Assembly: GCA_903884505.1 (NCBI GenBank)
Contig: CAISET010000015.1
Location: 10,819 to 74,818 of the forward strand
Length of the DNA stretch: 64,000 nt
Reading direction: 5' to 3'
Source: an uncultured Candidatus Micrarchaeota archaeon
GTDB taxonomy: Archaea; Micrarchaeota; Micrarchaeia; Burarchaeales; Fermentimicrarchaeaceae
The notes under the pieces are model-generated. The model was not told where the DNA came from and made no database searches. It worked only from the letters and a program-made list of their open reading frames with translations. Positions within the stretch are counted from its first letter, which is position 1. Each line of letters starts with the position of its first letter. The position numbers and the translations under genes are program-made. Shown here in pieces: positions 1 to 64,000 of the stretch.

Positions 1-1052
1 GCCTCCTTCCTATCATAGATGAACCTCTTCTCAACCCCGTGCTTCCTATAGAGCGCCTGCACGCAGCACGCTGCGAGCGGAATGCCCTTGTAGGCTGGGC
101 CGAAAACCACATCGAACGAATCCTGCAGGTTATTCGCAATTATGGCGTCAGCGTAAGCCGCGCCAATCCTTGTCATTGCCTTCCCGGAATCCAGGTTCCC
201 CGTATTGAAGAAGTAGGTAGATTTCCTCCCGCTCTTCAGCGTGAAGTCGCCGAACTTCAAAACGTCCTTCTCAATCAGGATGGAGAGGAGCTTGTCATCA
301 AACGGCTCGCCCTTCTCCTTCACGGGCTTCCTTATCTTCAAGGCTGCATTCACCTGCTCGCGAATCTTCCTCGCCTCATCTGCAGGCGTTTCCGAGTTCA
401 TTATGCTCCTTCCAACGATTGCGAAATCCGTCCCGGCTGCAACCGCCTTGTCCGCCTCCCCCCCTTGCGCACCTATTCCAGGCGAGAGGATGAGCGCGTC
501 CTTTGCCTTGAACCTGATGTGCGCGGTCAGCTCGTACTGGTTGCCCGGCGCAATGACCGCAGCGACCCCGACCTGCCGTGCCATCTCCACGAGCTGGTCC
601 ACCTCAGTCTCCCTGAAGAGGTGGCCCTCGCTGCTCATCGCAACGAGCATGAACACGCCCCGCTTCATCTCGTTAGCGACATCAACAATAGCCTTAACCG
701 CCGGCTTCCCCGGGAACCCGTGGCAGGTGATTGCGTCATACCCCTGCTCGAAGTAATATTTCGCCTTGAACCCATTCGTATTGTCGATATCCGCGAGCTT
801 CGCATCAAGAATCACAAATGCGTCACCCGAGAGCTTCTTCAGCCTCTCAATCGCCTCCTTGTGCGTCATTCCCCAGAGCGCCGGGTGCTCCACGTGCATC
901 TTTATCGCGACAATCTCCCTGCTCGCTTCCCGGACAACCCGCTCGACGTTCCTCCAGCCCACATCATCGGCCGCAAGGATTAGCCGCGAATCCCTCTTCT
1001 TCGCAATCTCCAGGAACTTCTTCTTGAACTCAAGCTGCATGTTCTCTTCCAT
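1..1052 (-). CDS. pyrFE: Bifunctional orotidine-5'-phosphate decarboxylase / orotate phosphoribosyltransferase (PyrF-PyrE fusion); C-terminal part lies outside the window
   Basis: Reverse-strand translation from ATG (rc of cat at 1050-1052) gives MEENMQLEFKKKFLEIAKKRDSRLILAADD...ILDAKLADIDNT (ODCase catalytic Lys motif)...DFAIVGRSIMNSETPADEARKIRE (ODCase phosphate loop), then ...DVLKFGDFTLKSGRKSTYFFNTG...AYKGIPLAA (OPRTase motifs). Frame continuity was checked by hand down to position 1. It is absent from the ORF track because it has no in-window stop. Confidence 0.8.
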   Translation of the reverse strand, partial: MEENMQLEFKKKFLEIAKKRDSRLILAADDVGWRNVERVVREASREIVAIKMHVEHPALWGMTHKEAIERLKKLSGDAFVILDAKLADIDNTNGFKAKYYFEQGYDAITCHGFPGKPAVKAIVDVANEMKRGVFMLVAMSSEGHLFRETEVDQLVEMARQVGVAAVIAPGNQYELTAHIRFKAKDALILSPGIGAQGGEADKAVAAGTDFAIVGRSIMNSETPADEARKIREQVNAALKIRKPVKEKGEPFDDKLLSILIEKDVLKFGDFTLKSGRKSTYFFNTGNLDSGKAMTRIGAAYADAIIANNLQDSFDVVFGPAYKGIPLAACCVQALYRKHGVEKRFIYDRKE

Positions 1053-1117
1053 TCTTTCACCTCGAAACCGCAGGGGGACTTCGTCCCCCTTCAGTTCCAC
1101 GCTCCTCCTGATTCCCC

Positions 1118-1921
1118 CTACGACCTCATTTCCTTTCCGCAGGCATCCCTTCTCAGGCTGCCAAACTCCTTCATTTTCGCAATCTTCTTCCCGTCGAAAA
1201 CAGGCCCGTCCCTGCAGACCAGCATGCCGTCAATCGCGCACTGCCCGCAGACGCCGAACCCGCATTTCATGAACCTTTCCAGCGAGGCCTGGCATTCCAC
1301 GCCTTTCTCCCCGCAAATCCCGACCACCTTCTTCATCATCATCTCAGGCCCGCAAGTATAAACGCAATCAAGCTTCTCTTTCCCGAGCAGTTCGGCGAGC
1401 GCATCCGTGGTGAAGCCTTTCCTCCCATCGCTCCCGTCATCCGTGCAGACAACCACTTCCGCACCCGCATTCCGCGCCCTCTCAACGAAGAACAGCTCGC
1501 CCTTCGTCTTCGCGCCAACCACGAAATCCACTTTCTTCCCAGCCTTCCTCAGCTCATCAACCAAGAATCCAAGCGGCGCGCTCCCGCACCCGCCCCCGAC
1601 AACTGCAACCTTCTCCCCCTTCATTTTGAACCCATTGCCAAAAGGCCCCCTGATTCCAACCTGCTCCCCAGCCTTCATCTGGTGCAGCCTCTCGGAGAAA
1701 GCCCCGACCTTCGCAACCGTAACCCAGGCCTTTCCCTCCACGCACCCGCTCAGCGAAAATGGCTTCTCATTCATCCCGGGAACCCACACCATCGCGAACT
1801 GCCCAGGAACAGCCTTCATCCCCAGCTCAAGAATTAGCGTCTTAATCCTCGGGTTCTCTTCCCTCACCTCAAGAATCTTTGCCATTCTCATTTCGCGCGG
1901 CTTACCTGTGGGCAATTCCAA
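1118..1921 (-). CDS. pyrK: Dihydroorotate dehydrogenase electron-transfer subunit (PyrK, FAD/2Fe-2S). The start may be the internal MRMAKILEV at ~1891.
   Basis: 267 aa. It has a ferredoxin-reductase-like fold signature and the C-terminal Cys cluster CGFGVCGQCAIDGMLVCRDGPVF typical of PyrK. It overlaps or abuts pyrD in the same orientation. Confidence 0.85.
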   Translation of the reverse strand: MELPTGKPREMRMAKILEVREENPRIKTLILELGMKAVPGQFAMVWVPGMNEKPFSLSGCVEGKAWVTVAKVGAFSERLHQMKAGEQVGIRGPFGNGFKMKGEKVAVVGGGCGSAPLGFLVDELRKAGKKVDFVVGAKTKGELFFVERARNAGAEVVVCTDDGSDGRKGFTTDALAELLGKEKLDCVYTCGPEMMMKKVVGICGEKGVECQASLERFMKCGFGVCGQCAIDGMLVCRDGPVFDGKKIAKMKEFGSLRRDACGKEMRS

Positions 1922-2822
1922 TCAGCTCCTTTGCGGACGAGAAGCCATTCTTCCCCATCCACTCCTCCATCTCCTTCGAAATCTTCCCGAAAACCTTGAA
2001 CCCGCCACCTGCAACAGCGCTCCCGATTCCAACTGCCGTTGCGCCGGCCATCATCATCTCGAGCGCGTCTCTCCCAGAGCATACCCCGCCAGTTCCTATG
2101 ACTGGAATTTTCACTGCTTCGTAAACATCCCACACGCATCTCACGGCAATCGGCCTTATCGCAGGCCCGCTCACTCCGCCTGCCTTGTTCGCGAGCACCG
2201 GCTTCCTCGCCTCCAGGTTGATTATCATCCCGGGCCCCAGCGTATTCCCCATGTTAATAACATCTGCGCCCGCTGCCTCAACCGCCTTCGCAACTTCTTT
2301 CAGCAGATGAGTATTCGGCGACAATTTCGCTATGAGCGGAATTCCGCTCACCCTCCCTTTCACCGCCTTCACAGCCTCGGCGGCATGCTCCGGCTCATAG
2401 GCAAACGGCACCCCGCTCTCCCTCATCGTGTTCGGGCAGGAAAGATTAGCTTCGAGCATCGCCGGTTTCGCCTCCGCGAGCTTCGCAGCAACATCCCCGA
2501 ACCCCGCCACATCCTTCGCAAAGAAGCTTCCAATTACCGGCGCCTTCACCATTTTCACAGCAGCAGCCAAATCCTTTGCCCCTTCCTCCATTCCGGGGTT
2601 CGAAAGCCCGACCGCATTCACAAGCCCGCACTCCCATTCCAGGACAGTGGGATTCGGGTGTCCACTCCTCGGCTCAGGGCCTATTGACTTCATGGTCACA
2701 GCGCCAGCCCCGCCTTTCGCCGCCCTCTTCAAAGTCGCAGCGCTGACCCCCACTATGCCTGAGGCCAGGATAAGCGGCTTCGACAGCCTCACCCCTGCCA
2801 GTTCCACACCAAGTTCCACCAT
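1902..2822 (-). CDS. pyrD: Dihydroorotate dehydrogenase catalytic subunit (class 1B PyrD)
   Basis: 306 aa, MVELGVELAGVRLSKPLILASGIVG...GLSNPGMEEG...NLSCPNT...IGTGGVCSGRDALEMMMAGATAVGIGSAV. This is the canonical DHOD TIM-barrel motif set (NxSCPN, IGxGG). Confidence 0.9.
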   Translation of the reverse strand: MVELGVELAGVRLSKPLILASGIVGVSAATLKRAAKGGAGAVTMKSIGPEPRSGHPNPTVLEWECGLVNAVGLSNPGMEEGAKDLAAAVKMVKAPVIGSFFAKDVAGFGDVAAKLAEAKPAMLEANLSCPNTMRESGVPFAYEPEHAAEAVKAVKGRVSGIPLIAKLSPNTHLLKEVAKAVEAAGADVINMGNTLGPGMIINLEARKPVLANKAGGVSGPAIRPIAVRCVWDVYEAVKIPVIGTGGVCSGRDALEMMMAGATAVGIGSAVAGGGFKVFGKISKEMEEWMGKNGFSSAKELIGIAHR

Positions 2823-2879
2823 TGGCTAACCTCGGGTAATAAGACGACCTAAACCCTTACGAGGGGCGGCTATAAAAAG
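2823..2879. promoter_or_regulatory. Intergenic region with an AT-rich palindromic box (gctataaaaagc): likely pyrD promoter / thiE terminator region
   Basis: This is the only AT-rich stretch between the thiE stop and the pyrD start. The TATA-like tttttata on the minus strand lies ~25-40 bp upstream of the pyrD ATG. Confidence 0.3.
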
Positions 2880-3527
2880 CTACCGCGAGGCCTTCGCCTC
2901 AGCAATCCTTCTCTTAAACTCCGCAACCCTTCCCGCAATGTCCTCGTTCCCAACCACATCGGAAATTGCAGCAACTCCGTCAGCGCCCGCCATAATTGCC
3001 TCGGTGCAGTTCTCAAGCGTTATCCCACCGATTGCAACAACAGGAATCTCCGCATTCCTTTTCTTCACTTCCGAAATGGCATTGGCGCCAACCGCCCATC
3101 CCGCGTCCCTCTTCGTTTCCGTTGGAAATATGGGCCCCAGGCCGACATAATCCGCCCCTATCTTCGCAGCCCGCAATGCCTCTCCGGGGTTTCTCGCCGA
3201 AACTCCGACAATCTTCCCCTCGCCCATCGCATCGCGCGCAATCGGGTAGGGCGTGTCCCCCTGTCCGACATGCAACCCATCCGCATCTACGGAAACCGCC
3301 ACATCAACATGGTCGTTCACTATGAACAGCACCCCTTCCTTCCTGCAAAGCTCTGCGATGGAGTGCGCCTGCTGTATTATCTCAGGGAGAGGCAAATCCT
3401 TCTCCCGGTACTGCACAATCTTCGCCCCGCCCTTAATGGCATCGATGACCGTCTCAATGACGGGCTTTTTCGAGAGCCTTCTGTTGGTTATGAAATAGAA
3501 ATCAAGCGTCCCTTCCGGAATCTTCAT
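2880..3527 (-). CDS. thiE: Thiamine-phosphate synthase
   Basis: 215 aa, ...GADYVGLGPIFPTETK...AIGGI..., matching ThiE signature motifs. Confidence 0.85.
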   Translation of the reverse strand: MKIPEGTLDFYFITNRRLSKKPVIETVIDAIKGGAKIVQYREKDLPLPEIIQQAHSIAELCRKEGVLFIVNDHVDVAVSVDADGLHVGQGDTPYPIARDAMGEGKIVGVSARNPGEALRAAKIGADYVGLGPIFPTETKRDAGWAVGANAISEVKKRNAEIPVVAIGGITLENCTEAIMAGADGVAAISDVVGNEDIAGRVAEFKRRIAEAKASR

Positions 3528-4324
3528 CCAATCACCTCAACGCGCGCCATCCGTTTCACATCGTCCTCGCCAAGCGAATAAACCTCATCAATCAGCGCAC
3601 TTTTGAACGCCATGGGCGCCTTCGCCCTCTTCGCAGCGAGCTCGCCCGCAATCCCGAAGCAGGCGAGGGCAGCAGCAGCCGCCTTCGCATAATCCTTCTC
3701 AACTGCGCAGAATGCGCCAATCATCGAGGCTGCCATGCACCCGGTCCCCACGACCCTCCCCATCATCTCATGCCCATTGTCTATATTATATACTTCTCCG
3801 GAAGGGCTCGCAACGACATCCCTCTTCCCGGTAATCACAACGGTCGCACCGCTCGCCTTCGCAAGCTTCTTCGCAATCGCATCCAAATCCCCTTCAACGC
3901 TGACCGCCTCAACGCCCTTCGTTTCAGCCTTCGCCCCCGCAAGCGTCCCAATCTCGCTCCTATTCCCCTTAATCACTGCCAGCTTCACCTTCCCCATTAT
4001 CTCCTTCGCCTTCTCCGTTCTCAGCTTCGTCGCCCCGACTCCGACACCGTCAAGAATTACGGGCACTCCCTTCGCATTCGCCATCCTTCCAGCGGAAACC
4101 ATCGAGGAGACAATCTGCGGGGTCAGCGTCCCAATATTGAGCACGAGCGCCCCGGAGATTCCTGCCATCTCGGCCGACTCCTCCTCCGCGTGCGCCATAA
4201 CCGGGAGGGCGCCCACCGCCCTCGTAATCGCCGCGCACTCGTAGATGGTCACCCAGTTGGTGATATGGTGCACTAGCGGCTTTCTCTCCCTCACCCTCGC
4301 AAGAATTCCGCTTATTTCGGCCAC
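3524..4324 (-). CDS. thiM: Hydroxyethylthiazole kinase
   Basis: 266 aa, KPLVHHITNWVT...LVLNIGTLT...VVGTGCMAASMIGAF, matching ThiM/THZ kinase family motifs. The 4-bp overlap with thiE indicates an operon. Confidence 0.85.
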   Translation of the reverse strand: MAEISGILARVRERKPLVHHITNWVTIYECAAITRAVGALPVMAHAEEESAEMAGISGALVLNIGTLTPQIVSSMVSAGRMANAKGVPVILDGVGVGATKLRTEKAKEIMGKVKLAVIKGNRSEIGTLAGAKAETKGVEAVSVEGDLDAIAKKLAKASGATVVITGKRDVVASPSGEVYNIDNGHEMMGRVVGTGCMAASMIGAFCAVEKDYAKAAAAALACFGIAGELAAKRAKAPMAFKSALIDEVYSLGEDDVKRMARVEVIG

Positions 4325-4423
4325 GGACCAATTTCACTCCAATCCCTTTTAATCCTTCTTTCCGCCGATTTACCCACTTCCGGGTAATTACCCTTTTATT
4401 AGTGCATCAGCCAAACCTTCCAC

Positions 4424-5269
4424 ATGAAAACCTACGACATCGTGATAGTCGCGCTGCTCGCGGCAGCCGCGGCCGTATTCCAGCTGGCGCACGGGATAAT
4501 CGGAATCCCGACCGGCTTCGGGATGACGGTCGACCTCGTGGCCGTCCCCGTTTTGCTCGCGTTCTTCATCTTCGGCCTCGAGCATTCCCTCTGGGTGCTG
4601 CTCATCGCCTCCATCGTAATCACGCTCGTCGCGCCCGACTCCTGGCTCGGTGCGAGCATGAAGTTCTCCGCAACCCTCCCCATGGTCCTCATCCCCGCGT
4701 TCTACCTCCTCTCGCGCGAGAAGAAGGCGAGCTTCCCGCTGCTCGCCGCGCTTGCGGTTTTCGCGGCATTCGCGGTTCTCGTGCTTCCCGGCTCCGCGAA
4801 CATTGCCGCGCAATCCACTGCCCTGCAGCTGAACCGGACCTCCGCCTATTCTGTTCCGGGCTTCTCGCTCCAAGGGACCGAGGTGATAAAGGGCACCACT
4901 GTGACCGCAGGCATGCTCCTCCTCGGGCTCCTGCCCATCGCCGTGCTAATACTCCTCTCCGCAGTCCTCCTCTACATCTGGAAGAAGTATGCGGGGGCGG
5001 TCGCGCTCAAGCCCCTCAGGAACGCGCACATAGCCATAGTTGTGCTTGTCGCGGCGCTTGCAGTGAGGGCCCTTGCAACCGTGGTCTCCAACTACTATTA
5101 CGCCGGGCCGCTCTTCTTCGGGATGAGCACGGAAACATTCATGTCTGCGGTTCCCTGGTATTTGATAGCGGGCTGGAACTGCTTCCAGGGAATCCTCGAG
5201 TTCGGAATCGCCTGGGTGCTCGCCTACGGCTTCGGCTTTGCGAAGAGCTATGGTGATTGGGCTGGCTGA
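4424..5269 (+). CDS. Polytopic membrane protein, putative ECF-transporter substrate-specific (S) component. It may carry a thiamine precursor, given its context.
   Basis: 281 aa with ~8 hydrophobic helices and no soluble domain. It sits immediately upstream of ecfA/ecfT, which it overlaps, and next to thiM/thiE. Confidence 0.5.
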   Translation: MKTYDIVIVALLAAAAAVFQLAHGIIGIPTGFGMTVDLVAVPVLLAFFIFGLEHSLWVLLIASIVITLVAPDSWLGASMKFSATLPMVLIPAFYLLSREKKASFPLLAALAVFAAFAVLVLPGSANIAAQSTALQLNRTSAYSVPGFSLQGTEVIKGTTVTAGMLLLGLLPIAVLILLSAVLLYIWKKYAGAVALKPLRNAHIAIVVLVAALAVRALATVVSNYYYAGPLFFGMSTETFMSAVPWYLIAGWNCFQGILEFGIAWVLAYGFGFAKSYGDWAG

Positions 5270-6086
5270 CGCAATCTCACTCGAAAATATTTCGTTCTCG
5301 TATTCCTCCAGCCCGAAGAAGATTCTCGATGGCATCACGCTGCGGATAGCCAAGGGGGGCTTTGTAGGCGTGGTGGGTGGCACGGGGGCGGGCAAGAGCA
5401 CGCTGCTCTACTGTATGAACGGCGTGATTCCGCATCTCGTGGGCGGGCGAATGGAGGGCTCCGTCTCCTTGCTCGGGAAGGATACGAGGAAGAACGGGCC
5501 CTCCTCGCTCGCCAAATCCGCAGGGATAGTCTTCCAGGACCCGGACTCCCAGATATTCGCGCTCAGCGTGAGGGAAGAAGTTGAATTTGGGCTCTCGAAC
5601 CTCGGGGTGAACGGGCAGGAGCGCACTTCCCGCGTGGAACAGGCGCTCGCAGAAACAGGGCTCTCGGGCCTTGAGGACGAGAACCCCCGCGAGCTCTCAG
5701 CAGGGCAGAGGCAGAAGGTGGCAATCGCCTCAGTGCTTGCCATGGACCCGGAAGTCCTTCTCCTTGATGAGCCGGTCTCGTCGCTTGACTGGCGGAGCGC
5801 CCGCGACATCTACGAGCTTTTGAAGGGGCTAAACCAGAAGGGGAAGACCATCGTAATAGTCGAGCACAATACTGAATGGCTTGCCGATTACGCCGACCGG
5901 ATAGTCGGAATAGCAAATGGCGGAATCACGCTTGATGGCAAGGCCGAAGAGATTCTTGCTGATGAGCGGCTCGAGAAGCTGGGGCTGAAGGTTCCCTGCG
6001 CAGTGCAGATCTCCTGCGAGCTCGGGCTTGGCGAATGCGCCCACACCCCGCGGCAGCTGGTCCGCATCCTGAGGGGAGTGAAATGA
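5238..6086 (+). CDS. ecfA: ECF transporter ATPase component (EcfA/CbiO family ABC ATPase)
   Basis: 282 aa. It has Walker A GGTGAGKST, the ABC signature LSAGQRQKVAIA and Walker B LLLDEPVSSLD. Confidence 0.85.
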   Translation: MRRAMVIGLADAISLENISFSYSSSPKKILDGITLRIAKGGFVGVVGGTGAGKSTLLYCMNGVIPHLVGGRMEGSVSLLGKDTRKNGPSSLAKSAGIVFQDPDSQIFALSVREEVEFGLSNLGVNGQERTSRVEQALAETGLSGLEDENPRELSAGQRQKVAIASVLAMDPEVLLLDEPVSSLDWRSARDIYELLKGLNQKGKTIVIVEHNTEWLADYADRIVGIANGGITLDGKAEEILADERLEKLGLKVPCAVQISCELGLGECAHTPRQLVRILRGVK

Positions 6087-6156
6087 TAGCTTACAGGAAA
6101 GGCGCACCAGTCCAATCCGCCCTGAGGGGAGCGAAATGATAGGCTACAGGAAGGGC
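6068..6156. repeat. 53-bp-period tandem duplication of the ecfA-stop/ecfT-start junction
   Basis: cctgaggggagTgaaatgatagCttacaggaaAggc (6068-6103) is repeated as cctgaggggagCgaaatgatagGctacaggaaGggc (6121-6156). Copy 1 holds the ecfA stop and copy 2 the ecfT ATG. Confidence 0.6.
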
Positions 6157-6819
6157 AGTTCGTTCCTCCATTCTCTGGACCCAAGGGTGAAGCTCTTCTG
6201 GCTCATCCTCCTCTCCCTCTTCCTAGTATTTCTCAGGGCTCCAGCAATTGCCATTTCCGCAACGCTTGCAAACCTCATCCTTCTCCAGCTCTCAGGCATA
6301 ACGCCTGCGGACTTTTGGAAGGACATGCGTGGAATCCTCATCTTCGCTTTGATTCCAATCCCCCTCCAATTATTGGCGGTCGGAAGCCTCCAGCTTGGCA
6401 TTCTCAACTCTCTCATCCTCATCAACCTGCTCTCCAGCGCCTTCCTATTCATCTCGACAACAAAAGCCGGCTCATTGATTGGCGCCCTTTCGTGGTTCCG
6501 CGTTCCCCCCTCCCTTTCCTTCGCAATCGCGCTCTCCCTCAGCTTCATCCCAATTCTCCAGGACGACCTGCACAAGGCAAGGGTTGCGCAGGCGGCAAGG
6601 GGAGGCAGGCTCACAAAGCCCTCGAGCGTAATCCCCACTATAATACCGCTCTTCCACGGAATCTTCTCCCGCGCAAGAACACTCTCGATTTCATTGGACG
6701 CAAGGGGTTTCGACCCGGAGAAGAAGATGGAGGTGAGGCTTGCAATGAATGCCAGGGACTATGCCTTCCTCTTCTTCGCCTTCGCCTTCCTTTCAGCGCT
6801 TGCGCTCACAGCCTTTTAA
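6136..6819 (+). CDS. ecfT: ECF transporter transmembrane (T) component (EcfT/CbiQ)
   Basis: 227 aa membrane protein carrying the CbiQ/EcfT signature ...ARVAQAARGG.... Confidence 0.8.
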   Translation: MIGYRKGSSFLHSLDPRVKLFWLILLSLFLVFLRAPAIAISATLANLILLQLSGITPADFWKDMRGILIFALIPIPLQLLAVGSLQLGILNSLILINLLSSAFLFISTTKAGSLIGALSWFRVPPSLSFAIALSLSFIPILQDDLHKARVAQAARGGRLTKPSSVIPTIIPLFHGIFSRARTLSISLDARGFDPEKKMEVRLAMNARDYAFLFFAFAFLSALALTAF

Positions 6820-6823
6820 ATTT
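6812..6823 (+). promoter_or_regulatory. TATA box (ccttttaaattt) of the acd gene; it contains the ecfT TAA stop codon
   Basis: Matches the window-wide consensus ccttttaa, placed 25 bp upstream of the ATG at 6844 (leaderless arrangement). Confidence 0.5.
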
Positions 6824-6843
6824 GAGTTGAGCGAAAATAGGGT

Positions 6844-9018
6844 ATGTATAAGCAGGCCGTTTCCGCTGCACAGGATGAAAAGGCAAAACCGAACGGCAGG
6901 CGCCTTCTTTCCTCTCTCGAAGCCGAACAGCTTCTCAATAAGTACGACATCACCCTGGCAAAGAGCATGATGCTCCCGCTCGGCGAGATAAACGAATTCA
7001 CGCTGAAGGCCGCTGCCAAGCTCGCAAGGGAGTTCGCAGACGAAACCAAGGGCACATTCGCAATCAAGCTCATTTCGCCCGACGCAGTCCACAAGTCCGA
7101 CGAGGGCTTCGTCCGGCTCGGCGTGCGCCCGAAAAAAATCGAGGACGCACTCTTCGAAATCTGCTCAAGCGCGAAAAGCAAGAACTACAAGATTGAAGGA
7201 ATCCTCGTGCAGGAGATGGCAAAGGAAGGTCTTGAGCTTTTCGTTGGCGGGAAGCAGGACCCGCAGTTCGGCCCCGTGGTCGTCTTCGGCGAGGGCGGCC
7301 TTCTCGTGGAATACCGCAAGGACCTGCATATGAGAATTTGCTCGGTGAACGGCAGCGACCCCGTGGGCATCAGGATGGACATAGACGAGGCGCGCCGGCT
7401 CATAAATGATGCTGCCATAGTCGAGGTGATGGGGGGCATCCGCGGCCTTCCGAAAAGGGATGCGGAGGCTGTCGCCGGGCTTCTCGTAAACGTTGCTACG
7501 CTTCTCTGCGAGCATCCCGAAGTGAAGGAGCTTGACCTCAACCCGGTAATCTCGCACAAGGAGGGCTATTCAATCGTTGATGCAAGGATAGCCGTAGGCG
7601 GTCCCGAGGGGCTCGAGCTCAGGCGCGAGACCGGGATGGATGCGGAGAAGAAGTTGGAAGGCCTGCGCCAAATCATGCACCCGAAAAGCATCGCGGTCAT
7701 CGGCGCCTCAGAGACCAATCCGACCTGCAAGGCAATCGTTGAGAGGATTAAGGGCTCGAAATTCGGGAAGAATGGCGGGCAGTTCTACCTCGTCAGCAAG
7801 AGGTCTCCGGAAAAGGAAACCATCTGTGGCATGGAATATTTCGGCAGCATCTCCGAAATTCCCGGCAGCGTGGACCTTGTGGTAATCGCGGTCCGTCCCG
7901 ACATAGTGCCGGAGATGCTCAGGGAATGCGGGCGCAATGGCGTGAAGGGCGCAATAATAATCACGGACAAGTTCAAGGAGGCTGGCTTCGCGGAACTGGA
8001 GGAGGAACTCGTGAAAGCCTCAAAGGAGAGCGGCGTCCCATACATCGGCCCCAACTGCGTGGGGGTCATCAACCAGCGTTCGGGCGTGGATACGATCTTC
8101 ATTCCCCACGAAAGCTTCCTCGTGCCCGAGAAGCCCGGTGGCATAACCGTGGTCGCGCAGAGCGGCGCGATGGGGGTTTCCACGCTGCGCATGCTGGTTG
8201 GCAGCGGCATATCCTTCGCAAAGTTCATCTCAGTCGGCAATGCCTCCTGCATCAACACCGTCGACCTGCTCCGTTACCTGAAAGACGACCCTGAAACGGC
8301 CGTGATAACTCTCTATGTGGAGGGACTCCCGAACGGCAAGGAGTTCATGCAGCTTGCGCGGGAGGCCAGCGAAACGAAACCGGTCGTCCTGCTCAAGGGT
8401 GGCAAGTCCGACGCAACCTCCAAGGCAGCCAGCTCGCACACCGGCTCCGCAATAGGTTCCTGGGCCATATGGGAGGCCGCGCTCAGGCAGGCCGGAGTGG
8501 CTAGCTGCGGAAGCCTCGCGGAGCTTGCCGCAGTCTCAACCGCATTTGCCACGCAGCCCGTTTCAAAGGGGAAGAGGGTCGGCGTTGTCACAAATGCCGG
8601 CGGATTCGGAGTGCGGATTGCGGACGAGCTGGATGCGAGCAGGCTCGAACTGCCCCAACCCGGCGATGAGTCGAAGGGCAACCCGCTCGACCTACTGGGG
8701 AATTCGGACACCGAAAGTTTCCTGAAGGCGGTGGAAGCTTTCCTCAAGGACCCGAACTTCGATTGCGTAGTGATAGCGCCGGTCTTCGGAACCGCGGGCA
8801 TCGACGTGCAGGGGCTGGCAGAAGGGATACTCAAACTTTCGAAGGACACCAGGAAGCCCATCATTGTGAGCACGCCCCTCCACGGGCCGGTTGAAGGCTT
8901 CGCGAGAATACTCGGGGAGAACGGCATACCAGTCTGCATCTCGGAAAAGGCCACTGCCAAGGTAGTGCGCTCCCTCTGGGCGCGGGGAAGGTTCCTCGAG
9001 CGCTGCAACGGGAACTGA
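6844..9018 (+). CDS. acd: Acetyl-CoA synthetase (ADP-forming), fused beta-alpha (NDP-forming acyl-CoA synthetase)
   Basis: 724 aa. The N-terminal half is an ATP-grasp domain (ACD beta-like). The C-terminal half has CoA-binding and ligase-CoA domains (SIAVIGASE..., GPNCVGVIN, VVTNAGGFGV). Confidence 0.85.
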   Translation: MYKQAVSAAQDEKAKPNGRRLLSSLEAEQLLNKYDITLAKSMMLPLGEINEFTLKAAAKLAREFADETKGTFAIKLISPDAVHKSDEGFVRLGVRPKKIEDALFEICSSAKSKNYKIEGILVQEMAKEGLELFVGGKQDPQFGPVVVFGEGGLLVEYRKDLHMRICSVNGSDPVGIRMDIDEARRLINDAAIVEVMGGIRGLPKRDAEAVAGLLVNVATLLCEHPEVKELDLNPVISHKEGYSIVDARIAVGGPEGLELRRETGMDAEKKLEGLRQIMHPKSIAVIGASETNPTCKAIVERIKGSKFGKNGGQFYLVSKRSPEKETICGMEYFGSISEIPGSVDLVVIAVRPDIVPEMLRECGRNGVKGAIIITDKFKEAGFAELEEELVKASKESGVPYIGPNCVGVINQRSGVDTIFIPHESFLVPEKPGGITVVAQSGAMGVSTLRMLVGSGISFAKFISVGNASCINTVDLLRYLKDDPETAVITLYVEGLPNGKEFMQLAREASETKPVVLLKGGKSDATSKAASSHTGSAIGSWAIWEAALRQAGVASCGSLAELAAVSTAFATQPVSKGKRVGVVTNAGGFGVRIADELDASRLELPQPGDESKGNPLDLLGNSDTESFLKAVEAFLKDPNFDCVVIAPVFGTAGIDVQGLAEGILKLSKDTRKPIIVSTPLHGPVEGFARILGENGIPVCISEKATAKVVRSLWARGRFLERCNGN

Positions 9019-9028
9019 CGTCTCCCAG

Positions 9029-9042
9029 CTTATTATTTAAGC
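9029..9042 (+). promoter_or_regulatory. TATA box cttattatttaagc, 25 bp upstream of the ATG at 9065
   Basis: AT-rich box in a GC-rich background, with spacing matching the other promoters in the window. Confidence 0.4.
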
Positions 9043-9064
9043 AACCGAAGCGAAAAAATTAGCG

Positions 9065-10228
9065 ATGCACGCTGGCAAGGCCGCACTCCTTTCGAAAATC
9101 ACTTCGCGCTATCCCACTCTCCGCTCAGCACCGCTCAAGGAGACGGTTTCGGGCTCCTCCCCGCCTTCTGTTTTCATCGGCACCTACGGCTACCCGAAGG
9201 TCTTCGTCGGCCCCCTCCTCCCCCCTTTCCTCGGCAACACGAAGCTCTACGACACGCCCGAAGAATGGATTCCGCGGGGAATGGAACAGGCGGACGTGAT
9301 GGCAAAGCGCCTGCAGCTCATCCGCGGGAAGGAGGCGGTCGATGTGCGCGACCAGGGGAAGATTTCCGAACTATCAAGGGAAATAGCGCTCGCAAAAAAC
9401 TCCACAGAGGTTGAGGCCACCTTCAAATCAATTCCAAGGGGCGGCTTCCTCAACGAGGAGGTGCAGCCTTTCGGCCCTTCCGCTGACCTGAAGGATTTGA
9501 GAATAAACGGAGGAAAATGGGACCACAAGCTCGAAAAGGCATACAACGACACCGACCTCCGCGCAAAAGACGCCGTCCTCGAGCTCTATGGGGATGGCGC
9601 GCAATTCTCCGACATCCAGCGCGCATTCAGCGTCGGCGCATTCGGCCTGAAGAAGAACAGGAAATTCGTCCCTACCAAATGGAGCATAACCGCAGTCGAC
9701 AGCACCCTCTCCAGCAACCTTCTCTCCGAAATCCAGGCATTCCCGCTCCTCGAAGCCCCGCAAATCTACGAGTTCGAGTCCTTCAGCAACAAATATGCCG
9801 CGCTCTTCTACCCATCCCTCTGGCAATTCGAGTGGATGGAGGCATTCTTCTCGCAATTCCCCGGCTCCCCCCACATCTCAATCTTTGCCGACCACGAATA
9901 TGCGGAGGGGAAGAAGGAATATTCGCAGGTGGGCGGCTGCTACTACTCGGCAAAGCTGGCAGTTTTGGAGAAGATGAAGGAGATGCAGAGGCAGGCAGGC
10001 GTTCTCATCCTCCGCGAGGCCTACTCCGACTACGTTCCGCTCGGCGTCTGGAATGTGAGGGAGAACCTGAGGCAGGCGGTGCAGCAAAAAGCAACGGAGT
10101 TCGACTCCTTCACCGAAGGCCTCAACTACGCCTTCTCCAGGCTCAAGGTTCCCGAGAAGGACTGGCGCCAGAACAGCGAGACGCTGAAGAATAAATTGCG
10201 GCAGTCTAGCCTTTCTTCTTTCCTCTAA
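9065..10228 (+). CDS. Conserved hypothetical protein (possibly Nre-family-like; weak recollection)
   Basis: 387 aa soluble protein with good coding statistics and its own promoter. No motif was recognised with confidence. Confidence 0.45.
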   Translation: MHAGKAALLSKITSRYPTLRSAPLKETVSGSSPPSVFIGTYGYPKVFVGPLLPPFLGNTKLYDTPEEWIPRGMEQADVMAKRLQLIRGKEAVDVRDQGKISELSREIALAKNSTEVEATFKSIPRGGFLNEEVQPFGPSADLKDLRINGGKWDHKLEKAYNDTDLRAKDAVLELYGDGAQFSDIQRAFSVGAFGLKKNRKFVPTKWSITAVDSTLSSNLLSEIQAFPLLEAPQIYEFESFSNKYAALFYPSLWQFEWMEAFFSQFPGSPHISIFADHEYAEGKKEYSQVGGCYYSAKLAVLEKMKEMQRQAGVLILREAYSDYVPLGVWNVRENLRQAVQQKATEFDSFTEGLNYAFSRLKVPEKDWRQNSETLKNKLRQSSLSSFL

Positions 10229-12750
10229 CGCCCCGCAATCCGCATGAGCGACTCCTTGTGGTCCGGAGTCAACAGGAACTCCGGATCGTAGGCGCGCGCA
10301 TCCTCCAGAAGGTAACGCAATCTTCCGATTGGCCTCGTTTCCTTGAACTTTTCGTAGCCGCAGCCGCCGTATTTCGCCGTCCATTCCACCATCGCGTCCA
10401 TCTCCTGCCGGGTTGGTGCAGAGAGCTGCGAGCGTTCGTCTTTCAAATTTCCGGCCAAGGTATTGCGGAGGATTTCGGGCCTCAGGTCGTCATTGAAAAA
10501 TACGTGCGCAACTTCCAACGCGCTCCGCAACTGCGAGACGGGCCCCTCGTATCTGACCAATGCAAGAGCCTCCCTATTCCATCCCTTTGCCCTCGCTTTC
10601 TCCAGCACTTTCCAGCGCGCCCTGACTTCGGGAGGCGCGAACTCCGCCAGGTCCCGCTGCGTAGAGCAGCGGCTTATCCTCCAGATCCGCTCCCCCAGCT
10701 TGCCGGGCAGCTCTTCGCGCAGTTGTGCGCGCCCCATTTTCCAGTATTCGCGCACGGCATGCACTGCGATGTTTCCTGCATCCGCGAACTCGGTTATGGA
10801 TACCTGGGCATGCATCTTCCGGTGCCATGCGCCCTCCAGGCGCTCCTCGGCCACCCCGGCCGCCACCTTCAGCCGCTGGACAAGCGCCTCCTCGCGCGCA
10901 ACGCGCAGCCGTTCCACCCGCGCTTTCAGTTTCGCCGGAAGGACGTTCTCGCGCCGCAGCGCGCCGCTGGGCACGAATAGATACACAAGCCTCGGCTCGG
11001 AGATGTTTGCGGCCTTCGCGGCGCCGGATATTGGCATCAGGAGCGTAGCGGCCCTCCTCCCCGCGCGCATCTCTTCCACGTCTTCCTCGAGGAACTCGAC
11101 CGCTTTTTCGGCGCACTTGAGGTACGTTCTCCTCCATTCGGCGGGGAGCCGCTCGACGCGCATCCTCAGCCCGTCCGGGAGATTCTTGCGCCAAGCGCCG
11201 GCGCTCGGCTTGAAGAAATCGTCAAACTTCCGCGCCTTCAAGTTCCCCTCCTTCGCGGCCTTCGAGATTGGCATCGTGAACTTCGCGCGCTTCCTCCCGG
11301 CCTTAATTTCCCTCAGGTCATTCTCAAGCCATCCTACAAATTTCCCGAGGCATTCGTTGAAGTGCCTCTCATGCGCACCCATGAGGCTCTCGATGCGGTT
11401 TCTGAGGGCTTTCGGGAGGTTCTCGCGCCTCTTGGCATTGCTTGGCCTGAAATAATTTTCTAAGGTGCCCCATTCGATGTTGCCCGCTATGGCAGCATCC
11501 GAGACAGGCATAACGGAAACCGCCTTCCGCTTGCCCGCCTTCATCCCGGCAAGATAATCTTCGTAGAACTTGACCGATTTCTCAAGGCATTCATGGAAGT
11601 GCTTCTCATACGCACCCATGAGCTTCTCAATCCGTTTTCTGAGGCCGTCCGGAAGGTTCTTGCGCTGCTCGGCTTTGCTTGGGACGAAATAATCGGTTAA
11701 GGTGCCCGATTCGATGTTGCCTGCCTCGGCGGCTTCCGAAGTCGGCATACGGGGATTCGCCTTCCGCTTGCCCGCCTTCATTTCCCCAAGATACTCTTCA
11801 TAGAATTTGACTGACTTCCCGAGGCATTCATCGAAGTGCCCCTCATACGCACCCATAAGGTCCCCAATCCGTTTTCTGAGGCCGTCCGGAAGGTTCTTGC
11901 GCAACCCGGCATTGCTTGGAGCGAAATAATTCTGCAAGGTGCCCAACTCAATATTGCCTGCACTTGCGGCATCCGAGACAGGCATATAGGAACTCGCCTT
12001 CTGCTTGCCCGCCTTCATCCCGGCAAGATAATCCTCGTAGAACTTGACCGATTTCTCAAGGCATTCGTTGAAATGCTTCTCATATGTTCCCATAAGGCTT
12101 TCGATGCGGTTTTTGAGGCCTTCCGGAAGATTCTTGCGCAGATCAGCACGGTCTTGTGCGAAATAAGCATTTAAGGTGCCCAATTCAATATTGCCCGCCT
12201 TGGCGGCATCTGAGACGGGCATACGGGAAACCGCCTTCCGCTCGCCCGCCTTCATCCCGGCAAGATAATCCTCATAGTATCTGGCTGATTTCTCAAGGCA
12301 TTCAACGAAGTACTTCCCATATTCATTTCTGAGCGATTTGACGCGTTTTCCGAGGCTATCCGGCAAACTCCGATGCCGTTTCAAGTTCCAGGGGGTGAGG
12401 AAACGGGTCAGCGCAGTCGTCTTCATCTTCGCCTCACGTGCAGCATCGGCCATGGGCATTTTCCTGCTCACGGTTTTCTCTCCGGCTTTCATCTCCCCAA
12501 GGCGGTTCTCAAGGAATCCCAGCGCCTTTTCAATTTTGGCGACTGTTTTCCCGACTCCCGGGCGCAGTCCCTCGCCATCGCCGAGCGCAAGCTTTCCAAT
12601 CAGGGCCCCGGGTTCCGGCATCGCCTGCCCGTTGCTAACAGCAAGAGCCTCCCGTTGAGCGACTTCTTTCCCCGCATGCAGCATACGCAAAATTCCGCTC
12701 TTCAGGTATAAATTGATGGCGCCGGGCCTTGCGCAATTGTTGCAGCCCAT
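10225..12750 (-). CDS. Alpha-helical tandem-repeat protein of unknown function (~8 x 78-aa repeats). The probable true start is the internal MLHAGKEV at ~12684.
   Basis: Up to 841 aa. The repeat unit is LPDGLRKRIExLMGAYEKHFxECLEKSVKFYEDYLAGMKAGKRKAxxxMPVSDAAxAGNIELGTLxNYFxPSNAxxRKN. A TATA-like aatttata box lies inside the first 20 codons, ~25 bp upstream of the internal ATG. Confidence 0.6.
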   Translation of the reverse strand: MGCNNCARPGAINLYLKSGILRMLHAGKEVAQREALAVSNGQAMPEPGALIGKLALGDGEGLRPGVGKTVAKIEKALGFLENRLGEMKAGEKTVSRKMPMADAAREAKMKTTALTRFLTPWNLKRHRSLPDSLGKRVKSLRNEYGKYFVECLEKSARYYEDYLAGMKAGERKAVSRMPVSDAAKAGNIELGTLNAYFAQDRADLRKNLPEGLKNRIESLMGTYEKHFNECLEKSVKFYEDYLAGMKAGKQKASSYMPVSDAASAGNIELGTLQNYFAPSNAGLRKNLPDGLRKRIGDLMGAYEGHFDECLGKSVKFYEEYLGEMKAGKRKANPRMPTSEAAEAGNIESGTLTDYFVPSKAEQRKNLPDGLRKRIEKLMGAYEKHFHECLEKSVKFYEDYLAGMKAGKRKAVSVMPVSDAAIAGNIEWGTLENYFRPSNAKRRENLPKALRNRIESLMGAHERHFNECLGKFVGWLENDLREIKAGRKRAKFTMPISKAAKEGNLKARKFDDFFKPSAGAWRKNLPDGLRMRVERLPAEWRRTYLKCAEKAVEFLEEDVEEMRAGRRAATLLMPISGAAKAANISEPRLVYLFVPSGALRRENVLPAKLKARVERLRVAREEALVQRLKVAAGVAEERLEGAWHRKMHAQVSITEFADAGNIAVHAVREYWKMGRAQLREELPGKLGERIWRISRCSTQRDLAEFAPPEVRARWKVLEKARAKGWNREALALVRYEGPVSQLRSALEVAHVFFNDDLRPEILRNTLAGNLKDERSQLSAPTRQEMDAMVEWTAKYGGCGYEKFKETRPIGRLRYLLEDARAYDPEFLLTPDHKESLMRIAGR
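10650..12570. repeat. Intragenic ~234-bp tandem DNA repeats encoding the 78-aa protein repeats (most similar copies ~11400-12330)
   Basis: Near-identical nucleotide blocks, e.g. ggcattc(g/a)ttgaagtgc..tcatacgcacccatgag, repeated with a 234-bp period. Confidence 0.7.
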
Positions 12751-12835
12751 GCCATTTGCCGCACGCTGCGGCAGCGCAGGCCGAGCCGCTGGCGAGGGGA
12801 TTCGGGAGCAAGTCTGCCGTCGAAAACTCTGGCAA

Positions 12836-12861
12836 CCCTTTTAAAGGCTTCCGTTTAAAGG
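12836..12861 (+). promoter_or_regulatory. Two tandem TATA-like boxes (cccttttaaagg / ccgtttaaagg) upstream of the giant surface-protein gene
   Basis: Same ccttttaa-type consensus as the other promoters, in the divergent intergenic region between the repeat-protein gene (-) and the giant gene (+). Confidence 0.4.
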
Positions 12862-12961
12862 TTTCCTTAGTGGTCGCAGGGCATCCGTCGCCAAAGAATC
12901 TTATCCTAAACGAAGGGTGCCCACTATACTTCCCGAATGCGGAGTCCTACGGGGTGGGTGC

Positions 12962-15900
12962 ATGAAAAATAAGAAAAACCGTGGAGGAGCAGGAGATACC
13001 GCCTCCCAAACTGCGGATTGCGTCTTTTCGTCTGCAGGGAAAGCCATGCTTCTTGTCCCGGTTTTGCTCATAATTTTCTCCCTTAGCGCAAGCGCTGCCG
13101 TTTCATTCAGAGGCGACTGGCCGAACGACGGCAACAGTTACCGCGTTGAGATATATGACCTAGGGCAGGCCAGCCCGTGCGACAATGAGTCGGACAATGG
13201 TACTCTGCTGGCTGGCTCAGGAAACATCCAGGGAAACGACCAATTTGATTCCAACGACGAGTATCTCCTTCCTCTATCCTTGACGTCAAGCGGCAACCTG
13301 TACATATATTTCTGCAACTCAGCAGACAACACGACCCTCGTTTCTTACGTGAGGAACACTACGGCTGGCTCCAATGTGGAGCTTGACTTTGGCAAAGTTG
13401 TGGGCACGGCTGCCACAAACAACGATTTGGGCAGCAAATACGTCCACGTATGCGACGCTTTGAACGGCGGCACCAACATAGCATCGAGCTCAGCACTCAC
13501 TGCTGCGGACGGCTCATATACGCAGTATTATTACCTTGACGAGCCTTCGGTTGCAACGGGAGGAACCAACATCCCTAACCTCTACATCTTCTTTGATAAT
13601 GACAACTCAAACAAATGCACCTTTGACGCGACGAAAATAGCGGGCCTTCACGTAATCCCAAGCACGCAACTGCCTTATAACTACGGCGTAAATATCAGCT
13701 ACTCTCCTGGCACGAAACTCAGCTCGAATGCGCACGCCGACATAATGGCGAGCGGCTACCTCAAGGTCCAGCGCGCTGCAGGGGACAATGAATTCGTCGG
13801 CATGACCGGCGAACTGACTGGCGGGGCAGGCGCATACAACCTCTACTACCAGAATCCGGCTACTGGCACGCTCACTGTTTACGTTTACACCGGCGCAGTC
13901 CCGGACACGACTCCCGAAGAGATTATTACGGGATTGGCGAATGGCGCAAGCGGCAATGCGCTTGACCTGTCGGTCAGGATAAGCGGCAGCGTCCCGAGCG
14001 ATGTCGCTACCGTCACAACGACCATCGGCGGACTGACATACAACGTGAGCACGATAGCAGGCACGCCAAAGACGTACAACCTTTACATACCTACGGGCCA
14101 GGCTCCGGCCATAGCGTTCAAGGACGCCGGCGGAGCCACGCTCTTCACCTATAACTACGGCGCTTCGGTTGGCAGCGACGACACGCTCAACGTCGGGAAG
14201 CTCTACGGAAATGTGCATGCGAACCTGGACGGCGCCGGGAACACTATACAGGTGTTTGAGGACAGTGCATGCACCGCGAACGGGAGCATCGAATCGCTTG
14301 CGGTAGTGCCACATACCGCAAACTCTCCGGACTACGTGGCGTATTTCGCTGACGGCAAGAACTCGACGGGCCCGGACTACTGGGTTGGGATAAATGACAG
14401 CGGCTACACCATTTGCGGCAACGGGTTCCAACTGTCAAGCGAAGAGAGGAACATGGACTTCACATCGCTTATAACCGGGACTGTCTCGGCAGGCATATAC
14501 ACTGCAGGTGCCATGGCACTGGACGCCGACGACGACGGCGTTTATTCCGCGGGAGACCCATTCACCACCCACTTCGACACGTCACACAATTACGAGCTTT
14601 ACGTCAACTCGAGCGGTTCGCACAATATACTGGCATTCTCCACGGTGGCAGGCGGCTACCCGGGCACGCTTGAGCTGAACATCTCAAAAACAATAGCGGT
14701 GGATACGACATTTAACGTCGGGCAGGTTGACTGGCAGGCCGCGAACGTCAGTGCGGACCTCACTGGCGCGAGCGCAGTGTGCGGCACAGGCGCGTGCTGG
14801 CTGAGCGTGTACAACGGCACATCGGATGTTTCGTCCAAAACAAAGACCTTCGCTGCCGATGGCAGCCAGTTCTACGCGGTCCCGGCAGGCACGGTCGACT
14901 TCCAGATATGGGGAGATGGTGGCCTCGTATCCTACGTTTCCGGCTACACTCCGGACGCGGATTACCGGGTCACATTCGAGCCAGGGTATAACGTAACGAT
15001 GACTGCGCCGGCGGGCATGATATGGGCCATAACGGGAGGCGGAACTTTCGCGAACTATTCTTCAAATGCAGCTGGAGAGCAGATATACGTGGACAAGTCC
15101 GAGGAGGAGCTTCCGACCACATACACCTACAGCGCGTATACCACTTCCCCGACCACGCTCAGGCTTAGCTGGGGCAGCAAGGACGCCAGTACCGACGCAA
15201 CGTGGGAGGTTGACAAGGTTTCCGGAGCCTCGCCTGCTATCCTAGACGTTTCAGGAAGCGACACGGGTGACATCCAGGTAGCCTCAAATCTTACGGCCTG
15301 CCGTGCAGGAACCTTCGTGAGCAGCGAATTAGTGCAGCCAGCCAGCGGCAACTATGCACAATATTATGAAGGCTCAGCAGCGACCTATTACGTCAGGGCC
15401 AGATATGCAAAAGCAGGCACGGGCAACTTTGATTCGTGCGTCAAATTCTCAGGTTCAGGTGGCGGTGCCTCGGATACGGCTGGTCTCGTCGAGGTGACGG
15501 GCACGGTCCCATCAACCAGCCTTGGAGTCAAGGACCTAACGGAAGTGGGTGCGGATAATGCCGAACTCAGCGGCTGGACTACTGCGAATGATAGCGGAGA
15601 TGATGCAACAACCCTAAGTTTCTACAGCAATGTCTACCACCTAGTCTCACTCAAAGATACTGCGGCAACCACCGCACACGTGAGGTTTTATATCTCCGGT
15701 CCAGGAGTTGCCTTGATAACACAAGAAGACTTGGCCCTTGCCGGAAGCTCAACAACCGTAAACGTTGATGACATAAGGGGCAATGTTCCGGCACTGCTTG
15801 ATACTGCCGTTTTAGAGGGCAGCACAGCGAGCGGTGAGATATGCGGCGGGACACCACCAATCCCCGGCAGCAAAGTTGCTGTTGCTACAGCAAGCGACCC

Positions 15901-18900
15901 GGGCTACAGGCTGTATGCCAAGGCGACTGGGGCATCCTTCTACGTGAACTTCTGTGATACGAATAATACAGAAGGCCTCGGAGCAAACACAAAGCTCCTT
16001 GAAGAGTCAGTCACAACGACCAGCAGCGGTGGGCACACTTTCTTGCTGAATGTTTCAAGGGTAGGTGGCGCGGCGCACGCCGACCTAACTGACGGCGACG
16101 ACCCATTCTCGGTCTATTCGGGCTCAGGCTGCACCACTCCGCTGAGCAGCGAAACCCTTTACGGCCTTAACCCCGGCACCTACGCAGGAAGCGAAAACTA
16201 CTCGCAATACTACCAAACTTCTGGCGCAGGAAACTATTACCTGGGTGTCGTGGAGGACGGAAACACTTCCTGCATGAGGTTCAGCGGAGGCGTAGCGGGC
16301 TCTAATGATGTAGTGGACATAACAACGAAACTGAGCGGCACCGTGCCAACAGCGATAACCAAGGTTGCAGCGGCGAACGCTAGCGGAGACGGCACAATAG
16401 ACGCATTCACAACGGACATAACGGCTGGCGCATACGCACTTTACATTCCATCAGGCTCAGCAACATCTAGCGCACTTGCGTACGAAGGCGCAACCCTCAG
16501 GCTGAACCGGACGAAGGACCTGAGCGTCAGCGACGCGAACTTCGACGTTAATGAGGTGCACGGTGACAAGTCCCTGCTCCACTCGGATATCAGGGGCGGC
16601 ACGTGGTACATCGAAGTCTGGAATACGGGTGGAGGCAAGGTTTCTTCCGAGACCGTGGACATGGGTGGAGGCTCCGGAACATACAAACAGTTCTACGAGG
16701 ACCACCTAGGCTACGATATCCGGATTTACAATGCGTCGCACGAGCTCGCATACTATGTATACGGTTATAACCCGGGAGTCAGTGGCGGAGACGACCTCAC
16801 TTTTGAGCCGGATACCAAACTCACAACGACCGCGCCTACCGGAATCGCGGCGGTGGAGGCTATAGACAAGACTCGCGATGACTTCACATACCGCGACAAC
16901 ACATCGGCACCCTCAAACCCATACTTCACGATGTACGTTGCGAACAGCACCAGCTATGATTTGAACGCCTACACCGACTCTTTCACCACGCTCGGGCTTG
17001 CGAGAACTGTCGCACTGGGAACGGACAAGGACCTTTCCGGCGGCGACTACGAGTGGATTATCGGCGAGATAACCGGCAACTGCGCGAACATCAATTCAGC
17101 CCTGAAACCTGCCGGAGGCCCTGGAGCGATGCACGTTAAAGTTGTCGACGATTACACCAACATCGGCGGCTGGGCAGAATACTCCTCCCAGACCGTTGAC
17201 CTTGTCACAACCTGTGGGACAAGCCCAAGCTATATGCAGTATTACGATGAGTCCGATGTCAAAAACGCGACAAATGCAGACATCGTTTTCACCATATCGG
17301 GCAGTGACTACTTTGTTATCAAAGATTACGCACCCGCGACCAACCCGGACGTCATGACCCTGGAGCCGCAGTATGAGCTTACAATCGTTGATCCTGGCCC
17401 AAGCGACATACAAAGTGCCAAGTTCAACCTTACGGCAGGCGCGCTTGGAACCGGAACTGCGGCCGTCGAGATTGTTGCGGACGGCTCGGCCAACCTAGTA
17501 CAGCTTTCCAGCATTTACCTGCCAGCCAAGAGCGGATATACCTTCCATGCATACACCGCAACTGACCTAAGCGGCGAAGTCCTGGAGAGGAACAGCAAGG
17601 CTATGGCCGCGGATGACGATTGGAATATCGCGGATGTCACTGGCGCGAATGCAAGCATACACGCAGACCTGGCGGATGGAACGCACAGGATATTTGTCTA
17701 CGCAAACGACGACTCCACAATCGTTTCCGGGATACAAAGCGGAACGCAGTACGCGACCGTAGGGGACTACACACTTTACTACGACGTGGATGATGCGGGC
17801 GCTTCAGCCTACATCCAAGTCACAACCAACACCTCAGCCCTCCTGACCAGGTACAAATACGCGCTCCCAGGTCTGGTCGGCGGCGACTCGCTCACATTCG
17901 AGCCGGACACGCTGCTGAACGTGACCTACCCCGCAAGCCTGAACGCGGGCAGCTTCAGCTACAATGACGGCACGTACAACTATTACATAACGGCAGGAGA
18001 GAATGGCGGGGACACCTACGTCCAGAGCGGCTCGGGCTACAACTTCAGCGCCTACACCGGCGCTGCATGGACGACCGAAGTCCTGCGCAGGGCAGGCAAG
18101 GCCGTCGCCCCGGCTACAACCAGCTGGGACATTGCCGAGGTCACGGGCAACAGCACTTACCTGCACCCATACCTCATAGGGCACCAGGTGAAGATATATA
18201 ACAATACGGATACGGGCATGGTTTCCGGGATAGAGGGCGGACAGCAATACGTTACAATCCCCGCGGCTGGCAACAACTACACGATTTACTACGACGTTGG
18301 CGACGCGGACGGTTCAATGTACATACACATAAACAGCCCTGCGCTGCTGTTAACCCGGTATCACTACAACGGCCCCCAGTTTGCAGGCGCAGGTTCGCTC
18401 ACCTTCCAGCCGGACACGCTGATAAACGTGACTTACCCCGCAAGCATGAACAACGGCAGCTTCAAGTACACCGATTCGGGCGGCTTCGATTATCTCATCA
18501 AAGCAACGGAGAACGGCACCTACGTCGAGGCCGATAAGAGCTTGTACAACTTCAGCGCGTACAGCGATGCCGCATGGTCGGCACTCGAGCTCAACCGGAC
18601 AGGCAAGACGGTCACCGCGCCGACGACCCCGTGGAACATCGCAGACGTTTACTGGAACACTACATACGTGAACGGCGATCTTAGCGGAGCCGCAGCGCAG
18701 CTCGAAGTTTATACGACTGCGGGCAGCCTGGTATCATCCGAAACAAGGACCTTCGACGCAGACGACTACCAGTATTACGAAGTGCCCGATTCCGGGAACG
18801 TGGACTTCAGGGTGTACGACAACCCGGGCGCAGCAGTGCTGTTCTACGCCTACAACTTCACGCCGAGCGCGGCCGGAAACACCATGTTCGAGCCATACTC

Positions 18901-21900
18901 CCCGGTAGTCGCCCATGCCCCGGGCACAATACACAGCTGGGCGATACGTGGCCACAATTTCACGTACCGCGACAACACGACTAGCTTGATAATCTACGTA
19001 GATTATCTCGAAGAGTACTATAACACAGACTACATATACAAGGCTTACACCGGCGACTTTGCTGGAGACGTGCTGTCAATGGGGCCCAAGGACGCGAGCC
19101 TGAATCCCCACTGGTATGTGAACACGGTTACGAACCCATACATACACAACGACCTGGTAGGCTCGGCAAACCTGACTGTCGTTTACCTCAATGCAGGCAC
19201 AGATACCGACTGCGATACCGCAACCGCGCTTTCCTCCCCAACGGACCAGATATGGGCAAACGGAATCAAGAAGTATTATGAGGGAGAAGGAGCGGGAGCC
19301 AAGTACGTCGAGATAAAGGTCACCAATGGTTCGTATGTAACGTGCATCAACACGCTCGGCCTGGAACCTGTAGGCGGAGACCAGAACACGGATTATGACC
19401 TTGACGTGAAGACGAACGGCACTGTGAACAGCGGAATCGTGACCGTCTACATAGACTCGAATCCGACTTCAAATGACGACATCTCGCAGGCAACAGTGGC
19501 GAGCGGTTCGGTGAAGCTCTACAATATCTACTGGGCTGGCGCCAGCCCTGCGGACATAAGCTACAACGATTCAACCACTAAGCAACTGGACCTCACAGGC
19601 AGGAATCTCACCACAAACCCAACAACGATAAACGTCGGTAAGGTTTCAGGACTTTCGCATCCGGACATGACCACCGCGCAGGTCTACTTCGATAGTGCAT
19701 GCAACACAACACAACTGAGCACGGAAACCACGGGCGAGCCGTTTAATGCCAGCGGAACACCCCCATATGCGTACCAGCGGTACTTCGAGGACAACGGGAC
19801 ACAGTACCTCGCCGTGAGCGACGGCGTCCACACAACCTGCGGAACCGGCGGCTTCACCCTTTCAAATGAGGACGCAACAATAAACATGGGGAGGATGGTA
19901 AGCGGGTCGACGCCATCATCAACCTATGATGTGGTTACATGGGGAGGACTCCCTGCCGATGCTGACATTGTTTCTATAGCGGCAAATATGAGCGGAGGCG
20001 CAACTAATGACTTCACAACTTCGCCAGTCTCCACAGGGCCAGCGGCTCCAGACGATTACGTGCTGTTCGTTGACTCGGATGCGCTGGGGCTCTCAACAAC
20101 AATGCTGGACTTCTATGCCAACATTACCCCAACTGGCTTGGTGTTTGACAAGGCAGTAGACCTCTCTGCTTTAGACAACGTGACGAACGTCGCAAAGGTG
20201 GCAGGGCTTGCCGATGCGGGGCTCTGGGGAGGACAGTTCAGAGTGTGCGATGCGATACCTTCCCTTGCAGATTGGGGGGGCTGCACGACATATCTTGATA
20301 GCGTGCCCGTTATGCCGGCGAATGGCAGTCTGGCTACGCTCGACTACGACCTGTTCTTTGAGCAGCCAGCGGTAACAGACTATTACGTCGAGCTCCACAG
20401 TACGGGAGCTTACGGGGGAGCGCCATCATACACATACCACTTAGTTTCCACAACCCAATCCGGAGACTACATATACCAGGACTTTGACGGCGTTGTGTTT
20501 GGAACTGTAAACGAGACCTACAATGCAACAGTGCCGATACCAAACGTTGAGGTGAACGTGTACACTGGCATCACAGATCTCGTAAAGGCTTACACCGATG
20601 CCGCCGGTTACTACGAGCTATACTCCGGGAGCTCCAGTGGCCCGATGTTCATTGGCGAGCCTGCCATGCCTTACGGAGTAGCCTACAACATGAGTTTCCA
20701 GAAGGCAGGTTACGTGACGAGGGACTGGAATACAGATCCTAATGACACAACCGATTATTCGACTCCGTTCGTGGACAGCTCAAGCCCATTGGGCGACTTT
20801 GGAATAAACGGCGCTGCCTATCCCCTCGCTGGTGCCATAGGCCCTGACCGATTATACCTCCAGCTTCTCAGCGGGATAATCGTCAATGTTACGGACCTTG
20901 GAGGAAACCCGATAAACGACGCGACCGTCAGCATATATGACTGCAGCTTCAGCAGCAATCCGGCCGACTGCACTACAATCGGAACGTGCACGAATCCGCC
21001 CGGAGGAGTATTGACTGGCAACTGCACATTGGCAGCAGCAAACAACCCAGATGCATATCCGGGGCAGTACTTCTTCGCCGGGACAACAACACCGGGCGAC
21101 TACGTCCAGATACGGGTTGCGAAGGCGCCATTTGACACGCAGTTTGACCCAGACCCAAATGCAAGCGTCAACAATAATATAGGAGGAGGAGGCGCACTCC
21201 AAGCGCTCGTAAAGACAATACGCATGATAAATCCGGCGCCCAAATGCAGCTTGGAAGTCACGGCACCGGGCGGCATGTCCTACCAAGACAGGCAGTATCT
21301 TGTGGTAGCGAACGACTCCGCAGTCAAATTCGTCGTGCAGTGCGGTGAAGCAGGCCTCGACGTCACCGGAGACATGTCTCCGCTTGGTGGAGACCCGCTC
21401 GTCAGCTTCTACCCCGACTACGCGCTCGGAACCGTTTACAACCACTGGCAAGGCATCAACGCGTCGGACGACACCTACAGGCTACCCATCAACGCCTCCG
21501 ACGGAGTCAACACCTGGCAGGGCCTGGGCTACGTTGAAGTTGACGGCACGCCCCCAGGCATCTACGACTACTATCCCCACGGAGGCACGTTCAACACTAA
21601 GAGCGTGACTTTCGGTGTCTGGACCGATGAGATTGCAGTCTGCCACTACGACACTAACCCCAACGACATCTTCTGGAACATGTCCTACACGATGGCAGGC
21701 GACGGATCGCAGCACACCGGAATGGTCTATGCCGACAATGGCGCAAACACGGTTTACGTAAGATGCGCAGACCGCTTAGGCAATGCAATGAACACAAGCC
21801 AGGAAATAAGCTTCAACGTCGACGCAGTGGCGCCAAGCGTAACCAACGTAAGCCCGGCATACCTCATCAAGCCGTACAATGCAACCAACCGGGGCAACGT

Positions 21901-23287
21901 CTCCATAATGACGGACATGGACGCGGATTGCAGGTGGGACGCGGCCGAGATGAACTATACCAACATGCCCCTTAACCACAGCTTCAACACTACGGGTGGC
22001 CACTGGGCCAACCTTGCGAACGCAACTCCGGGCCAGGGCCTCAACATGTTCTTCATCCGCTGCAGGAGCAAGGGAGGAAGCGCAATCGAGATGAGCTCGT
22101 CAGCGCTGTTGGCCTTCAACTATGACACGATTCAGCCCACGATATACGGGCTGGGCTGGTATCTGGACGATGGGGCGCAAAAAATGTACCTGGACTTTGC
22201 GTCCGATGAGCCGCTCGACCTGAGCTCGCTCGCCCTGACATTCAACAACACCCCGATGACCCATGACGGCGGCAACGGCATGAACTTCGTATACAGCTTC
22301 AACTACTCTGCACTCCCCGATGGGACCTACGAAGTCAACATGACGTCATGCAAGGACCTTGCGGGCAACATATGCGTGCAGAGCGGCGTGCTACTCGGCG
22401 AGTTCCCATTCGATGTGACAATCGACAGGGCGGCGCCCGCTATATCCGGTGTCGGCTACAACGCGAGCACGTGGAACCTTACTGCCACGACCAATGAGAG
22501 CGCGACCTGCAAGTGGTCATGGGCGAATGAGGACTACTGGGACATGCCGAATGCAATGACCGGGTCGGGCACGGGCCACTTCGCATTGGTGCCACTGCCT
22601 GAAGGGTCATACAACATCTACATCAAATGCGCGGACGGGTCATACAACGTCGGCAACTATACCTACAGCGTGAGCGTGGATACGATGCCGCCGGTGATAA
22701 CCGCCTCGAGCCCGACCGGCGTAATCGCAACGAGCTCGCCAACGCTCAACGTGACGACGAATGAGGCGTCAATCTGCAGGTATGCAACCAGCGCGTTCAA
22801 CTATGACGCGGGCGGCATTCTGATGGACAACACAACGAGCGGGCTTGTGCACACGAAGCCGCTGAGTGGGCTGAATGACAGCACCTATCTCTACTATGTG
22901 CTCTGCCGCGACGCTGCAGGGAACACGATGGCTTCGCCGCTGCCCATAACCTTTGTCATAGACACCCGCGGCAACTTCAACTACACCTATGACCTGAGCG
23001 TGGGCTGGAACAACTTCTTCCTGCCGAGGATAGTCCTCCAGAACTTCACCTCGCTTGGAGGAAACTACACGGTCAAGAACGTGCTCGAGACAAAGGGCGG
23101 ACTGACAAACACGAGCTACAACATGCTGTATTACAGGAACGCCACTTCGTGCCCGGCGCAGAACGGAAGCTGCTGGAGGTCGTATGTGCCCGGAGACACG
23201 GCGAACGACCTGACGGAGTTCAACGACTGGGACAACCTGCCTTACTGGATACACATGCTGCTGGCAGACAGGCTGGAGATACCGTAA
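12962..23287 (+). CDS. Giant secreted cell-surface protein (~3440 aa; adhesin/S-layer-associated type, heavily N-glycosylation-sequon rich). Alternative starts are GTG 12917 and ATG 13046.
   Basis: Single 10.3-kb ORF. The N-terminal signal peptide is MLLVPVLLIIFSLSASA. Composition is biased to N/T/S/G/Y/D with very frequent N-x-S/T sequons. There are at least 6 internal ~170-300-aa repeats (e.g. GGDSLTFEPDTLLNVTYPASLNAGSF / GAGSLTFQPDTLINVTYPASMNNGSF) and C-terminal ~95-aa Cys-bracketed domains (C(R/K)(W/Y)...Y(Y/L)YV(L/K)CxDxxGN). Confidence 0.8.
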   Translation: MKNKKNRGGAGDTASQTADCVFSSAGKAMLLVPVLLIIFSLSASAAVSFRGDWPNDGNSYRVEIYDLGQASPCDNESDNGTLLAGSGNIQGNDQFDSNDEYLLPLSLTSSGNLYIYFCNSADNTTLVSYVRNTTAGSNVELDFGKVVGTAATNNDLGSKYVHVCDALNGGTNIASSSALTAADGSYTQYYYLDEPSVATGGTNIPNLYIFFDNDNSNKCTFDATKIAGLHVIPSTQLPYNYGVNISYSPGTKLSSNAHADIMASGYLKVQRAAGDNEFVGMTGELTGGAGAYNLYYQNPATGTLTVYVYTGAVPDTTPEEIITGLANGASGNALDLSVRISGSVPSDVATVTTTIGGLTYNVSTIAGTPKTYNLYIPTGQAPAIAFKDAGGATLFTYNYGASVGSDDTLNVGKLYGNVHANLDGAGNTIQVFEDSACTANGSIESLAVVPHTANSPDYVAYFADGKNSTGPDYWVGINDSGYTICGNGFQLSSEERNMDFTSLITGTVSAGIYTAGAMALDADDDGVYSAGDPFTTHFDTSHNYELYVNSSGSHNILAFSTVAGGYPGTLELNISKTIAVDTTFNVGQVDWQAANVSADLTGASAVCGTGACWLSVYNGTSDVSSKTKTFAADGSQFYAVPAGTVDFQIWGDGGLVSYVSGYTPDADYRVTFEPGYNVTMTAPAGMIWAITGGGTFANYSSNAAGEQIYVDKSEEELPTTYTYSAYTTSPTTLRLSWGSKDASTDATWEVDKVSGASPAILDVSGSDTGDIQVASNLTACRAGTFVSSELVQPASGNYAQYYEGSAATYYVRARYAKAGTGNFDSCVKFSGSGGGASDTAGLVEVTGTVPSTSLGVKDLTEVGADNAELSGWTTANDSGDDATTLSFYSNVYHLVSLKDTAATTAHVRFYISGPGVALITQEDLALAGSSTTVNVDDIRGNVPALLDTAVLEGSTASGEICGGTPPIPGSKVAVATASDPGYRLYAKATGASFYVNFCDTNNTEGLGANTKLLEESVTTTSSGGHTFLLNVSRVGGAAHADLTDGDDPFSVYSGSGCTTPLSSETLYGLNPGTYAGSENYSQYYQTSGAGNYYLGVVEDGNTSCMRFSGGVAGSNDVVDITTKLSGTVPTAITKVAAANASGDGTIDAFTTDITAGAYALYIPSGSATSSALAYEGATLRLNRTKDLSVSDANFDVNEVHGDKSLLHSDIRGGTWYIEVWNTGGGKVSSETVDMGGGSGTYKQFYEDHLGYDIRIYNASHELAYYVYGYNPGVSGGDDLTFEPDTKLTTTAPTGIAAVEAIDKTRDDFTYRDNTSAPSNPYFTMYVANSTSYDLNAYTDSFTTLGLARTVALGTDKDLSGGDYEWIIGEITGNCANINSALKPAGGPGAMHVKVVDDYTNIGGWAEYSSQTVDLVTTCGTSPSYMQYYDESDVKNATNADIVFTISGSDYFVIKDYAPATNPDVMTLEPQYELTIVDPGPSDIQSAKFNLTAGALGTGTAAVEIVADGSANLVQLSSIYLPAKSGYTFHAYTATDLSGEVLERNSKAMAADDDWNIADVTGANASIHADLADGTHRIFVYANDDSTIVSGIQSGTQYATVGDYTLYYDVDDAGASAYIQVTTNTSALLTRYKYALPGLVGGDSLTFEPDTLLNVTYPASLNAGSFSYNDGTYNYYITAGENGGDTYVQSGSGYNFSAYTGAAWTTEVLRRAGKAVAPATTSWDIAEVTGNSTYLHPYLIGHQVKIYNNTDTGMVSGIEGGQQYVTIPAAGNNYTIYYDVGDADGSMYIHINSPALLLTRYHYNGPQFAGAGSLTFQPDTLINVTYPASMNNGSFKYTDSGGFDYLIKATENGTYVEADKSLYNFSAYSDAAWSALELNRTGKTVTAPTTPWNIADVYWNTTYVNGDLSGAAAQLEVYTTAGSLVSSETRTFDADDYQYYEVPDSGNVDFRVYDNPGAAVLFYAYNFTPSAAGNTMFEPYSPVVAHAPGTIHSWAIRGHNFTYRDNTTSLIIYVDYLEEYYNTDYIYKAYTGDFAGDVLSMGPKDASLNPHWYVNTVTNPYIHNDLVGSANLTVVYLNAGTDTDCDTATALSSPTDQIWANGIKKYYEGEGAGAKYVEIKVTNGSYVTCINTLGLEPVGGDQNTDYDLDVKTNGTVNSGIVTVYIDSNPTSNDDISQATVASGSVKLYNIYWAGASPADISYNDSTTKQLDLTGRNLTTNPTTINVGKVSGLSHPDMTTAQVYFDSACNTTQLSTETTGEPFNASGTPPYAYQRYFEDNGTQYLAVSDGVHTTCGTGGFTLSNEDATINMGRMVSGSTPSSTYDVVTWGGLPADADIVSIAANMSGGATNDFTTSPVSTGPAAPDDYVLFVDSDALGLSTTMLDFYANITPTGLVFDKAVDLSALDNVTNVAKVAGLADAGLWGGQFRVCDAIPSLADWGGCTTYLDSVPVMPANGSLATLDYDLFFEQPAVTDYYVELHSTGAYGGAPSYTYHLVSTTQSGDYIYQDFDGVVFGTVNETYNATVPIPNVEVNVYTGITDLVKAYTDAAGYYELYSGSSSGPMFIGEPAMPYGVAYNMSFQKAGYVTRDWNTDPNDTTDYSTPFVDSSSPLGDFGINGAAYPLAGAIGPDRLYLQLLSGIIVNVTDLGGNPINDATVSIYDCSFSSNPADCTTIGTCTNPPGGVLTGNCTLAAANNPDAYPGQYFFAGTTTPGDYVQIRVAKAPFDTQFDPDPNASVNNNIGGGGALQALVKTIRMINPAPKCSLEVTAPGGMSYQDRQYLVVANDSAVKFVVQCGEAGLDVTGDMSPLGGDPLVSFYPDYALGTVYNHWQGINASDDTYRLPINASDGVNTWQGLGYVEVDGTPPGIYDYYPHGGTFNTKSVTFGVWTDEIAVCHYDTNPNDIFWNMSYTMAGDGSQHTGMVYADNGANTVYVRCADRLGNAMNTSQEISFNVDAVAPSVTNVSPAYLIKPYNATNRGNVSIMTDMDADCRWDAAEMNYTNMPLNHSFNTTGGHWANLANATPGQGLNMFFIRCRSKGGSAIEMSSSALLAFNYDTIQPTIYGLGWYLDDGAQKMYLDFASDEPLDLSSLALTFNNTPMTHDGGNGMNFVYSFNYSALPDGTYEVNMTSCKDLAGNICVQSGVLLGEFPFDVTIDRAAPAISGVGYNASTWNLTATTNESATCKWSWANEDYWDMPNAMTGSGTGHFALVPLPEGSYNIYIKCADGSYNVGNYTYSVSVDTMPPVITASSPTGVIATSSPTLNVTTNEASICRYATSAFNYDAGGILMDNTTSGLVHTKPLSGLNDSTYLYYVLCRDAAGNTMASPLPITFVIDTRGNFNYTYDLSVGWNNFFLPRIVLQNFTSLGGNYTVKNVLETKGGLTNTSYNMLYYRNATSCPAQNGSCWRSYVPGDTANDLTEFNDWDNLPYWIHMLLADRLEIP

Positions 23288-23338
23288 GGTTCTCCTTCCC
23301 TTTCATTTTTATCATTCATTCTGGATTGGGGTGAGTAA

Positions 23339-24661
23339 ATGGTCAGAAACGGGATGTTGGTATTCGCCTTCCTGCTAGCAAGCGCGCTTCTTGTCTCTGC
23401 GGACGTCGGGGTGGGTGACTGGACGGGCAATCTGTTCATCAACGGAAACATTGCCCCTTCAAATGCCGACGGCATTCCGATATGCGCCTACGTTGGCAGC
23501 AGCTCCACGCCCAATGACGACACCACGGTGGGCGCCGAAGCGAGCGGCTATTACCTGCTGCATGTTTTTGCTTCTGCCGGCGAAAATGTCAATTTCAGGG
23601 TGTTCTGCGAATATCCCGTGAATGAGAACCCCCAGGCTTGGAGTGCAAGCCCGCCAAGGCATTACCTCAACCTCACAATAACCCACACGACTCCCCCAGT
23701 CATAACCGTGATAGCGCCCATCGGCAGCAGCGTGCCATCCGGCAGTGTTGCGATGATTGTTGCCACTGACGAGCATGCGACATGCAGGTATTCGACCACG
23801 CCGGGAGTGGCATACGGGAGCATGGCTTCGGCAACCACCTCAACGCTTGGTACCACGCATACATGGGCCATCTCCGCGCCTGCAGACGGCACGGTTTACA
23901 CCTACTATGTTAAGTGCAGGGACCAATTCGGCTTCATCAGCAGCGATGCAACGGTAAGCTTCACCACGGCGGGAGGCGGAGGAGGCGGCGGAGGCGGTGG
24001 CGGCGGAGGAGGCGGTGGAGGCGGCGGAGGCGAAGCCGGACCCACGCCAACGCCACGGCCAGGTGCGTCCCCGGGAGCAAGCCCTCTGCCTCCGGGATGC
24101 TCCCTACTCGGGGGCCAGTGTGCCGATGCAACCGACTGCTGTGATGCCGGCGCGACATGCGCGAACTACGTCTGCACCCAGCCGCAGATAACTCCCACGC
24201 CCAGCGGCAGGTTCGTGAACCTCACAGTCCCTGGAACAGTCACCGTAAATTCGACCGTGCGCCTGCACGTGACAGACGCGGTGACCGGGGCATCGATCGC
24301 GAACGCGACCGTGACAGTGACGACGCCGAGCGGTGAGCTGATAACCCTAGTCACGGATTCATACGGGGCTGCCAGCTTCTTTGCAGCCGAAATCGGCCTT
24401 TACAACTACGGCATCATCGGCTTCAGGTTCTCCATGCCCAAATCAACAAATTCGCTGGCGCCGTCCGGGCCTGGCGCAACGCCTACGGCCGTCCCGAGCA
24501 TCACCCCAAGCCCAAGCCCGACGCCTGGCGGAGGCGGATTGCCGCCCTGGGCAGGGCTGGCTGCGCTCGTTGTGGTAGTCTTAATGGTCGCAGTTGCGGC
24601 TGCGGGCGCGTTCATCCTCGCCCACAGGCACCACGGGCGCAAGCAGAAAAAGAAGAAGTAA
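23339..24661 (+). CDS. Membrane-anchored surface protein. Signal peptide, then the same Cys-bracketed domain as the giant protein, then Gly22 tract, P/T linker, Cys-rich knot, and a C-terminal TM helix with a basic tail.
   Basis: 440 aa: MLVFAFLLASALLVSA signal; TCRYSTTPGVAYGSM...YTYYVKCRDQFGF domain; GGGGGGGGGGGGGGGGGGGGGG; ...TPSPSPTPGGGGLPPWAGLAALVVVVLMVAVAAAGAFILAHRHHGRKQKKKK (PGF-CTERM-like sorting-signal architecture). An RBS-like ggggtgag lies before the ATG, suggesting an operon with the giant gene. Confidence 0.7.
   Translation: MVRNGMLVFAFLLASALLVSADVGVGDWTGNLFINGNIAPSNADGIPICAYVGSSSTPNDDTTVGAEASGYYLLHVFASAGENVNFRVFCEYPVNENPQAWSASPPRHYLNLTITHTTPPVITVIAPIGSSVPSGSVAMIVATDEHATCRYSTTPGVAYGSMASATTSTLGTTHTWAISAPADGTVYTYYVKCRDQFGFISSDATVSFTTAGGGGGGGGGGGGGGGGGGGGEAGPTPTPRPGASPGASPLPPGCSLLGGQCADATDCCDAGATCANYVCTQPQITPTPSGRFVNLTVPGTVTVNSTVRLHVTDAVTGASIANATVTVTTPSGELITLVTDSYGAASFFAAEIGLYNYGIIGFRFSMPKSTNSLAPSGPGATPTAVPSITPSPSPTPGGGGLPPWAGLAALVVVVLMVAVAAAGAFILAHRHHGRKQKKKK
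23972..24037 (+). repeat. (GGN)22 simple-sequence tract encoding a poly-Gly22 linker
   Basis: ggaggcggaggaggcggcggaggcggtggcggcggaggaggcggtggaggcggcggaggc, in frame within the 23339 gene. Confidence 0.8.
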
Positions 24662-24676
24662 GCAGAGGGGTTACAC

Positions 24677-26110
24677 ATGAGCAGGCTCATCCCTTTCCTC
24701 CTTATTTTCCTTGTCTGCAGCATAGCTCTCGCGGATAGCGCGGCGGATGTAAACCAGGCAGCGACTCCTTTTCTGCTGCAGGGTGAAACCTTCACAAAGG
24801 CGCTCCACGTGATAGGGGGGCGCGACTACTACTTCGTGTCCATCAACGGCACGGAATCCATCGTGTTTGCGACTTATGGGGGCGTGCGCCCGGTATCGAA
24901 TGAAAGCGAGCTGAGGGACCTTCTCGCGCAGGAGCTCTCCGAAACGAACGTTTCCGTGGAGGCGTTCCTCCCCAACAGCACCGAGAAGGACAGGATATGG
25001 GGGTATGTGCTCGCTTTCAACGAGAGCAGGAAGAGGGAGCGCGACTGCGCGGCTCTAATAGGCATGGACAGGTTCCCCTGCTATGATTTGGAAACGTGCT
25101 GGCGCGCCTGCTACACCCCCGCATGCCAGACCATGAAGCTGGGCTCCGGCGCCTTTTTCCTCACCCTCGAGCAGAAGATGTACCTCAACATAACGTTCAT
25201 AGGCGGCAACATGTCGGAATTCGGGGAAACGCTCTACGCGCTCTCGCCAAACAGCACCACCACACGGACCGAATTGGAAAGCCTCTTGGGCAACATCCGG
25301 GGCATACGGGAGGCCTGCGGGAATGTCGAGTCAAATTCCATCCAGCAGCGCAGCGGGGTAGGCTTCTGCTACGCGGTGGTATACGAATATGGGGGGCTGA
25401 TAAATGCGTCCGCGGATATAACGCGCAGGAGGGATGCGCTGATGCCCCTCTTCACAGCGGATGAGACCGCTTCGCTGCTCCACAACCGCACGCTCGAGCG
25501 GCTCGGGGTGAAGGAGGCCAACCTTGCCCGCCCGCTATGCCTCCAGGTGAAGGGCGATGCCGAGGTGGAGCTCGGGCGGGCCAAGGCGAGCGCAAACCGG
25601 GCCCTCTCGCTGGTCTCATCCGCGGAAATCTCTTCGGATAAGCAGGAGCTGGATGCGTCATATGCTGGCCTGGACTGCGCGAACTCGTCAAACCAGGGGA
25701 TACGGGCATTCAACTCATCATTCTACCGCATCTCCGCGGGCCTGAACGCTGCCGCGTCCAGTGCCATACGCGCGTATGAAAGCACCTCGCAGAAGCTGAA
25801 TGGCTCGAAATCCCAGCTTTCCGCGCTTCAGGCGCAGGCCCCGAACGATGAGGAGGTGCAGGCGGTTGCGGCAAGCATCGCGGCCCTGGACTCGCGGCTC
25901 AGGGCGATGCCCAATCCGGAAGAGCTGCCGCAAATCAGCGCGGAGATAGGCGGCAACACCTCGAGGATGGCGGAGCTGAAAGCGCAGTTTGAGCAGCGGC
26001 AAACCTTCAACTACTACGCGTTAGGCGCGGGCGCAGTTCTCATCGCCATGGCGATTTTTGTCGCCGCAAGGGCCATGAACTCCACCCCAAAGAAGAAGAG
26101 CAGGGGCTGA
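24677..26110 (+). CDS. Secreted, C-terminally membrane-anchored protein with a coiled-coil region (unknown function; third gene of the surface-protein operon)
   Basis: 477 aa: N-terminal signal MSRLIPFLLIFLVCSIALA, many N-x-S/T sequons, an Ala/Gln/Ser-rich helical segment, and a C-terminal TM helix plus KKKSRG tail. An RBS-like gaggggt lies 8 bp upstream. Confidence 0.6.
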   Translation: MSRLIPFLLIFLVCSIALADSAADVNQAATPFLLQGETFTKALHVIGGRDYYFVSINGTESIVFATYGGVRPVSNESELRDLLAQELSETNVSVEAFLPNSTEKDRIWGYVLAFNESRKRERDCAALIGMDRFPCYDLETCWRACYTPACQTMKLGSGAFFLTLEQKMYLNITFIGGNMSEFGETLYALSPNSTTTRTELESLLGNIRGIREACGNVESNSIQQRSGVGFCYAVVYEYGGLINASADITRRRDALMPLFTADETASLLHNRTLERLGVKEANLARPLCLQVKGDAEVELGRAKASANRALSLVSSAEISSDKQELDASYAGLDCANSSNQGIRAFNSSFYRISAGLNAAASSAIRAYESTSQKLNGSKSQLSALQAQAPNDEEVQAVAASIAALDSRLRAMPNPEELPQISAEIGGNTSRMAELKAQFEQRQTFNYYALGAGAVLIAMAIFVAARAMNSTPKKKSRG

Positions 26111-26150
26111 GCATCCGCCGCCCCTTTTCGCCTAAGCCGGGAGCATTGCG

Positions 26151-26165
26151 CAATTTATATAATCC
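26151..26165 (+). promoter_or_regulatory. TATA box caatttatataatcc, 25 bp upstream of the ATG at 26186
   Basis: AT-rich box with the conserved leaderless spacing. Confidence 0.4.
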
Positions 26166-26185
26166 TCTTCTGCGAAATATGCCTA

Positions 26186-27109
26186 ATGGATAAGCAGAAG
26201 AAGGTCCCTTCCACGATATTCTCCAAGCCCCTTGGCGGGCGTGTGGAGGCCGACATAAAAACAGTCCTGCCCCAGCTTCCGGGCGCACCTTCTGACATGA
26301 CGCTGCGCGAAAGGCTCGGCAGGCTTTCAGCGCGCCTTCGGCCTTCGCTCAGGCCTTTCGCGAAATCCACGATAATCGTCGATGAGCAGAAGGCTTTCGT
26401 CAAGGAGGTAGCCGGGCTGGTTTACGAAAAGAGGGAGAAGCTGAAGGGGAAGGCGAGGCCAGTCATAGTTGCAATCGGCGGAAGGCGCGGGGCGAGCAAG
26501 AGCGGCAGCAGCGACGAGCTTGTGGCCGAGCTGGGAAGGAGGGGCCTGAAGGCGAAGGTCGTGCACATGGACAGCTACTTCAGGCAGGATGTTGACCCGG
26601 GCTCGATGGACCGCTGGGACAATCCTTACAACAGCGATTTGAAGCTCGCAGCATCAGCCCTGAAAATCCTGAGGAAGGGCAAGCCCGCGAAGATTCTTGA
26701 AGGCGGAAACGGGAAGATAGCCGAGCACGATGTATCTCCAAAGGAATTCCAGGTCATAATCGTGGAGGGCGTGCATGCCCTCAACCTGAAAATCTCCAGG
26801 CACTGCGACATCCGCGCATTCATACACGTGGCAGAAGGCCTTCAGTCCGAGCGTGTCCTCACGAAAGATATGAACAAGCCGAGCACGTTCGAGGAAAGGG
26901 TCCCCTGGGACTACAGGATAGGGATGAGCGAGCGCTCGAACAGGTGGTTCTGGCGCTACAACTGGCCGCGCATAAAGAAGGGCGACGCCGACGTTCTCTA
27001 TGTGGTCCGGCCCTCGGAGCGCGACGTTGACCGCATCTTGGAGTGGGCGGGGCTTCAGCATAGGAAGGATGAGCTCATGAAGCGCTGGCAAGTGGAGCCG
27101 CAGCCTTAA
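26186..27109 (+). CDS. P-loop nucleoside kinase of the uridine kinase / phosphoribulokinase (PRK) family
   Basis: 307 aa. It has the P-loop VIVAIGGRRGASKSGSS, then HMDSYF...WDNP...LLxGKxxxxP (UK/PRK-family motif order). Confidence 0.6.
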   Translation: MDKQKKVPSTIFSKPLGGRVEADIKTVLPQLPGAPSDMTLRERLGRLSARLRPSLRPFAKSTIIVDEQKAFVKEVAGLVYEKREKLKGKARPVIVAIGGRRGASKSGSSDELVAELGRRGLKAKVVHMDSYFRQDVDPGSMDRWDNPYNSDLKLAASALKILRKGKPAKILEGGNGKIAEHDVSPKEFQVIIVEGVHALNLKISRHCDIRAFIHVAEGLQSERVLTKDMNKPSTFEERVPWDYRIGMSERSNRWFWRYNWPRIKKGDADVLYVVRPSERDVDRILEWAGLQHRKDELMKRWQVEPQP

Positions 27110-27141
27110 CCAATATATTCTTCTCCTGCGGAAAATCACCT

Positions 27142-28347
27142 GTGCATGAAAAGACGATTGTAAACCCCTGGCCGAGGGTACTTCCTCCCGAGCCGGCTAC
27201 GTCGCAAAAGCTGGCGCTCGGCCCGATAGTCCCGATGCTCAGGGCGGCCGAAGTCGCTTCCCTGGAGGGGCGGCACGCAGCCGTCGGCGCGTTCAACATA
27301 AACTTCTACAGCCAGGCAGAGGGAATCCTGGAAGGCCTGAGGCGCGCAGAGGCGCCGGGGATATTGCAGGCGAGCCGCGGGGCGAACAAGTTCCAGGGCG
27401 GGCCGGAGAAGATAGCGAAGATGGCGGCAGAGGCAATAAAGGACTCCAAGCATCCGCTCCCGGTCTGCCTTCATTTGGACCACGGGGACGACGCAACCGC
27501 AATCGAATGCCTGGGCGCAGGCTTCGGCTCGGTCATGATTGATGTTTCAAAGCTGGACTATGACGCGAATATTTCTGCGGTAAGGGAGATTGTAAATCTC
27601 GCGCACCCAAGGGGCATCTCGGTTGAGGCAGAGCTTGGCGAGCTCTCAGGGGTTGAGGAGGATATCAAGGCGGAGAAGAGCACCTACGCCGACCCCAGGA
27701 AAGTCGCGGGCTTTTTTGAGAAGAGCGGCGCGGACGCGCTCGCAATCGCATACGGGACCTCGCACGGCCCGAGCAAGGGGGCAGGGGTGGGGAAGCTGGC
27801 AATCAGGATAGTTGACGAGTCGTACAGGGAGATGGGCGCGAACGGCCTGAACTTCGAGCATTTCCTTGTGAGCCACGGCTCCTCAACCGTTCCGCAGAAG
27901 CTGGTGGATGAAATCAACTCCTTCGGCGGCCAGATCAAGAGCGCGCAGGGAATCCCGATGGAGAAGATAGAAGCGGCGATAAAGGCAGGGATAAGGAAGG
28001 TGAACATAGACACGGACCTGAGGCTCGCAATCACAGCGACTTTCAGGCGCTATTTCGCAGAGAACCCGGGAATAGAGAGGGGCTCGCCCAACCTCGCAGG
28101 AATAAAGAAAGTCCTTGATGAAAAGCCTGCGACCATAGACCCGAGGGACTGCCTCGGGCACATAGACAAGGAGCTCATGCGCAGCAGCCCAAGGGGAAGC
28201 GATATTGAGGAGATTATGGGCCTTGTTAAGGCGCGCGTCGCCTCGCACGTGGAATATCTCTGCAGGGCTTTCGGGTGCGCAGGGCTGGCTGAGAAGACCG
28301 AAGGCCACTCGCTCGAGGAGATGGCTGCGTCCTACTCCAGGCAATAG
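27142..28347 (+). CDS. fba: Class II fructose-1,6-bisphosphate aldolase (FbaA/tagatose-bisphosphate aldolase family). The start may be the internal MLRAAEV at ~27232.
   Basis: Motifs HAAVGAFNINF, PVCLHLDHG, SVMIDVS and AYGTSHG, typical of zinc-dependent class II aldolases. Confidence 0.8.
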   Translation: MHEKTIVNPWPRVLPPEPATSQKLALGPIVPMLRAAEVASLEGRHAAVGAFNINFYSQAEGILEGLRRAEAPGILQASRGANKFQGGPEKIAKMAAEAIKDSKHPLPVCLHLDHGDDATAIECLGAGFGSVMIDVSKLDYDANISAVREIVNLAHPRGISVEAELGELSGVEEDIKAEKSTYADPRKVAGFFEKSGADALAIAYGTSHGPSKGAGVGKLAIRIVDESYREMGANGLNFEHFLVSHGSSTVPQKLVDEINSFGGQIKSAQGIPMEKIEAAIKAGIRKVNIDTDLRLAITATFRRYFAENPGIERGSPNLAGIKKVLDEKPATIDPRDCLGHIDKELMRSSPRGSDIEEIMGLVKARVASHVEYLCRAFGCAGLAEKTEGHSLEEMAASYSRQ

Positions 28348-28370
28348 GCAGGCATTCGCAATCCGCCTAA

Positions 28371-28415
28371 TTAGTTAATATATTTAACTATTCATACCAT
28401 TAACTAGTGATGGTT
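28371..28415 (+). promoter_or_regulatory. AT-rich promoter/operator with two palindromes (TAGTTAA-tatat-TTAACTA and ACCATtaactagtgATGGT) just upstream of marR
   Basis: Inverted repeats flank or overlap a TATA-like core 6-50 bp upstream of the marR ATG at 28421, fitting MarR-type autoregulatory operators. Confidence 0.45.
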
Positions 28416-28420
28416 AGGCC

Positions 28421-28870
28421 ATGAACGAAGATTTGTCCGGGAGGATTGTGAACAACCTGGTGCAGCTGGTGCGCGTATCCCACTCCATAATAGTGCATGG
28501 CGACGCTTCCGGACCCAAAATATCTCCGCTCGACCCGCACTACGGGATCCTGTGGCTGCTGCAGAAGGAAGGCCTGCCGATGTCAGAGCTCGGAAAGCGG
28601 CTCCACCGCTCCAAGCCTAACATGACCGCAATAGTCAACAAGCTCATCGATGAAGGGAAGGTGAAAAGGCTGCCGGACAAGGATGACCGGCGCGTAGTGC
28701 GCATCATGATGACCGAGAAGGGGAGGGAGTTCCTCAAGGACGCCAAGCAGGCAGTCAGGGAGAATATGAGGAAGAGCCTTTCCGGCATAGACAAAGCTGA
28801 GCTTGAGGCGCTTGCCGAGGCATTGGAGCGCGCGAACAAGGTTGCAGCTAAGATGGGGCAGATGCGATGA
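28421..28870 (+). CDS. marR: MarR-family transcriptional regulator
   Basis: 149 aa winged-helix region: ...LPMSELGKRLHRSKPNMTAIVNKLIDEGKVKRLPDKDDRRVVRIMMTEKGRE.... First gene of an efflux operon, with a 4-bp overlap to the next gene. Confidence 0.85.
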   Translation: MNEDLSGRIVNNLVQLVRVSHSIIVHGDASGPKISPLDPHYGILWLLQKEGLPMSELGKRLHRSKPNMTAIVNKLIDEGKVKRLPDKDDRRVVRIMMTEKGREFLKDAKQAVRENMRKSLSGIDKAELEALAEALERANKVAAKMGQMR

Positions 28871-29631
28871 GCGAGCGCAAGGAATCAAAGGGAACCCGGG
28901 CGAAAGCGGCTGCAGTGCCCTACGCGGAGCCAACGGCGCAGGCTGTTGAGGCTCACGCGAAACTGGTTGTTCCGCAGCACGGCGGGCAAAAAGGGGACGA
29001 GAAGAAGAACATCATCTCCCAGATAACGGGCCACCCGCTTTTCGCAGAAATCGTGTTCGCCGTCCTCCTCGTAGCATTCGTCGGCGGGTTCCTCTACTGG
29101 CAGGACATGCAGGGCAAGATATACATAGAGAAGGCCGAGATAAGCGCGCCGCTAATCGCACTGGCACCGCAGGCGCCAGGGCCCATCGAGCAGGTCTACG
29201 TCCATGAGGGCGACAAGGTCTCAAGGGGACAGCGTCTCGCAAAAGTCGGGGACCAATACATCATAGCAAAGACCTCCGGAGTGATAGTTTGGATTAACGA
29301 TGCGCCCGGGCAGATGGCGACCGCACAAACCCCGGTCGTGGAGATGATAAACCCGTGGGACCTGCGCCTCATCGGCCGCATACCGGAGGACAAGGGGCTG
29401 AGCGACATAAGGTCGGGGCAAAGGGTCACGTTCACGGTTGACGCGTTCGGCTCCAAGGAATACGAGGGAGTGGTCGAATCCGTCGGTGAGTCCGCGCGCC
29501 AGTCTGACATAGTCTTCAGCATCTCGGACAAGCGCGAGGAGAGGGAGTTCGACGTGACCGCCTGGTTCGACACCTTCACCTACTCGGAACTCAAGAACGG
29601 GATGTCTGCGAAAATGACGATTCACAAATGA
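28867..29631 (+). CDS. HlyD/EmrA-family membrane-fusion (secretion) protein
   Basis: 254 aa with an N-terminal TM anchor and biotinyl-lipoyl-like/beta-barrel segments (IYIEKAEISAPLIALAPQAPGPIEQVYVHEGDKVSRGQRLAKV...). Translationally coupled to the MFS gene. Confidence 0.7.
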   Translation: MSERKESKGTRAKAAAVPYAEPTAQAVEAHAKLVVPQHGGQKGDEKKNIISQITGHPLFAEIVFAVLLVAFVGGFLYWQDMQGKIYIEKAEISAPLIALAPQAPGPIEQVYVHEGDKVSRGQRLAKVGDQYIIAKTSGVIVWINDAPGQMATAQTPVVEMINPWDLRLIGRIPEDKGLSDIRSGQRVTFTVDAFGSKEYEGVVESVGESARQSDIVFSISDKREEREFDVTAWFDTFTYSELKNGMSAKMTIHK

Positions 29632-31115
29632 TTCGCATGGCCGATTTGCGCGACAACACCCGCTGGCTGATACTCCTTACTGTGATAATCGGCACCTTCA
29701 TGGGTAGGCTGGACCAGACAATCGTTAACCTCGCGCTGCCCAAGATAATCAGCGAGTTCTCAATCAGCGTCCCGGATGCGGGCTGGATTGCAACCGCCTA
29801 CATACTCGCGAACGCAATTTTCGTGCCAGTGTGGGGAAAGCTCGGCGACACGCAGGGAAGGAAGAAAATCTACATTCTCGGATTCACAATTTTCATTTTC
29901 GGCTCGGTCCTCGCGGGACTTGCCTGGAATCTTAACTCGCTGATAGTGTTCCGCATCATCCAGGCAATCGCGGGCTCGGCGGACTATCCGACCGCAATGG
30001 CGATAATCGCGGTCACTTTCCGGCAGGGGAAGGAGCGCGCCGAGGCACTAGGCATCTGGTCCGCGTCCTTCGCAGCCGCGGCAGTGTTTGGCCCGCTCCT
30101 AGGCGGCCCGCTCATAGACACGTTCGGCTGGCGCTCGATTTTCCTCGTAAATTTGCCGGTCGGCATCATCGGCCTCATAATGGCGCTCATCTTCGTGCAG
30201 GAATCCAAGGGCAGGCCGACCGCCAAGTTCGACATCTGGGGCGCAATCACGCTCGGCATCTGCCTTTCTTCCTTCGTCCTTGTCCTGGACCAGGGGCTTG
30301 ACTGGGGCTGGATGTCGACGAACAGCCTGCTCTGCTACTTTGGGACGGTTGTTTTCGGCTGCATCTTCTACCTCATAGACTCGAGCCACCCGGAGCCGAT
30401 TGTCGATTTCAAGTTCTTCAAAATTAACGCGTTCGTGAATGCGCTCGTCAACAACGTAGTGGTCTTCATGGGCATGATGGGAGGCCTCTTCATCCTGCCC
30501 GTCTTCGTGCAGACATACCTCGGCTACAGCGCGACGGAGACGGGCTACCTTTTCATGCCCATGGCGTTCAGCATGCTCATCGCGGCGCCGATAGGCTCGA
30601 GCCTCATAGGCAGGGTCCAGCCGAAGTATGTCATTGCATTCAGCACGCTGCTCGCAGCAATCGGGCTTTTCCTGTTCACGGGCCTTGACCCGCGCTCAGG
30701 CGCCCTCGACCTAATTCTCCCGATAGTTATCATGGCTTTCGGGATGGGCATCGGCATGCCCCAGAGGACAAACATCATCGCCTCCGCAGTGCCCGAATCG
30801 GAAATAGGCATAGCGTCCTCGGTTCTCGCACTGGCAAGGAACATAGCTGGCGCATTCGGCATCGCGCTCTTCGCCACCATACTCAAGGAAAGCACGGGAA
30901 ACTACGCTCTCGCGCTCGCCCAGAACACTGTCATTAATACGCTGGACCCGATGGTAAAGGCGGAAGTGATAGCGCTGGTGGCGCTGAAGGCGCAGATGCT
31001 TGCATACCACGAGGTGTTCATCATCGCCTCTGCGATATTGCTCGCAGGCGCAGCCCTCGCCCTCACGATAAAGGTGAAGGAAACGAAGACAGGACGGGAA
31101 GTCTTCGCGGACTAG
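29628..31115 (+). CDS. emrB: MFS transporter, DHA2 (EmrB/QacA) drug:H+ antiporter family, 14 TM
   Basis: 495 aa with MFS motifs (GRLDQTIVNLALP, GKLGDTQGRKK) and a length/topology typical of DHA2. Confidence 0.85.
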   Translation: MIRMADLRDNTRWLILLTVIIGTFMGRLDQTIVNLALPKIISEFSISVPDAGWIATAYILANAIFVPVWGKLGDTQGRKKIYILGFTIFIFGSVLAGLAWNLNSLIVFRIIQAIAGSADYPTAMAIIAVTFRQGKERAEALGIWSASFAAAAVFGPLLGGPLIDTFGWRSIFLVNLPVGIIGLIMALIFVQESKGRPTAKFDIWGAITLGICLSSFVLVLDQGLDWGWMSTNSLLCYFGTVVFGCIFYLIDSSHPEPIVDFKFFKINAFVNALVNNVVVFMGMMGGLFILPVFVQTYLGYSATETGYLFMPMAFSMLIAAPIGSSLIGRVQPKYVIAFSTLLAAIGLFLFTGLDPRSGALDLILPIVIMAFGMGIGMPQRTNIIASAVPESEIGIASSVLALARNIAGAFGIALFATILKESTGNYALALAQNTVINTLDPMVKAEVIALVALKAQMLAYHEVFIIASAILLAGAALALTIKVKETKTGREVFAD

Positions 31116-31174
31116 CTGCTCTTCTTCCAGGCAACTGCCATCGCACGTTTCATTCCAGCAGGAAGTTCTCCTAC

Positions 31175-33628
31175 TCACCGCTTCCTCTTCCAGGCAACTG
31201 CCACTGCGATTCCCCCAAGCCCTGCCAGGATGAAGCCGAGCGGGCAGGTTGAAGGCTGCGGTGTGGGTGAAGGTGAGGCTGTCGGCATCGGAGTCGCGGT
31301 CGGGACCGGTGTCGGAGTCGCAGGCGATTGCAGCTGCGGTGCGAACGAATACACATAGGGGTTGCTCGCGTTGTACCTCTGCCAGTAGTCCTGGTTGTCA
31401 ATTGGTATCGGCGCAGAGATGGAAGTGCCGGTGCTGAGGGTTATGTTCGCTGTGGCGTTGCAGTTGTTCGTCGGCGGGTAGAAGTACGGCATCTCGCCCC
31501 TCCGCACGGTCACGGTGTAGTTGTAGCCGCCAGGCCCTTCGCCGCAGTCGAACAGCCAGGAGACGGTCATGTTGTATTCCTCTGCCGGAGAGCCGTCAGG
31601 GTTCGTGACGTTTAGCTGGATGAAGTTGCCGGGTATCTCGGGCGAGTCGTAGCGCTTCTCGTAGATTGGGTTCCCGTATGCATCATTGTGATATATTTTC
31701 GTGTACCCGATGGCTTCCCCGGACTCCCAGTAGTAGTGGTTCATGTAGTCATAGAAGAATCCGTGCGCCGCGAATATCTCGTCGAGGTTGTCCTGGCCAT
31801 TGTTGTCGCAATCGCCGTGTAGGCCCGGGAGACTCGAATCGTTGAACGCGCGGTAAAGGTCCCAGACGCTCGAGATGTAGCGCGTGCCTGAAAATGGCTC
31901 GCCGAACGTGTGCTGGGAGCCTATCACGCTCCATATCTGGTCACGGCTTAGGTGCACGCAATCCTTCCCGTTCACGGTGTTGTTGTACCCGAGGATGTTG
32001 ACTGCCTGGAACAGGGTGGACTGGTGGTTCAGCATCCTGTAAAGGGTTGAGGCGACCGCCATCTCCTCCGGGTTCCTGACATCGGTGTCCAGGTTTATCG
32101 CCGAGCCGGGCTGCCCGACCCAGTAGTCGTGCTGGTCCGTGTAGTTCCAGTACTGGAGGTTCATCACGCTGAAGAATTCAGCCCAGCCCTCTTCCCAGGA
32201 GTCCGTGGAATTGGGGTTGGACCAGCTTCCGTGGTTGTTGCCTGAGCGCACTGGCAGGCAGTTGAACCTGTCCAGCATCACATGGTGGCCGAACTCGTGC
32301 CACTCCATGTTCGTTGGCGAGGCGTCATAGAAGACGTTGTCATATGAGTTCTGGTTGTCACAGAAGTGTATCCAGTCATCGCTCGGAGGATTCCCGCACC
32401 AGGCTCCGAAGTGGCAGGCGTTGCAGCTCCCGCAGCCCGGCGACTTGTACCAGAACTCCTCCGGAGGCAAATAATCGATTGGAGTGCCGAGCGCCACTCT
32501 TGTGAAATATGATGCTTCCCAGGCGTGGTAGTATATCTTCGCCAGCACGCGCTCCTCGCCCTGATCGAAAGTGAGGTTCATGGCGTAAGTTTCCGGCCTG
32601 GAGAAATTCATAATCGCGGTCTTGCTAAGCACAGCCACCTTGTCGGGGTAGACGTGAATGGCGATGGAGTTGTTCACATCCTCGAGGAAAACAGTGACTG
32701 TCAGCGAACCTGCAGTGTGGTTTGTCAGGTTGACTCCGGGAACTACGACGTAGCCGTTCGAGTCCGTGTAGCCGTCGTAATCGAATGCCAACGAGGCGTG
32801 TTGTACGCAGTACTGCCCCGGCGGGCAGTACTGGCTGCCGCCAATCGGTTCGGTCACGTATCTGGCAGTTACCTTGGCATCCCTCAGTGGCTTCGTCACG
32901 TTATCCTTGTCCACGAACTGGGCCGAGCCGAGGCGGAAGTTGCATTTCGTGACATTGTTGCAGCCGGCGGCGCAGTGATAGCCGTTGGAAATCAGGCAGA
33001 GGCCGAGCTGCTGGCCGCAGGCCTTCTCCACGTATTCATCGCCGTAGCAGCCGGTTGTGCAGTTGGTGCAGTTCTGCGGCGGAGCGGTCTGTATTGGTAT
33101 GGGGGTGATGGAAGGTGACTGGATTGGCAACGGCGTCACCATGGGTGTTGCGGTTGGAGTCTGAGCCGGCGTTGGCGTCGGAGTTGGCGCGGGTGCGGCA
33201 GCGCATCCAGGCATTGCTGCGCTGCATCCATACGGGCAAGCGGTTGACTGGGCGTACTGGCAGGCACCGGTCGCACTCCTGTATCCTCCGGAATAGTAGA
33301 TTCTGTCCGAGCAGTAATCGTTGCACGGCGCTGGCGTCGCCGTTGGAGTCGGCGTGGGAGTGGGCGTCGGCCTCGGCGGCGAGTAGCATGCGGTGCCGTC
33401 CCGCGTGCATTGCCCGGATTCGCAGGCGGTGTCCGTGCGGCATGTGCAATTCCCATACACGACCGAGCAGCCGTAGTGGTAAGTGCCATCAGAGCAATAT
33501 TCGAACGGGCAGTAAGGCGTCGGAGTCGGGGTCGCAACCGTCCTTGCATTGGCAGCAAGCGCGAAAAGGGCCAAAACTGCAAATGCTAAAACCGCTCTGA
33601 CTTTCATATGACTCACCTCCGAACTCAC
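31175..33628 (-). CDS. Secreted zinc metallopeptidase (HEXXH). It has Cys-rich N-terminal modules, P/T linkers and a PGF-CTERM-like C-terminal anchor.
   Basis: 817 aa: signal MKVRAVLAFAVLALFALAANA; Cys-rich repeats (YCPFEYCSDGTYHYGCS.., CNDYCSDRIYYSGGY..); a CarbopepD-reg-like segment; the HEFGHH motif followed by EEGWAEFF (candidate third ligand); and the C-terminus ...TPVPTATPMPTASPSPTPQPSTCPLGFILAGLGGIAVAVAWKRKR. Confidence 0.65.
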   Translation of the reverse strand: MSSEVSHMKVRAVLAFAVLALFALAANARTVATPTPTPYCPFEYCSDGTYHYGCSVVYGNCTCRTDTACESGQCTRDGTACYSPPRPTPTPTPTPTATPAPCNDYCSDRIYYSGGYRSATGACQYAQSTACPYGCSAAMPGCAAAPAPTPTPTPAQTPTATPMVTPLPIQSPSITPIPIQTAPPQNCTNCTTGCYGDEYVEKACGQQLGLCLISNGYHCAAGCNNVTKCNFRLGSAQFVDKDNVTKPLRDAKVTARYVTEPIGGSQYCPPGQYCVQHASLAFDYDGYTDSNGYVVVPGVNLTNHTAGSLTVTVFLEDVNNSIAIHVYPDKVAVLSKTAIMNFSRPETYAMNLTFDQGEERVLAKIYYHAWEASYFTRVALGTPIDYLPPEEFWYKSPGCGSCNACHFGAWCGNPPSDDWIHFCDNQNSYDNVFYDASPTNMEWHEFGHHVMLDRFNCLPVRSGNNHGSWSNPNSTDSWEEGWAEFFSVMNLQYWNYTDQHDYWVGQPGSAINLDTDVRNPEEMAVASTLYRMLNHQSTLFQAVNILGYNNTVNGKDCVHLSRDQIWSVIGSQHTFGEPFSGTRYISSVWDLYRAFNDSSLPGLHGDCDNNGQDNLDEIFAAHGFFYDYMNHYYWESGEAIGYTKIYHNDAYGNPIYEKRYDSPEIPGNFIQLNVTNPDGSPAEEYNMTVSWLFDCGEGPGGYNYTVTVRRGEMPYFYPPTNNCNATANITLSTGTSISAPIPIDNQDYWQRYNASNPYVYSFAPQLQSPATPTPVPTATPMPTASPSPTPQPSTCPLGFILAGLGGIAVAVAWKRKR

Positions 33629-34227
33629 GCCTGCCTTATTTCAATCGTCTTCACCACGCTCTTGAGCGGGGCGCCGTTGTAGGAGACCGTGACCGTGAAA
33701 TTGTGCAGCCCGTAAGAGATGCCCGTGCACGTCGTGCATGAGGGCACGTTGAACCCGAAGTGCTGTTCGCTCTCCCCCTGCGGAAGGTCTAGCGTCATCT
33801 GCGTATCCATGATATTGCGGCCCCTCGAGTTGGTGATGCCGACAAGCGAGACGTTCACCCCCTGGAGCCTGCGCGCGGCGGTTATGTTCACGACTATCGC
33901 CATCTGGTCCAGCGCGTGATAGGAATCCCCGTCAGTATATACTTCGAGCGAAGTTATATCCTCGGGCAGGACAGCGCCGGAAGGCGTGGGGCTGGCAAGC
34001 GATTGCGTGGGCGCAGGCGTAGGGGTTGCGACGGGAGTTGCGAAGGGCGTTGGCGCTGGCGTCGGAGTCTGAACTGGAGTTGGCGTGCTCATCGGGGTAG
34101 CCACGGGGGTTGGCGTTGGCGCGGGAGGCACATTTCTGTCAATCCCACCGCTATATACTACTATTGCCGCTGCCGCCATCACGACTGCGAGCAGAACCAC
34201 AACAAGAATCCAGGTCTTCATACTCAT
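33625..34227 (-). CDS. N-terminally anchored extracellular protein with a P/T-rich linker (unknown function), co-transcribed with the metalloprotease
   Basis: 200 aa: MSMKTWILVVVLLAVVMAAAAIVVY signal-anchor, (PT/PA) linker, then a ~100-aa domain. 4-bp overlap with the downstream protease gene. Confidence 0.5.
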   Translation of the reverse strand: MSMKTWILVVVLLAVVMAAAAIVVYSGGIDRNVPPAPTPTPVATPMSTPTPVQTPTPAPTPFATPVATPTPAPTQSLASPTPSGAVLPEDITSLEVYTDGDSYHALDQMAIVVNITAARRLQGVNVSLVGITNSRGRNIMDTQMTLDLPQGESEQHFGFNVPSCTTCTGISYGLHNFTVTVSYNGAPLKSVVKTIEIRQA

Positions 34228-34241
34228 GCCCCCTTTGATTT

Positions 34242-34356
34242 CAGAACCCCCGATGCGCTGGCTTTAGTCGCCTTCGGCGACAACTGCGCAACTCACGTTG
34301 CGCATCGCCAACTTCGTTGGCGACTGCCTGTTGCGCGTTGCGCAACATCGTCGGTT
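34242..34356. repeat. Hairpin-mosaic repeat element, copy A (4 mini-hairpins; shared termini CAGAACCCCCGATGCGC...GCGCAACATCGTCGGTTCCTGAAC)
   Basis: GTCGCC-TTCG-GCGAC, GCGCAAC-TCACG-TTGCGC, GCCAAC-TTCG-TTGGC, GTTGCGC-GTT-GCGCAAC. Homologous to the elements at 34541, 43781 and 50827. Confidence 0.8.
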
Positions 34357-34469
34357 CCTGAACTTCTGTTTTCCGCTGGCGCTTTTTATTATGTTCTTAC
34401 AATTTCCGATTGAACGCTTTACCATACGCAACCCGATGGTAATCGGATATGCGTTGGGAAAGGGTTCAA

Positions 34470-34540
34470 AGCAGAGGATGGGAGTCGAACCCATCTGTTC
34501 CGGTCTGCAGCCGGACGCGTAGCCGCTCCGCCACCTCTGC
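34470..34540 (-). tRNA. tRNA-Cys (anticodon GCA)
   Basis: Minus-strand sequence GCAGAGG-TG-GCGGAGCGGCTACGCG-TCCGG-CTGCAGA-CCGGA-ACAG-ATGGG-TTCGACT-CCCAT-CCTCTGC-U. It forms a 7-bp acceptor stem, a 5-bp anticodon stem with loop CUGCAGA (anticodon GCA), a T-arm with a TTCGA(C)T loop, and a U discriminator. Confidence 0.9.
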
Positions 34541-34700
34541 AGAACCCCCGATGCGCAGGCTTGAGTCGCCTTCGGCGACAGCTGCGCAACTTCGTTGCGC
34601 ATCGCTCTTCGTTCCAAACGAGCTCGCTCACCGCGCATATCCAGTCGCCTTCGGCGACTGCCTGTTGCGCGTTGCGCAACATCGTCGGTTCCTGCACCTC
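34541..34700. repeat. Hairpin-mosaic repeat element, copy B, immediately 5' of tRNA-Cys (in its presumptive leader)
   Basis: Same termini as copy A: agaacccccgatgcgcaggcttga-GTCGCCTTCGGCGAC-...-GCGCAACTTCGTTGCGC-...ctcgctcaccgcgcatatcca-GTCGCCTTCGGCGAC-tgcct-GTTGCGCGTTGCGCAAC-atcgtcggttcctgcac. Confidence 0.8.
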
Positions 34701-34752
34701 CGCCGCTCTGGCGGAGGAGCTTTCTATATTGTGTTAGTCTGGTTTAAAAACG

Positions 34753-35742
34753 CTAGGAGAGGAAGGCGTCGTAGCTGTGGACATCGACAGGCTCATCATC
34801 CAGGAAGATGCGCTTATCCTTCACCGTTTCGCCGATAGCAACTAGTTTTCCGCCGGCTGCCTCAACCGCCTTCTTCGCCTTCCCGAAATCTTTCTTCCGC
34901 AGGGAAACGAGCAGTTCGTAGTCCTCACCCCATTCGAGGAGGCGCACCGGGGAGGCATGCTGCTGGAGGTGGGCGAATTTTTTCGCTTCGGCGGAGAAAG
35001 GCAGCTTCTTCGATTCGAATTTGAACCCGCAGCCGCTTGCATTCATCAGCTCAAGCGCGGAAGCGAACAGGCCGTCCGTGATATCCATCGCCGCAATTCC
35101 GCTGCGCAATTTCGCGAGTGCTCTCCCCTCCTTCAATCTTGCGCGGGGATTGGTGAATGCGCTGATAAGGCGCTCTTTCGCCTTGCCATCCATCTCCCCC
35201 TTCGCCTTCCCCAAAAGAATCTGGCAGCCGCAGTAGGCGTCCCCCAGGTTTCCGGTCACGCATAGGACATCGCCGGGCCTGGCATTCGAGCGCCTGAGCA
35301 TCTCCTTCTCTCCGCTGCAAACTCCGAGCGCGGAGCCGCAGAGCGTCAGGATGTCCGCCTTCTTCGTATCGCCGCCTGCGAACGAGCAGCCGTGCTCCCT
35401 GCAAGCGGAGTCTATTCCCGATGAGATGCGGCGGGCGAACTCGAACTCCATCGCGGGCGGCAGGCCGAAAGCGACAAGGAGCGCAAGTGGCTCTGCGCCC
35501 ATGGCAGCAAGGTCCGAGAGATTGGCAACCGCGACCTTTCTCCCGATTGCCTCGGGTGGCATCATCAGGGGGAAATGCGTTGGCGCGAACATTATATCCG
35601 AGGTGATCACAAGCTCCGAATCCTTGTGCCTTATCGCCGCCGCATCATCGAGGCCGGCGGGAATTGAAAGCGAGGAAGAGGCGTAAAGGCCGCGCGCAAG
35701 CGCCTCGACAATCCTCTTCTCCCCGAGCTGCGAAAGCTTCAT
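34753..35742 (-). CDS. thiL: Thiamine-monophosphate kinase
   Basis: 329 aa: MKLSQLGEKRIVEAL...AVANLSDLAAMGAEP (near-exact ThiL motif)...GGDT...EDYELL. AIR-synthase-related fold family. Confidence 0.8.
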   Translation of the reverse strand: MKLSQLGEKRIVEALARGLYASSSLSIPAGLDDAAAIRHKDSELVITSDIMFAPTHFPLMMPPEAIGRKVAVANLSDLAAMGAEPLALLVAFGLPPAMEFEFARRISSGIDSACREHGCSFAGGDTKKADILTLCGSALGVCSGEKEMLRRSNARPGDVLCVTGNLGDAYCGCQILLGKAKGEMDGKAKERLISAFTNPRARLKEGRALAKLRSGIAAMDITDGLFASALELMNASGCGFKFESKKLPFSAEAKKFAHLQQHASPVRLLEWGEDYELLVSLRKKDFGKAKKAVEAAGGKLVAIGETVKDKRIFLDDEPVDVHSYDAFLS

Positions 35743-35824
35743 GGAACAGAGCTGCGCAGCGAGCTTTTATAACCCATGCTGCAATTATTAAGCGGTAATG
35801 AAGTCGAGTTTCTAAGGTGATAAT

Positions 35825-36913
35825 ATGAACCCGTTCGAGAAGATGCTGCCGCCCGTAATAATGAGCGCGGACGAGCAGCTTTCAAAGGGAATAAGCGAGC
35901 TGGAGAAGTCGAAGACCTGCGTGGTCGTCGTCAGGGGAAGCGATTACTACGGAATCCTGGACGACAGGAGCATCGAGAAGATGCGCTCGGACCCAATGAC
36001 CACAAAAATAAGCGCGGTAGCCGAGACAGCGCCCCTTATCCCGAACGGCGCATCGCTGCTGGACATCTGCAAGCTCTTTTTCGCAGGCCCGTACAAGTCG
36101 CTGCCGGTTCAGGACGGCGGGAAGGTAATCGGAGTCATTACCAGGACGCAGGTGATTGAGTCGCTGCTGAGCATGGGCTTGCTCGACGGGAAGGTCAGCG
36201 AATTCATGAACGCTCCCGCAGTCACGATAGTCGAGACCGCGACGCTCGCGCAGGCGAGAGCGAAGATGAGGGAGATGAACGTGAGGCGCCTCATAGTCTG
36301 CAACGAGAAGGGCGGAATCTCCGGGCTCGTGAGCACCTATGACATGAAGAAGGCGGTCCCGAAGCAGAAGGCGCCCTTCGTGCATGACAAGTATTCTACG
36401 GATAACCCGCCGGTCGCCTCGGCGATGAGCGAGGAGGTACTGATTATAAAGCCTGAATCGTCGCTTTCGGAGGCCGCGAAGAAGATGGTCGAGGGCGGCG
36501 TCGCCTCCCTCGTGGTGATGGATGGCCAGAAGCCCGTCGGGCTGCTGAGCGCAAGGGACCTTTTCGAGTCCATAATGTTCAAGGAAAAGGCGCCGGTCTA
36601 CATCTCAGGCCTTGACAACGAGGGAAGGCAGTTCGCAGAGGAAATAACCTCGGAGTGCGAGAAAGAGGTGGAGCGGCTCGGGAAGAGCTTCGACCTGGAA
36701 TACCTTGCGCTCCATTTCAAGCGCTACGGGAGGAAGCACTCCATCCACGCGAGGCTCAAGACCAACCAGTTCGGGATAATCTCCGCGAGCAACCACGGGT
36801 TCGACATGCAGGGCGCGCTGCACGGCGTTCTCGCAGAGCTCAGGACGATACTGATGGACCAGAAAATAGACCCGATGCATGAGAAAAGAAGGAAGCCCTT
36901 CAGGGGCCTCTAG
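35825..36913 (+). CDS. CBS-domain protein (two CBS pairs)
   Basis: 362 aa with four CBS-like segments (e.g. VVVRGSDYYGILDDRSI, PVQDGGKVIGVITRTQV, LIVCNEKGGISGLVSTYDM, LVVMDGQKPVGLLSARDL). Confidence 0.75.
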   Translation: MNPFEKMLPPVIMSADEQLSKGISELEKSKTCVVVVRGSDYYGILDDRSIEKMRSDPMTTKISAVAETAPLIPNGASLLDICKLFFAGPYKSLPVQDGGKVIGVITRTQVIESLLSMGLLDGKVSEFMNAPAVTIVETATLAQARAKMREMNVRRLIVCNEKGGISGLVSTYDMKKAVPKQKAPFVHDKYSTDNPPVASAMSEEVLIIKPESSLSEAAKKMVEGGVASLVVMDGQKPVGLLSARDLFESIMFKEKAPVYISGLDNEGRQFAEEITSECEKEVERLGKSFDLEYLALHFKRYGRKHSIHARLKTNQFGIISASNHGFDMQGALHGVLAELRTILMDQKIDPMHEKRRKPFRGL

Positions 36914-36926
36914 CTGGTGTGGCCGG

Positions 36927-37325
36927 ATGAGTAAAACGCAGAGGGGCATAGTCACCGCGCTCGTGATGGGCGCAGTCCCGCTCCTCCACGTTTTCCTATT
37001 CTGGAAGTTGTGCAACGAGGCGAAGGTCCGCTGGAAGCTGGCGGGGTTGAACTCGACCCTCTATGCGGCGGCGCTCCTCATCCCTGTACTGAACATCTAT
37101 CCGCTGTACCAATTCCTTGTGCTCGTTAGCTCGAACCTGGAAAAGGATGGGAAAAAGGGCTACGGGCTTCCGCCCCTGGCGCTTTCCATCGCGGCCTCAG
37201 TCTGGCCGCTCGCCCTGATGCCCCTCGTCTGCCCCATCGTGCTGCTGCTGGCCTGGCTCGCATGGCTCTATATAATCTACAGGACGCAGTCGCTATTCAA
37301 CGAGAACGGCGTGGAAACGCTCTGA
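36927..37325 (+). CDS. Small integral membrane protein (unknown)
   Basis: ~132 aa from MSKTQRGIVTALVMGAVPLL with 3-4 hydrophobic helices, ending exactly where thiD begins. The ORF track extends it to 36879, inside the CBS gene. Confidence 0.4.
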   Translation: MSKTQRGIVTALVMGAVPLLHVFLFWKLCNEAKVRWKLAGLNSTLYAAALLIPVLNIYPLYQFLVLVSSNLEKDGKKGYGLPPLALSIAASVWPLALMPLVCPIVLLLAWLAWLYIIYRTQSLFNENGVETL

Positions 37326-37334
37326 GTGGCCTTT

Positions 37335-38108
37335 ATGCGCAAGCCCTCCCTCCTGATAATATCCGCGTCTTCCTCAGATGGCTGCGCAGGCATGCAGATG
37401 GACATCCAGGCCGCGGCAAAGCTCGGAGCCATTCCCGCGTGCGCAATAACCGCAGTCACCGCGCAGAATTCGGTTGGCGTGCAGGGCATCTGGCCCGTTC
37501 CGGTGAAAGCCATCCGCCAGCAGATAGATTCCGCATTCTCAGACCTCGACATCTGCGCCGTGAAAGTCGGGATGCTCTGGGGAAAGCAGGCGGCAATCGA
37601 AGTGGCGCATTCGCTGGGAAAATGGGGCGCACTAAATGTTGTCTTCGACCCGGTTATGGGTGCGCAGAGCGACAGGAAGGGAATGGCTGAGAAAGGCGCA
37701 GAGAACGCCTTCCGCGCAGTTTGCGCAGTCAGCGACCTGGTGACTCCAAACCTTGAAGAGGCAAAAGCGCTCACAGGAATAACTGTTCGCGACCAGGAAT
37801 CTGCGTCCAAAGCCGCATGGAAGATTATGGAGACCGGCGCGCAGGCAGTCCTGCTGAAATCTTACCCTTGGGACAAAGGCGTTCTCGCGGACCTCCTATT
37901 CAATGATGATGGCCTCGGAATCTTCAAGAAAAAGAAGCTTGCAACTTCAACGCACGGCGGCGGCTGCCTCCTCTCCTCAGCGATTGCGGCAAGGATGGCG
38001 CTAGGCGACAATCTCATTGACGCGGTCTCGGCCGCGGAGACTTGCATCGAGCAGGCGATTGCAGGAAGCGTGCAGGCAGGCTGCGGAATCCGGTGCGTGA
38101 AACTTTAG
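37335..38108 (+). CDS. thiD: Hydroxymethylpyrimidine / phosphomethylpyrimidine kinase
   Basis: LLIISASSSDGCAGMQMDIQAA..., ...TPNLEEAKAL..., ...THGGGCLLSSAIAARMALG... are ThiD/PdxK ribokinase-family motifs. The ORF track gives an alternative GTG at 37326. Confidence 0.85.
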   Translation: MRKPSLLIISASSSDGCAGMQMDIQAAAKLGAIPACAITAVTAQNSVGVQGIWPVPVKAIRQQIDSAFSDLDICAVKVGMLWGKQAAIEVAHSLGKWGALNVVFDPVMGAQSDRKGMAEKGAENAFRAVCAVSDLVTPNLEEAKALTGITVRDQESASKAAWKIMETGAQAVLLKSYPWDKGVLADLLFNDDGLGIFKKKKLATSTHGGGCLLSSAIAARMALGDNLIDAVSAAETCIEQAIAGSVQAGCGIRCVKL

Positions 38109-39463
38109 TCAGCACCGAAAAGAGACTGGGCGACTTCTGCGAAACGCTCCATGCGCAATTTTGCGATCGGTGAGTCGTAATGCGCGTGGCTGAAGTTGTA
38201 TTCCACGCGCCCAGAATCCGCATTATAAGCATGATAAATGGCCGCGAACCTTTTCGAAAGCTCCTCAACCTCGAGCAGCCTGAATGCCTCATCCAGGTAA
38301 AACGCGAACTCTGCGACCTGCTGGCCGCTAACGAGCAGTGAATCAGCGTAAATCCCGAGTTCCTTGTCTTCGGAAGGCCTTTTGCCGATTGCCTCATTTA
38401 TCTTCTGCGGAAGCTTCTGGGAATTGAGGTGGATTACGCCGAGTTCCATGAAGAATCCCTTCAGCTGCCTTACCAGCTCCTCCTCGAACTTCCTCTGCAC
38501 TTCCGCCTCAATGTCGTTCGAATGCCTTGCGAGCTCCACTTCCACCTTCTCATCCACCTTTGCGCGCATCCTCTCCTCGCGCGCCGCCTGTGCGCTGAGA
38601 TAACCCTCCATTATACTCAGCATCCTCTTCCTCTGCTCGGCCTCCTCCTGGTCATCTGCAAATTTGTTATCGGGTTTTGAAAGCAGGGCGGTGACTCTGG
38701 AGCGGACGTCTCCCACACCCCTTGCCTCTGCCAGTTTCGGGGCATCCCTCTGCTCTTCGAGCTGCCCCTTTATTTTCACTCTCCACTCCTCCGCAACCTG
38801 CTTCTTCAGCTTCTCCCGCAGCCCCATTTGCGAAGGGGTCGCAGGCCCTGTAAAAAGTTTGTCTTGTTCCTCAAAATCGGCATTCAGCAGCCTGGAGCCG
38901 AGCTTCGCGAAGCGCTTTGAATGCGCAAGCTCGCGCAGCACGTCCTTGGCAGCGCCGCCGTTCTCCCCGACGAGCGTTTTTGAAATGCCCCGTACACATC
39001 CGAGGTACTTCTCCTCCGCAGCAGCGTCCATCACGTCCCAATGCTCCTTCGCCATTCCCTTCTCCTGTGCCGCGTAAGCGCTGATTGTTGCGCGCGCATA
39101 CTCGAGCCAGCCATCCGTATCCCTGAGGAACCCTTCGGCAACCTCCAGGCGCCGTGCGCGCTCCTGCGCTTCAAGCGTCTTCTTGTCCGGGGCAAGAGGC
39201 AAGTAAGAGGGGAGATGCATCTCGCTTTCCTTAATCCCATCCTCCCCCGTAAAGAAGCCAGGCGCGACATCCTCGCCATACCGCGCAAATAAGAAGCACA
39301 TGGGAAGGTTTACGTCCTCGTCCTTCGCATGCTCCGCCATCTTCAGCCTCGTCCCCGGAAGAAGCTTCTCTAGGATTTCGGGGAGCGTCTTCGGCCTTTC
39401 CTTCGGCTCGGCATCCTTTACCAGCATATTATTCCCGGCCACCCGCATATTTATGGCGTTCAA
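38105..39463 (-). CDS. Hypothetical soluble protein, largely alpha-helical/coiled-coil, divergent from the pilin operon
   Basis: 452 aa with good coding statistics, a charged helical middle region and no recognised motif. Confidence 0.45.
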   Translation of the reverse strand: MNAINMRVAGNNMLVKDAEPKERPKTLPEILEKLLPGTRLKMAEHAKDEDVNLPMCFLFARYGEDVAPGFFTGEDGIKESEMHLPSYLPLAPDKKTLEAQERARRLEVAEGFLRDTDGWLEYARATISAYAAQEKGMAKEHWDVMDAAAEEKYLGCVRGISKTLVGENGGAAKDVLRELAHSKRFAKLGSRLLNADFEEQDKLFTGPATPSQMGLREKLKKQVAEEWRVKIKGQLEEQRDAPKLAEARGVGDVRSRVTALLSKPDNKFADDQEEAEQRKRMLSIMEGYLSAQAAREERMRAKVDEKVEVELARHSNDIEAEVQRKFEEELVRQLKGFFMELGVIHLNSQKLPQKINEAIGKRPSEDKELGIYADSLLVSGQQVAEFAFYLDEAFRLLEVEELSKRFAAIYHAYNADSGRVEYNFSHAHYDSPIAKLRMERFAEVAQSLFGAD

Positions 39464-39494
39464 GTTAAAATAAATGCCCTCCGCCGAGGGCGCG

Positions 39495-39512
39495 GTAAAA
39501 ACCTTTTTAACC
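39495..39512 (+). promoter_or_regulatory. Promoter of the pilin operon: BRE/TATA ggtaaaaacctttttaac, 24 bp upstream of the ATG at 39534
   Basis: The ccttttaa-type box is shared with the three giant pilin-like gene promoters. Confidence 0.5.
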
Positions 39513-39533
39513 CCCTCTCCAAATTATAGGCTC

Positions 39534-40064
39534 ATGCGACGGAACAAGGGACAGGCATCCATTGATTCGCCTTCGGCGAAAGCTCGCCGCCTGCTGGGGC
39601 AGGCGTCGATGGAACTTCTAATCACCCTAGCCTTCGCCCTCGTGATGCTCATACCAATCACCATCCTGGTCTACCTGCAGACGTCCTCCGGCTCGGAGCA
39701 GCTGGCGATAGACCAGGCGCAGCAGAGCGCGGCAAGGCTTAAGAACATCGCGGACACCGTGGCGGCCCAGGGCCCGCCGGCGAAGGCGACTATAAGCATA
39801 GTGATTCCACAGAGGCTGAACAGCATAACGATAGGCAGCGCCTCCGCGCCAGGAATAGGCAGGGAGATAATCTTCCACGTAGCGACTTCGGCTGGAGACA
39901 CCGAGATAGTCGCGACAACGCTTTACAATGTTACCGGCGACCTGAGCAACTACACGAAGGCAGGCACGTACCCCATCTATGCTGAAGCTGTGGACGACTG
40001 CCGCACATGTGATGGGAACATCATCGGGCCTGGCCTTCCATGCGTGGTCATCTGTCCGGCGTAG
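39534..40064 (+). CDS. Type IV pilin-like protein (class III signal peptide, Gln+1) P1. The leader holds an internal duplication and a hairpin module.
   Basis: MRRNKGQASIDSPSAKARRLLG|QASMELLITLAFALVMLIPITILVYL. The KG/LG-Q cleavage motif is followed by a ~20-aa hydrophobic helix. The ORF track starts at 39474, upstream of the promoter. Confidence 0.65.
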   Translation: MRRNKGQASIDSPSAKARRLLGQASMELLITLAFALVMLIPITILVYLQTSSGSEQLAIDQAQQSAARLKNIADTVAAQGPPAKATISIVIPQRLNSITIGSASAPGIGREIIFHVATSAGDTEIVATTLYNVTGDLSNYTKAGTYPIYAEAVDDCRTCDGNIIGPGLPCVVICPA

Positions 40065-40074
40065 GGGTGGAAAA

Positions 40075-40539
40075 ATGCGCCGCGCACAGCAGAGCGTTGA
40101 ACTTATGGTCGTGTTCGCGACAGCGCTTGCCACGTTCATAATCTTCTACGCGCTCTTCGCCCAGCAGTATGGCGAGGGCGCGCGCAGGCAGGCGGAAACG
40201 GACGGGACGACACTCACGCAGCAGCTTGCGGAGGAGATAAACATCGCGGCGCGCGCAGGCGACGGCTATTCGAGAAAAATCAGCTACCCGGCGAGAATTC
40301 CCGGGGCCATCAACTACTCGCTGGAGATAAACAACCGCTCCGGCTCGGTGGACCTCGCGATGGAGATGGGCTCGGGCTCGTTCTTCCTTTACTCCGCGCC
40401 TACGCTCACGCGCAACATAACGGGCGAGCCGGCGTATGCGTCCGCATACGGCTACTCCCTTATAATAGCCAGGGGGGCGGCGTATGTCGAGAACAGGGGC
40501 GGGATGATAATCATAAACCAGACAAAGGCGGTCAGATGA
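40075..40539 (+). CDS. Type IV pilin-like protein P2
   Basis: MRRA|QQSVELMVVFATALATFIIFYALF, then a ~130-aa globular part. Starts 10 bp after the P1 stop. Confidence 0.65.
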   Translation: MRRAQQSVELMVVFATALATFIIFYALFAQQYGEGARRQAETDGTTLTQQLAEEINIAARAGDGYSRKISYPARIPGAINYSLEINNRSGSVDLAMEMGSGSFFLYSAPTLTRNITGEPAYASAYGYSLIIARGAAYVENRGGMIIINQTKAVR

Positions 40540-41177
40540 GCTCCCTGAAAGGCCAGACGTGGTCCTACGACCTCGTGATAGCGGTAGTGGTGTTCATGCT
40601 CACCCTCGCATTCCTCATCTTCTTCTGGTGGAGCGTCTCCACGACCATCGGGATGCCGCGGGGGGAGAAGCTGTCGGAGGATGCGAGTGCGATGGCGGAC
40701 GTCCTGCTCTCGCCCGGGAACCCCGCCGACTGGAACGGCACGGTGGACACATCGAACTCGACCTTCTGGGCCAATATAAGCCTGCTCGGAATCGGCGAGG
40801 GGTTCGGCTCCCCGAAAATTTCACAGGACAAGGCCGAGAAGATTCTTGCGATGAACGGAACGAACTACACCGAGCTGAAAGGGAGGTTCATCTCCCCCTA
40901 TAACTTCTACGTGGAGATGAAGGAGTTCTACAACTGCTCGGATCCGGGGGTGGAGTCCTCGCCAATCAACTGCACAGGACGGGGAATTGCGCCCGGCTCG
41001 CCCGAATACTCGGAGCTGGAGCATTATGTCCAGGTCAGCGGGCAGAACTTCACGCTCGGCATCCCGCCATCGGCAGGCGGAGCCCGCTCAGCCGCGGTGG
41101 TGAACAGGTTCGCGATATACAACAATTCATTGGTGAAGCTGAAGGTAGTGCTATGGACAAACCAGACCTGGCAATGA
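40536..41177 (+). CDS. Type IV pilin-like protein P3
   Basis: MSSLKG|QTWSYDLVIAVVVFMLTLAFLIFFWW. ATGA start/stop overlap with P2. N-x-S/T rich. Confidence 0.65.
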   Translation: MSSLKGQTWSYDLVIAVVVFMLTLAFLIFFWWSVSTTIGMPRGEKLSEDASAMADVLLSPGNPADWNGTVDTSNSTFWANISLLGIGEGFGSPKISQDKAEKILAMNGTNYTELKGRFISPYNFYVEMKEFYNCSDPGVESSPINCTGRGIAPGSPEYSELEHYVQVSGQNFTLGIPPSAGGARSAAVVNRFAIYNNSLVKLKVVLWTNQTWQ

Positions 41178-41671
41178 ATAGGAAAGGCGTGGTCCTTACC
41201 ATGGACGCGCTCTTCGCCCTAGCCCTGCTGCTCATCTCCGCGGTACTGATAATAATGATGCTCGCAAGGCCGAGCGCACAGCAGCCCCCGGGCTCCCAGG
41301 CAGCGGGCGACATGATGGACTCGCTCAAGTCCATGAAGCTCGCGGAGCTCGACGGCAACCCCCGCTACCCATACGCCAATTACGTGCTCCACAACAACCT
41401 CACGAGCGCGTTCAACCGGACCGTAATCGAGGCGATTGCGGACCTCTACATGTCCAACAAGACGGGCGAGGCGCAGAACCTTTCGAGCGAGATGCTCGAG
41501 CCCGCCATCCCCGGCGACTACGGGGTGGACCTGATGATTGAGAATTCATCCACCTTCAACAGCATGTTCAGCTCTTCGCGGGGTGCGCAACGGAATTACG
41601 TCAGCGTCGCAAGGCACTTCATATACTACAATAACGTGACGCGCGAGATAAGGCTGGTGCTTTACAAATAG
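41174..41671 (+). CDS. Type IV pilin-like protein P4
   Basis: MNRKG|VVLTMDALFALALLLISAVLIIMML. The ATG overlaps the P3 stop (caATGAat). The ORF track's upstream start at 41153 is less likely. Confidence 0.6.
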   Translation: MNRKGVVLTMDALFALALLLISAVLIIMMLARPSAQQPPGSQAAGDMMDSLKSMKLAELDGNPRYPYANYVLHNNLTSAFNRTVIEAIADLYMSNKTGEAQNLSSEMLEPAIPGDYGVDLMIENSSTFNSMFSSSRGAQRNYVSVARHFIYYNNVTREIRLVLYK

Positions 41672-41679
41672 GTGAAAAC

Positions 41680-43752
41680 TTGGAAAAACGCAGAAATGTG
41701 CTCAAAGGATTCTTCTTCACGCTACTGATAGTCGTGCTGTTCTCGCTCATCCTCCTCTCGCTGCGCGCCTGGATGAAGGGGCAGCAGGGTCCCGAGGAGC
41801 TGAATGCGGTAAGGGAACGGGCGGATGCAATGACCAGCATGATGGGCTCATGCGCCGCTGACGCGGACAGGATGACCTACCTCGCAGGCAACCGCTCGCT
41901 CTATTATGCGGCGTTCTATTCCGCCTACAACCTGACCGCGCACAGCAGCTCCAACCGCAGCGCCTACGAGATAATGTGGAACGCATCGCTCAACGGCTCC
42001 CCGAACTACGGTGTTCCGCCGGACACGTGCACTGCAGGCTCAAGCTTCTGCTATTTCGCAAACCAGACCGAGAACGCGACAATGGGCCTCTGGTGGCAGG
42101 GATTTGCGGCTGCCGCAGAAAAATACGGCTTCGACGCAAGCTGGCGACTCCACAGCTTCAACGCTTCCCAGTCCTCCCTCTCCGGAGTCTCGATTGCGCA
42201 CACCGCCAGCTTCGGGCTCAATGATTCGGCCGGCGTCGCATCGTTCAACAGGACGGTCTCGTTCAACAGGACCGTGAACATAACCGGCTTCGAGGACCCC
42301 ACGCACGCCATCTTCACCGACGGCGCAACACACCGCAACATCACCTGGTGGCCATACGACGCAAGCTATAATCTCACCTCAACAATCGCCACCGCAAGCA
42401 ACGGAAGCGGCTGGGTTTATGGCAATGCCACAACAATCCCCGGATGCTGCGTGGTCGACAACTGCACGGACGGCACGTTCGATGCCGTGGACTGGAACAC
42501 GACGCTCGTGGTAAACGATTCCAGCGCGCTCGCAGCGAACTGCCCTGATGCCGTGGCCAACAACTTCCGCGGAATCCTCTCCAACTACGGGAACGATTCC
42601 ATGTCAAGCATCACGGTCCCGAATGCATTCAACTTCGTCGGCGACATAACCTCCCTGGTGCCGAACGGGACCGCCGTGCTCATAAACAACGAAGGCGACA
42701 CGCACGAGGCCCTGGACGTGGAGGGGCTGCGCAACCTCACCGAATACGGCGCGTACTACAGGGAGAACCAGAACGCCCCGGACTTCATGATGCGGCTCGA
42801 GATGAATTTCAGCAACTCTCCATACGGGATTGAGTCGCTGATGAACTACTCGGAGGTCACGGACGCCGGCTTAAACCGCTCCTGGGCGGACTATTATTTC
42901 ATCAACGGGACCAGCTGCTCGGACTTGGCATCGGGATGCTTCAAAATCAAGGGGACCCTGAACTGCGAGAACTCCACGAACTGCAGCGACGACTCGGCAA
43001 TCCATTTCAGGCTGGACAACGAGACCGTGGTGGCGCAGCTTCCGGGATGCGTGCAGCCCCCTTCCGGGATGGTCGGGTGGTGGCATTTCGACGAGGGGAC
43101 CGGAACGAACGCCGCAGACAGCTCGGGAAACGGCAATAACGGGACGGTAAACGGCGCAACCTGGAACTCCAGCGGGATGTTCGGGGATGCGCTGACGTTT
43201 GACGGGAGTAATGATTATGTGAATACGACTTCGTCCGCCGGGTTATCCGGAGATTTTACGCTAGAAGCGTGGTTCATCGCAAATACCGTCCCAAACAGCA
43301 AAGGAATCGTAAGTGCCGGCTGCCAAACACCGTCGCAAAATTGTACAGATATAATGGGGTATGACGATAATATAACCGCGTTCATTGGGAGCGGTGGGGC
43401 ATACCTCTACTTGGTGGGGAACACGCCAATTGCTACAGATACCTGGTATTTTGCAACGGTAACCTATAACAGCACAACCCAGAATGTTTCTTTGTATGTT
43501 AATGGCGCGTATGACGCGAGCGCAATCCAGGCTACAACCGTTTCATTAACGCCTGTCTTCGGCAGGTTCTATTCCAATTACAACGATTATTATTTCAACG
43601 GCACCATCGACGAGGTCGCAATCTACAACCGCGCCCTCACGCAGGATGAGATTCAGGCAATCTACAATGCGGGCCCCGCAGGAATGTGCTACGGCATGAG
43701 CATGCCGCACCTCAACTACTACGGGATGGAGAACCTGACCCTGCCGAACTAG
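41680..43752 (+). CDS. Large pilin-like protein P5 with a C-terminal concanavalin-A-like lectin (LamG_3) domain; putative pilus adhesin
   Basis: TTG start. MEKRRNVLKG|FFFTLLIVVLFSLILLSL. ~450 aa are N-glycosylation-sequon rich. The C-terminal GMVGWWHFDEGTGTNAADSSGNGNNGTVNGATWNSSGMFGDALTFDGSNDYV...TWYFATVTYN...GTIDEVAIYNRALTQDEIQAIY is a classic LamG/Laminin_G_3 signature. Confidence 0.7.
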   Translation: MEKRRNVLKGFFFTLLIVVLFSLILLSLRAWMKGQQGPEELNAVRERADAMTSMMGSCAADADRMTYLAGNRSLYYAAFYSAYNLTAHSSSNRSAYEIMWNASLNGSPNYGVPPDTCTAGSSFCYFANQTENATMGLWWQGFAAAAEKYGFDASWRLHSFNASQSSLSGVSIAHTASFGLNDSAGVASFNRTVSFNRTVNITGFEDPTHAIFTDGATHRNITWWPYDASYNLTSTIATASNGSGWVYGNATTIPGCCVVDNCTDGTFDAVDWNTTLVVNDSSALAANCPDAVANNFRGILSNYGNDSMSSITVPNAFNFVGDITSLVPNGTAVLINNEGDTHEALDVEGLRNLTEYGAYYRENQNAPDFMMRLEMNFSNSPYGIESLMNYSEVTDAGLNRSWADYYFINGTSCSDLASGCFKIKGTLNCENSTNCSDDSAIHFRLDNETVVAQLPGCVQPPSGMVGWWHFDEGTGTNAADSSGNGNNGTVNGATWNSSGMFGDALTFDGSNDYVNTTSSAGLSGDFTLEAWFIANTVPNSKGIVSAGCQTPSQNCTDIMGYDDNITAFIGSGGAYLYLVGNTPIATDTWYFATVTYNSTTQNVSLYVNGAYDASAIQATTVSLTPVFGRFYSNYNDYYFNGTIDEVAIYNRALTQDEIQAIYNAGPAGMCYGMSMPHLNYYGMENLTLPN

Positions 43753-43780
43753 TTAGCCCTTTTGGATGGCAACAAATTCA

Positions 43781-44105
43781 TGCCGCCTTGCGGCAACAGC
43801 TTGCCCGCCACCAAGCGGGCAATCGCCTGCTGGCGAAATGTTGGCAACTGCGGCCGCCAACGCTCGCTGCCATATCCAGCCGCCTTCGGCGATTGATTTC
43901 GCCTTGCGGCGAAAGCTTTCGCATCCCGGATGCGAAATTTTAGCGGCAAAGCCGCTAAAGCTGTCGCTTTGCCGCGGGCAAAGCGCCATTGAGTCGCCTT
44001 TCGGCGACAGCTCAAATCGCCTGCGGCGATAACTGCGCAACTCACGTTGCGCATCGCCAACTTCGTTGGCGACTGTCTGTTGTTTCGCCCCGCTCAACAA
44101 CATCC
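43781..44105. repeat. Hairpin-mosaic repeat element, copy C (longest, ~13 mini-hairpins) in the convergent intergenic region
   Basis: TGCCGC-CTTG-CGGCA, GCCCGC-CACCAA-GCGGGC, GTTGGC-..-GCCAAC, CCGCC-TTCG-GCG, TTCGCC-TTGCG-GCGAA, TTCGCATCC-CG-GATGCGAA, AGCGGC-AAA-GCCGCT, CGCTTTGCC-GCG-GGCAAAGCG, GTCGCC-TTTCG-GCGAC, ATCGCC-TGCG-GCGAT, GCGCAAC-TCACG-TTGCGC, GCCAAC-TTCG-TTGGC. The 3' end is a degenerate copy of the shared terminus. Confidence 0.75.
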
Positions 44106-44135
44106 TAAAAGCGCTAGCGGAAAATGCCAAACTCT

Positions 44136-45128
44136 TTACGTAAGTATCCCGGCGAAGACGGTGCTGAATATCCAGTTCGTCATGAAGAAGATCGACAGCC
44201 CGGCAGCCATGATGAAGGGCATTATCCTTAGGCCGTTGGCGGAATTGCCGGTCTGTATGACCGCTATTATAAGAGACGCGATTGCCGTGGTGATGATGGT
44301 CGAGAGAAGGGAGAATGCGAAGAAGTCCGAGGACGTGATTCCGGGTGGCTGGGGCGAGAGGAACATCATCCCGCCGGTCGGCAGGCCCTCGGGGTTCTGC
44401 TCCAGCACCCTGTCCCATATGACGTTCGTGATGTTTATGAGCTGGTTGGACAGCGCATAGAGCAGGGGCGCGCCGACCACGCTCGCGAATATTATGAATA
44501 TGACATACATCAGCATCATTCCGGAAATCTCCTTGTGGAGCAGCTGCAGGTTCCTTATGTCCTGCCCCGTCTTCTCGAGCAGCGCCGCGACCTCGCCACC
44601 TGCCGACATCCCCTCAACGAGGAGGTTTATCGTCCTCTCGAGCGTCTTCGACTGGAACCGCGTCCCGAGCCTCTTTATCGCATCCATGAAAGGCTCGCCG
44701 CTGAACGTCCTCTTCGTGACCATCTCCACCTCCTGCGAGAGCAGGCCGAACTCGGGCCTGGCGGCGAACCACAGCGCCCGGTCTATGGGCATGCCGGCGC
44801 GCACATTGGCGCTCGCGAGCTGGAGGAACTCCGGGAGGATGTTCTCCACCTTGTTCCGCCTGTCGTCTATCCTGAGGAGCAGCCACGCATAAATTATCCC
44901 AAGCGCCACGAATATGAGGCACAGGGAAACTATCAGCGCATATTTCGGAAGGAACGGGTTGATGAGGAAGAACGAGACCAGCGGGACGATCGCGCAGAGC
45001 ACCATAACCGTGCCCACGAACGCCTCGGGCCTCATGTTCACTCCTGCCATCGAGAGCGTGCTCGCAATTCCCATCACGAAGTTCCTCGGAAACATCCTTC
45101 CCAGTGCGTTAAGCTCAACCATATTCAA
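44136..45128 (-). CDS. Type II secretion system F-domain membrane protein (FlaJ/TadC/EpdK-like pilus platform protein), C-terminal-half paralog
   Basis: 330 aa with ~8 TM segments and the T2SSF-like cytoplasmic segment (...LLQLASANVRAGMPIDRALWFAA...). 4-bp overlap with the upstream platform gene. Confidence 0.75.
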   Translation of the reverse strand: MNMVELNALGRMFPRNFVMGIASTLSMAGVNMRPEAFVGTVMVLCAIVPLVSFFLINPFLPKYALIVSLCLIFVALGIIYAWLLLRIDDRRNKVENILPEFLQLASANVRAGMPIDRALWFAARPEFGLLSQEVEMVTKRTFSGEPFMDAIKRLGTRFQSKTLERTINLLVEGMSAGGEVAALLEKTGQDIRNLQLLHKEISGMMLMYVIFIIFASVVGAPLLYALSNQLINITNVIWDRVLEQNPEGLPTGGMMFLSPQPPGITSSDFFAFSLLSTIITTAIASLIIAVIQTGNSANGLRIMPFIMAAGLSIFFMTNWIFSTVFAGILT

Positions 45129-46111
45129 ACCTCGAAGTTCGGCCTTGAAGAACTCATCATCGCAAGGAAGATGTACTGCAGCACCCCGAGCAGGAACAGC
45201 ACGATGAGCAGCATATTGAAGTCAATCTTTATGTTGATGAATGAGGTCAGGATAATGCCTATCGCGATGCCCAGCGAGGGCAGTATGATCCCGAAAAGCA
45301 TGTAGAACATCGTGATCGGGTTCAGCGTCTGCCCGTACCTCTTGAGCGCGATAACCTGCTCCTGCGAAATCTGGCTCAGCACTATCTCGAGCGCCAGCGC
45401 CATGTCGGCGCCGGACCTCATCGATGTGACCATCTGCAGGAGTATCTGCCTGAACGGCTTGGAGGTGTTCATGTCGCTGGACTCCTGCATGGCGATCTCC
45501 GCGGGCACGCCGCTCTGTATCCTCTCCACAATCTTCCCGAATTCCTCGCTCGCCACCCCGTAGTTCCTGCTGACGTTCGCCATCGCGTTGAAGAGCGGGA
45601 CGCCGGACTTTATGGCAATAAGCATGTCCCTCCCGGCGAAAAGCACGTCCCTGTCGAGGTCCTTCTCCCTCGCCTTTATCTTGACTTTCGGATACTGTAT
45701 AACCCACAGGAAGACGGCCGCGAAAACCAGCGGTATCACGAGCAGCGTTAGGAGCAGCGGCAAACTCAGGGTGGTCGCCAGCACTGCGAACAGTACTCCG
45801 CCCCCAAGCGCGAATATGGTTGCGACAATGAGGGTTTGTGCGATGAATTTTGGCGCGTCCATCGGCATGTTCGCCCTCTTCAGGTTCTTCTGGAGCTCCG
45901 GGAACCGCTTCTCTAGGAGCCTGAGGCCTATCTTGATATAGTCGGTCCGCTGCTTCGCCTCCACCCGCGGGAACTTCTTCGGAGGCGCCTTCTCAGCTTC
46001 CGTCCTCTCCACCAGGGCCGCCGTCTCCTTCTTCTGCTTGGCGCTGAGCTTCTTCTTCGCCTCCTCTATTGCAGCCGCAACCTCTGCAGCGCTTTTCTCA
46101 GCCATAAGCAT
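45125..46111 (-). CDS. Type II secretion system F-domain membrane protein (FlaJ/TadB/EpdJ-like pilus platform protein)
   Basis: 328 aa: cytoplasmic N-terminus, then TM helices and a T2SSF segment (...FAGRDMLIAIKSGVPLFNAMANVSRNYG...EIAMQESSDMNTSKPFRQILLQMVTSMRSGADMALALE...). Confidence 0.75.
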   Translation of the reverse strand: MLMAEKSAAEVAAAIEEAKKKLSAKQKKETAALVERTEAEKAPPKKFPRVEAKQRTDYIKIGLRLLEKRFPELQKNLKRANMPMDAPKFIAQTLIVATIFALGGGVLFAVLATTLSLPLLLTLLVIPLVFAAVFLWVIQYPKVKIKAREKDLDRDVLFAGRDMLIAIKSGVPLFNAMANVSRNYGVASEEFGKIVERIQSGVPAEIAMQESSDMNTSKPFRQILLQMVTSMRSGADMALALEIVLSQISQEQVIALKRYGQTLNPITMFYMLFGIILPSLGIAIGIILTSFINIKIDFNMLLIVLFLLGVLQYIFLAMMSSSRPNFEV

Positions 46112-46115
46112 CCAC

Positions 46116-46922
46116 TTACTCTTCCTTCATCTCTTTTTCTATCTCCTCTTTTAAGCGTTCCTCTCTTCTCTTCTTTTCCTCAGAGGACATCCTCTCCGAT
46201 ACCTTCCTGGCGATCTCCTCCTTGAGCACCTTCGCGCGCTCCATCCGCTTTGCCTCATCATCGGTCGGCTTCGCCTCGGGCTGCGGTTTTCCCCCCGCTT
46301 CCGGCGCCTGGGACAACTGCTGTGCGGCGGCCGGCTTCCTCTCCTCCATCTTCTCAAACAGCGTCTTCCTCGGGGCCTTCCCCATGAGCTTGGCAAGCCG
46401 CTCCCCCATCAGGCGCCTCTGTTCCTCCTCGCTGACAGCCGCAGTTGGCGCCTTTACCTCGGGCCTGGTTGGCGGTGCGGCAGGCAGTATCTTCCGCTGC
46501 CCAGCAGGCTCGACTGGCCGCGGCGAAGGGGCCTCGGCGGCGGGCTTCTCCGCCTTTGCTGCGGGCTTCGCTTTGACCTCTTCCTCCGCGAACCTCCTCT
46601 TCATCTTCTCCAGCTCTTCCTGCCCACGCTTCTCCCCTTCCTCCGGCGAGACCCTCGCCGCGCGCGGCGCAGCAGCGGCAGCAGGCACCCGTCCCTGCAC
46701 CACCCCCAGCTTGGCCTCGATGCGCAGCGCATCCTCAAGCGCCTTGTCGAAGCTCATCACGGAGATTTCGGTCGGGTCCTTCTCCTCGAAAAGCGCGGCG
46801 CCGGCGAGCTTCTCCTTCGGGATCTCCGGCATCAGGACAAGCAGCCCCTCAAGCCTCTTCACCTCGGCAATCGCCTCGCTGAAAAGAGCCTGGTCCACGT
46901 TTGGCAGCCTTTCTTCCGGCAT
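46116..46922 (-). CDS. Highly charged K/E/A/P-rich low-complexity protein (pilus-operon accessory; unknown)
   Basis: 268 aa with EEEVKAKPAAKAEKPAAEA-type tracts. Lies between the ATPase and platform genes on the same strand. Confidence 0.4.
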   Translation of the reverse strand: MPEERLPNVDQALFSEAIAEVKRLEGLLVLMPEIPKEKLAGAALFEEKDPTEISVMSFDKALEDALRIEAKLGVVQGRVPAAAAAPRAARVSPEEGEKRGQEELEKMKRRFAEEEVKAKPAAKAEKPAAEAPSPRPVEPAGQRKILPAAPPTRPEVKAPTAAVSEEEQRRLMGERLAKLMGKAPRKTLFEKMEERKPAAAQQLSQAPEAGGKPQPEAKPTDDEAKRMERAKVLKEEIARKVSERMSSEEKKRREERLKEEIEKEMKEE

Positions 46923-46931
46923 TGCACCACG

Positions 46932-48443
46932 CTACCAAAACTGCTCGGGGTTGAACTGCGCATCGGACTGGACCATGTTAAGGACATCCTCGGGGCTCCT
47001 GTAATACCTCGCGATGACAAGCCCCACGTCATCCACTGACATGACCTTGTTCTTGAACATCCACCTGAGCACCTTGGACTTCTCGGCTATGCTCTCGCCT
47101 ATCTCCTGGTGCGTCATGCCAGCATAGAGCGCGAGCGTGTCAGCAAGCACGCTCATCTCGTTCAGCTCCTTGATAGCATCAGTCTTCAAGTCCCATCTGT
47201 AGAGCACGTTCACGTCCCCGCCCTTCGTCACTTCCGCGAACTCCAGCACGCGGCGGATTCCGAGCCTCCTGTGCCTGAACTGGACCACTATCGCGCTGAT
47301 GGCATCCAGCATGGTCTTCGGGATGTTGACGGGCGGGTTTATCAGCCTTGTAATCGTGTCGCCGGCATTGTCCGCGTGCAGTGTCGCGTAAACCGAGTGC
47401 CCCGTGTGCATTGCCTCGAACAGCACCTCTGCCTCGCGCTGCCTTCGAATCTCTCCCACCAGCATCCTGTCGGGCCTCTGCCTCAGGGAATTGACTAGCA
47501 GGTCCAGCATCGTGACCTCTCCCTTCCCCTCGACATTCGCCTCCCTTGTAATCATGGGCACCCACTGGAAGAACTTGGGCAGCGTCAGCTCCCTCGTGTC
47601 CTCAATCGAGACTATGCGCTGGTTCGGCGGGATGAACGCGGAGATGGCGTTGAGGAAGGAGGTCTTCCCGCTCGCGGTCCCTCCGCTCACAATCACCGAG
47701 AGCTCGTTCTGGAAGCAGAGCCAGATGAGCGCAGCCACTTCCGGAGAAATGGTGTTCTTCTCCATCAGGCGCGTTATTGTCCAGGGGTTCCTTGCGAACT
47801 TGCGGATTGTAATCGTGTTGCCGTGCATGGAGACCGGGAACAGCGTGGCATTCACACGCTCCCCGCTCGGCAGGTGTGCGTCCATCAGCGGGTTCAAAAT
47901 GGTTATCTGCTTCCCAATCCTCCTGCCTATGGAAGCGGCATGCTCGTAGATAGCCTCCTCGCTCTTGAGCCTTATGTTCGTCTTGCACCATCCATACGTC
48001 TTGTGGTATATCCAGACGGGCTCATCCGCGCTGTTGACGACTATCTCCTCGAGCTGGTCGTCATGCAGGGGCGGCTCCAATTCGCCCATCCCAAGCATCT
48101 GCTGTATCAAATATGATGCCAAAATCTTCTTCGTGTCTTCGCTGAGCGTCATGAAGTGCTTCTCGAGCAGCCTCGTGGCCTTCTCCTCGAACTTCCTCTT
48201 CACCTGCTCGGCCATCCTCGGATTGATAAGCTCGCTGACATCGAGCTTCACCTCGGTTATGAGCTCTCCCTTCAGCGTGTTCAGGACTATCTTCGTCCCT
48301 TCCCCCAGCCCCGGTATGGCTATTTCATAAAGGGGCACGAAGTCCCTAGTCTGCAAAATCCTGACATTGACCGGTATCCCGTCTGCGTCTATGCTGTACT
48401 GGTCAAGCAGCTTCTCCTCGCCTTTTCCCGCAACATCAGCCAC
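46932..48443 (-). CDS. Type IV pilus / archaellum-family secretion ATPase (FlaI/TadA/PilB-like, VirB11 superfamily)
   Basis: 503 aa with Walker A GGTASGKTSFLNA, Asp box IVSIEDTRE, Walker B/His box ...RPDRMLVGEIR...TGHSVYATLHA. Confidence 0.9.
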   Translation of the reverse strand: MADVAGKGEEKLLDQYSIDADGIPVNVRILQTRDFVPLYEIAIPGLGEGTKIVLNTLKGELITEVKLDVSELINPRMAEQVKRKFEEKATRLLEKHFMTLSEDTKKILASYLIQQMLGMGELEPPLHDDQLEEIVVNSADEPVWIYHKTYGWCKTNIRLKSEEAIYEHAASIGRRIGKQITILNPLMDAHLPSGERVNATLFPVSMHGNTITIRKFARNPWTITRLMEKNTISPEVAALIWLCFQNELSVIVSGGTASGKTSFLNAISAFIPPNQRIVSIEDTRELTLPKFFQWVPMITREANVEGKGEVTMLDLLVNSLRQRPDRMLVGEIRRQREAEVLFEAMHTGHSVYATLHADNAGDTITRLINPPVNIPKTMLDAISAIVVQFRHRRLGIRRVLEFAEVTKGGDVNVLYRWDLKTDAIKELNEMSVLADTLALYAGMTHQEIGESIAEKSKVLRWMFKNKVMSVDDVGLVIARYYRSPEDVLNMVQSDAQFNPEQFW

Positions 48444-48456
48444 TCAACACCACCCG

Positions 48457-49632
48457 CTAGCCCTTCTTCTCCCCCTCAACCTTCCAGATGTTCTTCATCG
48501 AGCCCTTCATCTCCTTCTGCTTGTGCTCGTATTTCTCCTTCTTCTTGTCCGTCTCGGCGAGCCTGCTCTTCGCATCTTCTATGCGCTTCAGGATCTCGTC
48601 CATCGTCATCTTCCCCTTTGAGAAGTCGAGCAGCCCCAGCCCCGAAATAATCTTCTCTAGCTGCTCGCTGATCTCCTTCTTCTCCTCCCGCATCCTCTTC
48701 AGCTCGGCATCGGTCCTGCGCAGCTTCTCAAGCCTGGCATCGAAATCCTTCACGACTGCCTCTGCGTCCGCAATCCTCTTGTCGAGCTCGGCTGACGCGC
48801 CCTTGACATCGGAGTCGGACTTCTTCCCGGCCCCCACGAACCCGCCAATCTTCTTCTCGAACTCGGCCCTGACCTTCTTCACGTCCGTTTCGGAATCCTT
48901 CAGCCTCTTCTCCAGGCCGGTTGCCCTCGCCTTCAGCTCCTCGTGCTCCTTCTCGCGCGCATCCAGCCTCTGCTCGATATCCTTGGACTTCTTCCCCACT
49001 TCCGCAACATAAGCGTCAAGCTCCTTCCTGAGCACCCTGAGCTGCTCCAGCTCGGGCCCCATGGCCGTCAGCGCAGCCTCGAGACCCTTGTCCTCCGCCT
49101 CAGAGCCTTCCGCAATCTTCGCCTCATCGTCAATCTGCGCCCTGAGCGCGACAATCCTCGACTCGAAGCCCTTAGAAAGTTCCGAAATCCTGAAGTTGAC
49201 CTCCTCCTTCTCCCTCTTCAGCTCGTGCATCTTCTCCAGCTGGTTCTTCACGCCGCCCATCTTGACCTCGAAGGCCTCGCTTATCTTCGAGAACTCGTCC
49301 TGCAGCGAATCCAGCTGCTTGCTCAGCTCCATAATCTCCTCGAGCTGCGATTCGCCCACCCTCACCGCTGCCGCGCGCCTGTCCGAAATCTCGGAGGCCT
49401 TCACCTCCATCTCCTCCTTCGTGCGCGCGACCCAGACAAGATAGACTTTCGTAAGCTGGTACTCGATTTTGATAAGCCCCTGCTCCTCGAGGACGGTCGC
49501 CCATTCCTCGAGCACCTGCCTCGACAGCCCCATCCTCAGGGCCGCCTCGTTTATGTCAATCCTCTGTTCTTCCCTGACAAGCTTTATGAACGCATCCACG
49601 CCGGTGCTTATCATTCCCAAATCGAGCGCCAT
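48457..49632 (-). CDS. Winged-HTH plus long coiled-coil protein, first gene of the pilus-assembly operon. The ORF track's alternative start is 49677.
   Basis: N-terminal ...GVDAFIKLVREEQRIDINEAALRMGLSRQVLEEWATVLEEQGLIKIEY (wHTH-like), then ~300 aa of heptad-rich E/K/L sequence. The internal ATG at 49632 lies ~22 bp downstream of the palindromic TATA region. Confidence 0.5.
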   Translation of the reverse strand: MALDLGMISTGVDAFIKLVREEQRIDINEAALRMGLSRQVLEEWATVLEEQGLIKIEYQLTKVYLVWVARTKEEMEVKASEISDRRAAAVRVGESQLEEIMELSKQLDSLQDEFSKISEAFEVKMGGVKNQLEKMHELKREKEEVNFRISELSKGFESRIVALRAQIDDEAKIAEGSEAEDKGLEAALTAMGPELEQLRVLRKELDAYVAEVGKKSKDIEQRLDAREKEHEELKARATGLEKRLKDSETDVKKVRAEFEKKIGGFVGAGKKSDSDVKGASAELDKRIADAEAVVKDFDARLEKLRRTDAELKRMREEKKEISEQLEKIISGLGLLDFSKGKMTMDEILKRIEDAKSRLAETDKKKEKYEHKQKEMKGSMKNIWKVEGEKKG

Positions 49633-49640
49633 GCCCAGAA

Positions 49641-49670
49641 CTTTTATTAATAGCATTAATAAGCTTTTAG
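49641..49670. promoter_or_regulatory. Bidirectional promoter with perfect palindrome TTATTAAT-AGC-ATTAATAA flanked by cttt/aagctttta
   Basis: The only AT-rich island between the divergent pilus-assembly operon (-) and the gene at 49696 (+). TATA-like halves sit ~25 bp from the starts on each strand. Confidence 0.5.
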
Positions 49671-49695
49671 GTGTCATTATAAACGTCGTGATGCC

Positions 49696-50802
49696 GTGGC
49701 ACTGAAAGAGCAGCTCCTTTCGACCGTTTTGAAGAAAGAGGAGCTGAGCCCCATCGAGCGGTTCAAGTTCGAAAGCCTGCTTTCTGACAAGTTCGGGAGG
49801 GATGGCCTGCGCGTCTATTTTCTCATAAACGGGATCAACACCGTGCAGCAGATGCTCTCGCAGACCGGAGTCAGCGAGAAGAGGCTCCTCGAAATCCTTA
49901 ATTTCGCGTCCGACAGCGGGGTCATCCGAATCGCGCCCACGCTTCTCGAGGACGTCCCTTCCGGGCCGGCCCCTGGCGTGGCGCCAGACATGGCGAGGGC
50001 GAAGGCAGGCGTCATGCCCACTCTCCGCTCATCCGCTGAGAAGAAGCTCTATGACCAGTTCGGCCAGCAGGGCGTTGATGTCTACCGGCTCATGGACAAG
50101 GTCAGCCTCCCTTCCGAAATCCTCTCCCGCATCCCAATCCAGGAGGCAAAGCTGCTCGAGATACTCAAATACATGCAGAAGGAGGGCCTCATCGGGCTGC
50201 AGGCCCCCGAGGAGGCGCCCGCCGAGATTGAAGAGGAGGAGATTCCCGCGCCAAGGGAGGAAGCCCCAAGGCCCGTTAAGGCGCAGATGCCCCCGAAGCT
50301 TCCAACCCAGGAGCTCGCGCTTCCCCCGCGGCCAGTCTACCTCCCAATAAAGAGGCAGCTCGGCCTTTTCGGAAAGCTGAAGATAGAGGCGGAGCTCATC
50401 AAAAGGTTCGGCCAGCACGGCATGCACCTCTACTCGCTCATAGACGGCGAGAGGACCACCATCAAGCTTTCCAAAATCTCCAGGTACCCGATGTCGCTCA
50501 TCGACAGCATGCTCGACATCCTTTCCGCGCACGGCGCAATCGAGCTGCGCGAGCTCACCGGGGACGAGATAAGGGAGCGCTACGGGGAGGAGGGGCTCGC
50601 AATCTACGACGTCTACGGCCGCGACGGCGTGCTCATCTACGAGATGATAGACAAGCGCGCCACAATCAAGGAGATAATAATGGCAAGCGGCCTCCCGCCC
50701 AAGCGCGGGGTTGAGATTTTCGCCTTCATCCACAAGATCCTCGGGCTCGAAATCCCGCTGGACACCAACATCCTCTACAGGCAGCTCGGGATAGAGGAAT
50801 AG
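49696..50802 (+). CDS. Protein of four ~50-85-aa internal repeats (unknown function; upstream partner of the giant pilin-like genes)
   Basis: GTG start, 368 aa. The repeats are LLSDKFGRDGLRVYFLINGINTVQQMLSQTGVSEKRLLEILNF.., KKLYDQFGQQGVDVYRLMDKVSLPSEILSRIPIQEAKLLEILKY.., ELIKRFGQHGMHLYSLIDGERTTIKLSKIS..SMLDILSAHG.., DEIRERYGEEGLAIYDVYGRDGVLIYEMIDKRATIKEIIMASG.. Confidence 0.5.
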   Translation: MALKEQLLSTVLKKEELSPIERFKFESLLSDKFGRDGLRVYFLINGINTVQQMLSQTGVSEKRLLEILNFASDSGVIRIAPTLLEDVPSGPAPGVAPDMARAKAGVMPTLRSSAEKKLYDQFGQQGVDVYRLMDKVSLPSEILSRIPIQEAKLLEILKYMQKEGLIGLQAPEEAPAEIEEEEIPAPREEAPRPVKAQMPPKLPTQELALPPRPVYLPIKRQLGLFGKLKIEAELIKRFGQHGMHLYSLIDGERTTIKLSKISRYPMSLIDSMLDILSAHGAIELRELTGDEIRERYGEEGLAIYDVYGRDGVLIYEMIDKRATIKEIIMASGLPPKRGVEIFAFIHKILGLEIPLDTNILYRQLGIEE

Positions 50803-50804
50803 CC

Positions 50805-53800
50805 ATGTCCCGAAACCGTGCCCAATCAGAACCCCCGATGCGCAGGCTTGAGTCGCCTTCGGCGATTGTGTCGCCTTCCGGCGACAGCTCGCCAACTTCG
50901 TTGGCGACTGCTGCGCAACTTCCGTTGCGCATCGCTCTTCGTTCCAACGCGATTTGCGCTTCGGCGCAAATGCGTCGCAGTTCGCCACCGAGGCGAACTT
51001 GCGAACGAACTCGCTCGCCGCGCATATCCAGTCGCCTTCGGCGACTGCCTGTTGCGCGTTGCGCAACATCGTCGGTTCCTGAACCTCCGCACATCAAAGG
51101 TCAGGCAGCCATAGAGTTTCTTATTACAAACGGCTGGGCCATCCTCGTCGTAGTCATCCTTCTCGCCGTCCTCTTCTACATAGGAGTTTTGAGCCCCCAG
51201 AACACCACGCCTAACACCTGTCTTTTCCAACCCGGCTTCTCCTGCTACACATTCAAAGTGGGAAATGTAACCGGTTCCCTGGAACTGGATTTTGGCCAGG
51301 CGACAGGCAAATCAATTCTAGTCACAGGAATCTCCTGCTCCCAGAACGCAACTGCCGCACTCCATACATCTCCCCTTGCGGAGGACATCACCGTCCCATC
51401 AGGCGAGCATCGCTGGATTGCCGGGGGAACTTCCAACAACAGCGGCATCATCTGCGAAGGCGCGACAGGCGTGGCAGGTAGCAGGTACAAGGGCACAGTC
51501 TGCGTAAATTACATCGAATCCGACGCCAACGCCCAAAGATTAATCTGCGGAGACATAAACGCGAGGCTTGAGCCGGCATCCATACCCCGCGGGAGCCCGA
51601 CAACTACGCCATACCCGACTCCGCCGCTAGGAGCGACTCCCATCACCGACTGCTCCTCCAGCCCCATCATAATCAGCTCTCCGGGCTATTACTACCTGAA
51701 CAGCAGCCTTACCTCAAGCGGCAACAACTGCATAGAAATAACCGCGGACGCCAGCAACTCCATCCTGGACTGCTATGGCCACAGCATAACCGGCACACCC
51801 TACAGTGGCGCGGGCATCTATCTGCAGGCCACCACTGGAGTAACTCTGAGGCATTGTGTCGTTAGCACATTCTATCAGGGCATTCTCCTGGGCCCTTCCT
51901 CCACTGGCAACATCATCACGGACAACACCGCCAGCTCGAACCAACATGGCATCTTCCTTCAGTCGGCCAACGGCAACACCATAACCGGCAACATTGCCAA
52001 TTCGAACGGCGACACGGGCATCTACTTCTTCTCCTCGAGCGACAACAACCTTACCGGCAATAACGCCCTTGCAAACAACGGCTACGGCATCTATACGGAC
52101 GGCAACTCGGCCAACAACCTGTTCACGGGAAATGCCGCCTGCTGGAACCGGAACCAGGACGTCCACTGCGACGTGTCCCAGAGCGAGGGCAATGATAACA
52201 TCTGCATGCCCTACGAGGAAACCGTCTGCTCGGGCAGCATCACCTGCAACCCCGTCTGTCCGGCTCCCCCGGCTCCCGCATGCGCGCCAGGCTTTGTGGT
52301 GAGTTCCTGCGACTGCGTGCTGAACGTTCCCGGCAATTACACGCTTGAAAGCGACCTGAATGAGACGCAGGGCGGCGACTGCATAGATATCATAGCAAAT
52401 GATTCGAACCTCGACTGCCAGCACCACAGCATCACGAGCCAAAGCGGCGGCACCGGCATAATGATAGTCAACTGGAATACCTATAGCATAAGCGGAGTGA
52501 GCGTTGAAAACTGCAACGCCAGCAACCTCTCATATGGAATTTACGCATACGGCGTGTACAACAGCACAATAACGGACAACATTGCCAGCGCGAACCAATA
52601 TGGCATCTTCATCCAGTCGTCCAGCGGCAACATCATCTCGGGCAACACCGCCAACTCGAACCCCAATACCAACATCTACCTCTCTTCCGCAACAGACAAC
52701 AACCTCACGGGCAACACTGCCCTCGCAAGCATCAACGGCTACGGCGTCTATGCGGACGGCAGTTCGAGCAACAACCTGCTCACGGAAAACTCCGCCTGCT
52801 GGAACCAATACGGGGACGTATACTGCGACGCGCCCCAAACTGAGGGCAACGGCAACATCTGCATGCCATACGAGGGAACCGCGTGCCTGGACAGCATCAC
52901 CTGCAACCCCACATGCCCATCGCCTTCCCCACCGGATTGCGCACCGGGCTGGGTGGTAAGCTCCTGCGGCTGCACGCTGAACATGCCTGGCAACTACACA
53001 CTGGAAAGCGACCTGAATTCCACGGGCGGCGACTGCATAGACATCACGGCAAATGGTGCGAACCTCGACTGCCAGCACCACAGCATCACAACCCAAGGCG
53101 GAGGCAACGGCATAATGATAGCCAACTGGAATACCGGCAGCATAAGCGAAGTGAGCGTTGAAAACTGCAACCCGAGCAACTTCAGCGTTGGCATCTACGC
53201 GTATGGCTTGAGCGGCGGCAACATGAGCGGCAACACCGCCAGCGCCAATTCCGAGGGCATGATGCTGCAGAACTCCAACGGCATTGAAATCACGGGCAAT
53301 ACCGCCAGCTCGAACTCCGATGTCGGCATCCTCCTATCGTCATCAAGCGACAACAACCTCACGGGCAATCACGCCACTGGGAACAACGGAATCGGCGGCA
53401 TCTATGCGGACTCCGGTTCCAGCAACAACCTACTCACGGACAACACCGCCTGCTGGAACACATATTATGGCATCTACTGTGATGCGCCCCAAACTGAGGG
53501 CAACGGCAACATCTGCATGCCATACGGGGAAACCGCGTGCTTGGGCAGCATCACCTGCAATTCCGAATGCCCGCCGCCTGAGCCGCCCGCCTGCGCCCCA
53601 GATTGGGTGGTGAATAGCTGCTCATGCATCCTCGGAGTGCCGGGAGATTATACGCTTGATTCCGACCTGCATTATTCGGACTACAGCGATTGCATAGACC
53701 TCTATTCCGGCGCAAGCGGCTCAACCCTCGACTGCCAGGGGCACAGCATAACCGGAGTTCCGGGCATGGGGCAGGGCATCGCACTCTGGTCCAATAACAT

Positions 53801-55514
53801 CACAGTCAGGAACTGCAACCTGGCCAATTTCAGCAACGGCATCGTTGCCTTCACCACCCACGGCAGCAGCATCATCGGCAACAACGTCAGTTCAACCGAC
53901 TATGGCATCTCCCTATGGTCTTCTTCAACCAACGATACTATTGCGGGCAACAACGCCAGCTTTAACATTTTTGGCATCACGCTGAGTTCGTCCAGTGGCA
54001 ACAACTTCACGGACAACATAGCCATGAACAACACTGCCACCGGAAATTCATTTGCCGACTTCTATTGCATATCGTCGGATTCAAACGGTGATTATGGCAA
54101 CGTCTGTGAAACGCAGGCTGGCTGCGAGTCGTGGCTCGGCTGCGGCCTTATGCCCGCCTGCAGTTCCAGCATCACAGAATGCTGCGTAATCAACTCCACT
54201 GGCTCATACTCGCTCGCGGACGATATCTCTGCCGCCGGCGACTGCATAAGCATCCTGCCCGGTGCTAACGGAGCGACGCTTGACTGCGGCGGCAAGACTA
54301 TTACGGGGCCGGGAAACAGCGGCAACGGAATCCAGTTGTTCGGCACAAGCGGAGTGACTGTGGAGAACTGCGGAGTCAGCGGCTTTATGTACGGCATAAG
54401 CTTGTCATCAGCAAACGGCAATGCAATAACAGGCAACAACGCCAGCTCAAACGGCCAGATCGGCATTTTAATGAGTGCATCAAACGGCAATGATATCACG
54501 GGCAACACAGCTAATTCAGACTATAGCGGCATCAGCATGTCGTATTCCGATGGCAACACGATAACCGGCAATACGGTCTCGAACGGCAACTCGAACGGCC
54601 AAGGTATCATTATGTCCCAATGCGATGGCAATGCCATAACCGGAAACACTGTCACCCTGAACTACTACGGTATTTACCTCTCGTATTCAACCGACAACAC
54701 AATCTCCGGCAATATCGCAAACTCGAACCACTTCGGCATCGAAATAGAGTACTCGAGCTACAACAACACCGTGACTGGCAACACTGCCTGCTGGAGCGGT
54801 GAACTGAATAAGAATATCTACTGCGATGTTGCCCAAAACGACGGCGGCGGCAACATCTGCGCACCTGAGGGCCCGAACACGGTCTGCTCGCACAACGTCT
54901 CCTGCGGTTCCGGATGCCCGCCGCCCCTTCCGCCCTCCTGCGCCCCCGGCTGGGTGATAAGTACCTGCCCATGCACCATCGGAGTGCCGGAGAGCTACAC
55001 GCTTGATTCGGACATTAATTACACGAACCCGTCTGGTGGAACCTGCATAACAGTGTCGGCAGGGGCCAGCGGCGCGACCATAAACTGCCAAGACCACAAC
55101 ATCACAGGCTCAGGAAGCGGCTTCGGCATCTCCCTTTACAGCGTCAACGGCATTAGTGTCGAGAACTGCAAAGTGAGCAACTTCAGCAAGGGCATCTACC
55201 TCAGTTACGCCAATGGCAACACCCTAACTAACAACATCGCCAGCTCGAACCACGATACCGGCATCATGATCGAAGGCTCCAACAACAACACCTTTACGGG
55301 CAACACCGCAAACCAGAACACCTACGAAGGCATGTACCTGCAGTACGGAAGCACAAACAACAACTTCACGGGCAATACGGCAATTGGCAACTCGGACTAC
55401 GACTTCATATGCAACAGCTTGAACTCCAACAATGACCTCGGCGGAAATGTATGCAGCAACCGAGATTCCTGCGGCCCGAACCCGCCCTATTGGCTCAACT
55501 GCACCGCACCGTAG
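50805..55514 (+). CDS. Giant pilin-like beta-helix protein B1. The class III signal ...HIKG|QAAIEFLITNGWAILVVV puts mature Gln at 51102. Five ~215-aa Cys-rich-linker + parallel beta-helix modules follow. The start codon is uncertain.
   Basis: 1569-aa ORF. The first 99 codons are read through hairpin element D, with no ATG/GTG/TTG just upstream of KG|Q. The module is ...ACWNxYGDVYCDAPQTEGNGNICMPYEGTAC..SITCNPxCPxPxPPxCAPGWVVSSCxCxLNxPGNYTLESDLN...DCQHHSIT...NNLTGNTA... (PbH1/NosD-like repeats). Confidence 0.65.
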   Translation: MSRNRAQSEPPMRRLESPSAIVSPSGDSSPTSLATAAQLPLRIALRSNAICASAQMRRSSPPRRTCERTRSPRISSRLRRLPVARCATSSVPEPPHIKGQAAIEFLITNGWAILVVVILLAVLFYIGVLSPQNTTPNTCLFQPGFSCYTFKVGNVTGSLELDFGQATGKSILVTGISCSQNATAALHTSPLAEDITVPSGEHRWIAGGTSNNSGIICEGATGVAGSRYKGTVCVNYIESDANAQRLICGDINARLEPASIPRGSPTTTPYPTPPLGATPITDCSSSPIIISSPGYYYLNSSLTSSGNNCIEITADASNSILDCYGHSITGTPYSGAGIYLQATTGVTLRHCVVSTFYQGILLGPSSTGNIITDNTASSNQHGIFLQSANGNTITGNIANSNGDTGIYFFSSSDNNLTGNNALANNGYGIYTDGNSANNLFTGNAACWNRNQDVHCDVSQSEGNDNICMPYEETVCSGSITCNPVCPAPPAPACAPGFVVSSCDCVLNVPGNYTLESDLNETQGGDCIDIIANDSNLDCQHHSITSQSGGTGIMIVNWNTYSISGVSVENCNASNLSYGIYAYGVYNSTITDNIASANQYGIFIQSSSGNIISGNTANSNPNTNIYLSSATDNNLTGNTALASINGYGVYADGSSSNNLLTENSACWNQYGDVYCDAPQTEGNGNICMPYEGTACLDSITCNPTCPSPSPPDCAPGWVVSSCGCTLNMPGNYTLESDLNSTGGDCIDITANGANLDCQHHSITTQGGGNGIMIANWNTGSISEVSVENCNPSNFSVGIYAYGLSGGNMSGNTASANSEGMMLQNSNGIEITGNTASSNSDVGILLSSSSDNNLTGNHATGNNGIGGIYADSGSSNNLLTDNTACWNTYYGIYCDAPQTEGNGNICMPYGETACLGSITCNSECPPPEPPACAPDWVVNSCSCILGVPGDYTLDSDLHYSDYSDCIDLYSGASGSTLDCQGHSITGVPGMGQGIALWSNNITVRNCNLANFSNGIVAFTTHGSSIIGNNVSSTDYGISLWSSSTNDTIAGNNASFNIFGITLSSSSGNNFTDNIAMNNTATGNSFADFYCISSDSNGDYGNVCETQAGCESWLGCGLMPACSSSITECCVINSTGSYSLADDISAAGDCISILPGANGATLDCGGKTITGPGNSGNGIQLFGTSGVTVENCGVSGFMYGISLSSANGNAITGNNASSNGQIGILMSASNGNDITGNTANSDYSGISMSYSDGNTITGNTVSNGNSNGQGIIMSQCDGNAITGNTVTLNYYGIYLSYSTDNTISGNIANSNHFGIEIEYSSYNNTVTGNTACWSGELNKNIYCDVAQNDGGGNICAPEGPNTVCSHNVSCGSGCPPPLPPSCAPGWVISTCPCTIGVPESYTLDSDINYTNPSGGTCITVSAGASGATINCQDHNITGSGSGFGISLYSVNGISVENCKVSNFSKGIYLSYANGNTLTNNIASSNHDTGIMIEGSNNNTFTGNTANQNTYEGMYLQYGSTNNNFTGNTAIGNSDYDFICNSLNSNNDLGGNVCSNRDSCGPNPPYWLNCTAP
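50827..51090. repeat. Hairpin-mosaic repeat element, copy D (8 mini-hairpins), inside the 5' end of the first giant pilin-like gene
   Basis: Starts cagaacccccgatgcgcaggcttga-GTCGCCTTCGGCGA... and ends ...GTCGCCTTCGGCGAC-tgcct-GTTGCGCGTTGCGCAAC-atcgtcggttcctgaac, as in copies A and B. Confidence 0.8.
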
Positions 55515-55586
55515 CCCATCCCTTCTCCTGCCCCACTCCGCCGCCATAGCCTGCATCCTCTCCGGCGCCTCAACTCCCAAATGCCC

Positions 55587-55602
55587 GAAAAGCCTTTTAA
55601 GC
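55587..55602 (+). promoter_or_regulatory. Promoter of B2 (gaaaagccttttaagc); TATA ends 24 bp before the GTG at 55624
   Basis: Shared motif aaa(a/g)cc(c)ttttaa(a/g), also found upstream of P1, B3 and B4. Confidence 0.5.
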
Positions 55603-55623
55603 ACTCTTCCGCCAACCTTAGCG

Positions 55624-57075
55624 GTGGTTCCCTTGGGAGAGAAGCGCGCTCAATCGGCTCTTGAATTTCTCATGACCTACGGCTGGGCCATAGTACTCAT
55701 ACTCGCCGCCATCGCAGCCCTCTACTACTTCGGATTCTTCGAATCCACCCGCTACGTCCCGAGGAGCTGCACGCTGCAGCCCGCGCTTCCGTGCGACACC
55801 TACGTGATGGGCTACAACGCGAGCGCCACCGAGCCGCTCTCCTTCAAGATGCTGAGCCACAACGGCCTCGGTTCCGACATAAACCTCACCGGCTTCTCCA
55901 TAAGCGTTGAAAACATCGGAGGGGTGGGGACGAACACCTACCAGGGCGCATGCTCCAGCTATGACAACACCACCCAAACAATCTCCTCGCTCACGCATCC
56001 GGGCAATCTCATCATCTGCGATGCAGACATACCGGACACGGACCGCATCCCGCGCATCGGCGATCCGGTCCGCTTCACGATAACAATGTATTACGTCAAC
56101 TGCGAAACCGACCCGAACTACCACACGACGGGCTCCTGCTTGGGAGGCACCGCGCACACCGTGCAGGGCTCGGTGAACACGCAGCTCGAGTACGAGCACG
56201 AAATGCCCTACCCCACCCCATGCTGCCCGCTCCCAACCCCGTCCCCAACTGCCAGCCCATCCCCGTCACCTTCGCCAACTGCAAGCCCGTCCCCAAGCCC
56301 CTCACCTTCGCCAAGCCCATCGCCTTCGCCCAGCCCTTCCGTGACCCCATCCTCTTGCCCGACTGGAGGCGGAACCATATTGGCCTGCCCATGCACCATA
56401 CACGGGGCGGGCACGTATACTTTGGGCGATGATCTGAACCCGAATCCAGACGGCTTCACCTGCCTGGTAGTGCAAAGCGATTCCGACAATGCAGTAATCA
56501 ACTGCGATGGCCATAACATCACGGGCCCAGGCGATTTCGGCGTTGTCGTATATGCCAACGGCGTCACCCTTGAGGGCTGCAACATACATCAGTACGGGAA
56601 GGGCATCGTGACTTACGGCAACAACACCATCATAACGAATAATAGGATGACCGAGGGCGACATAGGGATAGACCTTGAAAGCAACGGAAACCGCGTAACC
56701 GGCAACAACGCATCACACAATGGCTATCCCTTAGTTGCCGGCACTGGACTCATAGTAGGCGGCTCCAACAATGTGATTGAGAACAACTATTTCGATTCGA
56801 ACTGGGGCGGCACCGGTTCCTACGAAGGGGGCATTGGCATCGACATAGAAGGGTCGTCGGCAAGCGGCAACAATTTCACAAACAACGAGGCCATCGGGAA
56901 CAACTACTGGGGCGTTTACCTCGGCTATCTCACCCACACCGATAACAGGTTCACGGGCAACACGGCGACCGGCAACCCGCACGGAGACTTCAAATGCAAT
57001 TCGGCAAGCGCCATAGACGGTGACAACATCTGCTCGGACGATCAAGGCTGCAGCAGCTGGCTCCACTCCTGTTGA
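55624..57075 (+). CDS. Pilin-like beta-helix protein B2 (GTG start; alternative TTG at 55633). Class III signal ..EKRA|QSALEFLMTYGWAIVLILAAI.
   Basis: ~480 aa: a conserved ~170-aa post-pilin domain shared with B3/B4 (DTSRY(I/V)PRxC.LQP.L.C..., NCE(A/T)DP(D/N)YHTTG.C), an (SP)n linker, a Cys knot, then parallel beta-helix repeats (..VTGNNASHNGY.., ..FTNNEAIGNNYWG.., ..FTGNTATGNPHGDFKCNS..). Confidence 0.7.
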   Translation: MVPLGEKRAQSALEFLMTYGWAIVLILAAIAALYYFGFFESTRYVPRSCTLQPALPCDTYVMGYNASATEPLSFKMLSHNGLGSDINLTGFSISVENIGGVGTNTYQGACSSYDNTTQTISSLTHPGNLIICDADIPDTDRIPRIGDPVRFTITMYYVNCETDPNYHTTGSCLGGTAHTVQGSVNTQLEYEHEMPYPTPCCPLPTPSPTASPSPSPSPTASPSPSPSPSPSPSPSPSPSVTPSSCPTGGGTILACPCTIHGAGTYTLGDDLNPNPDGFTCLVVQSDSDNAVINCDGHNITGPGDFGVVVYANGVTLEGCNIHQYGKGIVTYGNNTIITNNRMTEGDIGIDLESNGNRVTGNNASHNGYPLVAGTGLIVGGSNNVIENNYFDSNWGGTGSYEGGIGIDIEGSSASGNNFTNNEAIGNNYWGVYLGYLTHTDNRFTGNTATGNPHGDFKCNSASAIDGDNICSDDQGCSSWLHSC

Positions 57076-57150
57076 CCCCAAAAGCCAGCCTGAACAGCCT
57101 TCCGCCATTTCCCCGCAGTGGCGTCCTTGCGCAGAACCGGCAAAAGCGCC

Positions 57151-57166
57151 AAAAACCCTTTTAAAT
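57151..57166 (+). promoter_or_regulatory. Promoter of B3 (aaaaacccttttaaat); TATA ends 26 bp before the GTG at 57190
   Basis: Lies inside the ORF-track ORF (57118 start), which argues for the downstream GTG/TTG start. Confidence 0.5.
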
Positions 57167-57189
57167 CACCTTCTGCCCAGTCTTCCCGG

Positions 57190-60100
57190 GTGGTCCCTTT
57201 GAAGAACAGCGGGCAGTCGGCACTTGAGTTCCTCATGACCTACGGTTGGGCCCTACTCGTGGTATTGGTCTTCATCTCCGCCCTCTACCTATTCGGCGTA
57301 TTCGACACGAGCCGCTACATCCCGAGGCAGTGCTACCTGCAGCCCGGGCTCGAATGCACCTCCTTCAAGATGATGAAAAACGAGAGCAACATGACGGTCG
57401 AATTTTCGGGCCGCAACGACTTCGGCTATGACATCGGGTTCGCAAACAACACGGCGACGCTGTTGGCCGAGAACATAGGGGGGATAGGCAAGAACAATTA
57501 CACCGGCACCTGCTCACCCTCCATAGTAAGGGCGGGCACCACCTACACCTGCATCATCAACATCACGGACAATGCGCGCGTCCCCGCGCTCGGCGAAATG
57601 CGCAGGATGTCGCTTTCATTGGGTTTCAAGAACTGCGAGGCCGATCCGGACTACCACACGACCGGCGACTGCTTCACGGTTCTTGCGCAAGACCACACGC
57701 TCACGGGTGAAATCGCCACGCAGATGGAAAACTACCAGAGCCTCAGCCTCTGCGGCAACGGCATATGCGATGACAACCTCGGAGAGACCAATGACACCTG
57801 CTCCCAGGACTGCAACGTCACCGCCGTGGGCCTGCAGATAGCCGCAGACCCGCAAGCCATACCGGCCGACGGCACCTCCTCCTTGCTGGTAACGGTAACA
57901 GTCCTGGACATATTCAGCCACCCCATCGAGGGCGCCTTGGTCCATTTCGAGAAGAACACCAGCGTGGGCTCTTTCAACGTTGACAGCAACACCACCGATG
58001 CGAACGGCCAGGCGACCGTCACCCTGACTTCCGGCAACAGCGAGGCGCAGGTGCAGATAAACGCAACATCCGACACCGCGACGGGCAGCACGGTCGTCGC
58101 CTTCACCTTCGGCTGCGGCGTGATTATCTCGGAGGACACAAACCTCACGGACGACCTTTCCTCCACCAGCCCCGGCTGCTGCATCATCATCGCGGCGGAC
58201 GGCGTAACGCTTGACGGCATGGGCCACACCATTTCCGGCGGCGGCGTCGGGAACGGCGTTTGCGCAATCAACCGCACCGGCGTGACCGCCAAGAACCTCA
58301 GGCTTGCAAGCACCAACTACGGGATATACTTTGAGAACACGAACGACAGCTTCATCACGGGCAACAACGCAACCCCGGACAACGAATACGGCATCATCCT
58401 TAACCTCTCCAACGGCAACAGCCTCTCCGGCAACACCGCCAGCAGCAACGGCGCATACGGCATCTTCCTCACCGCCAGCGCATTCAACATCTTCACGGGC
58501 AACAACATCACCAACAATTCCGGCGACGGCATCTCCCTCGCGAGCAACAGCAATTCCAACAACTTCACCGGCAACAACGTAACCTACAACACGGGGAACG
58601 GCATACGCCTGGACTCCATCAGCAATAGCAACCTCACGGGCAACCGCGTCTGCAGCAACACCGTCTCGGACTTCAGCTGCTCCGGCTCGGCCAACAACCC
58701 GGATGGCAACGTTTACGACACCAACTCCGGCTGCACGGAGATTACGCAGACCGTGGACTGCGCAGGCGAGCACACCATCAATGACTGCACCACGGTTTCC
58801 TCCTCCGGCACATGGCACGTGGGACGGGACATAGGGTTCACGGGCGGCACCTGCTGCATCAACATCACCGCAGACAACGTCGTGATTAACGGCTCCAGCT
58901 ACTCCATCACCGGCGACAACGCCACAGGAAGCATGGGCGTGTGCACGTACGACAAGCAGGGCATCACGGTCGCGGACCTGACCACTGCTTCGGTGCAATA
59001 CGGAATCTATTTCTCCAACACGCAAAGCAGCATTATAACGCGCTGCAATGCCAGGAATACGCTCAGCGGGAGCGGCATCCGCCTTGATTACTCCAATTCA
59101 AACAACATCACGGGCACCAACGTGACCTCGAACGATGCAGCCGGCGTCCCGCGCAATGGTGCCATCTACCTGAACAACTCGGACAGCAACAGGATTACCG
59201 GGAGCAATGCAAGTTCGAACAGCGCGGGAGGCATCCTGCTGCATTATTCCGACAGCAACACCATCTCAGGCAACACTGTCACTTCGAATTCGGGGCCTAG
59301 CGTAGGAGGCATTTACCTAGATGGCAGCAACAGCAACAGCATAACGGGCAATACTGTCAGCGGGAATAGCGACGGCATAGGATTGTTAGGTAATGTGGAG
59401 CCCCCCTACGCCTACTGCTGCAACTCCAACACCGTCTCGGGCAACAGCGTTACAAACAACGGCGTAGGCATCGGCCTAGACTGCAGCGGCGGGACAGGCG
59501 ACGGCCGCAACAACGTCATCTCAGACAACAACATCTGGTCAAACAGCGACAACGGCATTGGCATAACTTCTTCCATACTCGATACCACAATACTGAGGAA
59601 TAACATCACCTACAATACCCATGGCATCGAAGCAATTTTCGGCATGGGCGGCTCTTACATGACAATCGCAGGGAATAACATAAGTTCGAATTCGTTAAGC
59701 GGCATCGTCATAGAAGATGGCGATGTGAACACCATAGCAAACAACACCGTCAATTCGAATAGCCTCGGCGGCATCCGGCTTCACTACTCGACGGGCAATA
59801 CCCTAACGAACAACACATTTAATTCAAATACGGAGACCGGCATATGGCTGCAAAATTCCAACAACACCCAACTCAGCAACAACACGGCCTGTTTCAACTC
59901 CGTAATAGACTTCAATTGCAGCGAAGGCGCGACCAACGACTGGGGCAACAACTTCTACGATTACAACTCAGGGTGCGGCATATTCCAAATCGCCAACTGC
60001 TCATTCTCGCCAATCAGCGACTGCGGCATAATCTCCTCCAGGGGAAACTATTACCTGACGGATGATATCACATTCACGGGCTCCGGCTGCTGCATCAACA

Positions 60101-60465
60101 TAACGTCAGACAACGTCCTCCTCGATGGGAAGTACAAGTCCATAGGGGGCAATGGCAACGGGTACGGGGTCTGCGCCACCGGGAGGCTGAACGTGACGGT
60201 CCAGAATGCCACCGTGTGGGGCACTGAATACGGCATCTACTTCGACGGGACGAACAGCAGCTACATCCTAACCGACATCATGAGCGGGAACACCTATGAC
60301 ATATACGCGCTCTCATCCATCAGCAACACGATTGCAAACAACCTTGCCTGCTCAAGCGATCCCAGTTGGGGCCTCTATTGCTCCGGCTCGAGCGGCACCT
60401 TCACCGATAATAGCTGCAATAACCAGAGCGGATGCGGCGCCACCTGCTCACCCTGCGTGGACTAG
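57190..60465 (+). CDS. Giant pilin-like beta-helix protein B3 (GTG 57190 or TTG 57199: MKNSG|QSALEFLMTYGWALLVVLVFI)
   Basis: ~1090 aa: pilin N-domain, Big_1-like Ig domain (LQIAADPQAIPADGTSSLLVTVTVLD...ANGQATVTLTSG), then three long parallel beta-helix repeat arrays (..GNNxT.N.GxGI.L..S.SN..TGN..), each preceded by a Cys-rich segment. Confidence 0.7.
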   Translation: MVPLKNSGQSALEFLMTYGWALLVVLVFISALYLFGVFDTSRYIPRQCYLQPGLECTSFKMMKNESNMTVEFSGRNDFGYDIGFANNTATLLAENIGGIGKNNYTGTCSPSIVRAGTTYTCIINITDNARVPALGEMRRMSLSLGFKNCEADPDYHTTGDCFTVLAQDHTLTGEIATQMENYQSLSLCGNGICDDNLGETNDTCSQDCNVTAVGLQIAADPQAIPADGTSSLLVTVTVLDIFSHPIEGALVHFEKNTSVGSFNVDSNTTDANGQATVTLTSGNSEAQVQINATSDTATGSTVVAFTFGCGVIISEDTNLTDDLSSTSPGCCIIIAADGVTLDGMGHTISGGGVGNGVCAINRTGVTAKNLRLASTNYGIYFENTNDSFITGNNATPDNEYGIILNLSNGNSLSGNTASSNGAYGIFLTASAFNIFTGNNITNNSGDGISLASNSNSNNFTGNNVTYNTGNGIRLDSISNSNLTGNRVCSNTVSDFSCSGSANNPDGNVYDTNSGCTEITQTVDCAGEHTINDCTTVSSSGTWHVGRDIGFTGGTCCINITADNVVINGSSYSITGDNATGSMGVCTYDKQGITVADLTTASVQYGIYFSNTQSSIITRCNARNTLSGSGIRLDYSNSNNITGTNVTSNDAAGVPRNGAIYLNNSDSNRITGSNASSNSAGGILLHYSDSNTISGNTVTSNSGPSVGGIYLDGSNSNSITGNTVSGNSDGIGLLGNVEPPYAYCCNSNTVSGNSVTNNGVGIGLDCSGGTGDGRNNVISDNNIWSNSDNGIGITSSILDTTILRNNITYNTHGIEAIFGMGGSYMTIAGNNISSNSLSGIVIEDGDVNTIANNTVNSNSLGGIRLHYSTGNTLTNNTFNSNTETGIWLQNSNNTQLSNNTACFNSVIDFNCSEGATNDWGNNFYDYNSGCGIFQIANCSFSPISDCGIISSRGNYYLTDDITFTGSGCCINITSDNVLLDGKYKSIGGNGNGYGVCATGRLNVTVQNATVWGTEYGIYFDGTNSSYILTDIMSGNTYDIYALSSISNTIANNLACSSDPSWGLYCSGSSGTFTDNSCNNQSGCGATCSPCVD

Positions 60466-60473
60466 CCTTTCAT

Positions 60474-60487
60474 AAGCTTTTTTAAAC
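60474..60487 (+). promoter_or_regulatory. Promoter of B4 (agcttttttaaaca); TATA ends ~26 bp before the GTG at 60511
   Basis: Same box and spacing as for B2/B3. Confidence 0.5.
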
Positions 60488-60510
60488 ACCCTGCTGCCAA
60501 TTTCCGTACT

Positions 60511-62142
60511 GTGATAGCTCCGGGAAAAAGGCACGGGCAATCCGCGATTGAATTGCCTTCGGCAATAGCTCGCAGATCGCACGGGCAATCTGCGATTGAA
60601 TTCCTCGCCACGTACGGCTGGGCCCTCCTCATCATCCTCGTATTCATCGCCGCCCTATACCTATTCGGCGTATTCGACACGAGCCGCTACATCCCGAGGC
60701 ACTGCTCACTGGAGCCCGGGCTCGAGTGCTCCTCCTTCAAGATGATGAAGAACGACACGTACATCACCGTGGTCTTCTCGGGCTACAACGGCCTCGGCTA
60801 CGACATAGGGTTCGATGCCGGCACCGCAACCCTGATGGCCGAGAACATAGGGGGCATAGGCAAGAACAACTACGTGGGCACGTGCTCTCCATCCCTGGTC
60901 AGGAAAGGGACGCCCTATACCTGCGTAATCATCACCAAGGACATGAACCGAACCCCTGCGCTCGGAGAGGCACGAAGGATGGGCATCTCACTCACATACA
61001 AGAACTGCGAGACAAATCCCGCCTACCTCGCAAACCGCACGGCAGCCAACTGCGCCGCCCCGCTCGCCCAGAGCCGCACGGTCACGGGCGAAATGGCCAC
61101 CCAGATGGAAAGCTATTCCGACACCCTATGCGGGAACGGAATCTGCGACGACAACCTGGGGGAAACCGCTTCAAACTGCCCGGCCGACTGCCTGCCCCGG
61201 CCATTCAGCATGCACCTCGCCTCCAACCAGTCCGCCATAACGGCAAACGGCTCCTCCTCGCTTCTGACAGCGACCCTCTTCGACCAGTTCGGCAGCCCGC
61301 TCCCCGACTTCGAGGTTGATTTCAGCCAGAACTCCACCGATGGGTCGCTCGATTCCAGCTCGGGCACCACGAACGACACCGGGCAGGCCAGCGTCACCCT
61401 CACCTCGGGAACAACCCCGCAGTGGGTGCTCGTGAACGCGACGGCGGGCTCGGCATCCGGGATTACGGTCGTGGTCTTCACAGGGGCCGCCCCGACTCCA
61501 ACTCCTACCCCAACCCCCACACCAACTGCAACTCCGACGCCAACGCCCACACCTACTCCAACCCCCACGCCGACCCCAACTCCGGCACCGACCTGTCCCG
61601 ATTCCGGGCAAACGGAGTTAACGACTTGCACCGGAACGCCGATTTCGAGTGCCGGCACATACGTCATGTGCCACAATCTCACATCTTGCACGGGCTTTAC
61701 GATAGGCGCAGACAACGTTTTGCTGGACTGCCAGGGTTACTCGTTGATCGGCTCCGGGAGCGGAACAGGCATGTACATGCTCGACCGCACCGGAGTGAAC
61801 GTGACTAACTGCAACATTCAGAGCTTCAGCTTAGGCATGTATCTCAACGGCGGCAGCGGCAGCCATGGCTGCAGGGTTACAAACAACAACTTCACAAGTG
61901 ACACCACTGCAATGCAGGTATGGCATTCATCATACAGCAACCTAATCCAGAACAACAGGATTACGGGCGCCACGAATGGGTTTTATGTCGCCTTGAGTGC
62001 CTCTAGCAACACATTCACAAACAACATCGGAACGAGCAACACTTACGACTTTATCTGCGCTAGCGAAGGATCTGGCAACACCGCCACCGGGAACACCTGT
62101 ACCTACCGCGATTCCTGCACCTGGGTCGATTGCGGATCGTGA
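60511..62142 (+). CDS. Pilin-like beta-helix protein B4 (GTG 60511 or TTG 60553). The leader carries a 24-bp duplication around a TTCG hairpin.
   Basis: MIAPGKRHGQSAIELPSAIARRSHG|QSAIEFLATYGWALLIILVFI. Same N-domain and Big_1-like domain as B3 (78% identical stretches), a (TP)n linker, a Cys knot and a short beta-helix array. Confidence 0.7.
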   Translation: MIAPGKRHGQSAIELPSAIARRSHGQSAIEFLATYGWALLIILVFIAALYLFGVFDTSRYIPRHCSLEPGLECSSFKMMKNDTYITVVFSGYNGLGYDIGFDAGTATLMAENIGGIGKNNYVGTCSPSLVRKGTPYTCVIITKDMNRTPALGEARRMGISLTYKNCETNPAYLANRTAANCAAPLAQSRTVTGEMATQMESYSDTLCGNGICDDNLGETASNCPADCLPRPFSMHLASNQSAITANGSSSLLTATLFDQFGSPLPDFEVDFSQNSTDGSLDSSSGTTNDTGQASVTLTSGTTPQWVLVNATAGSASGITVVVFTGAAPTPTPTPTPTPTATPTPTPTPTPTPTPTPTPAPTCPDSGQTELTTCTGTPISSAGTYVMCHNLTSCTGFTIGADNVLLDCQGYSLIGSGSGTGMYMLDRTGVNVTNCNIQSFSLGMYLNGGSGSHGCRVTNNNFTSDTTAMQVWHSSYSNLIQNNRITGATNGFYVALSASSNTFTNNIGTSNTYDFICASEGSGNTATGNTCTYRDSCTWVDCGS

Positions 62143-62263
62143 TGCTCGGTAGGTTCGCAGACCACCAAGGGGGCAACTCCGTATAACAAAGACCGGCTGC
62201 TGCTCGTGGCTCACCTGCCACTAACGCGAAGATAACTCCGCGGCATTTCCCCCGCTTCTCACC

Positions 62264-62280
62264 AAATTCTTTTATATATC
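62264..62280 (+). promoter_or_regulatory. smc promoter (TATA attcttttatatatc) with an SD-like gagga before the ATG
   Basis: AT-rich box 40 bp upstream of the ATG at 62321; gagga at 62309-62313. Confidence 0.4.
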
Positions 62281-62320
62281 TTCCCGCCAATCCACCCTCT
62301 TGCGGCCAGAGGACTAGAAT

Positions 62321-64000
62321 ATGCTATTCGTCAGCAGGGTGAAGCTGAGGAACTTCAAGAGCTTCCGCTTCGCGGACATACCGCTGGCAAGGGGGTTCAC
62401 GTGCCTAGCTGGTCCCAATGGATCGGGGAAGTCGAATGTCGTCGACAGCCTTAGGTTCGCGTTCGGCGAGCTGAGCCTGAAGGGGCTCCGGGCGAAGAGG
62501 ATTCCGGACCTGATTACAACCGGCGCCGAGAAGGCGGAGATAACCGTCTTCCTTGACGGGGAGAAGAAGTACGAGATTAAGCGCGCAATCAGAGGGGACG
62601 GCAAGACGCTCTACAAGCTCAACGGGAAGAGGACGACGCGCACGGCCGTGCTTGACGTCCTGCGGCCGCACGGCCTGGAGGAGAGCGGCCACAACGTAAT
62701 CGCCCAGGGCGAGGTGCAGCGCTTCATAGACCTTAATGCGAAGGAAAGGCGCGAGATAATCGACCGCGTGGCAGGCATCTCGGAGTTCGAGGACAAGAAG
62801 AAGGAGTCCCTGAGCGAATTGGGGAAGGTCGAGCAGAAAATCAACGACGCAACAATCGTGATGAAGGAGAGGGAAGGCTTCCTCACCGAATTGGAGAAGG
62901 AGAAGGACGACGCGCTGAAATACAAGGAGGCCGCGGACTCCCTCCGCCTCTCGAAGGCATCGCTCCTACATTCGGAATTGAACAAAACCGATTCAGAGCA
63001 CACGAAAGTCTCGGAGAAATACCTCGAGCTGAAGGGGAAGGAAGACGAGATAAAGAACGCGACCGAGGCGCTTGACGGGCAGATTACTGAGCTTGAGACG
63101 AAGAAATCCGCAATAGTCAAGGAGATAAACGAGAAGGGGGAGCGCGAGAAGAGCGGCCTCGTGAGCCAGGTGCAGGAGCTGCAGACGCAGATAAGCGTCG
63201 CAACCGCAAACCGCTCAGAGAAGGAGAAGGAGGCCGCAAGAATAAAGGAGAAGCAGAAGGCCCTTTCGGAAGAACGGAAGGAGCTTGAGGGGAAAGTCTC
63301 GAAGTTCGATTCCGATTCCACCGACCTGAAGGGGCAAGCCGCCTCATTCCTGGATTCCATCACCGCCTTCCTGAAAGAAAAAAACATCGTGCTCAAGGAC
63401 GCGGAAGAGATGGGAAGGCATTTCGGCGATTTGAAGAAGAAGGCCTCGGACCTCTCGAAGAAGATTGAGGAGAAGCGCTCGGCCCGCTCCGCCGCTGAAG
63501 TCGAGGCGGAGAAGCTGATGGCGAAGAAAGGCTTGCTGGAGGCCGAGCTCTCCAGGCTCGCTTCCTCCGCCTCCTCCCCGAACGAGGCGAGGCGCAAGGA
63601 GCTCAATTCCCAGCTGAAGGCGATTGGCGAGGAGCTTTCCTCCCTTGACCAGCAGCTCGAGAAGCTCTTCTCCCAGGAGAAGGAGTTCAACAGGAAGGTC
63701 CCGGAGCTCGAGAAGAAATTCCTCGAGGCCCGCGACAAATACACGACGGCCGCAACGAAGCTCTCGGCCCACAAGGAGTCGCCCGAGCAGCAGGCGGTCA
63801 CGGCCGTCCTGGAGCTCAAGGAGCGCGGCATGCTTCCCGGAGTCCACGGCACCGTCGGCGACCTGTGCAAGTTCAAGGACGACGTCGCAGTCGCAATCGA
63901 GGCTTCCGCAGGCCCGCGCCTGAATTATATTATTGTCGATTCCGCAGACGTCGCCTCCAAGGCGATAGAATATTTGAAGCAGAGGAGAATGGGCCGCTGC
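62321..64000 (+). CDS. smc: Chromosome segregation protein SMC (N-terminal 560 aa; continues beyond the window)
   Basis: MLFVSRVKLRNFKSFRFADIPLARGFTCLAGPNGSGKSNVVDSLRFAFGE (SMC N-terminal Walker A head), then a long coiled coil. No stop within the window, so it is absent from the ORF track. Confidence 0.9.
   Translation, partial: MLFVSRVKLRNFKSFRFADIPLARGFTCLAGPNGSGKSNVVDSLRFAFGELSLKGLRAKRIPDLITTGAEKAEITVFLDGEKKYEIKRAIRGDGKTLYKLNGKRTTRTAVLDVLRPHGLEESGHNVIAQGEVQRFIDLNAKERREIIDRVAGISEFEDKKKESLSELGKVEQKINDATIVMKEREGFLTELEKEKDDALKYKEAADSLRLSKASLLHSELNKTDSEHTKVSEKYLELKGKEDEIKNATEALDGQITELETKKSAIVKEINEKGEREKSGLVSQVQELQTQISVATANRSEKEKEAARIKEKQKALSEERKELEGKVSKFDSDSTDLKGQAASFLDSITAFLKEKNIVLKDAEEMGRHFGDLKKKASDLSKKIEEKRSARSAAEVEAEKLMAKKGLLEAELSRLASSASSPNEARRKELNSQLKAIGEELSSLDQQLEKLFSQEKEFNRKVPELEKKFLEARDKYTTAATKLSAHKESPEQQAVTAVLELKERGMLPGVHGTVGDLCKFKDDVAVAIEASAGPRLNYIIVDSADVASKAIEYLKQRRMGRC

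Follow-up and report, generated by a model that had tools for sequence, protein, structure and literature searches.

PbH1/NosD-like beta-helix adhesin-like surface proteins occur in methanogens and other archaea, where they carry Sec signals and C-terminal anchors. Bacterial modular pilins comprise more than 1200 proteins in which the pilin acts as a carrier and is probably located at the tip (PMC8179133). These modular type IV pilins include S. sanguinis PilB/PilC and ETEC CofB (Raynaud et al. 2021, PMC8179133), and the largest one listed reaches 860 aa (PMC8179133). In archaea, a 2026 preprint noted SPIII proteins whose long C-terminal parts are beta-helical, recorded adhesin-like proteins at TFF loci, described certain DPANN '4A' systems as likewise having two platform genes and reported system 1 from DPANN (10.64898/2026.04.22.720090).

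The window, i.e. the whole 64-kb stretch of DNA analyzed here, originates from a Micrarchaeote, a tiny symbiotic archaeon. Positions 39474-62142 encode a FlaI/TadA-family ATPase, two single-domain T2SSF platform proteins, five pilin-like proteins (P1-P5), a coiled-coil protein, a charged protein and four large proteins called B1-B4 (Table 1). An earlier sequence-only reading had listed these components, each of which was found in its place when the coordinates were checked; its assignment of the locus to the archaeal type IV pili is upheld by the ATPase, the two TadC-type genes and the row of pilin-like genes. We interpret B1-B4 as modular type IV pilins displaying adhesin cargo through the pilus machinery, a reading to which we give a probability of about 0.6.

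Table 1. Features of the pilus and B-protein locus (window coordinates; arrows mark predicted leader cleavage sites)
Feature	Position	Strand	Details
P1, pilin-like, 176 aa	39534..40064	+	leader MRRNKG↓QASID, hairpin insert, then functional-looking site LLG↓QASMELLITLAF
P1 18-nt duplication	39549-39566 and 39597-39614	+	
P1 hairpin insert	39567-39596	+	30 nt
P2, pilin-like, 154 aa	40075..40539	+	site MRRA↓QQSVELMVVF
P3, pilin-like, 213 aa	40536..41177	+	site MSSLKG↓QTWSYDLVIAVVVF
P4, pilin-like, 172 aa	41153..41671	+	site MNRKG↓VVLTMDALFALALLL
P5, large pilin-like, 690 aa	41680..43752	+	site VLKG↓FFFTLLIVVLF
P5 C-terminal LamG lectin-type domain	43201-43656	+	Pfam Laminin_G_3, residues 508-659, E 5e-24
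Partial MITE-like repeat copy	43861..44075	+	convergent intergenic region, P5/TadC
Platform protein 1 (TadC/FlaJ-type)	44136..45128	-	one T2SSF domain, Pfam E 3.6e-14
Platform protein 2 (TadC/FlaJ-type)	45125..46111	-	one T2SSF domain, Pfam E 1.8e-16
Charged low-complexity protein, 268 aa	46116..46922	-	between ATPase and platform genes, position kept in close relatives
Type IV pilus assembly ATPase (FlaI/GspE2/TadA family)	46932..48443	-	Pfam T2SSE E 1e-38
Cytoplasmic coiled-coil protein, probable N-terminal wHTH	48457..49677	-	directly upstream of ATPase; SMC/Rad50 coiled-coil-type matches
p368, cytoplasmic, 368 aa	49696..50802	+	four ~80-aa repeats; divergent from ATPase operon
B1	50805..55514	+	site HIKG↓QAAIEF, mature from 51102, 1470 aa; NosD E 1e-93, Beta_helix in 7 stretches
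B1 in-frame MITE-like repeat	50826-~51090	+	265 nt, after vestigial leader
B1 pilin module	51102-~51680	+	then ~6-7 beta-helix modules of ~219 aa with Cys-rich connectors between
B2	55624..57075	+	pilin module, Pro/Ser linker, one beta-helix module; mature from 55651, 474 aa; TATA-like box 55595
B3	57190..60465 (span also given as 57118-60465)	+	pilin module, CGNGICD-type Cys knot, Big_1, multiple beta-helix modules (Pfam Big_1, NosD/Beta_helix); mature from 57214, 1083 aa; TATA-like box 57159
B4	60511..62142	+	leader MIAPGKRHG↓QSAIE; mature from 60586, 518 aa; Pfam Big_1 and Beta_helix; TATA-like box 60480
B4 18-nt duplication	60535-60552 and 60583-60600	+	
B4 hairpin insert	60553-60582	+	30 nt
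B4 modules	to ~61113; 61207-61482; 61489-61584; 61612-62088	+	pilin; Big_1; Pro/Thr linker; beta-helix

The pilus machinery in the window is a standard DPANN/Micrarchaeota type IV pilus set. The closest PDB neighbours of the ATPase are A. fulgidus GspE2 (2OAP, 1e-75), FlaI (2e-62) and CpaF (3e-51); it scores 309 bits against the NCBIfam FlaI model, below the cut-off of 550, and its identity across Micrarchaeota is 60-86%. The adjacent TadC gene pair is present in 69 related loci, and the coiled-coil protein gene lies upstream of the ATPase in 66; the coiled coil anticipated for this protein agrees with its SMC/Rad50-type matches, while the wHTH gave sub-threshold matches only. The charged protein, which matched no family in Pfam or in a further family search, has counterparts of 269 aa in locus L086 and 310 aa in L085. 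The p368 gene is found in 49 related loci, and the gene after it always codes for a Q-type pilin: 243 aa in L083/L091, 340 aa in L061 and L065, at least 1772 aa in L086 and, with B1, 1470 aa here. All three accessory proteins (coiled-coil, p368, charged) are restricted to DPANN or Micrarchaeota. The ATPase/TadC/P1-P5 core, outside of which the B genes lie, is common to DPANN, and its order (wHTHcc, ATPase, TadC, TadC and P1-P5-like operons) was seen again in loci of Micrarchaeota, Aenigmatarchaeota, Nanohaloarchaea and Parvarchaeota. The window lacks a prepilin peptidase (A24), and in related loci none was detected up to 10 kb from the ATPase; the GxGD membrane proteases found there were all of the presenilin/SPP type.

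The row of five pilin-like genes, the last one with a LamG end, was borne out by the coordinates and by the Laminin_G_3 match. P1-like genes are found repeatedly in DPANN loci, and the P1 orthologue in L086 (154 aa, MRFKTKRG↓QSGTELF) is devoid of the insertion present here. P2 matches Arch_flagellin weakly (E 0.06) and has orthologues in 28 loci after profile iteration; P2-P2-P3-P4-P5 operons are conserved in loci of the same four lineages. Since the P5 orthologues (e.g. 483 aa in L086) align to residues 1-450 only, the LamG domain is a lineage-specific added module. P1-P5 would most likely constitute a priming or tip complex, with P5 as its LamG-bearing cap.

B1-B4 have mature masses of ~162, 52, 119 and 57 kDa, respectively, and this range of 52-162 kDa contradicts the megadalton scale first attributed to them. 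Each protein begins with a pilin module of ~190 aa that is followed by a Cys-knot, Big_1 and/or one to seven beta-helix modules. The beta-helix and Cys-rich cargo had been recognized correctly; Big_1, listed along with them, is present only in B3 and B4. B2 has no Pfam match, and its C-terminus shares 35% identity with the B1 beta-helix modules (E 1e-22). The beta-helices have no sequence match in the PDB and none among PHROGs. In the structural models, the N-domain of B3 (pLDDT 81.5) forms an N-terminal helix and a beta-sandwich, and full-length B4 (pLDDT 79.2) resembles a string of beads in which the PT linker is disordered.

The view of B1-B4 as pilin fusions is supported by this modelled fold and by the homology of the N-domain, over its full length, to ordinary 145-200-aa DPANN pilins. 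A profile search with the N-domain retrieved at least 8000 representatives (4103 at E<=1e-10), mostly pilins of 145-200 aa with short basic leaders, in which Q+1, E+5 and W are near-invariant, as are Cys pairs, G76, G113, Y143 and E177 in the pilin module. Among the 150 best-scoring representatives, 46 exceed 300 aa, and their cargo includes NosD (21/46), Beta_helix (20/46) and Big_1 (19/46) as well as RCC1, LamG, TSP3, HINT or DUF2341. Almost all of them have the pilin domain at or near the N-terminus, a few beginning at residues 20-175; homologues of B1-B4 keep the pilin N-terminus, the opposite of what the earlier reading had named as refuting it. An example is the homologue P0139, which starts MKSSRA↓QAAIEFLITNGW. 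The named members of the family are Micrarchaeota proteins, e.g. Fermentimicrarchaeum limneticum QLJ52402.1 (1576 aa), and the longest protein attains 2134 aa.

The pilin models of Pfam and NCBIfam do not match any of the nine N-termini of P1-P5 and B1-B4, as would be expected if these were ordinary Sec signal-anchors or if the genes were decaying, the pilin likeness being irrelevant to function. The repeat element inside the B1 leader and the public gene calls, which place the B1 start after the helix, point the same way. We nevertheless hold this explanation to be very improbable, since Q+1/E+5/W and short basic leaders are conserved family-wide and the ORFs are long and intact, with up to 1569 codons; moreover, the leader insertions are all in frame and stop-free, and the copies of the duplicated motif differ mostly by synonymous changes. 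A FlaFind-style scan of the window detected 8 sites, compared with 0.13 in shuffles; five of the eight fall within the pilus/B locus, and the remaining four locus proteins deviate from the motif only at position -2 or +1/+2.

Hairpin/MITE-like elements lie in frame inside the pilin leaders of P1, B1 and B4, whose predicted leaders are disrupted or extended (26, 98 and 24 residues, respectively). In P1 and B4, 48 extra nucleotides, made of the 30-nt insert and the 18-nt duplication, have doubled the cleavage motif into two tandem G↓Q-x-A-x-E/D copies. A pilin N-terminus had been claimed for every B protein: the site does exist in all four, and that of B1 is separated from its start by the 265-nt repeat. 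It has no start codon beside it, and what begins with the ATG at 50805 is a vestigial leader, MSRNRA↓QSE; an independent assembly (L089, 99.9%) confirmed the junction. Rickettsia palindromic elements are in-frame selfish repeats inside ORFs. Like these, the present elements are hairpin-rich, lack stop codons and are tolerated by the protein in whose coding sequence they reside; unlike them, they are archaeal, are found in removable pilin leaders and, in five cases, directly follow codon +5 and come with an 18-nt duplicate of the cleavage motif.

The earlier picture of a pilus operon yielding chiefly B proteins is not supported. The B genes occupy a variable island between the conserved p368 gene and smc, B2-B4 each possess their own TATA-like box, the genes are absent from the 80 related loci examined, and homologues elsewhere mostly lie among housekeeping genes, usually away from pilus genes. 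The genes for the giant homologues P0135, P0141 and the F. limneticum protein lie far away from any pilus gene, so the adjacency observed here may be incidental; in L091, a pilin-Big_1-beta-helix gene adjoins smc as B4 does here. The same variable island, TATA-like boxes and unlinked homologues, together with a cargo very bulky for filament packing, favour the proposal that B1-B4 use the class III signal and helix only as a cleavable membrane anchor, much like the Sulfolobus sugar-binding proteins before bindosome assembly, and are not polymerized by the neighbouring machinery. They would then sit on the membrane or on a short stalk, independently of the pilus. We regard this as rather unlikely: not the helix alone but the whole globular pilin module is kept and conserved (Cys pairs, G76, G113, Y143, E177), Glu+5 is conserved as well, and the p368-pilin gene pair is maintained beside the ATPase operon.

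B1-B4 could also be the main structural subunits, cargo-bearing paralogues having replaced the canonical locus-linked pilin in a thick 'bottle-brush' fibre with a sheath of Ig and beta-helix modules. Residues ~8-150 of the B1 N-domain indeed align with the 160-200-aa pilin found after the TadC genes in most related loci (the B N-domain has its counterpart there in ~45/80), the whole 64-kb window lacks a short Q-type pilin of this family, and flexible PT linkers could splay the cargo outward. But P1 and P2, pilins of normal size, likewise have Q+1/E+5 and could be the major subunits, major pilin genes often lie elsewhere in the genome (PMC4858521), and bacterial modular pilins are modelled at the tip (PMC8179133). 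With a steric load of 50-160 kDa per subunit and the disrupted leader of B1, this possibility seems distinctly doubtful.

In the reading as modular pilins displaying adhesin cargo, the carrier of each B protein is made up of its class III leader, which ends in (G/A)↓Q, the hydrophobic helix bearing Glu at +5, and the beta-sandwich pilin module. The cargo added to it in evolution comprises a small disulfide knot, Big_1 as an Ig-like spacer, Pro/Thr linkers and between one and seven right-handed beta-helix modules. The leader would be removed by a prepilin peptidase encoded outside the window, and the ATPase/TadC motor would insert the pilin module into a pilus or short pseudopilus via its N-terminal helix. 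Reaching past the S-layer, the cargo would then act as a probably glycan-binding adhesin towards surfaces or the episymbiont's host cell. Given the size of this cargo, B proteins probably occur in low abundance or near the tip and do not make up most of the fibre. Domain content, pilin-family homology, the modelled fold, the recurrence of the fusion and the gene neighbourhood with its variability are observed; leader cleavage, filament incorporation and adhesion are inferred.

Among known systems, the Epd pilus of Methanococcus maripaludis, or 'clade 1'/'system 1' archaeal type IV pili (PMC4858521; 10.64898/2026.04.22.720090), shares with this locus two separate TadC-type genes, several minor pilin-like genes, Gln at +1 and large class-III proteins of adhesin-like type within the locus or close to it. 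It differs by EppA and a short (~70-aa) major pilin lacking a globular domain, neither of which was found here, nor was a DUF2341 protein in the window, and by the lineage-specific accessory proteins of our locus. The 'Epd' label of the earlier reading is thus not supported. The Sulfolobus bindosome (Bas system) likewise gives class III signals to non-filament cargo, its sugar-binding proteins, and needs a T4P-like ATPase and platform; here, however, Ig and beta-helix cargo takes the place of ABC substrate-binding domains, the adjacent genes include no ABC transporter, the BasE model gives the ATPase 148 bits (cut-off 1000) and the B proteins retain a full pilin globular module. The methanogen beta-helix adhesin-like proteins resemble the B proteins in their surface right-handed beta-helix arrays with many N-glycosylation sequons and Cys-rich connectors, whereas the B anchor is an N-terminal pilin module. 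In bacterial modular pilins, too, a class III signal and pilin module carry C-terminal modules (vWA, lectin/LamG, beta-repeat) via a linker, and P5 with its LamG parallels PilC; the B pilin module is instead of the archaeal Ig-like type with Gln+1, and its cargo is Big_1 and up to seven beta-helix modules. The B proteins reach 1470 aa, and their N-domain family 2134 aa, against the listed bacterial maximum of 860 aa. The epithet 'undescribed', first given to the whole system, fits the B family itself, modular pilins being known in bacteria (PMC8179133) and beta-helical class-III proteins having been noted in archaea (10.64898/2026.04.22.720090). The B proteins would represent an archaeal, extreme version of the bacterial modular pilins.

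The pilus locus (39474-62142) is organized in three gene blocks on the +, - and + strands (see the table). The ATPase of the second block carries the T2SSE domain (PF00437, E 1e-38), the two adjacent platform (TadC) genes encode one T2SSF domain (PF00482) apiece, and the C-terminal end of P5, the last of the five pilin-like genes P1-P5, matches Laminin_G_3; on these three assignments Pfam agrees with the sequence-only reading. The PDB neighbours of the ATPase are GspE2, FlaI and CpaF. Its top NCBIfam match is FlaI; for FlaI, TadA and BasE alike, the bit score stays under the model's cut-off. The closest named relatives of the enzyme are all labelled 'Candidatus Micrarchaeota/Micrarchaeia', which places the window in a DPANN archaeon. 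Of the components by which an archaeal type IV filament (TFF) system is recognized, a T2SSE ATPase, a T2SSF platform and pilin-like proteins are present, and an A24 prepilin peptidase was not found in the window; the machinery is of a known kind. A divergent promoter region is flanked by the genes for two cytoplasmic accessory proteins, both DPANN- or Micrarchaeota-specific and widely conserved beside the ATPase: the first product combines a probable wHTH with a long coiled coil, the second, p368 (368 aa), consists of four repeats of ~80 aa.

Coordinates and layout of the features in the window and in related loci (L numbers)
Feature	Sequence	Position	Strand	Remarks
Block 1	window		+	P1-P5, five small-to-medium genes
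Block 2	window		-	two T2SSF genes, 268-aa charged protein, T2SSE ATPase, 406-aa coiled-coil protein
Block 3	window		+	p368, then four large ORFs, B1-B4
Giant ORF	window	12917-23287	+	3456 aa
Secreted protein	window	23339-24661		follows giant ORF
Secreted protein	window	24677-26110		follows giant ORF
Secreted Cys-rich protein	window	31175-33628	-	817 aa
Repeat copy	window	34241-34366
Repeat copy	window	34540-34703
Repeat copy	window	43861-44075
Repeat copy	window	50826-~51090		in B1 leader
P1 insert + duplication	window	39549-39614	+
wHTH-coiled-coil gene	window	48457-49677	-
p368	window	49696-50802	+
B1 start	window	50805	+	ATG
B2 start	window	55624	+	GTG
B3 start	window	57190	+	GTG
B4 start	window	60511	+	GTG
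B4 insert + duplication	window	60535-60600	+
smc start	window	62320-64000	+	SMC-type chromosome segregation ATPase
Leader insert	L090	6497-6604		72-nt insert matching a stretch of the window repeat at 93% identity
Leader insert	L063	~6260-6330		same layout
Leader insert	L012	~15380-15500		same layout
Presenilin/SPP-type protease	L018, L027, L030, L040-L042, L045, L053, L067	~+8 to +10 kb from ATPase

The identity of the N-termini of P1-P5 and of the four large proteins B1-B4 was addressed in several ways. A FlaFind-style scan, whose pattern is [KR][GA] ahead of a hydrophobic run and close to a start codon, yields eight class III sites over the window, where shuffled sequences give 0.13; five of the eight lie inside the locus, and P1, P5, B3 and B4 depart from the scan motif only at -2 or at +1/+2. 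The pilin, Class_IIIsignal and DUF361 models of Pfam and NCBIfam have no match on the nine N-termini at E values up to 5. A word-indexed protein search with the N-domain of B3 returned four relatives only, and an exhaustive profile search was needed: the profile of the B1-B4 N-domain (~190 aa) recovers no fewer than 8000 representatives, of which 4103 have E<=1e-10; most representatives are proteins of 145-200 aa. Their leaders are short and basic, for example MKKQG|QSALEF and MRKG|QAAMEF (the bar marks the predicted cleavage), and Q+1, E+5 and one Trp are near-invariant in the family. An AlphaFold2 model of the B3 N-domain (pLDDT 81.5) shows an N-terminal helix (residues 4-31) and a beta-sandwich, and almost the entire N-domain of B1 can be aligned with the 160-200-aa pilin that most related loci encode 3' of TadC. 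From this we conclude that B1-B4 carry a complete pilin module, beyond a mere signal-anchor. Motif scan, family profile and predicted fold concur with the proposal, made from the DNA alone, that these proteins begin as pilins. That the N-termini are irrelevant or decaying appears very improbable beside the near-invariant residues of the family. Membrane-anchored display without polymerisation, in which B1-B4 would keep their cargo at the cell surface, is less improbable, albeit still unlikely.

Downstream of the pilin module, Pfam detects NosD/Beta_helix arrays in B1 and B3, Big_1 domains in B3 and B4, and Beta_helix in B4 as well. B2 has no Pfam match; its C-terminus is 35% identical to the beta-helix modules of B1 (E 1e-22). 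All four are Cys-rich and carry many N-glycosylation sequons. A full-length model of B4 (pLDDT 79) displays in succession the helix, the pilin beta-sandwich, a Cys knot, Big_1 and, after a disordered Pro/Thr linker, a beta-helix. The mature proteins B1-B4 measure 1470, 474, 1083 and 518 aa, and these lengths correspond to 52-162 kDa, which contradicts the megadalton scale originally claimed. 'Bottle-brush' fibres with the B proteins as bulk subunits are considered a poor prospect. Assignment of the B proteins to NosD, the N2O-reductase maturation factor, was rejected: the PF05048 matches represent a generic beta-helix repeated over six stretches, and no nos genes lie near the B genes. Neither a PDB sequence search nor PHROGs gave a clue to the function of the beta-helices. 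P5 was likewise tried as TafC and discarded, the match (52 bits; cut-off 410) being confined to LamG.

Other surface proteins are encoded elsewhere in the window. The giant ORF has a Sec-type signal (MLLVPVLLIIFSLSASA) and a single Pfam match, Big_13, near its C-terminus, and together with the two genes that follow may form a giant S-layer or surface protein cluster. The Cys-rich protein encoded further downstream, with Pro/Thr linkers and no Pfam match, is an unannotated surface protein.

The fusion of pilin and cargo recurs in the family. Among its 150 best representatives, 46 exceed 300 aa, up to a maximum of 2134 aa, and almost all 46 carry the pilin domain at the N-terminus or close to it (residues ~2-190), with a start at residues 20-175 in a few; the expectation that homologues of B1-B4 elsewhere would keep the pilin N-terminus is thereby upheld. 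The cargo of these long members comprises NosD (21/46), Beta_helix (20/46) and Big_1 (19/46), along with RCC1, CarboxypepD_reg, LamG, TSP3, HINT and DUF2341. Named members are Micrarchaeota proteins such as QLJ52402.1 of Fermentimicrarchaeum limneticum (1576 aa).

The genomic setting was compared across 80 loci surrounding ATPase homologues, each species being represented by one genome. An alignment-based metagenome scan yielded six loci only. Conserved throughout Micrarchaeota, Aenigmatarchaeota, Nanohaloarchaea and Parvarchaeota are P1-P5-like operons and the gene order coiled-coil protein, ATPase, variable charged protein, TadC, TadC; p368 is present in 49 loci, and a Q-type (Gln+1 class III) pilin of 125-178 aa usually lies 3' of the TadC genes. 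A beta-helix pilin occurs within 10 kb in none of the 80. The closest relatives differ from this pattern. In L086 (ATPase 77% identical), where the five P genes run convergently like those of the window, a pilin-Big_1-beta-helix gene of at least 1772 aa comes directly after p368. In L083/L091 (83%) p368 precedes a 243-aa pilin whose C-terminal addition is a short Cys-rich tail, and an 887-aa pilin-Big_1-beta-helix gene abuts smc as B4 does in the window. The corresponding pilin of L061 and L065 measures 340 aa. These loci make the p368-to-smc interval a variable island always opening with a Q-type pilin bearing a C-terminal addition of variable size. The start of smc lies right after B4, and the same junction is found in L091. 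The giant homologues P0135 and P0141 reside among housekeeping genes. Within the island, B1 begins 2 nt after p368, and a conserved CTTTTAA(A/G) box precedes the GTG starts of B2, B3 and B4 by 29-31 nt; these TATA-like boxes fit better than GGTGG read as a Shine-Dalgarno sequence before TTG 55633 and 57199. In one public contig (from sample ERZ1426813), ATPase and p368 are identical to those of the window and a 157-aa gene with housekeeping genes replaces B1-B4; it may represent a strain without the island or, since the repeat element after p368 is a place where contigs break, a misassembly through that element.

This element belongs to a hairpin-rich, MITE-like repeat family with four copies in the window, whose ends are the imperfect terminal inverted repeats CAGAACCCCCGATG and CATCGTCGGTTCCTG; the public contigs L087 and L088 break inside it. 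The core motif GCCTTCGGC occurs nine times against 1.4 expected, on the + strand only. The window has one tRNA-Cys gene, flanked by two repeat copies, and no rRNA gene. The copy inside the B1 leader is in frame, with no stop codon up to its end ahead of HIKG|QAAIEF; the upstream ATG encodes a vestigial leader, MSRNRA|QSE, and the homologue P0139 starts with MKSSRA|QAAIEF. An independent assembly confirms this junction. P1 and B4 each contain a 30-nt insert with the same hairpin as the repeat family, placed precisely behind codon +5; an 18-nt duplication covering codons -1 to +5 flanks it and yields tandem G|Q-x-A-x-E motifs; the P1 orthologue of L086 is without insertion. Q-type pilins with the same layout, for instance P0188 (MDKKGQSAIE-SPAAITRTLR-GQSAMEY), one of several such representatives, have inserts of 30-87 nt and are spread over several DPANN lineages; the layout is seen in ~5% of the representatives in the family. 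The duplicated copies differ mainly by synonymous changes (seven of nine by our count), and most inserts fold into hairpins. If site-specific, these leader insertions would be a new case of selfish or regulatory DNA exploiting a protein part that is discarded after processing. It is improbable, if conceivable, that in this lineage the locus-linked pilin was replaced by four cargo paralogues forming an Ig/beta-helix-sheathed, host-gripping 'bottle-brush', with the leader insertions as a switch governing which paralogue is made or processed.

The reading with the best support takes B1-B4, along with the LamG-bearing P5, as modular type IV pilins, in which the pilin carrier would present adhesin-type cargo via the adjacent machinery; we infer leader cleavage, filament incorporation and adhesion for these proteins. 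They bear on the question of how DPANN episymbionts recognize their hosts and stay attached to them: a cultivated Micrarchaeote has been observed to carry thin pilus-like filaments, but no adhesin is known (PMC11329633). The B proteins are concrete candidates for attachment, and their giant pilin-anchored Ig/beta-helix family is so far mainly found in Micrarchaeota. A conserved pilus motor next to a strain-variable island of B genes is the pattern expected of host-range or surface-specificity determinants.

Several known systems invite comparison. The Epd pilus of M. maripaludis has two platform genes (EpdJ/EpdK-like), as does the window, an arrangement also found in some DPANN '4A' systems and hence not exclusive to Epd (10.64898/2026.04.22.720090). 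Three other Epd features were not found: the multi-TM ORFs across the 64-kb window include no A24 prepilin peptidase, EppA or other, nor was one seen around the ATPase of related loci; the window has no short class III ORF resembling the ~70-aa major pilin devoid of globular domain; and the large DUF2341 (PilY-like) adhesins are absent among window proteins, DUF2341 occurring in one distant member of the 46 long ones. An EppA peptidase or short major pilin could be encoded elsewhere in the genome. GxGD candidates near related loci were dismissed as prepilin peptidases, being of the presenilin/SPP type. About ten Micrarchaeota genomes encode an intramembrane protease of this type (Pfam SPP, E 2e-17), with YD, GTGD and PAL motifs, downstream of the pilus locus.

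With respect to the archaellum, the ATPase scores 309 bits against the FlaI equivalog cut-off of 550, and the archaellin family has no match above threshold at the locus. As to the bindosome (Bas), the BasE model gives 148 bits against a cut-off of 1000, bindosome cargo consists of substrate-binding proteins whereas that of the B proteins is Ig and beta-helix, and bindosome genes adjoin ABC transporters, none of which is adjacent to the locus. No new type of system emerges from the locus. The modular-pilin reading agrees with a recent suggestion that archaeal proteins with class III signals and varied C-terminal domains, among them 'long beta-helical structures', functionalise TFF machineries (10.64898/2026.04.22.720090). 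Bacterial modular pilins, a carrier pilin with a grafted module, share their layout with B1-B4, where the pilin is joined to Big_1 and/or beta-helix, and with P5, where it is joined to LamG (PMC8179133). The cargo-bearing pilins, members of an undescribed family, are a new and extreme archaeal variant of a known principle, which they widen from bacteria to archaea with much larger cargo.

Follow-up and report, generated by a model that had tools for sequence, protein, structure and literature searches.

Based on the analysis reported here, we suggest that two type IV pilin-like genes, P1 and B4, carry in their leader-peptide codons copies of one lineage-specific palindromic cassette of 48 nt, which we call the PSA unit after the Pro-Ser-Ala that it encodes. 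Both genes lie in the window, i.e. the 64-kb stretch of DNA analysed here, and each contains exactly 48 extra in-frame bases that double the G-Q-x-x cleavage motif. In this model, the cassette is prone to gain and loss and is tolerated since the leader is cleaved off. We give this explanation as a whole a probability of roughly 0.6. Two elements of it are on firmer ground: as judged from closely related alleles, gain or loss of the cassette on short evolutionary timescales is shown, and it is likewise shown that the complementarity of the cassette is held at the DNA level. The cassette appears to be a member of a family of ~20-nt REP/MITE-like hairpin modules in Micrarchaeota and Iainarchaeota genomes, and this palindromic repeat family is previously undescribed.

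The window has a G+C content of ~57-58%, and its closest public relatives are Micrarchaeota and Iainarchaeota MAGs. Its type IV pilus-like locus is of the archaeal kind and comprises nine class III-signal genes along with two genes for T2SSF platform proteins and one for a T2SSE ATPase (Table 1). As the initial annotation had counted, three of these nine genes (P1, B4 and B1) carry inserts; the remaining six (40084, 55648, 57211 and ORFs 40536, 41153 and 41680) have short leaders. The leaders given in that annotation also match ours: P1 begins with ATG at 39534 and reads MRRNKGQASIDSPSAKARRLLG|QASMELL, and B4 begins with GTG at 60511 and reads (M)IAPGKRHGQSAIELPSAIARRSHG|QSAIEFL. The identical P1 protein is encoded on 11 contigs in public collections, and one public contig with P1 is 77.9 kb long. 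A TATA-like TTTTTAA lies ~27-29 nt 5' of the P1 and B4 start codons, and from this spacing the two mRNAs are probably leaderless.

Table 1. Features of the window (coordinates count from its first base).
Feature	Coordinates	Strand	Details
Multi-hairpin element copy 1	34242..34368	+	Between TATA-like box and start of minus-strand gene 33625-34227
Multi-hairpin element copy 2	34540..34702	+	Abuts 5' end of tRNA-Cys (34470-34540, minus strand)
P1	39534..40064	+	Small class III-signal (type IV pilin-like) gene; 21-residue extended leader
P1 48-nt insert	39552..39599	+	16 codons, QASIDSPSAKARRLLG; boundaries slide within repeated G-Q-A-S codons; missing in P0285
P1 hairpin 1	39566..39580	+	TTCGCC-ttc-GGCGAA; 6 bp, 3-nt loop
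P1 alternative palindrome	39574..39589	+	CGGCGA-aagc-TCGCCG; centred on AGCT linker (39581-39584)
P1 hairpin 2	39584..39609	+	TCGCCGCCTGC-tggg-GCAGGCGTCGA; 11-nt arms 39584-39594/39599-39609
Non-coding array	43781..44072	+	~10 hairpin modules; convergent intergenic region
Pilus machinery	44136..48443	-	Two T2SSF platform genes and T2SSE ATPase (Pfam scans)
Multi-hairpin element in B1 leader	50827..51089	+	263 nt, ~9 modules, in frame (ORF 50805-55514)
Paralogues par55 and par57	55624..60465	+	Mature N-termini at 55648 (par55) and 57211 (par57); ordinary short leaders; 'empty sites' of B4
B4	60511..62142	+	Large class III-signal protein; Big_1 and beta-helix/NosD domains; 24-residue extended leader
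B4 motif copies	M1 60531..60554; M2 60579-60602	+	23/24 identical, spacing 48
B4 48-nt insert	60538..60585	+	16 codons, QSAIELPSAIARRSHG; boundaries slide within direct repeat
B4 hairpin 1	60552..60566	+	ATTGCC-ttc-GGCAAT; followed by AGCT linker 60567-60570
B4 hairpin 2	60570..60595	+	TCGCAGATCGC-acgg-GCAATCTGCGA; 11-nt arms 60570-60580/60585-60595

In both genes, the second copy of the motif has the characteristics of a class III signal (P1, RRLLG|QASMELLITLAFALVML; B4, RRSHG|QSAIEFLATYGWALLIIL), and this assignment is accompanied by the adjacent pilus ATPase and platform genes. As in canonical signals, basic residues precede a G at -1, Q is at +1 and E at +5, and ~20 hydrophobic residues follow. 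The first G-Q copy is predicted to fail as a cleavage site, being followed by SPSAKARR or LPSAIARR and by no hydrophobic helix; in L043 g1, the first copy has Asp at -1 (MARD|QSAIE). Because the second G-Q copy is the sole one that abuts the hydrophobic helix, we infer that it is the actual prepilin-peptidase site. Canonical class III leaders are short, while leaders with an insert are extended and contain a decoy first motif: they reach 21-24 residues in P1 and B4, 65 in L043 g2 and 98 in B1, as compared to ~5-10 in insert-free genes.

Relatives with and without the extra bases support that the 48-nt segments are insertions and not products of ordinary divergence. Aligned to its paralogues par55 and par57, B4 displays a clean 48-nt gap, and short leaders are also found in the B4 orthologue L7_g2, from the Micrarchaeota contig/MAG L007, and in the homologue P0001, which was the sole homologue returned by the first search. 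The empty allele of P1 is P0285 (Logan, 5.5-kb contig), a >90%-identical orthologue in the >=90%-identity cluster of P1, with the leader MRRNKGQASMELL (MRRNKG|QASMELLITLAF, i.e. MRRNKG|QASMELL), from which exactly the 16 residues QASIDSPSAKARRLLG are missing. At the DNA level, the filled P0169 and the empty P0180 have ~97% identical flanks and differ by an exact 48-nt indel, and P0177 and P0206 make up a further filled/empty pair. The initial annotation had proposed that a family-type hairpin module inserted into these genes, and the empty paralogues, L7_g2, P0001, P0285 and the P0169/P0180 pair bear this out. Instead of having the same extended leaders, which would have spoken against the proposal, near-identical relatives are short-leadered. 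Every such pair is compatible with gain of the cassette as well as with its precise loss. That the extended leaders are ancestral and have merely diverged might be suggested by the two P1 motif copies, of which just 14/23 positions are identical; nevertheless, these weaker copies are in exactly the same 48-nt register as those of B4. We regard ancestral divergence as having next to no probability because empty alleles occur at >90% protein or ~97% DNA identity, the insert is missing in paralogues and orthologues, and genes that are otherwise unalignable have the invariant cores GCCTTCGGC and AGCT in common; the par55/par57 gap, P0169/P0180 and P0285 refute it.

The PSA unit has a fixed plan. 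It starts with the signal-motif tail ATTGAnTn, followed by hairpin 1 (nnnGCC-TTC-GGCnnn), an AGCT linker, an inverted motif head (CGCnGnnnGC), a 4-nt loop and a fresh direct motif head (GGnCAnnCnGCG). The aligned units read M1 (GGnCAnnCnGCnATTGAnTn) - GCC-TTC-GGC - nAn - AGCT - CGCnGnnnGC - nnGG - GCAnnCnGCG - AT(T/G)GA..., so that a filled gene has the order motif, inverted motif, motif, and it is because the cassette inside a native motif generates this order that the leader shows G-Q twice. The ends of the 48-nt unit are direct motif copies and not terminal inverted repeats. In B4, the near-exact 24-bp direct repeat recognised earlier is confirmed, with 23/24 identical positions at 48-nt spacing, and the register of the P1 insert is identical to that of 8 other units. 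Hairpin 1 had already been identified as a family-type hairpin in both genes, and its location (Table 1) stands. Its description as a TTCG mini-hairpin does not: the 6-bp stem, with C-G as its closing pair, leaves a loop of 3 nt (TTC), and a cUUCGg tetraloop is ruled out because the stems run on to this 3-nt loop. The initial annotation did not include the second hairpin that is present in each insert, with a stem of 10-11 bp and a 4-nt loop. In both genes, the 3' arm of this hairpin doubles as the second G-Q-x-x copy, the presumed actual cleavage motif. The core GCCTTCGGC occurs 9 times in the window, all on the + strand, versus 1.4 expected (6-7x over-represented), and a count of 9 was matched by 0/100 shuffles.

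The source of the second motif copy was a further point of the earlier proposal, in which the target was duplicated at insertion. This part does not quite fit. In the cleanest filled/empty pair, P0169 and P0180, the two junctions have only GCGAT (5 nt) in common, and the gene is not the source of the second motif copy: the second G-Q-S of P0169 (GGCCAGTCG) differs in 3/9 nt from the native GGACAATCC that both alleles have kept, and it pairs perfectly with the arm of the insert itself. Therefore, the cassette brings its own motif copy together with the inverted copy. On average, M1 matches its own M2 at 14.2/20 positions and the M2 of other units at 14.1/20. A simple target-duplication model is contradicted both by these averages and by P0169/P0180. 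B4 (19/20) and P1 depart from the average, and their copies and arm carry gene-specific features. In P1, where the motif head of M1 is GGACAGGCATCC, the gene-specific Q-A-S/CAGGC is present in M1, arm and M2 alike. The B4 copies are identical at 22-23 positions over 23-24 nt, and there is no duplication around the long elements described below. Compared to the common cassette, the B4 and P1 units have compensated double changes, through which the new head has become similar to the local gene, and this points to gene conversion between the copies with palindrome correction, or to a degree of target templating. The motif copies thus have no uniform origin: the second copy is foreign in P0169, while the copies of B4 and P1 have gene-specific features.

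The pairing of the arms is strongly conserved. In the two helices of nine distinct units (144 cells), 93.8% of stem cells are paired, and 7/16 stem pairs have double changes, in 15 cells, with 0 one-sided changes and 0 G·U pairs. These values were reached by 0/500 shuffles, and only 22-54% of cells were paired with sliding partners. Compensated and broken stem cells number 15 and 9, respectively, and mismatches are mostly C·T and A·C, with G·T accounting for 2/23 (29 distinct stems). The middle loop base is free, giving Ser to Pro or Ala substitutions with the stems maintained. This strict Watson-Crick covariation without G·U, together with the free loop base, argues for a palindrome at the level of DNA; that is, it points to Watson-Crick complementarity of the DNA as the constraint or generating mechanism. 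The peptide is not what is constrained, and an RNA wobble signature is not seen. Folded as DNA, the 68-nt units are better than shuffles (z -2.4 to -4.2).

It might be argued that the hairpins are selected cis-acting RNA or transcribed-DNA structures over the cleavage-site codons, which would adjust how certain pilins are translated or co-translationally targeted, or how stable their mRNAs are, and in which the inverted motif might also be antisense to other pilin mRNAs. The strong covariation kept across diverged genes would fit this proposal, as would the position of the hairpins just inside the start of probably leaderless mRNAs and the convergence of unrelated insert types on a hairpin that engages the motif codons from 2-4 nt upstream. 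Nonetheless, we consider it very unlikely. There are no G·U pairs or one-sided intermediates, and the mismatches are not of the wobble type; RNA folding of the 121-nt contexts is unremarkable versus shuffles (z -0.06 and -0.5); the insert is present only sporadically among near-identical orthologues; non-coding DNA contains the same modules, which also occur in antisense orientation to neighbouring genes; and a scan of Rfam 15 matched tRNA-Cys only, at the gathering threshold as well as at E<=1. Consequently, the regulated RNA structure that the initial annotation had put forward as an alternative to insertion is unsupported, with G·U intermediates in 0/144 stem cells, G·T in 2/23 mismatches and modules in either orientation relative to neighbouring genes.

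The folds also speak to whether the insert is removed or skipped, either as a bulge-helix-bulge intron or by gene-60/byp-like bypass from one G-Q codon pair to the matching other. In favor of this, the segment is short, rich in hairpins and bounded by matching codons, and loss of the 48 nt would restore a canonical leader. However, the folds consist of two independent hairpins in which the insert is paired with each flank, while a bulge-helix-bulge (hBHBh') needs exon-exon pairing and splice sites within 3-nt bulges, and no stop codon follows the take-off codon. Moreover, every form is in frame and stop-free, which would be needless for an excised segment, bearing in mind that the forms from protein searches were ascertained as ORFs. 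Excision or bypass is therefore exceedingly improbable, and we reject a bulge-helix-bulge intron and translational bypass on fold and frame grounds. Yeast mitochondrial GC-cluster/double-hairpin and 'byp' elements are tiny two-hairpin mobile inserts in coding regions, located between matching codons. By contrast with the PSA inserts, which are always in frame and stop-free and give no sign of bypassing, byps break the frame and are skipped by the ribosome.

Longer arrays of the same hairpin modules are located in 5' UTRs, between genes and in the B1 leader (Table 1). The B1 element is followed by HIKG|QAAIEFL at 51099 and contains covariance-model matches at 50850-50918 and 51019-51122; the open frame through it is weak as evidence of selection because the modules are stop-poor in most frames. 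Copy 1 of the multi-hairpin element holds the 43-mer GTCGCCTTCGGCGACAACTGCGCAACTCACGTTGCGCATCGCC (window 34267), which is identical in L049 of another metagenome, and a unit-like segment of the intergenic array (43973-44043) 'reads' GQSAIESP and is matched by the covariance model with 34.5 bits (E ~3e-6). The two element copies and the B1 element have conserved ends in common, differ in module number and carry TIR-like ends (CAGAACCCCCGATG and the reverse complement CAGGAACCGACGATG). Throughout, successive arms alternate between GCGA and TCGC, an alternative palindrome is centred on each AGCT linker, and GCGAT corresponds to the signal motif's own Ala-Ile/Met codons. In L049, a two-module insertion of 42 nt lies exactly at the AGC|T linker of a unit, as seen by comparison with L048 and L045. 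An intergenic module in L047, considered as a filled/empty case versus L048/L049, proved to be a loop variant only. From their common composition, the PSA unit and the long arrays appear to be a continuum built from the same modules.

The arrays are central to another explanation, in which the modules would be a transposable element. In the form of single-stranded hairpins, they would be moved in trans by an HUH/tyrosine transposase (RAYT- or IS200/IS605-TnpA-like) whose gene lies in another part of the genome, with a short sequence in the signal motif and in the AGCT linker as target. In favor of this, the hairpins are dispersed and of small size, AGCT or AACT stands before many of them, and all copies in the window have one orientation regardless of the direction of neighbouring genes; modules identical over 17-43 nt occur in different genomes, and the precise insertion at AGC|T and the TIR-like ends of the long elements would also be accounted for. 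Against this, no transposase or dedicated enzyme is encoded in the window (Pfam scans, 30 ORFs, 64 kb), no consistent target-site duplication or conserved cleavage tetranucleotide has been demonstrated, the modules were not found on viral contigs, and the ends of the cassette imitate the motif, which is a better fit to homology-driven exchange. Altogether, we consider transposition unlikely. REP/BIME elements, which are mobilised by RAYT transposases, and IS200/IS605-derived palindromic elements are imperfect palindromes of ~20-40 nt that are dispersed and also clustered in arrays and have a short conserved adjacent sequence and a strand bias; to our knowledge, neither REP/RAYT nor IS200/IS605-derived elements have been described in DPANN archaea. 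The window modules resemble REP/BIME elements in being 20-40-nt imperfect palindromes that are both dispersed and clustered. However, REPs lie outside genes and their orientation within a BIME usually alternates, while the window copies are all on the + strand and partly intragenic (P1, B4 and B1), and the RAYT or TnpA that accompanies REP-type elements is not among the genes of the 64-kb window. Similarly, the modules are multicopy as are MITEs, but TIR-like ends are confined to the longer elements and absent from the 48-nt unit, and a partner transposase is not encoded in the window.

At least nine distinct copies of the PSA unit are present in three pilin families on several Micrarchaeota/Iainarchaeota contigs, and the nine distinct units are spread over the P1, B4, B1 and small-pilin families. 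Carriers identified by pattern scanning and protein searching are L007 g3, L033/L043 g1 and L043 g2 (three times) as well as in P0169, P0172, P0177, P0176, P0021, P0020, P0165, P0173 and P0178. The scan of a genome collection, in which the genome of the window is absent, gave 8 chance matches and 1 real match (L007), and in the metagenome scan 32/34 matches were by chance, in GC-rich bacteria. A first leader-profile protein search, limited by its word index, returned no insert-bearing proteins. An exhaustive search with the first 70 residues of B4 returned 2854 relatives, nearly all aligned from the mature part only, and doubled leaders were found in 5 of the top 150. Presence of the unit does not track orthology: in L007, the carrier belongs to the B1 family and the B4 orthologue is empty. 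Likewise, a syntenic gene (AAA ATPase, pilin, pilin, inositol phosphatase) has 1, 2 or 3+ units in three contigs.

Doubling of the motif is not restricted to the PSA unit. We found at least four insert types that are unrelated in sequence and double the motif, including EFAGDVPRKHRG, TGFSPAKIRGLCRG, GFSLREK... and a 22-residue type in Nanoarchaeota with filled and empty orthologues of its own. Of 13 leaders for which DNA was available, covering no fewer than four unrelated types of insert, 10 have their best inverted match to the motif at a distance of 2-4 nt on its upstream side, and the same architecture occurs repeatedly in several DPANN lineages. All inserts are stop-free and have lengths that are multiples of three (42, 48, 51, 54, 60 and 66 nt, and 285 nt for the B1 leader), with the forms found via protein searches being biased to open reading frames. 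Literature searches turned up no account of doubled class III leaders.

The convergent architecture and the excess of compensated over broken stem changes could equally be read as selection for function. A bolder interpretation, which we consider quite unlikely, is that motif, inverted motif and motif constitute a selected switch with phase variation, or a mobile element that homes to the class III signal sequence. If the former were true, a DNA or RNA hairpin over the cleavage-site codons would control which pilins are used by a DPANN cell, repeat-mediated gain and loss would amount to phase variation, and the arrangement would be the product of convergent evolution in lineages of the Micrarchaeota, Iainarchaeota and Nanoarchaeota type. 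If the latter were true, it would represent a new class of miniature mobile elements that carry a copy of the class III signal sequence.

We rather favor a tolerated cassette, for whose origin we propose serial fold-back, or template switching, at the GCGA/TCGC of the motif itself. Serial fold-back copying is suggested because the arms alternate between GCGA and TCGC. Arrays would then lengthen by module insertion at the AGCT linker, recombination at the conserved motif would carry the cassette from one pilin gene to another, and slippage between repeats would remove it. Template switching within imperfect palindromes yields a direct-inverted-direct layout, short loops and strictly Watson-Crick co-varying arms. 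The motif-inverted-motif layout, the GCGA/TCGC alternation and the Watson-Crick arm covariation seen here resemble such quasipalindrome or fold-back rearrangements; however, quasipalindrome events are normally sporadic mutations, while here one product is a recognisable family in many genes and genomes. The cassette is probably tolerated rather than needed because it lies in a leader that is cut away, has a stop-free length divisible by three, and happens to supply, through its inverted motif, the Arg residues required in a class III leader (the reverse complement of GCG being CGC).

Rickettsia palindromic elements are short multicopy palindromes that are found in frame in protein genes, where they are translated, and also in non-coding DNA (PMC10969869). 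They are the nearest described analogue of the PSA unit in that a palindromic insert lies in frame and would be translated with its host ORF. The two have no sequence similarity and differ in several respects: the Rickettsia elements are ~100-150 bp, bacterial and scattered over unrelated metabolic genes, while the PSA unit is 48 nt, archaeal and concentrated at one site, the cleaved class III leader, and it contains direct and inverted copies of its own target motif.

DPANN archaea attach to their hosts via surface filaments and have many pilin paralogues. If the hairpins were regulatory or their gain and loss programmed, they would add a new control layer over archaeal pilus composition. Independently of this, the cassette offers a tractable case for the origin of palindromic repeats, their homology-driven spread and the co-evolution of their arms in genomes with reduced repair systems. 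The filled leaders also represent a natural experiment on the tolerance of class III leaders, with up to ~98 residues and a decoy cleavage motif. Proteins of this kind will be a source of error for signal-peptide predictors and gene callers, and several database entries start at an internal Met or extend far upstream.

The module TCGCCAAC-ttc-GTTGGCGA, of which the window holds three identical copies, is also present in a genome other than that of the window, where it lies in the 70-nt gap separating the PPDK and diphthamide-synthase genes (L048:2436, L049:2383 and the equivalent position of L047). Among these three contigs, the loop of the module is the variant CTC in one sample. At tRNA-Cys, a 163-nt multi-hairpin element (34540-34702) is placed exactly between the 5' end of the tRNA gene and a TATA-like promoter region (about 34720-34750). 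With this arrangement, and unless a promoter lies within the element itself, the tRNA-Cys transcript would carry a long, structured leader at its 5' end. Since the modules contain few stop codons in most reading frames, an ORF of 221 residues that runs antisense through a non-coding hairpin array is almost certainly spurious.

Features of the window referred to in the text
Feature	Coordinates	Strand	Remark
841-residue ORF	10225-12750		adjoins giant ORF
Giant ORF, 3456 residues	12917-23287
tRNA-Cys	34470-34540	minus
221-residue ORF	43753-44418	minus	antisense through non-coding hairpin array

In the window, four very large proteins with class III signals, B1-B4, are encoded in a row (50805-62142), and the Micrarchaeota contig L007 has a syntenic array. 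B1-B4 consist of NosD/beta-helix repeats with a period of about 66-69 nt, Big_1 domains and Pro-Thr linkers, and look like pilin-anchored adhesins. Of the other large proteins, the 841-residue ORF contains 237-nt tandem repeats in four to five copies (11146-12350).

The proteins P0165/P0289, from a Candidatus Iainarchaeum MAG, have a doubled leader, in which the G-Q cleavage motif occurs twice. Upstream of this leader, the called ORF continues for about 145 residues and includes more SPSA-like stretches (EGSPSAVAEAL, SQSPSSIAER), which suggests a long in-frame module array similar to that in the leader of B1. In several database relatives (P0287, P0192, P0201, P0218 and P0286), the Met inside the motif has been called as the start (MEYLMTYGW..., MELLITLAF...). 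Such starts may reflect truncated contigs, or they could hide leaders with frame-breaking inserts.

A lone 8-bp hairpin, AGGGGGAC-ttc-GTCCCCCT, is present in a convergent intergenic gap of the window (1072-1090). Its loop is C-TTC-G, as in the module family, and it may be a terminator-like structure or a single module on its own. Within a large ORF on the minus strand (31175-33628), there is a perfect 11-bp palindrome, CAGTACTGCCC-cggc-GGGCAGTACTG (32808-32833), whose sequence has no relation to that of the modules. Finally, the ninth match to GCCTTCGGC, at 26334 within the ORF at 26186-27109, lies outside any hairpin module and is probably a chance occurrence.

Follow-up and report, generated by a model that had tools for sequence, protein, structure and literature searches.

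Introduction

Much is known about small dispersed hairpin repeats of bacteria and organelles, but hardly any descriptions come from DPANN archaea, a group generally regarded as having compact, streamlined genomes. The BOX elements of Streptococcus pneumoniae and the ERIC/IRU sequences of Enterobacteria have conserved end modules and variable internal ones (boxA-boxB(n)-boxC), and form a long imperfect hairpin in transcribed intergenic DNA, with internal insertions yielding larger variants. The palindromic elements of Rickettsia are repeats which lie in frame within protein-coding genes. REP sequences and BIMEs, found in Enterobacteria and Pseudomonas, are short palindromes rich in GC that form clusters in transcribed intergenic DNA past stop codons, with a mosaic make-up, a copy number that varies by strain and a proposed role in the protection of upstream mRNA (PMC3733652; PMC3184786). 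The REP unit is an imperfect palindrome of 20-40 nt, one end of which carries a conserved tetranucleotide, GTAG or CGTC (PMC3733652). Further comparisons are offered by MITEs, e.g. the Correia elements of Neisseria (PMC10969869; PMC11602168), and by the palindromic repeats and GC clusters known from organelle genomes, among them those of yeast and Volvox. The latter are lineage-specific bursts of short GC-rich hairpins which swell intergenic DNA, and have been read as selfish, with palindromes perfected through templated repair (PMC4478555; PMC2670323).

Here we describe an array of mini-hairpins, denoted copy C, in a 64,000-nt stretch of DNA (the window) from an uncultured Candidatus Micrarchaeota archaeon. 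It belongs to a previously undescribed, lineage-specific hairpin repeat family; our literature search found no published description of the family in Micrarchaeota or DPANN. The first-pass annotation of this DNA had likened the array to REP sequences, which is apt as an analogy, both being clustered GC-rich palindromes past stop codons, and had suggested that it could act as a bidirectional terminator or an RNA-stability element. We think it probable that copy C is instead a composite, decayed copy of a dispersed repeat that has grown in a permissive convergent gap, and not a purpose-built terminator. A roughly 1-Mb-class symbiont genome evidently tolerates bursts of hairpin DNA, even within genes.

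A hairpin array between two pilus operons

The array lies in a convergent intergenic gap of 383 nt (43753-44135), delimited by the ORF list and Pfam. On one side is the gene for a 690-aa Laminin_G_3 protein (41680-43752, + strand), the last of a pilin-like operon in which it is preceded by a row of class-III-signal-peptide (pilin-like) genes. On the other is the gene for a T2SSF/TadC-type pilus platform protein (44136-45128, - strand), the last of its own operon, with a second T2SSF and a T2SSE ATPase upstream on the - strand (Pfam). The ORFs and Pfam domains agree with the earlier placement of the array between a pilin operon and a pilus-platform operon, in convergent arrangement; the array at 43781-44105 is real, but the unannotated gap extends beyond it at both ends. 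Public gene calls on same-species contigs likewise leave 383-384 nt without a called gene. A protein-coding gap was rejected: the ORFs concerned, e.g. 43753-44418 (- strand), overlap T2SSF out of frame and are absent from public gene calls.

An exhaustive scan of 43740-44140 recovered 15 perfect stems (minimum 5 bp, loops of 3-6 nt), which resolve into 13 strong non-overlapping hairpins (43781-44072) and a weak one (44075-44099). Hairpins cover 264 of 325 nt (81%), and the earlier description of 12-13 tightly packed perfect hairpins was accurate. Folding energies per hairpin, a calculation that the first-pass annotation had proposed, range from -5.4 to -15.8 kcal/mol as RNA and from -4.2 to -9.8 kcal/mol with DNA parameters. 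Predicted folding energies for the whole gap are -175.2 kcal/mol (+ strand) and -193.1 kcal/mol (- strand), against -134.5 and -152.4 kcal/mol for dinucleotide shuffles (z = -7.2 and -7.0), and none of 100 shuffles folded as well. Stems of at least 6 bp number 100 in the window versus about 71 in composition-matched shuffles; eight are clustered at 43897-44072, with three more at 43781-43822 and 43993-44030. The regular spacing of a tandem or CRISPR array was not seen, TRF giving just a 20-nt repeat in 2.2 copies.

Such strong predicted structure could mean that the gap encodes a structured non-coding RNA or some antisense regulator. We regard this as highly improbable, as the predicted structure consists of separate local hairpins in a row and is not integrated into one fold, and a promoter-like TATA element is absent inside the gap. 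In Rfam 15 the sole match in the window is tRNA-Cys, the highest-scoring hit in the gap reaching 18 bits where the gathering score is 123. The sequence is also unconserved in relatives, with hairpins gained or lost between strains.

Composition of copy C

The family orientation of copy C is the - strand, i.e. the sense strand of T2SSF, and its hairpins were defined by scanning and folding. What appears to be a degenerate right end of a unit (43753-43780), GTTGCCATCCAAAAGGGCTAA on the - strand, bears a short likeness to the right end GCCATCCATTGGTTCTGA of unit L032. It is followed by the hairpins TGCCGC-AAG-GCGGCA (43781-43795; -8.7 kcal/mol), TTGCCCGC-TTGGTG-GCGGGCAA (43801-43822; -15.8 kcal/mol on the - strand), TCGCC-AGCA-GGCGA (43823-43836; -6.9 kcal/mol) and GTTGGC...GCCAAC (43840-43861), whose stem is longer on the - strand (-11.7 kcal/mol, versus -7.6 kcal/mol on the + strand). 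Sequence comparison then identifies a unit-core fragment, CGCCGAAGGCGGCTGGATATGGCAGCGAG on the - strand (43863-43891), which includes the hairpin at 43878-43892 and is the equivalent of ...GTCGCCGAAGGCGACTGGATATGCGCGGTGAGCGAG in copies B and D and of the GGATATGGCGACGAGCG core in short units. Positions 43871-43892 are 95% identical to both 34636-34657 and 51023-51044.

The hairpin TTTCGCC-GCAA-GGCGAAA (43897-43914; -9.6 kcal/mol), which has a GNRA loop, is homologous together with its flanks to a module inserted in a pilin gene (39566-39584). It is succeeded by TTTCGCATC-CGG-GATGCGAAA (43917-43937; -9.8 kcal/mol) and TTTAGCGGC-TTT-GCCGCTAAA (43939-43959; -11.9 kcal/mol), by CGCTTTGCC-CGC-GGCAAAGCG (43965-43985; -13.1 kcal/mol), and by GTCGCC-GAAA-GGCGAC (43993-44008; -10.4 kcal/mol), again with a GNRA loop. 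A block at about 44016-44082 is common to copy A (95% over 66 nt versus 34268-34333) and contains ATCGCC-GCA-GGCGAT, TGCGCAAC-GTGA-GTTGCGCA and TCGCCAAC-GAA-GTTGGCGA, then CAGACAG. The array closes with a degenerate left end of a unit, GGATGTTGTTGAGCGGGGCGAAACAACAGAC (44075-44106, - strand), to be compared with CGATGTTGCGCAACGCGCAACAGGC in copies A, B and D; it is without the terminal repeat CAGGAACC and contains only the one weak hairpin.

Between degenerate ends, copy C therefore combines a stretch matching the left side of a long unit (95% to copy A), a piece from the core of another unit, and four hairpins unique to it. The degenerate family 3' terminus noted earlier is visible in the sequence, the segments said to be common to other copies match at 34.2-34.7 kb and 50.8-51.1 kb, and copy C is indeed the longest, as well as the most decayed, member of the hairpin-mosaic family among the copies seen here. 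A unit profile (nhmmer) misses it within the window at E<10 but detects the distal part of its version in L009. The two-hairpin module TGCGCAAC..GTTGCGCA-GTT-ATCGCC..GGCGAT is found also in L029, which comes from a metagenome of the same series as the source of L014, a contig of the L012 lineage.

The repeat family and its insertion sites

Sequence comparison places the other copies in the window on the - strand, so that all five have one absolute orientation. Copy A (34242-34367) is a full unit of 119 nt with a degenerate left flank (GAAGTT) and ends 14 nt ahead of the ATG of the gene at 33625-34227 (- strand). Copy B (34540-34701), also a full unit (GGAGGTG + 155 nt), overlaps by its right end the first base of tRNA-Cys (34470-34540, - strand). 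The full unit copy D (50827-51088; GGAGGTT + 255 nt) lies antisense and in frame within the 5' end of the NosD/beta-helix ORF 50805-55514, before KGQAAIEFL. Copy E (39559-39605), a two-hairpin module, is inside the pilin gene 39534-40064, where it is flanked by duplicated GQAS codons. In-frame insertion in copies D and E, and in the NosD leader of L012, recalls the Rickettsia palindromic elements; unlike those, the insertions here are in a cleavable class III signal-peptide leader and use the same mini-hairpins as the intergenic arrays. A bulge-helix-bulge intron motif was not seen in folds of the in-gene insertions.

Copies A, B and D are bounded by terminal inverted repeats, (T)CAG(G)AACC / GGTTCTG(A), and a search allowing up to three mismatches recovers these three only, not copy C. 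With terminal inverted repeats of 8-9 bp, lengths of 120-260 nt, non-coding content and gene-adjacent positions, in a family dispersed in many copies, they resemble MITEs. The family differs from MITEs in that copy C is without terminal repeats, that it has no known parent IS sharing its ends, and that flank duplications are absent or of 12-33 nt, not of fixed length.

The basic unit of 58-80 nt consists of GGAGGTK-CAG(G)AACC, a variable core and GGTTCTGA, and folds as a single rod-like hairpin. Outer-stem pairing is invariant across 13/13 sequences and includes a bulged G, and a compensatory change, U-A to G-C, occurs once; the inner stem has compensatory variants (AAGG/CC(A)TT, AACG/CG(A)TT, ACGG/CCGT), and single units reach a fold z as low as -5.4. 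A left-terminus scan of metagenomes gave 22 loci, of which 17 are true members after the exclusion of five chance matches. In this genome, units are enlarged by mini-hairpins of 14-22 nt, which both here and in the L012 lineage have entered units as well as certain other sites. Fixed ends with variable internal modules are likewise the plan of BOX and ERIC/IRU elements. There is no sequence relation to these, however; in this family the internal modules are self-contained mini-hairpins whose loops are GNA/GNRA, and the units have a Shine-Dalgarno-like GGAGGT left end and a right end that often adjoins a start codon.

Units favour gene junctions: a same-strand ORF stop lies 0-51 nt upstream in 17 of 21, as in REP/BIME, and copy C is behind the stops of both operons; several have an ATG or a tRNA 0-3 nt downstream. 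Against REP/BIME, the hairpins here are 14-22 nt long, with perfect stems of 5-9 bp, diverse and without a GTAG/CGTC tag, and form part of a larger unit bounded by terminal inverted repeats, in an archaeal host. This stop/start junction association, together with strict strand polarity and a cellular archaeal host, also sets the family apart from organelle GC clusters.

Other identities were tried and rejected for the unit. A small protein is contradicted by the frames from the ATG after GGAGGT, which differ by copy and in several cases enter tRNAs; its ends, compared by eye, do not fit the RYYYAAC/GTTRRRY of attC/integron-like sites; and the motif of a K-turn is absent from its internal loop. 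One match to the terminus in a viral collection is due to chance, having a GC of 40% and no right end and lying on the same contig as L020. Exact scans of genome and metagenome contig collections for the 21-nt terminus GCGCAACATCGTCGGTTCCTG returned zero matches, and the species is therefore absent from the collections scanned. Further C-like arrays were not found on other unit-carrying metagenome contigs.

Variation among relatives and the probable origin of the array

A comparison with orthologous intergenic regions had been proposed in the first-pass annotation. The gap is 0 nt in L011, the closest relative in 5/5 genes compared, with flanking genes at 88-96% amino acid identity, and 3, 29 and 47 nt in L018, L015 and L019, respectively. 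The more distant lineage L012 has a gap of 216 nt with a partly homologous, reshuffled hairpin array. Within the species, L009 (from another sample) shows a precise 45-nt deletion comprising two hairpins (those at 43917-43937 and 43939-43959), bordered by AGCTTT direct repeats, and loop changes GAAA>GGAA (in the hairpin at 43993-44008) and GAA>GGA. The array is dispensable and unstable: missing in L011, reshuffled in L012 and two hairpins shorter in L009.

The absence of any gap here in the closest relative leads us to read the array as accumulated repeat DNA and not as a required terminator. Modules may have been gained and lost through DNA-level copying between family members, and through slippage between short direct repeats, while palindromes would be perfected by a templated process. 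The hairpins would be extruded on one strand only. The space between converging operons presumably holds no promoter or ribosome-binding site to damage, which would be why insertions persist there.

Several points count against this decayed-repeat model. Compensatory stems and G..A loops signify constraint, which could mean host function and not selfish needs, and an array at the same site in two lineages may reflect long retention. On either strand the hairpins have the stability needed for an RNA barrier, and the common absolute orientation of the five window copies is left unexplained.

Transcription termination and possible RNA-level roles

Archaeal termination generally depends on oligo-U and is not known to depend on hairpins. 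The motif TTTTCCGCTAGCGCTTTT (44107-44124, - strand), which comprises two T4 runs 12 nt past the T2SSF stop codon, is kept as TTTTCCGTTAACGCTTTT in L012 (a 78%-identity lineage) and has a second copy at 34369-34386 (+ strand). It is probably the oligo-T terminator of the T2SSF operon, and appears a better terminator candidate than the array. On the + strand, a T4 run (43760-43763) lies 8 nt past the TAG of the 690-aa gene. The region had earlier been said to lack T-runs, which is true of the array interior on the - strand; T4 runs, however, stand at both borders, and the array itself contains one on the + strand (43940-43943). Transcription of both operons would most likely stop at the T4 runs beside the array.

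The proposal of a dedicated bidirectional terminator finds no support on several counts: the empty gap of the closest relative, the two hairpins lost in L009, one-sided loops, and a scan for bacterial-type intrinsic terminators that stayed at chance level (2 weak matches versus 1.2 in shuffles, with tails that are not U-runs). Since the hairpins are near-equally stable on both strands, a barrier in either transcript is physically possible. Loops polarised to one strand, on the other hand, argue against a symmetrical bidirectional design.

A broader possibility, which was also the earlier reading, is that the array is a host-beneficial RNA element whose hairpins block 3'-to-5' exonucleases or aid polymerase stopping, as REP/BIME clusters do. 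Hairpins of -5 to -16 kcal/mol on both strands, the sense orientation of the family just past stop codons, the compensatory change in the stems and the array at the same site in L012 are in keeping with this, as are the GNRA tetraloops, classic RNA stabilisers, on the T2SSF sense strand. We nevertheless consider it unlikely, given gaps of 0-47 nt in the other relatives, hairpin numbers that vary within the species, and T-run motifs which flank the array upstream of the hairpins in both transcripts. The same modules also occur antisense within coding regions, where such a function cannot apply. Under the decayed-repeat model, read-through RNA would still form hairpins and resist 3'-to-5' decay, but such protection would be a side effect and not the array's reason for existing.

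Loop polarity and possible propagation as single-stranded DNA

The mini-hairpins have a marked loop polarity. Loops are GNA or GNRA in 25/43 cases on the family strand and in 0/43 on the opposite strand, and those of copy C include GAA, GTGA, GCA, GAAA and GCAA on the - strand. All GNA/GNRA loops of the array are on this strand, whereas successive REPs alternate. The polarity also persists in copies D and E and in the L012 NosD leader, all of which have their family strand antisense to the surrounding gene. Such clean G..A polarity could show if selection acts on single-stranded DNA or on RNA. Among the TCGCC cores, 16/22 are extended by one complementary pair (G, T or A), and stems are almost always perfect; the five single-mismatch stems in total gave no power to a comparison of G.U with A.C mismatches, i.e. 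of RNA- with DNA-level selection.

GNA triloops and C-G-closed GNRA-type loops form the most stable DNA mini-hairpins, such as d(GCGAAGC) and d(GCGAAAGC), and these are the dominant loop types here. One reading is that the family is an active single-stranded DNA element, its hairpins being recognised or cut by a strand-specific enzyme encoded elsewhere (a RAYT-type HUH/Y1 transposase, or a Cas1/casposase-like integrase), with copy C as an insertion hot spot. The polarity kept in antisense positions and the single orientation of the five copies would fit, as would the insertions of single modules of about 35 nt at the pilin gene and tRNA-Cys, which are accompanied by 13-nt target duplications. 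Flank duplications, none in 16/20 units, are of 12, 17, 22 and 33 nt in the other 4/20, a frequency to be set against 0.8% in controls. We are doubtful of this reading all the same. Duplication length is variable, unlike the products of known transposases or casposases, no conserved tag comparable to the GTAG/CGTC of REPs stands beside the hairpins, and their very diverse sequences are hard to square with sequence-specific recognition. No transposase, integrase or reverse transcriptase was found within the 64-kb window, and Pfam assigned no RAYT (Y1/HUH transposase) gene among its approximately 45 ORFs.

More speculatively, and with little confidence in the whole, these observations can be joined in a reading of the family as a portable split ribosome-binding site which propagates as single-stranded DNA hairpins and survives within genes, with copy C as a fossil record. 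The Shine-Dalgarno sequence GGAGGT and the pre-start spacer TCTGA|TG would be parted by the hairpin, and folding would restore the working distance between Shine-Dalgarno and start; the element could therefore land between a stop and a start, or before a tRNA, without silencing the downstream gene. A strand-specific mechanism would spread the element and its mini-hairpins as single-stranded DNA and leave target duplications of variable length. Modules would survive in pilin genes because prepilin peptidase removes the encoded peptide, and copy C would record many such insertion events. The architecture of this junction, from Shine-Dalgarno through hairpin to start, offers a testable mechanism of harmless insertion.

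Consequences for assembly and annotation

Contigs may break or turn chimeric at hairpin repeats of this kind. In annotation, the hairpin family accounts for start codons miscalled in genes for pilins and adhesins.

The convergent gap and its hairpins

Copy C, the hairpin array at 43781-44072 (- strand), lies in an unannotated convergent gap of 383 nt (43753-44135). On the + strand the gap follows a series of genes whose products have class III signal peptides (N-termini include KGQASMELLI and LKGQTWSYDLVI), the last of which encodes a 690-aa Laminin_G_3 protein (stop codon 43750-43752). The facing operon on the - strand, whose end is at 44136, encodes a T2SSE ATPase, a 268-aa protein and two T2SSF proteins. 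This gene content bears out the first-pass annotation, which described a pilin operon facing a pilus-platform operon. It also placed the array correctly in the gap, but the extent it gave (43781-44105) is shorter than the gap itself. The T2SSF protein adjoining the array shares 51% identity with Candidatus Micrarchaeota proteins (e.g. Ca. Fermentimicrarchaeum limneticum), and 10 public contigs encode a protein identical to it. The G+C content of the window is ~57%, and elsewhere its + strand holds one single ORF of 3456 aa (12917-23287).

An exhaustive scan for perfect stems of ≥5 bp with loops of 3-6 nt found 15 stems. Once overlaps are resolved, 13 strong hairpins and a single weak one remain. 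Of the 325 nt originally delimited, 264 are covered by hairpins, in agreement with the ~13 packed stem-loops described there. Their folding energies as RNA, a check that the annotation had proposed, range from -5.4 to -15.8 kcal/mol, and the gap folds better than dinucleotide shuffles by 7 standard deviations on either strand. Eight stems of ≥6 bp cluster at 43897-44072 and three further ones lie at 43781-43822 and 43993-44030; the whole 64-kb window has 100, compared with ~71 when shuffled.

Related sequence occurs at four further sites in the window, always in the same absolute orientation: copies A (34242-34360), B (34540-34694), D (50827-51081) and E (39559-39605). The reported similarity of copy C to other copies is real, with 95% identity between 44017-44082 and 34268-34333, and between 43871-43892 and both 34636-34657 and 51023-51044. 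Copies A, B and D have identical ends, on the - strand (GGAGGTK)CAGGAACCGACGATG...CATCGGGGGTTCTG, which pair with each other and leave one G bulged (CAG(G)AACC/GGTTCTG). The right limit of copy B is exactly the first base of tRNA-Cys, copy A stops 14 nt before an ATG, and copy D is located inside an ORF, antisense.

Copy C is a composite. Read on the - strand, the sense strand of T2SSF, the stop codon TAA is followed after 11 nt by TTTTCCGCTAGCGCTTTT (44124-44107), then by the left part of a unit without its terminal repeat (GGATGTTG...CAACAGACAG), a three-hairpin block resembling copy A (44072-44016), the hairpin GTCGCC-GAAA-GGCGAC, four hairpins found only here (three with TTT...AAA stems), a core fragment of a second unit (GGCTGGATATGGCAGCGAG, 43879-43863), another four hairpins, and a degenerate right end, GCCATCCAAAAGGG, which holds the complement of the + strand T4 run just past the 690-aa gene stop. 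Terminus searches of the window found neither terminal repeat in copy C, nor did a profile search of the window with the unit recognise it. Copy C thus combines two or more decayed units with hairpins that have grown locally.

The motif TTTTCCGC-NN-GCGCTTTT (AAAAGCGCNNGCGGAAAA on the opposite strand) recurs beside family units (window 34369-34386, +; metagenome loci L028, L036 and L023) as well as behind the T2SSF stop (44107-44124, -). It may be an oligo-T terminator or a piece of a longer form of the element.

Comparison of orthologous gaps

Fetched loci with an orthologous T2SSF were compared. In L008, 99.9% identical to the window and with an identical T2SSF, the gap is 384 nt, a 1-nt indel in a G run. 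Locus L009, from another sample, has one mismatch within the first 1244 aligned nt, and its array is two hairpins shorter through a precise 45-nt deletion with AGCTTT at its flanks; two loops have changed (GAAA>GGAA, GAA>GGA) with their class preserved. The distal part has 92% identity to the window and a proper unit right end, and then a different neighbourhood. Past the array, L009 (1460-1785) has TTTAAAA, another full unit and the gene start MKMDVTELTF, which the window lacks; either the repeat was the site of a rearrangement or the assembly is chimeric.

The closest relative, L011 (T2SSE 96%, T2SSF 88% and 80%, a 406-aa protein 84%), has a gap of 0 nt. In the next lineage (L012-L014; T2SSF 78%, G+C 61%) the gap is 216 nt with five hairpins. 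What it has in common with the window is the T-run motif on the proximal side, a single hairpin and the distal end; the remaining modules are different. More distant loci have gaps of 29 (L015), 3 (L018) and 47 nt (L019) and no hairpins, and seven Micrarchaeota genomes at ~50% identity have no array at the orthologous site. The conserved piece of the gap is the T-run motif beside the stop codon. The absent gap in L011, the L009 deletion, the reshuffled L012-L014 and the bare distant loci show that the array is lineage-specific, in flux and dispensable.

A terminator that the operons require would be expected to show the reverse, and the pattern runs against the earlier proposal of a bidirectional terminator or REP-like RNA-stability element; a selected role of copy C as RNA stabiliser or terminator is unlikely. 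The REP analogy holds in part, as the closest likeness for the array is a BIME cluster (for the unit, a BOX, ERIC or Correia-type element), but two defining features of REPs, the tag and the alternation, are missing, and no RAYT turned up within the window. Nor is it a MITE by definition, as copy C lacks terminal repeats and target duplication is not fixed. We found no description of this hairpin-repeat family in the literature on Micrarchaeota or DPANN. We rather favour copy C as repeat DNA accumulated in a permissive convergent gap. The operon transcripts would most likely terminate at the T-runs flanking the array, and read-through RNA, if protected at all, would be so only incidentally.

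The basic unit and the mini-hairpins

Exact scans for one terminus gave no match in genome or metagenome collections. The degenerate left-end pattern GGAGGTKCAGGAACCNNSGATRT retrieved 22 metagenome loci, 17 clear members and 5 chance matches without a right end. The basic unit (58-80 nt) consists of GGAGGTT, a left repeat, a GC-rich core with the motifs GGATATG.. and GAGCGAG, a right repeat and A, and is predicted to fold as a rod-like hairpin. Across 13 aligned units, the eight outer pairs either do not vary or change in a compensated way (U-A to G-C at the tRNA-Cys site), and the next helix covaries (AAGG/CC(A)TT, AACG/CG(A)TT, ACGG/CCGT). The unit matches no Rfam family and its copies have no consistent reading frame. 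It is highly improbable that copy C is an ncRNA gene.

Unit position is non-random. A same-strand ORF stop lies 0-51 nt ahead of GGAGG in 17 of 21 units, and several are followed within 0-3 nt by an ATG (e.g. L021 and the gene after L029) or a tRNA (tRNA-Gly in L023/L032; tRNA-Cys in window B and L012). The left end is Shine-Dalgarno-like (GGAGGT) and the right end, TCTGA, is often directly against ATG; SD-like motifs precede 8 of 29 window genes, compared with 8.5% of random positions. One idea is a split ribosome-binding site, in which the folded unit would set SD and start codon at normal distance; if true, between-cistron insertions would be harmless.

Long units are short units with perfect hairpin blocks of 14-22 nt, bordered by 3-nt repeats, inserted in the core (window B vs L022; L029 vs L021). 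The pair TGCGCAAC-loop-GTTGCGCA-GTT-RTCGCC-loop-GGCGAY is common to C, A and L029, with different loops. Among 43 perfect hairpins from 11 regions, 16 family-strand loops are GNA and 9 GNRA, compared with none of either type on the opposite strand. Loops of homologous hairpins swap among GAA, GGA, GCA, GAAA, GGAA and GTGA, preserving the first G and last A, and the closing pair is C-G in all. Almost all stems are perfect (only five have a single mismatch), and the outer pair of the TCGCC core is G-C, A-T or T-A, both sides changing together. Loop polarity holds even in D, E and the L012 NosD leader, where the family strand runs antisense to the gene it sits in. Therefore, either hairpin formation is constrained on one specific strand or palindromes are actively perfected. 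GNRA loops stabilise RNA, and C-GNA-G and C-GNNA-G loops are classic ultra-stable DNA mini-hairpins; RNA and single-stranded DNA are not separable on these data.

Direct duplications of the upstream flank surround four units (L030, 33 nt; L034, 17 or more; L036, 12; L039, 22); among control flank pairs, 0.8% match over ≥10 nt. Loop type, absolute orientation and these duplications would fit an enzyme-driven ssDNA element, but the duplications (12-33 nt) are not fixed in length and no enzyme was seen within the 64-kb window, making this origin for copy C quite doubtful. The downstream duplicate in L034 includes an 'empty' form, GGAGGTTCTGA.

Insertions within genes

At 39534-39625, in the first pilin gene, copy E contributes two family hairpins as a 48-nt in-frame insertion between duplicated GQAS codons (MRRNKGQAS-IDSPSAKARRLL-GQASMELLI), absent from the L012 and L015 orthologues. 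Between the GQAS copies there are 3 differences in 13 nt, in third codon positions only. At 50805-51110, the full 255-nt unit of copy D separates the ATG of a 1569-aa NosD/beta-helix ORF from its class III signal motif, KGQAAIEFL; the unit is antisense and keeps the frame. Past codon 56 no in-frame ATG, GTG or TTG occurs; therefore the gene is either inactive or translated through at least 44 hairpin-derived codons. Public annotations place the start 128 codons downstream, within the hydrophobic helix, apparently a mis-call. At the orthologous site in L012 (2925-3030) the leader reads MGKGQSALE-[hairpins]-HGQSALEFL. Its two GQSALE copies are distinguished by 5 of 18 nt, each a synonymous change at a third position, and the downstream copy is the 3' arm of the hairpin GCGCAGAC...GTCTGCGC, as though this hairpin had arisen by inverted copying of adjacent coding sequence.

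At the tRNA-Cys site orthologous to window B (L012 17844-18010; L035), what comes after the unit is an extra copy of the first 13 nt of tRNA-Cys, an inserted hairpin of ~36 nt with an outer stem, GGCGGAA/TTCCGCC, that reuses tRNA sequence, and finally the tRNA itself, intact. In relatives without the repeat family, tRNA-Cys has at least one long insertion (L015 ~18300-18420, L018 ~16990-17160, L019 ~18220-18340); these are probable introns, some at non-canonical positions. The tRNA-Cys of the window is uninterrupted.
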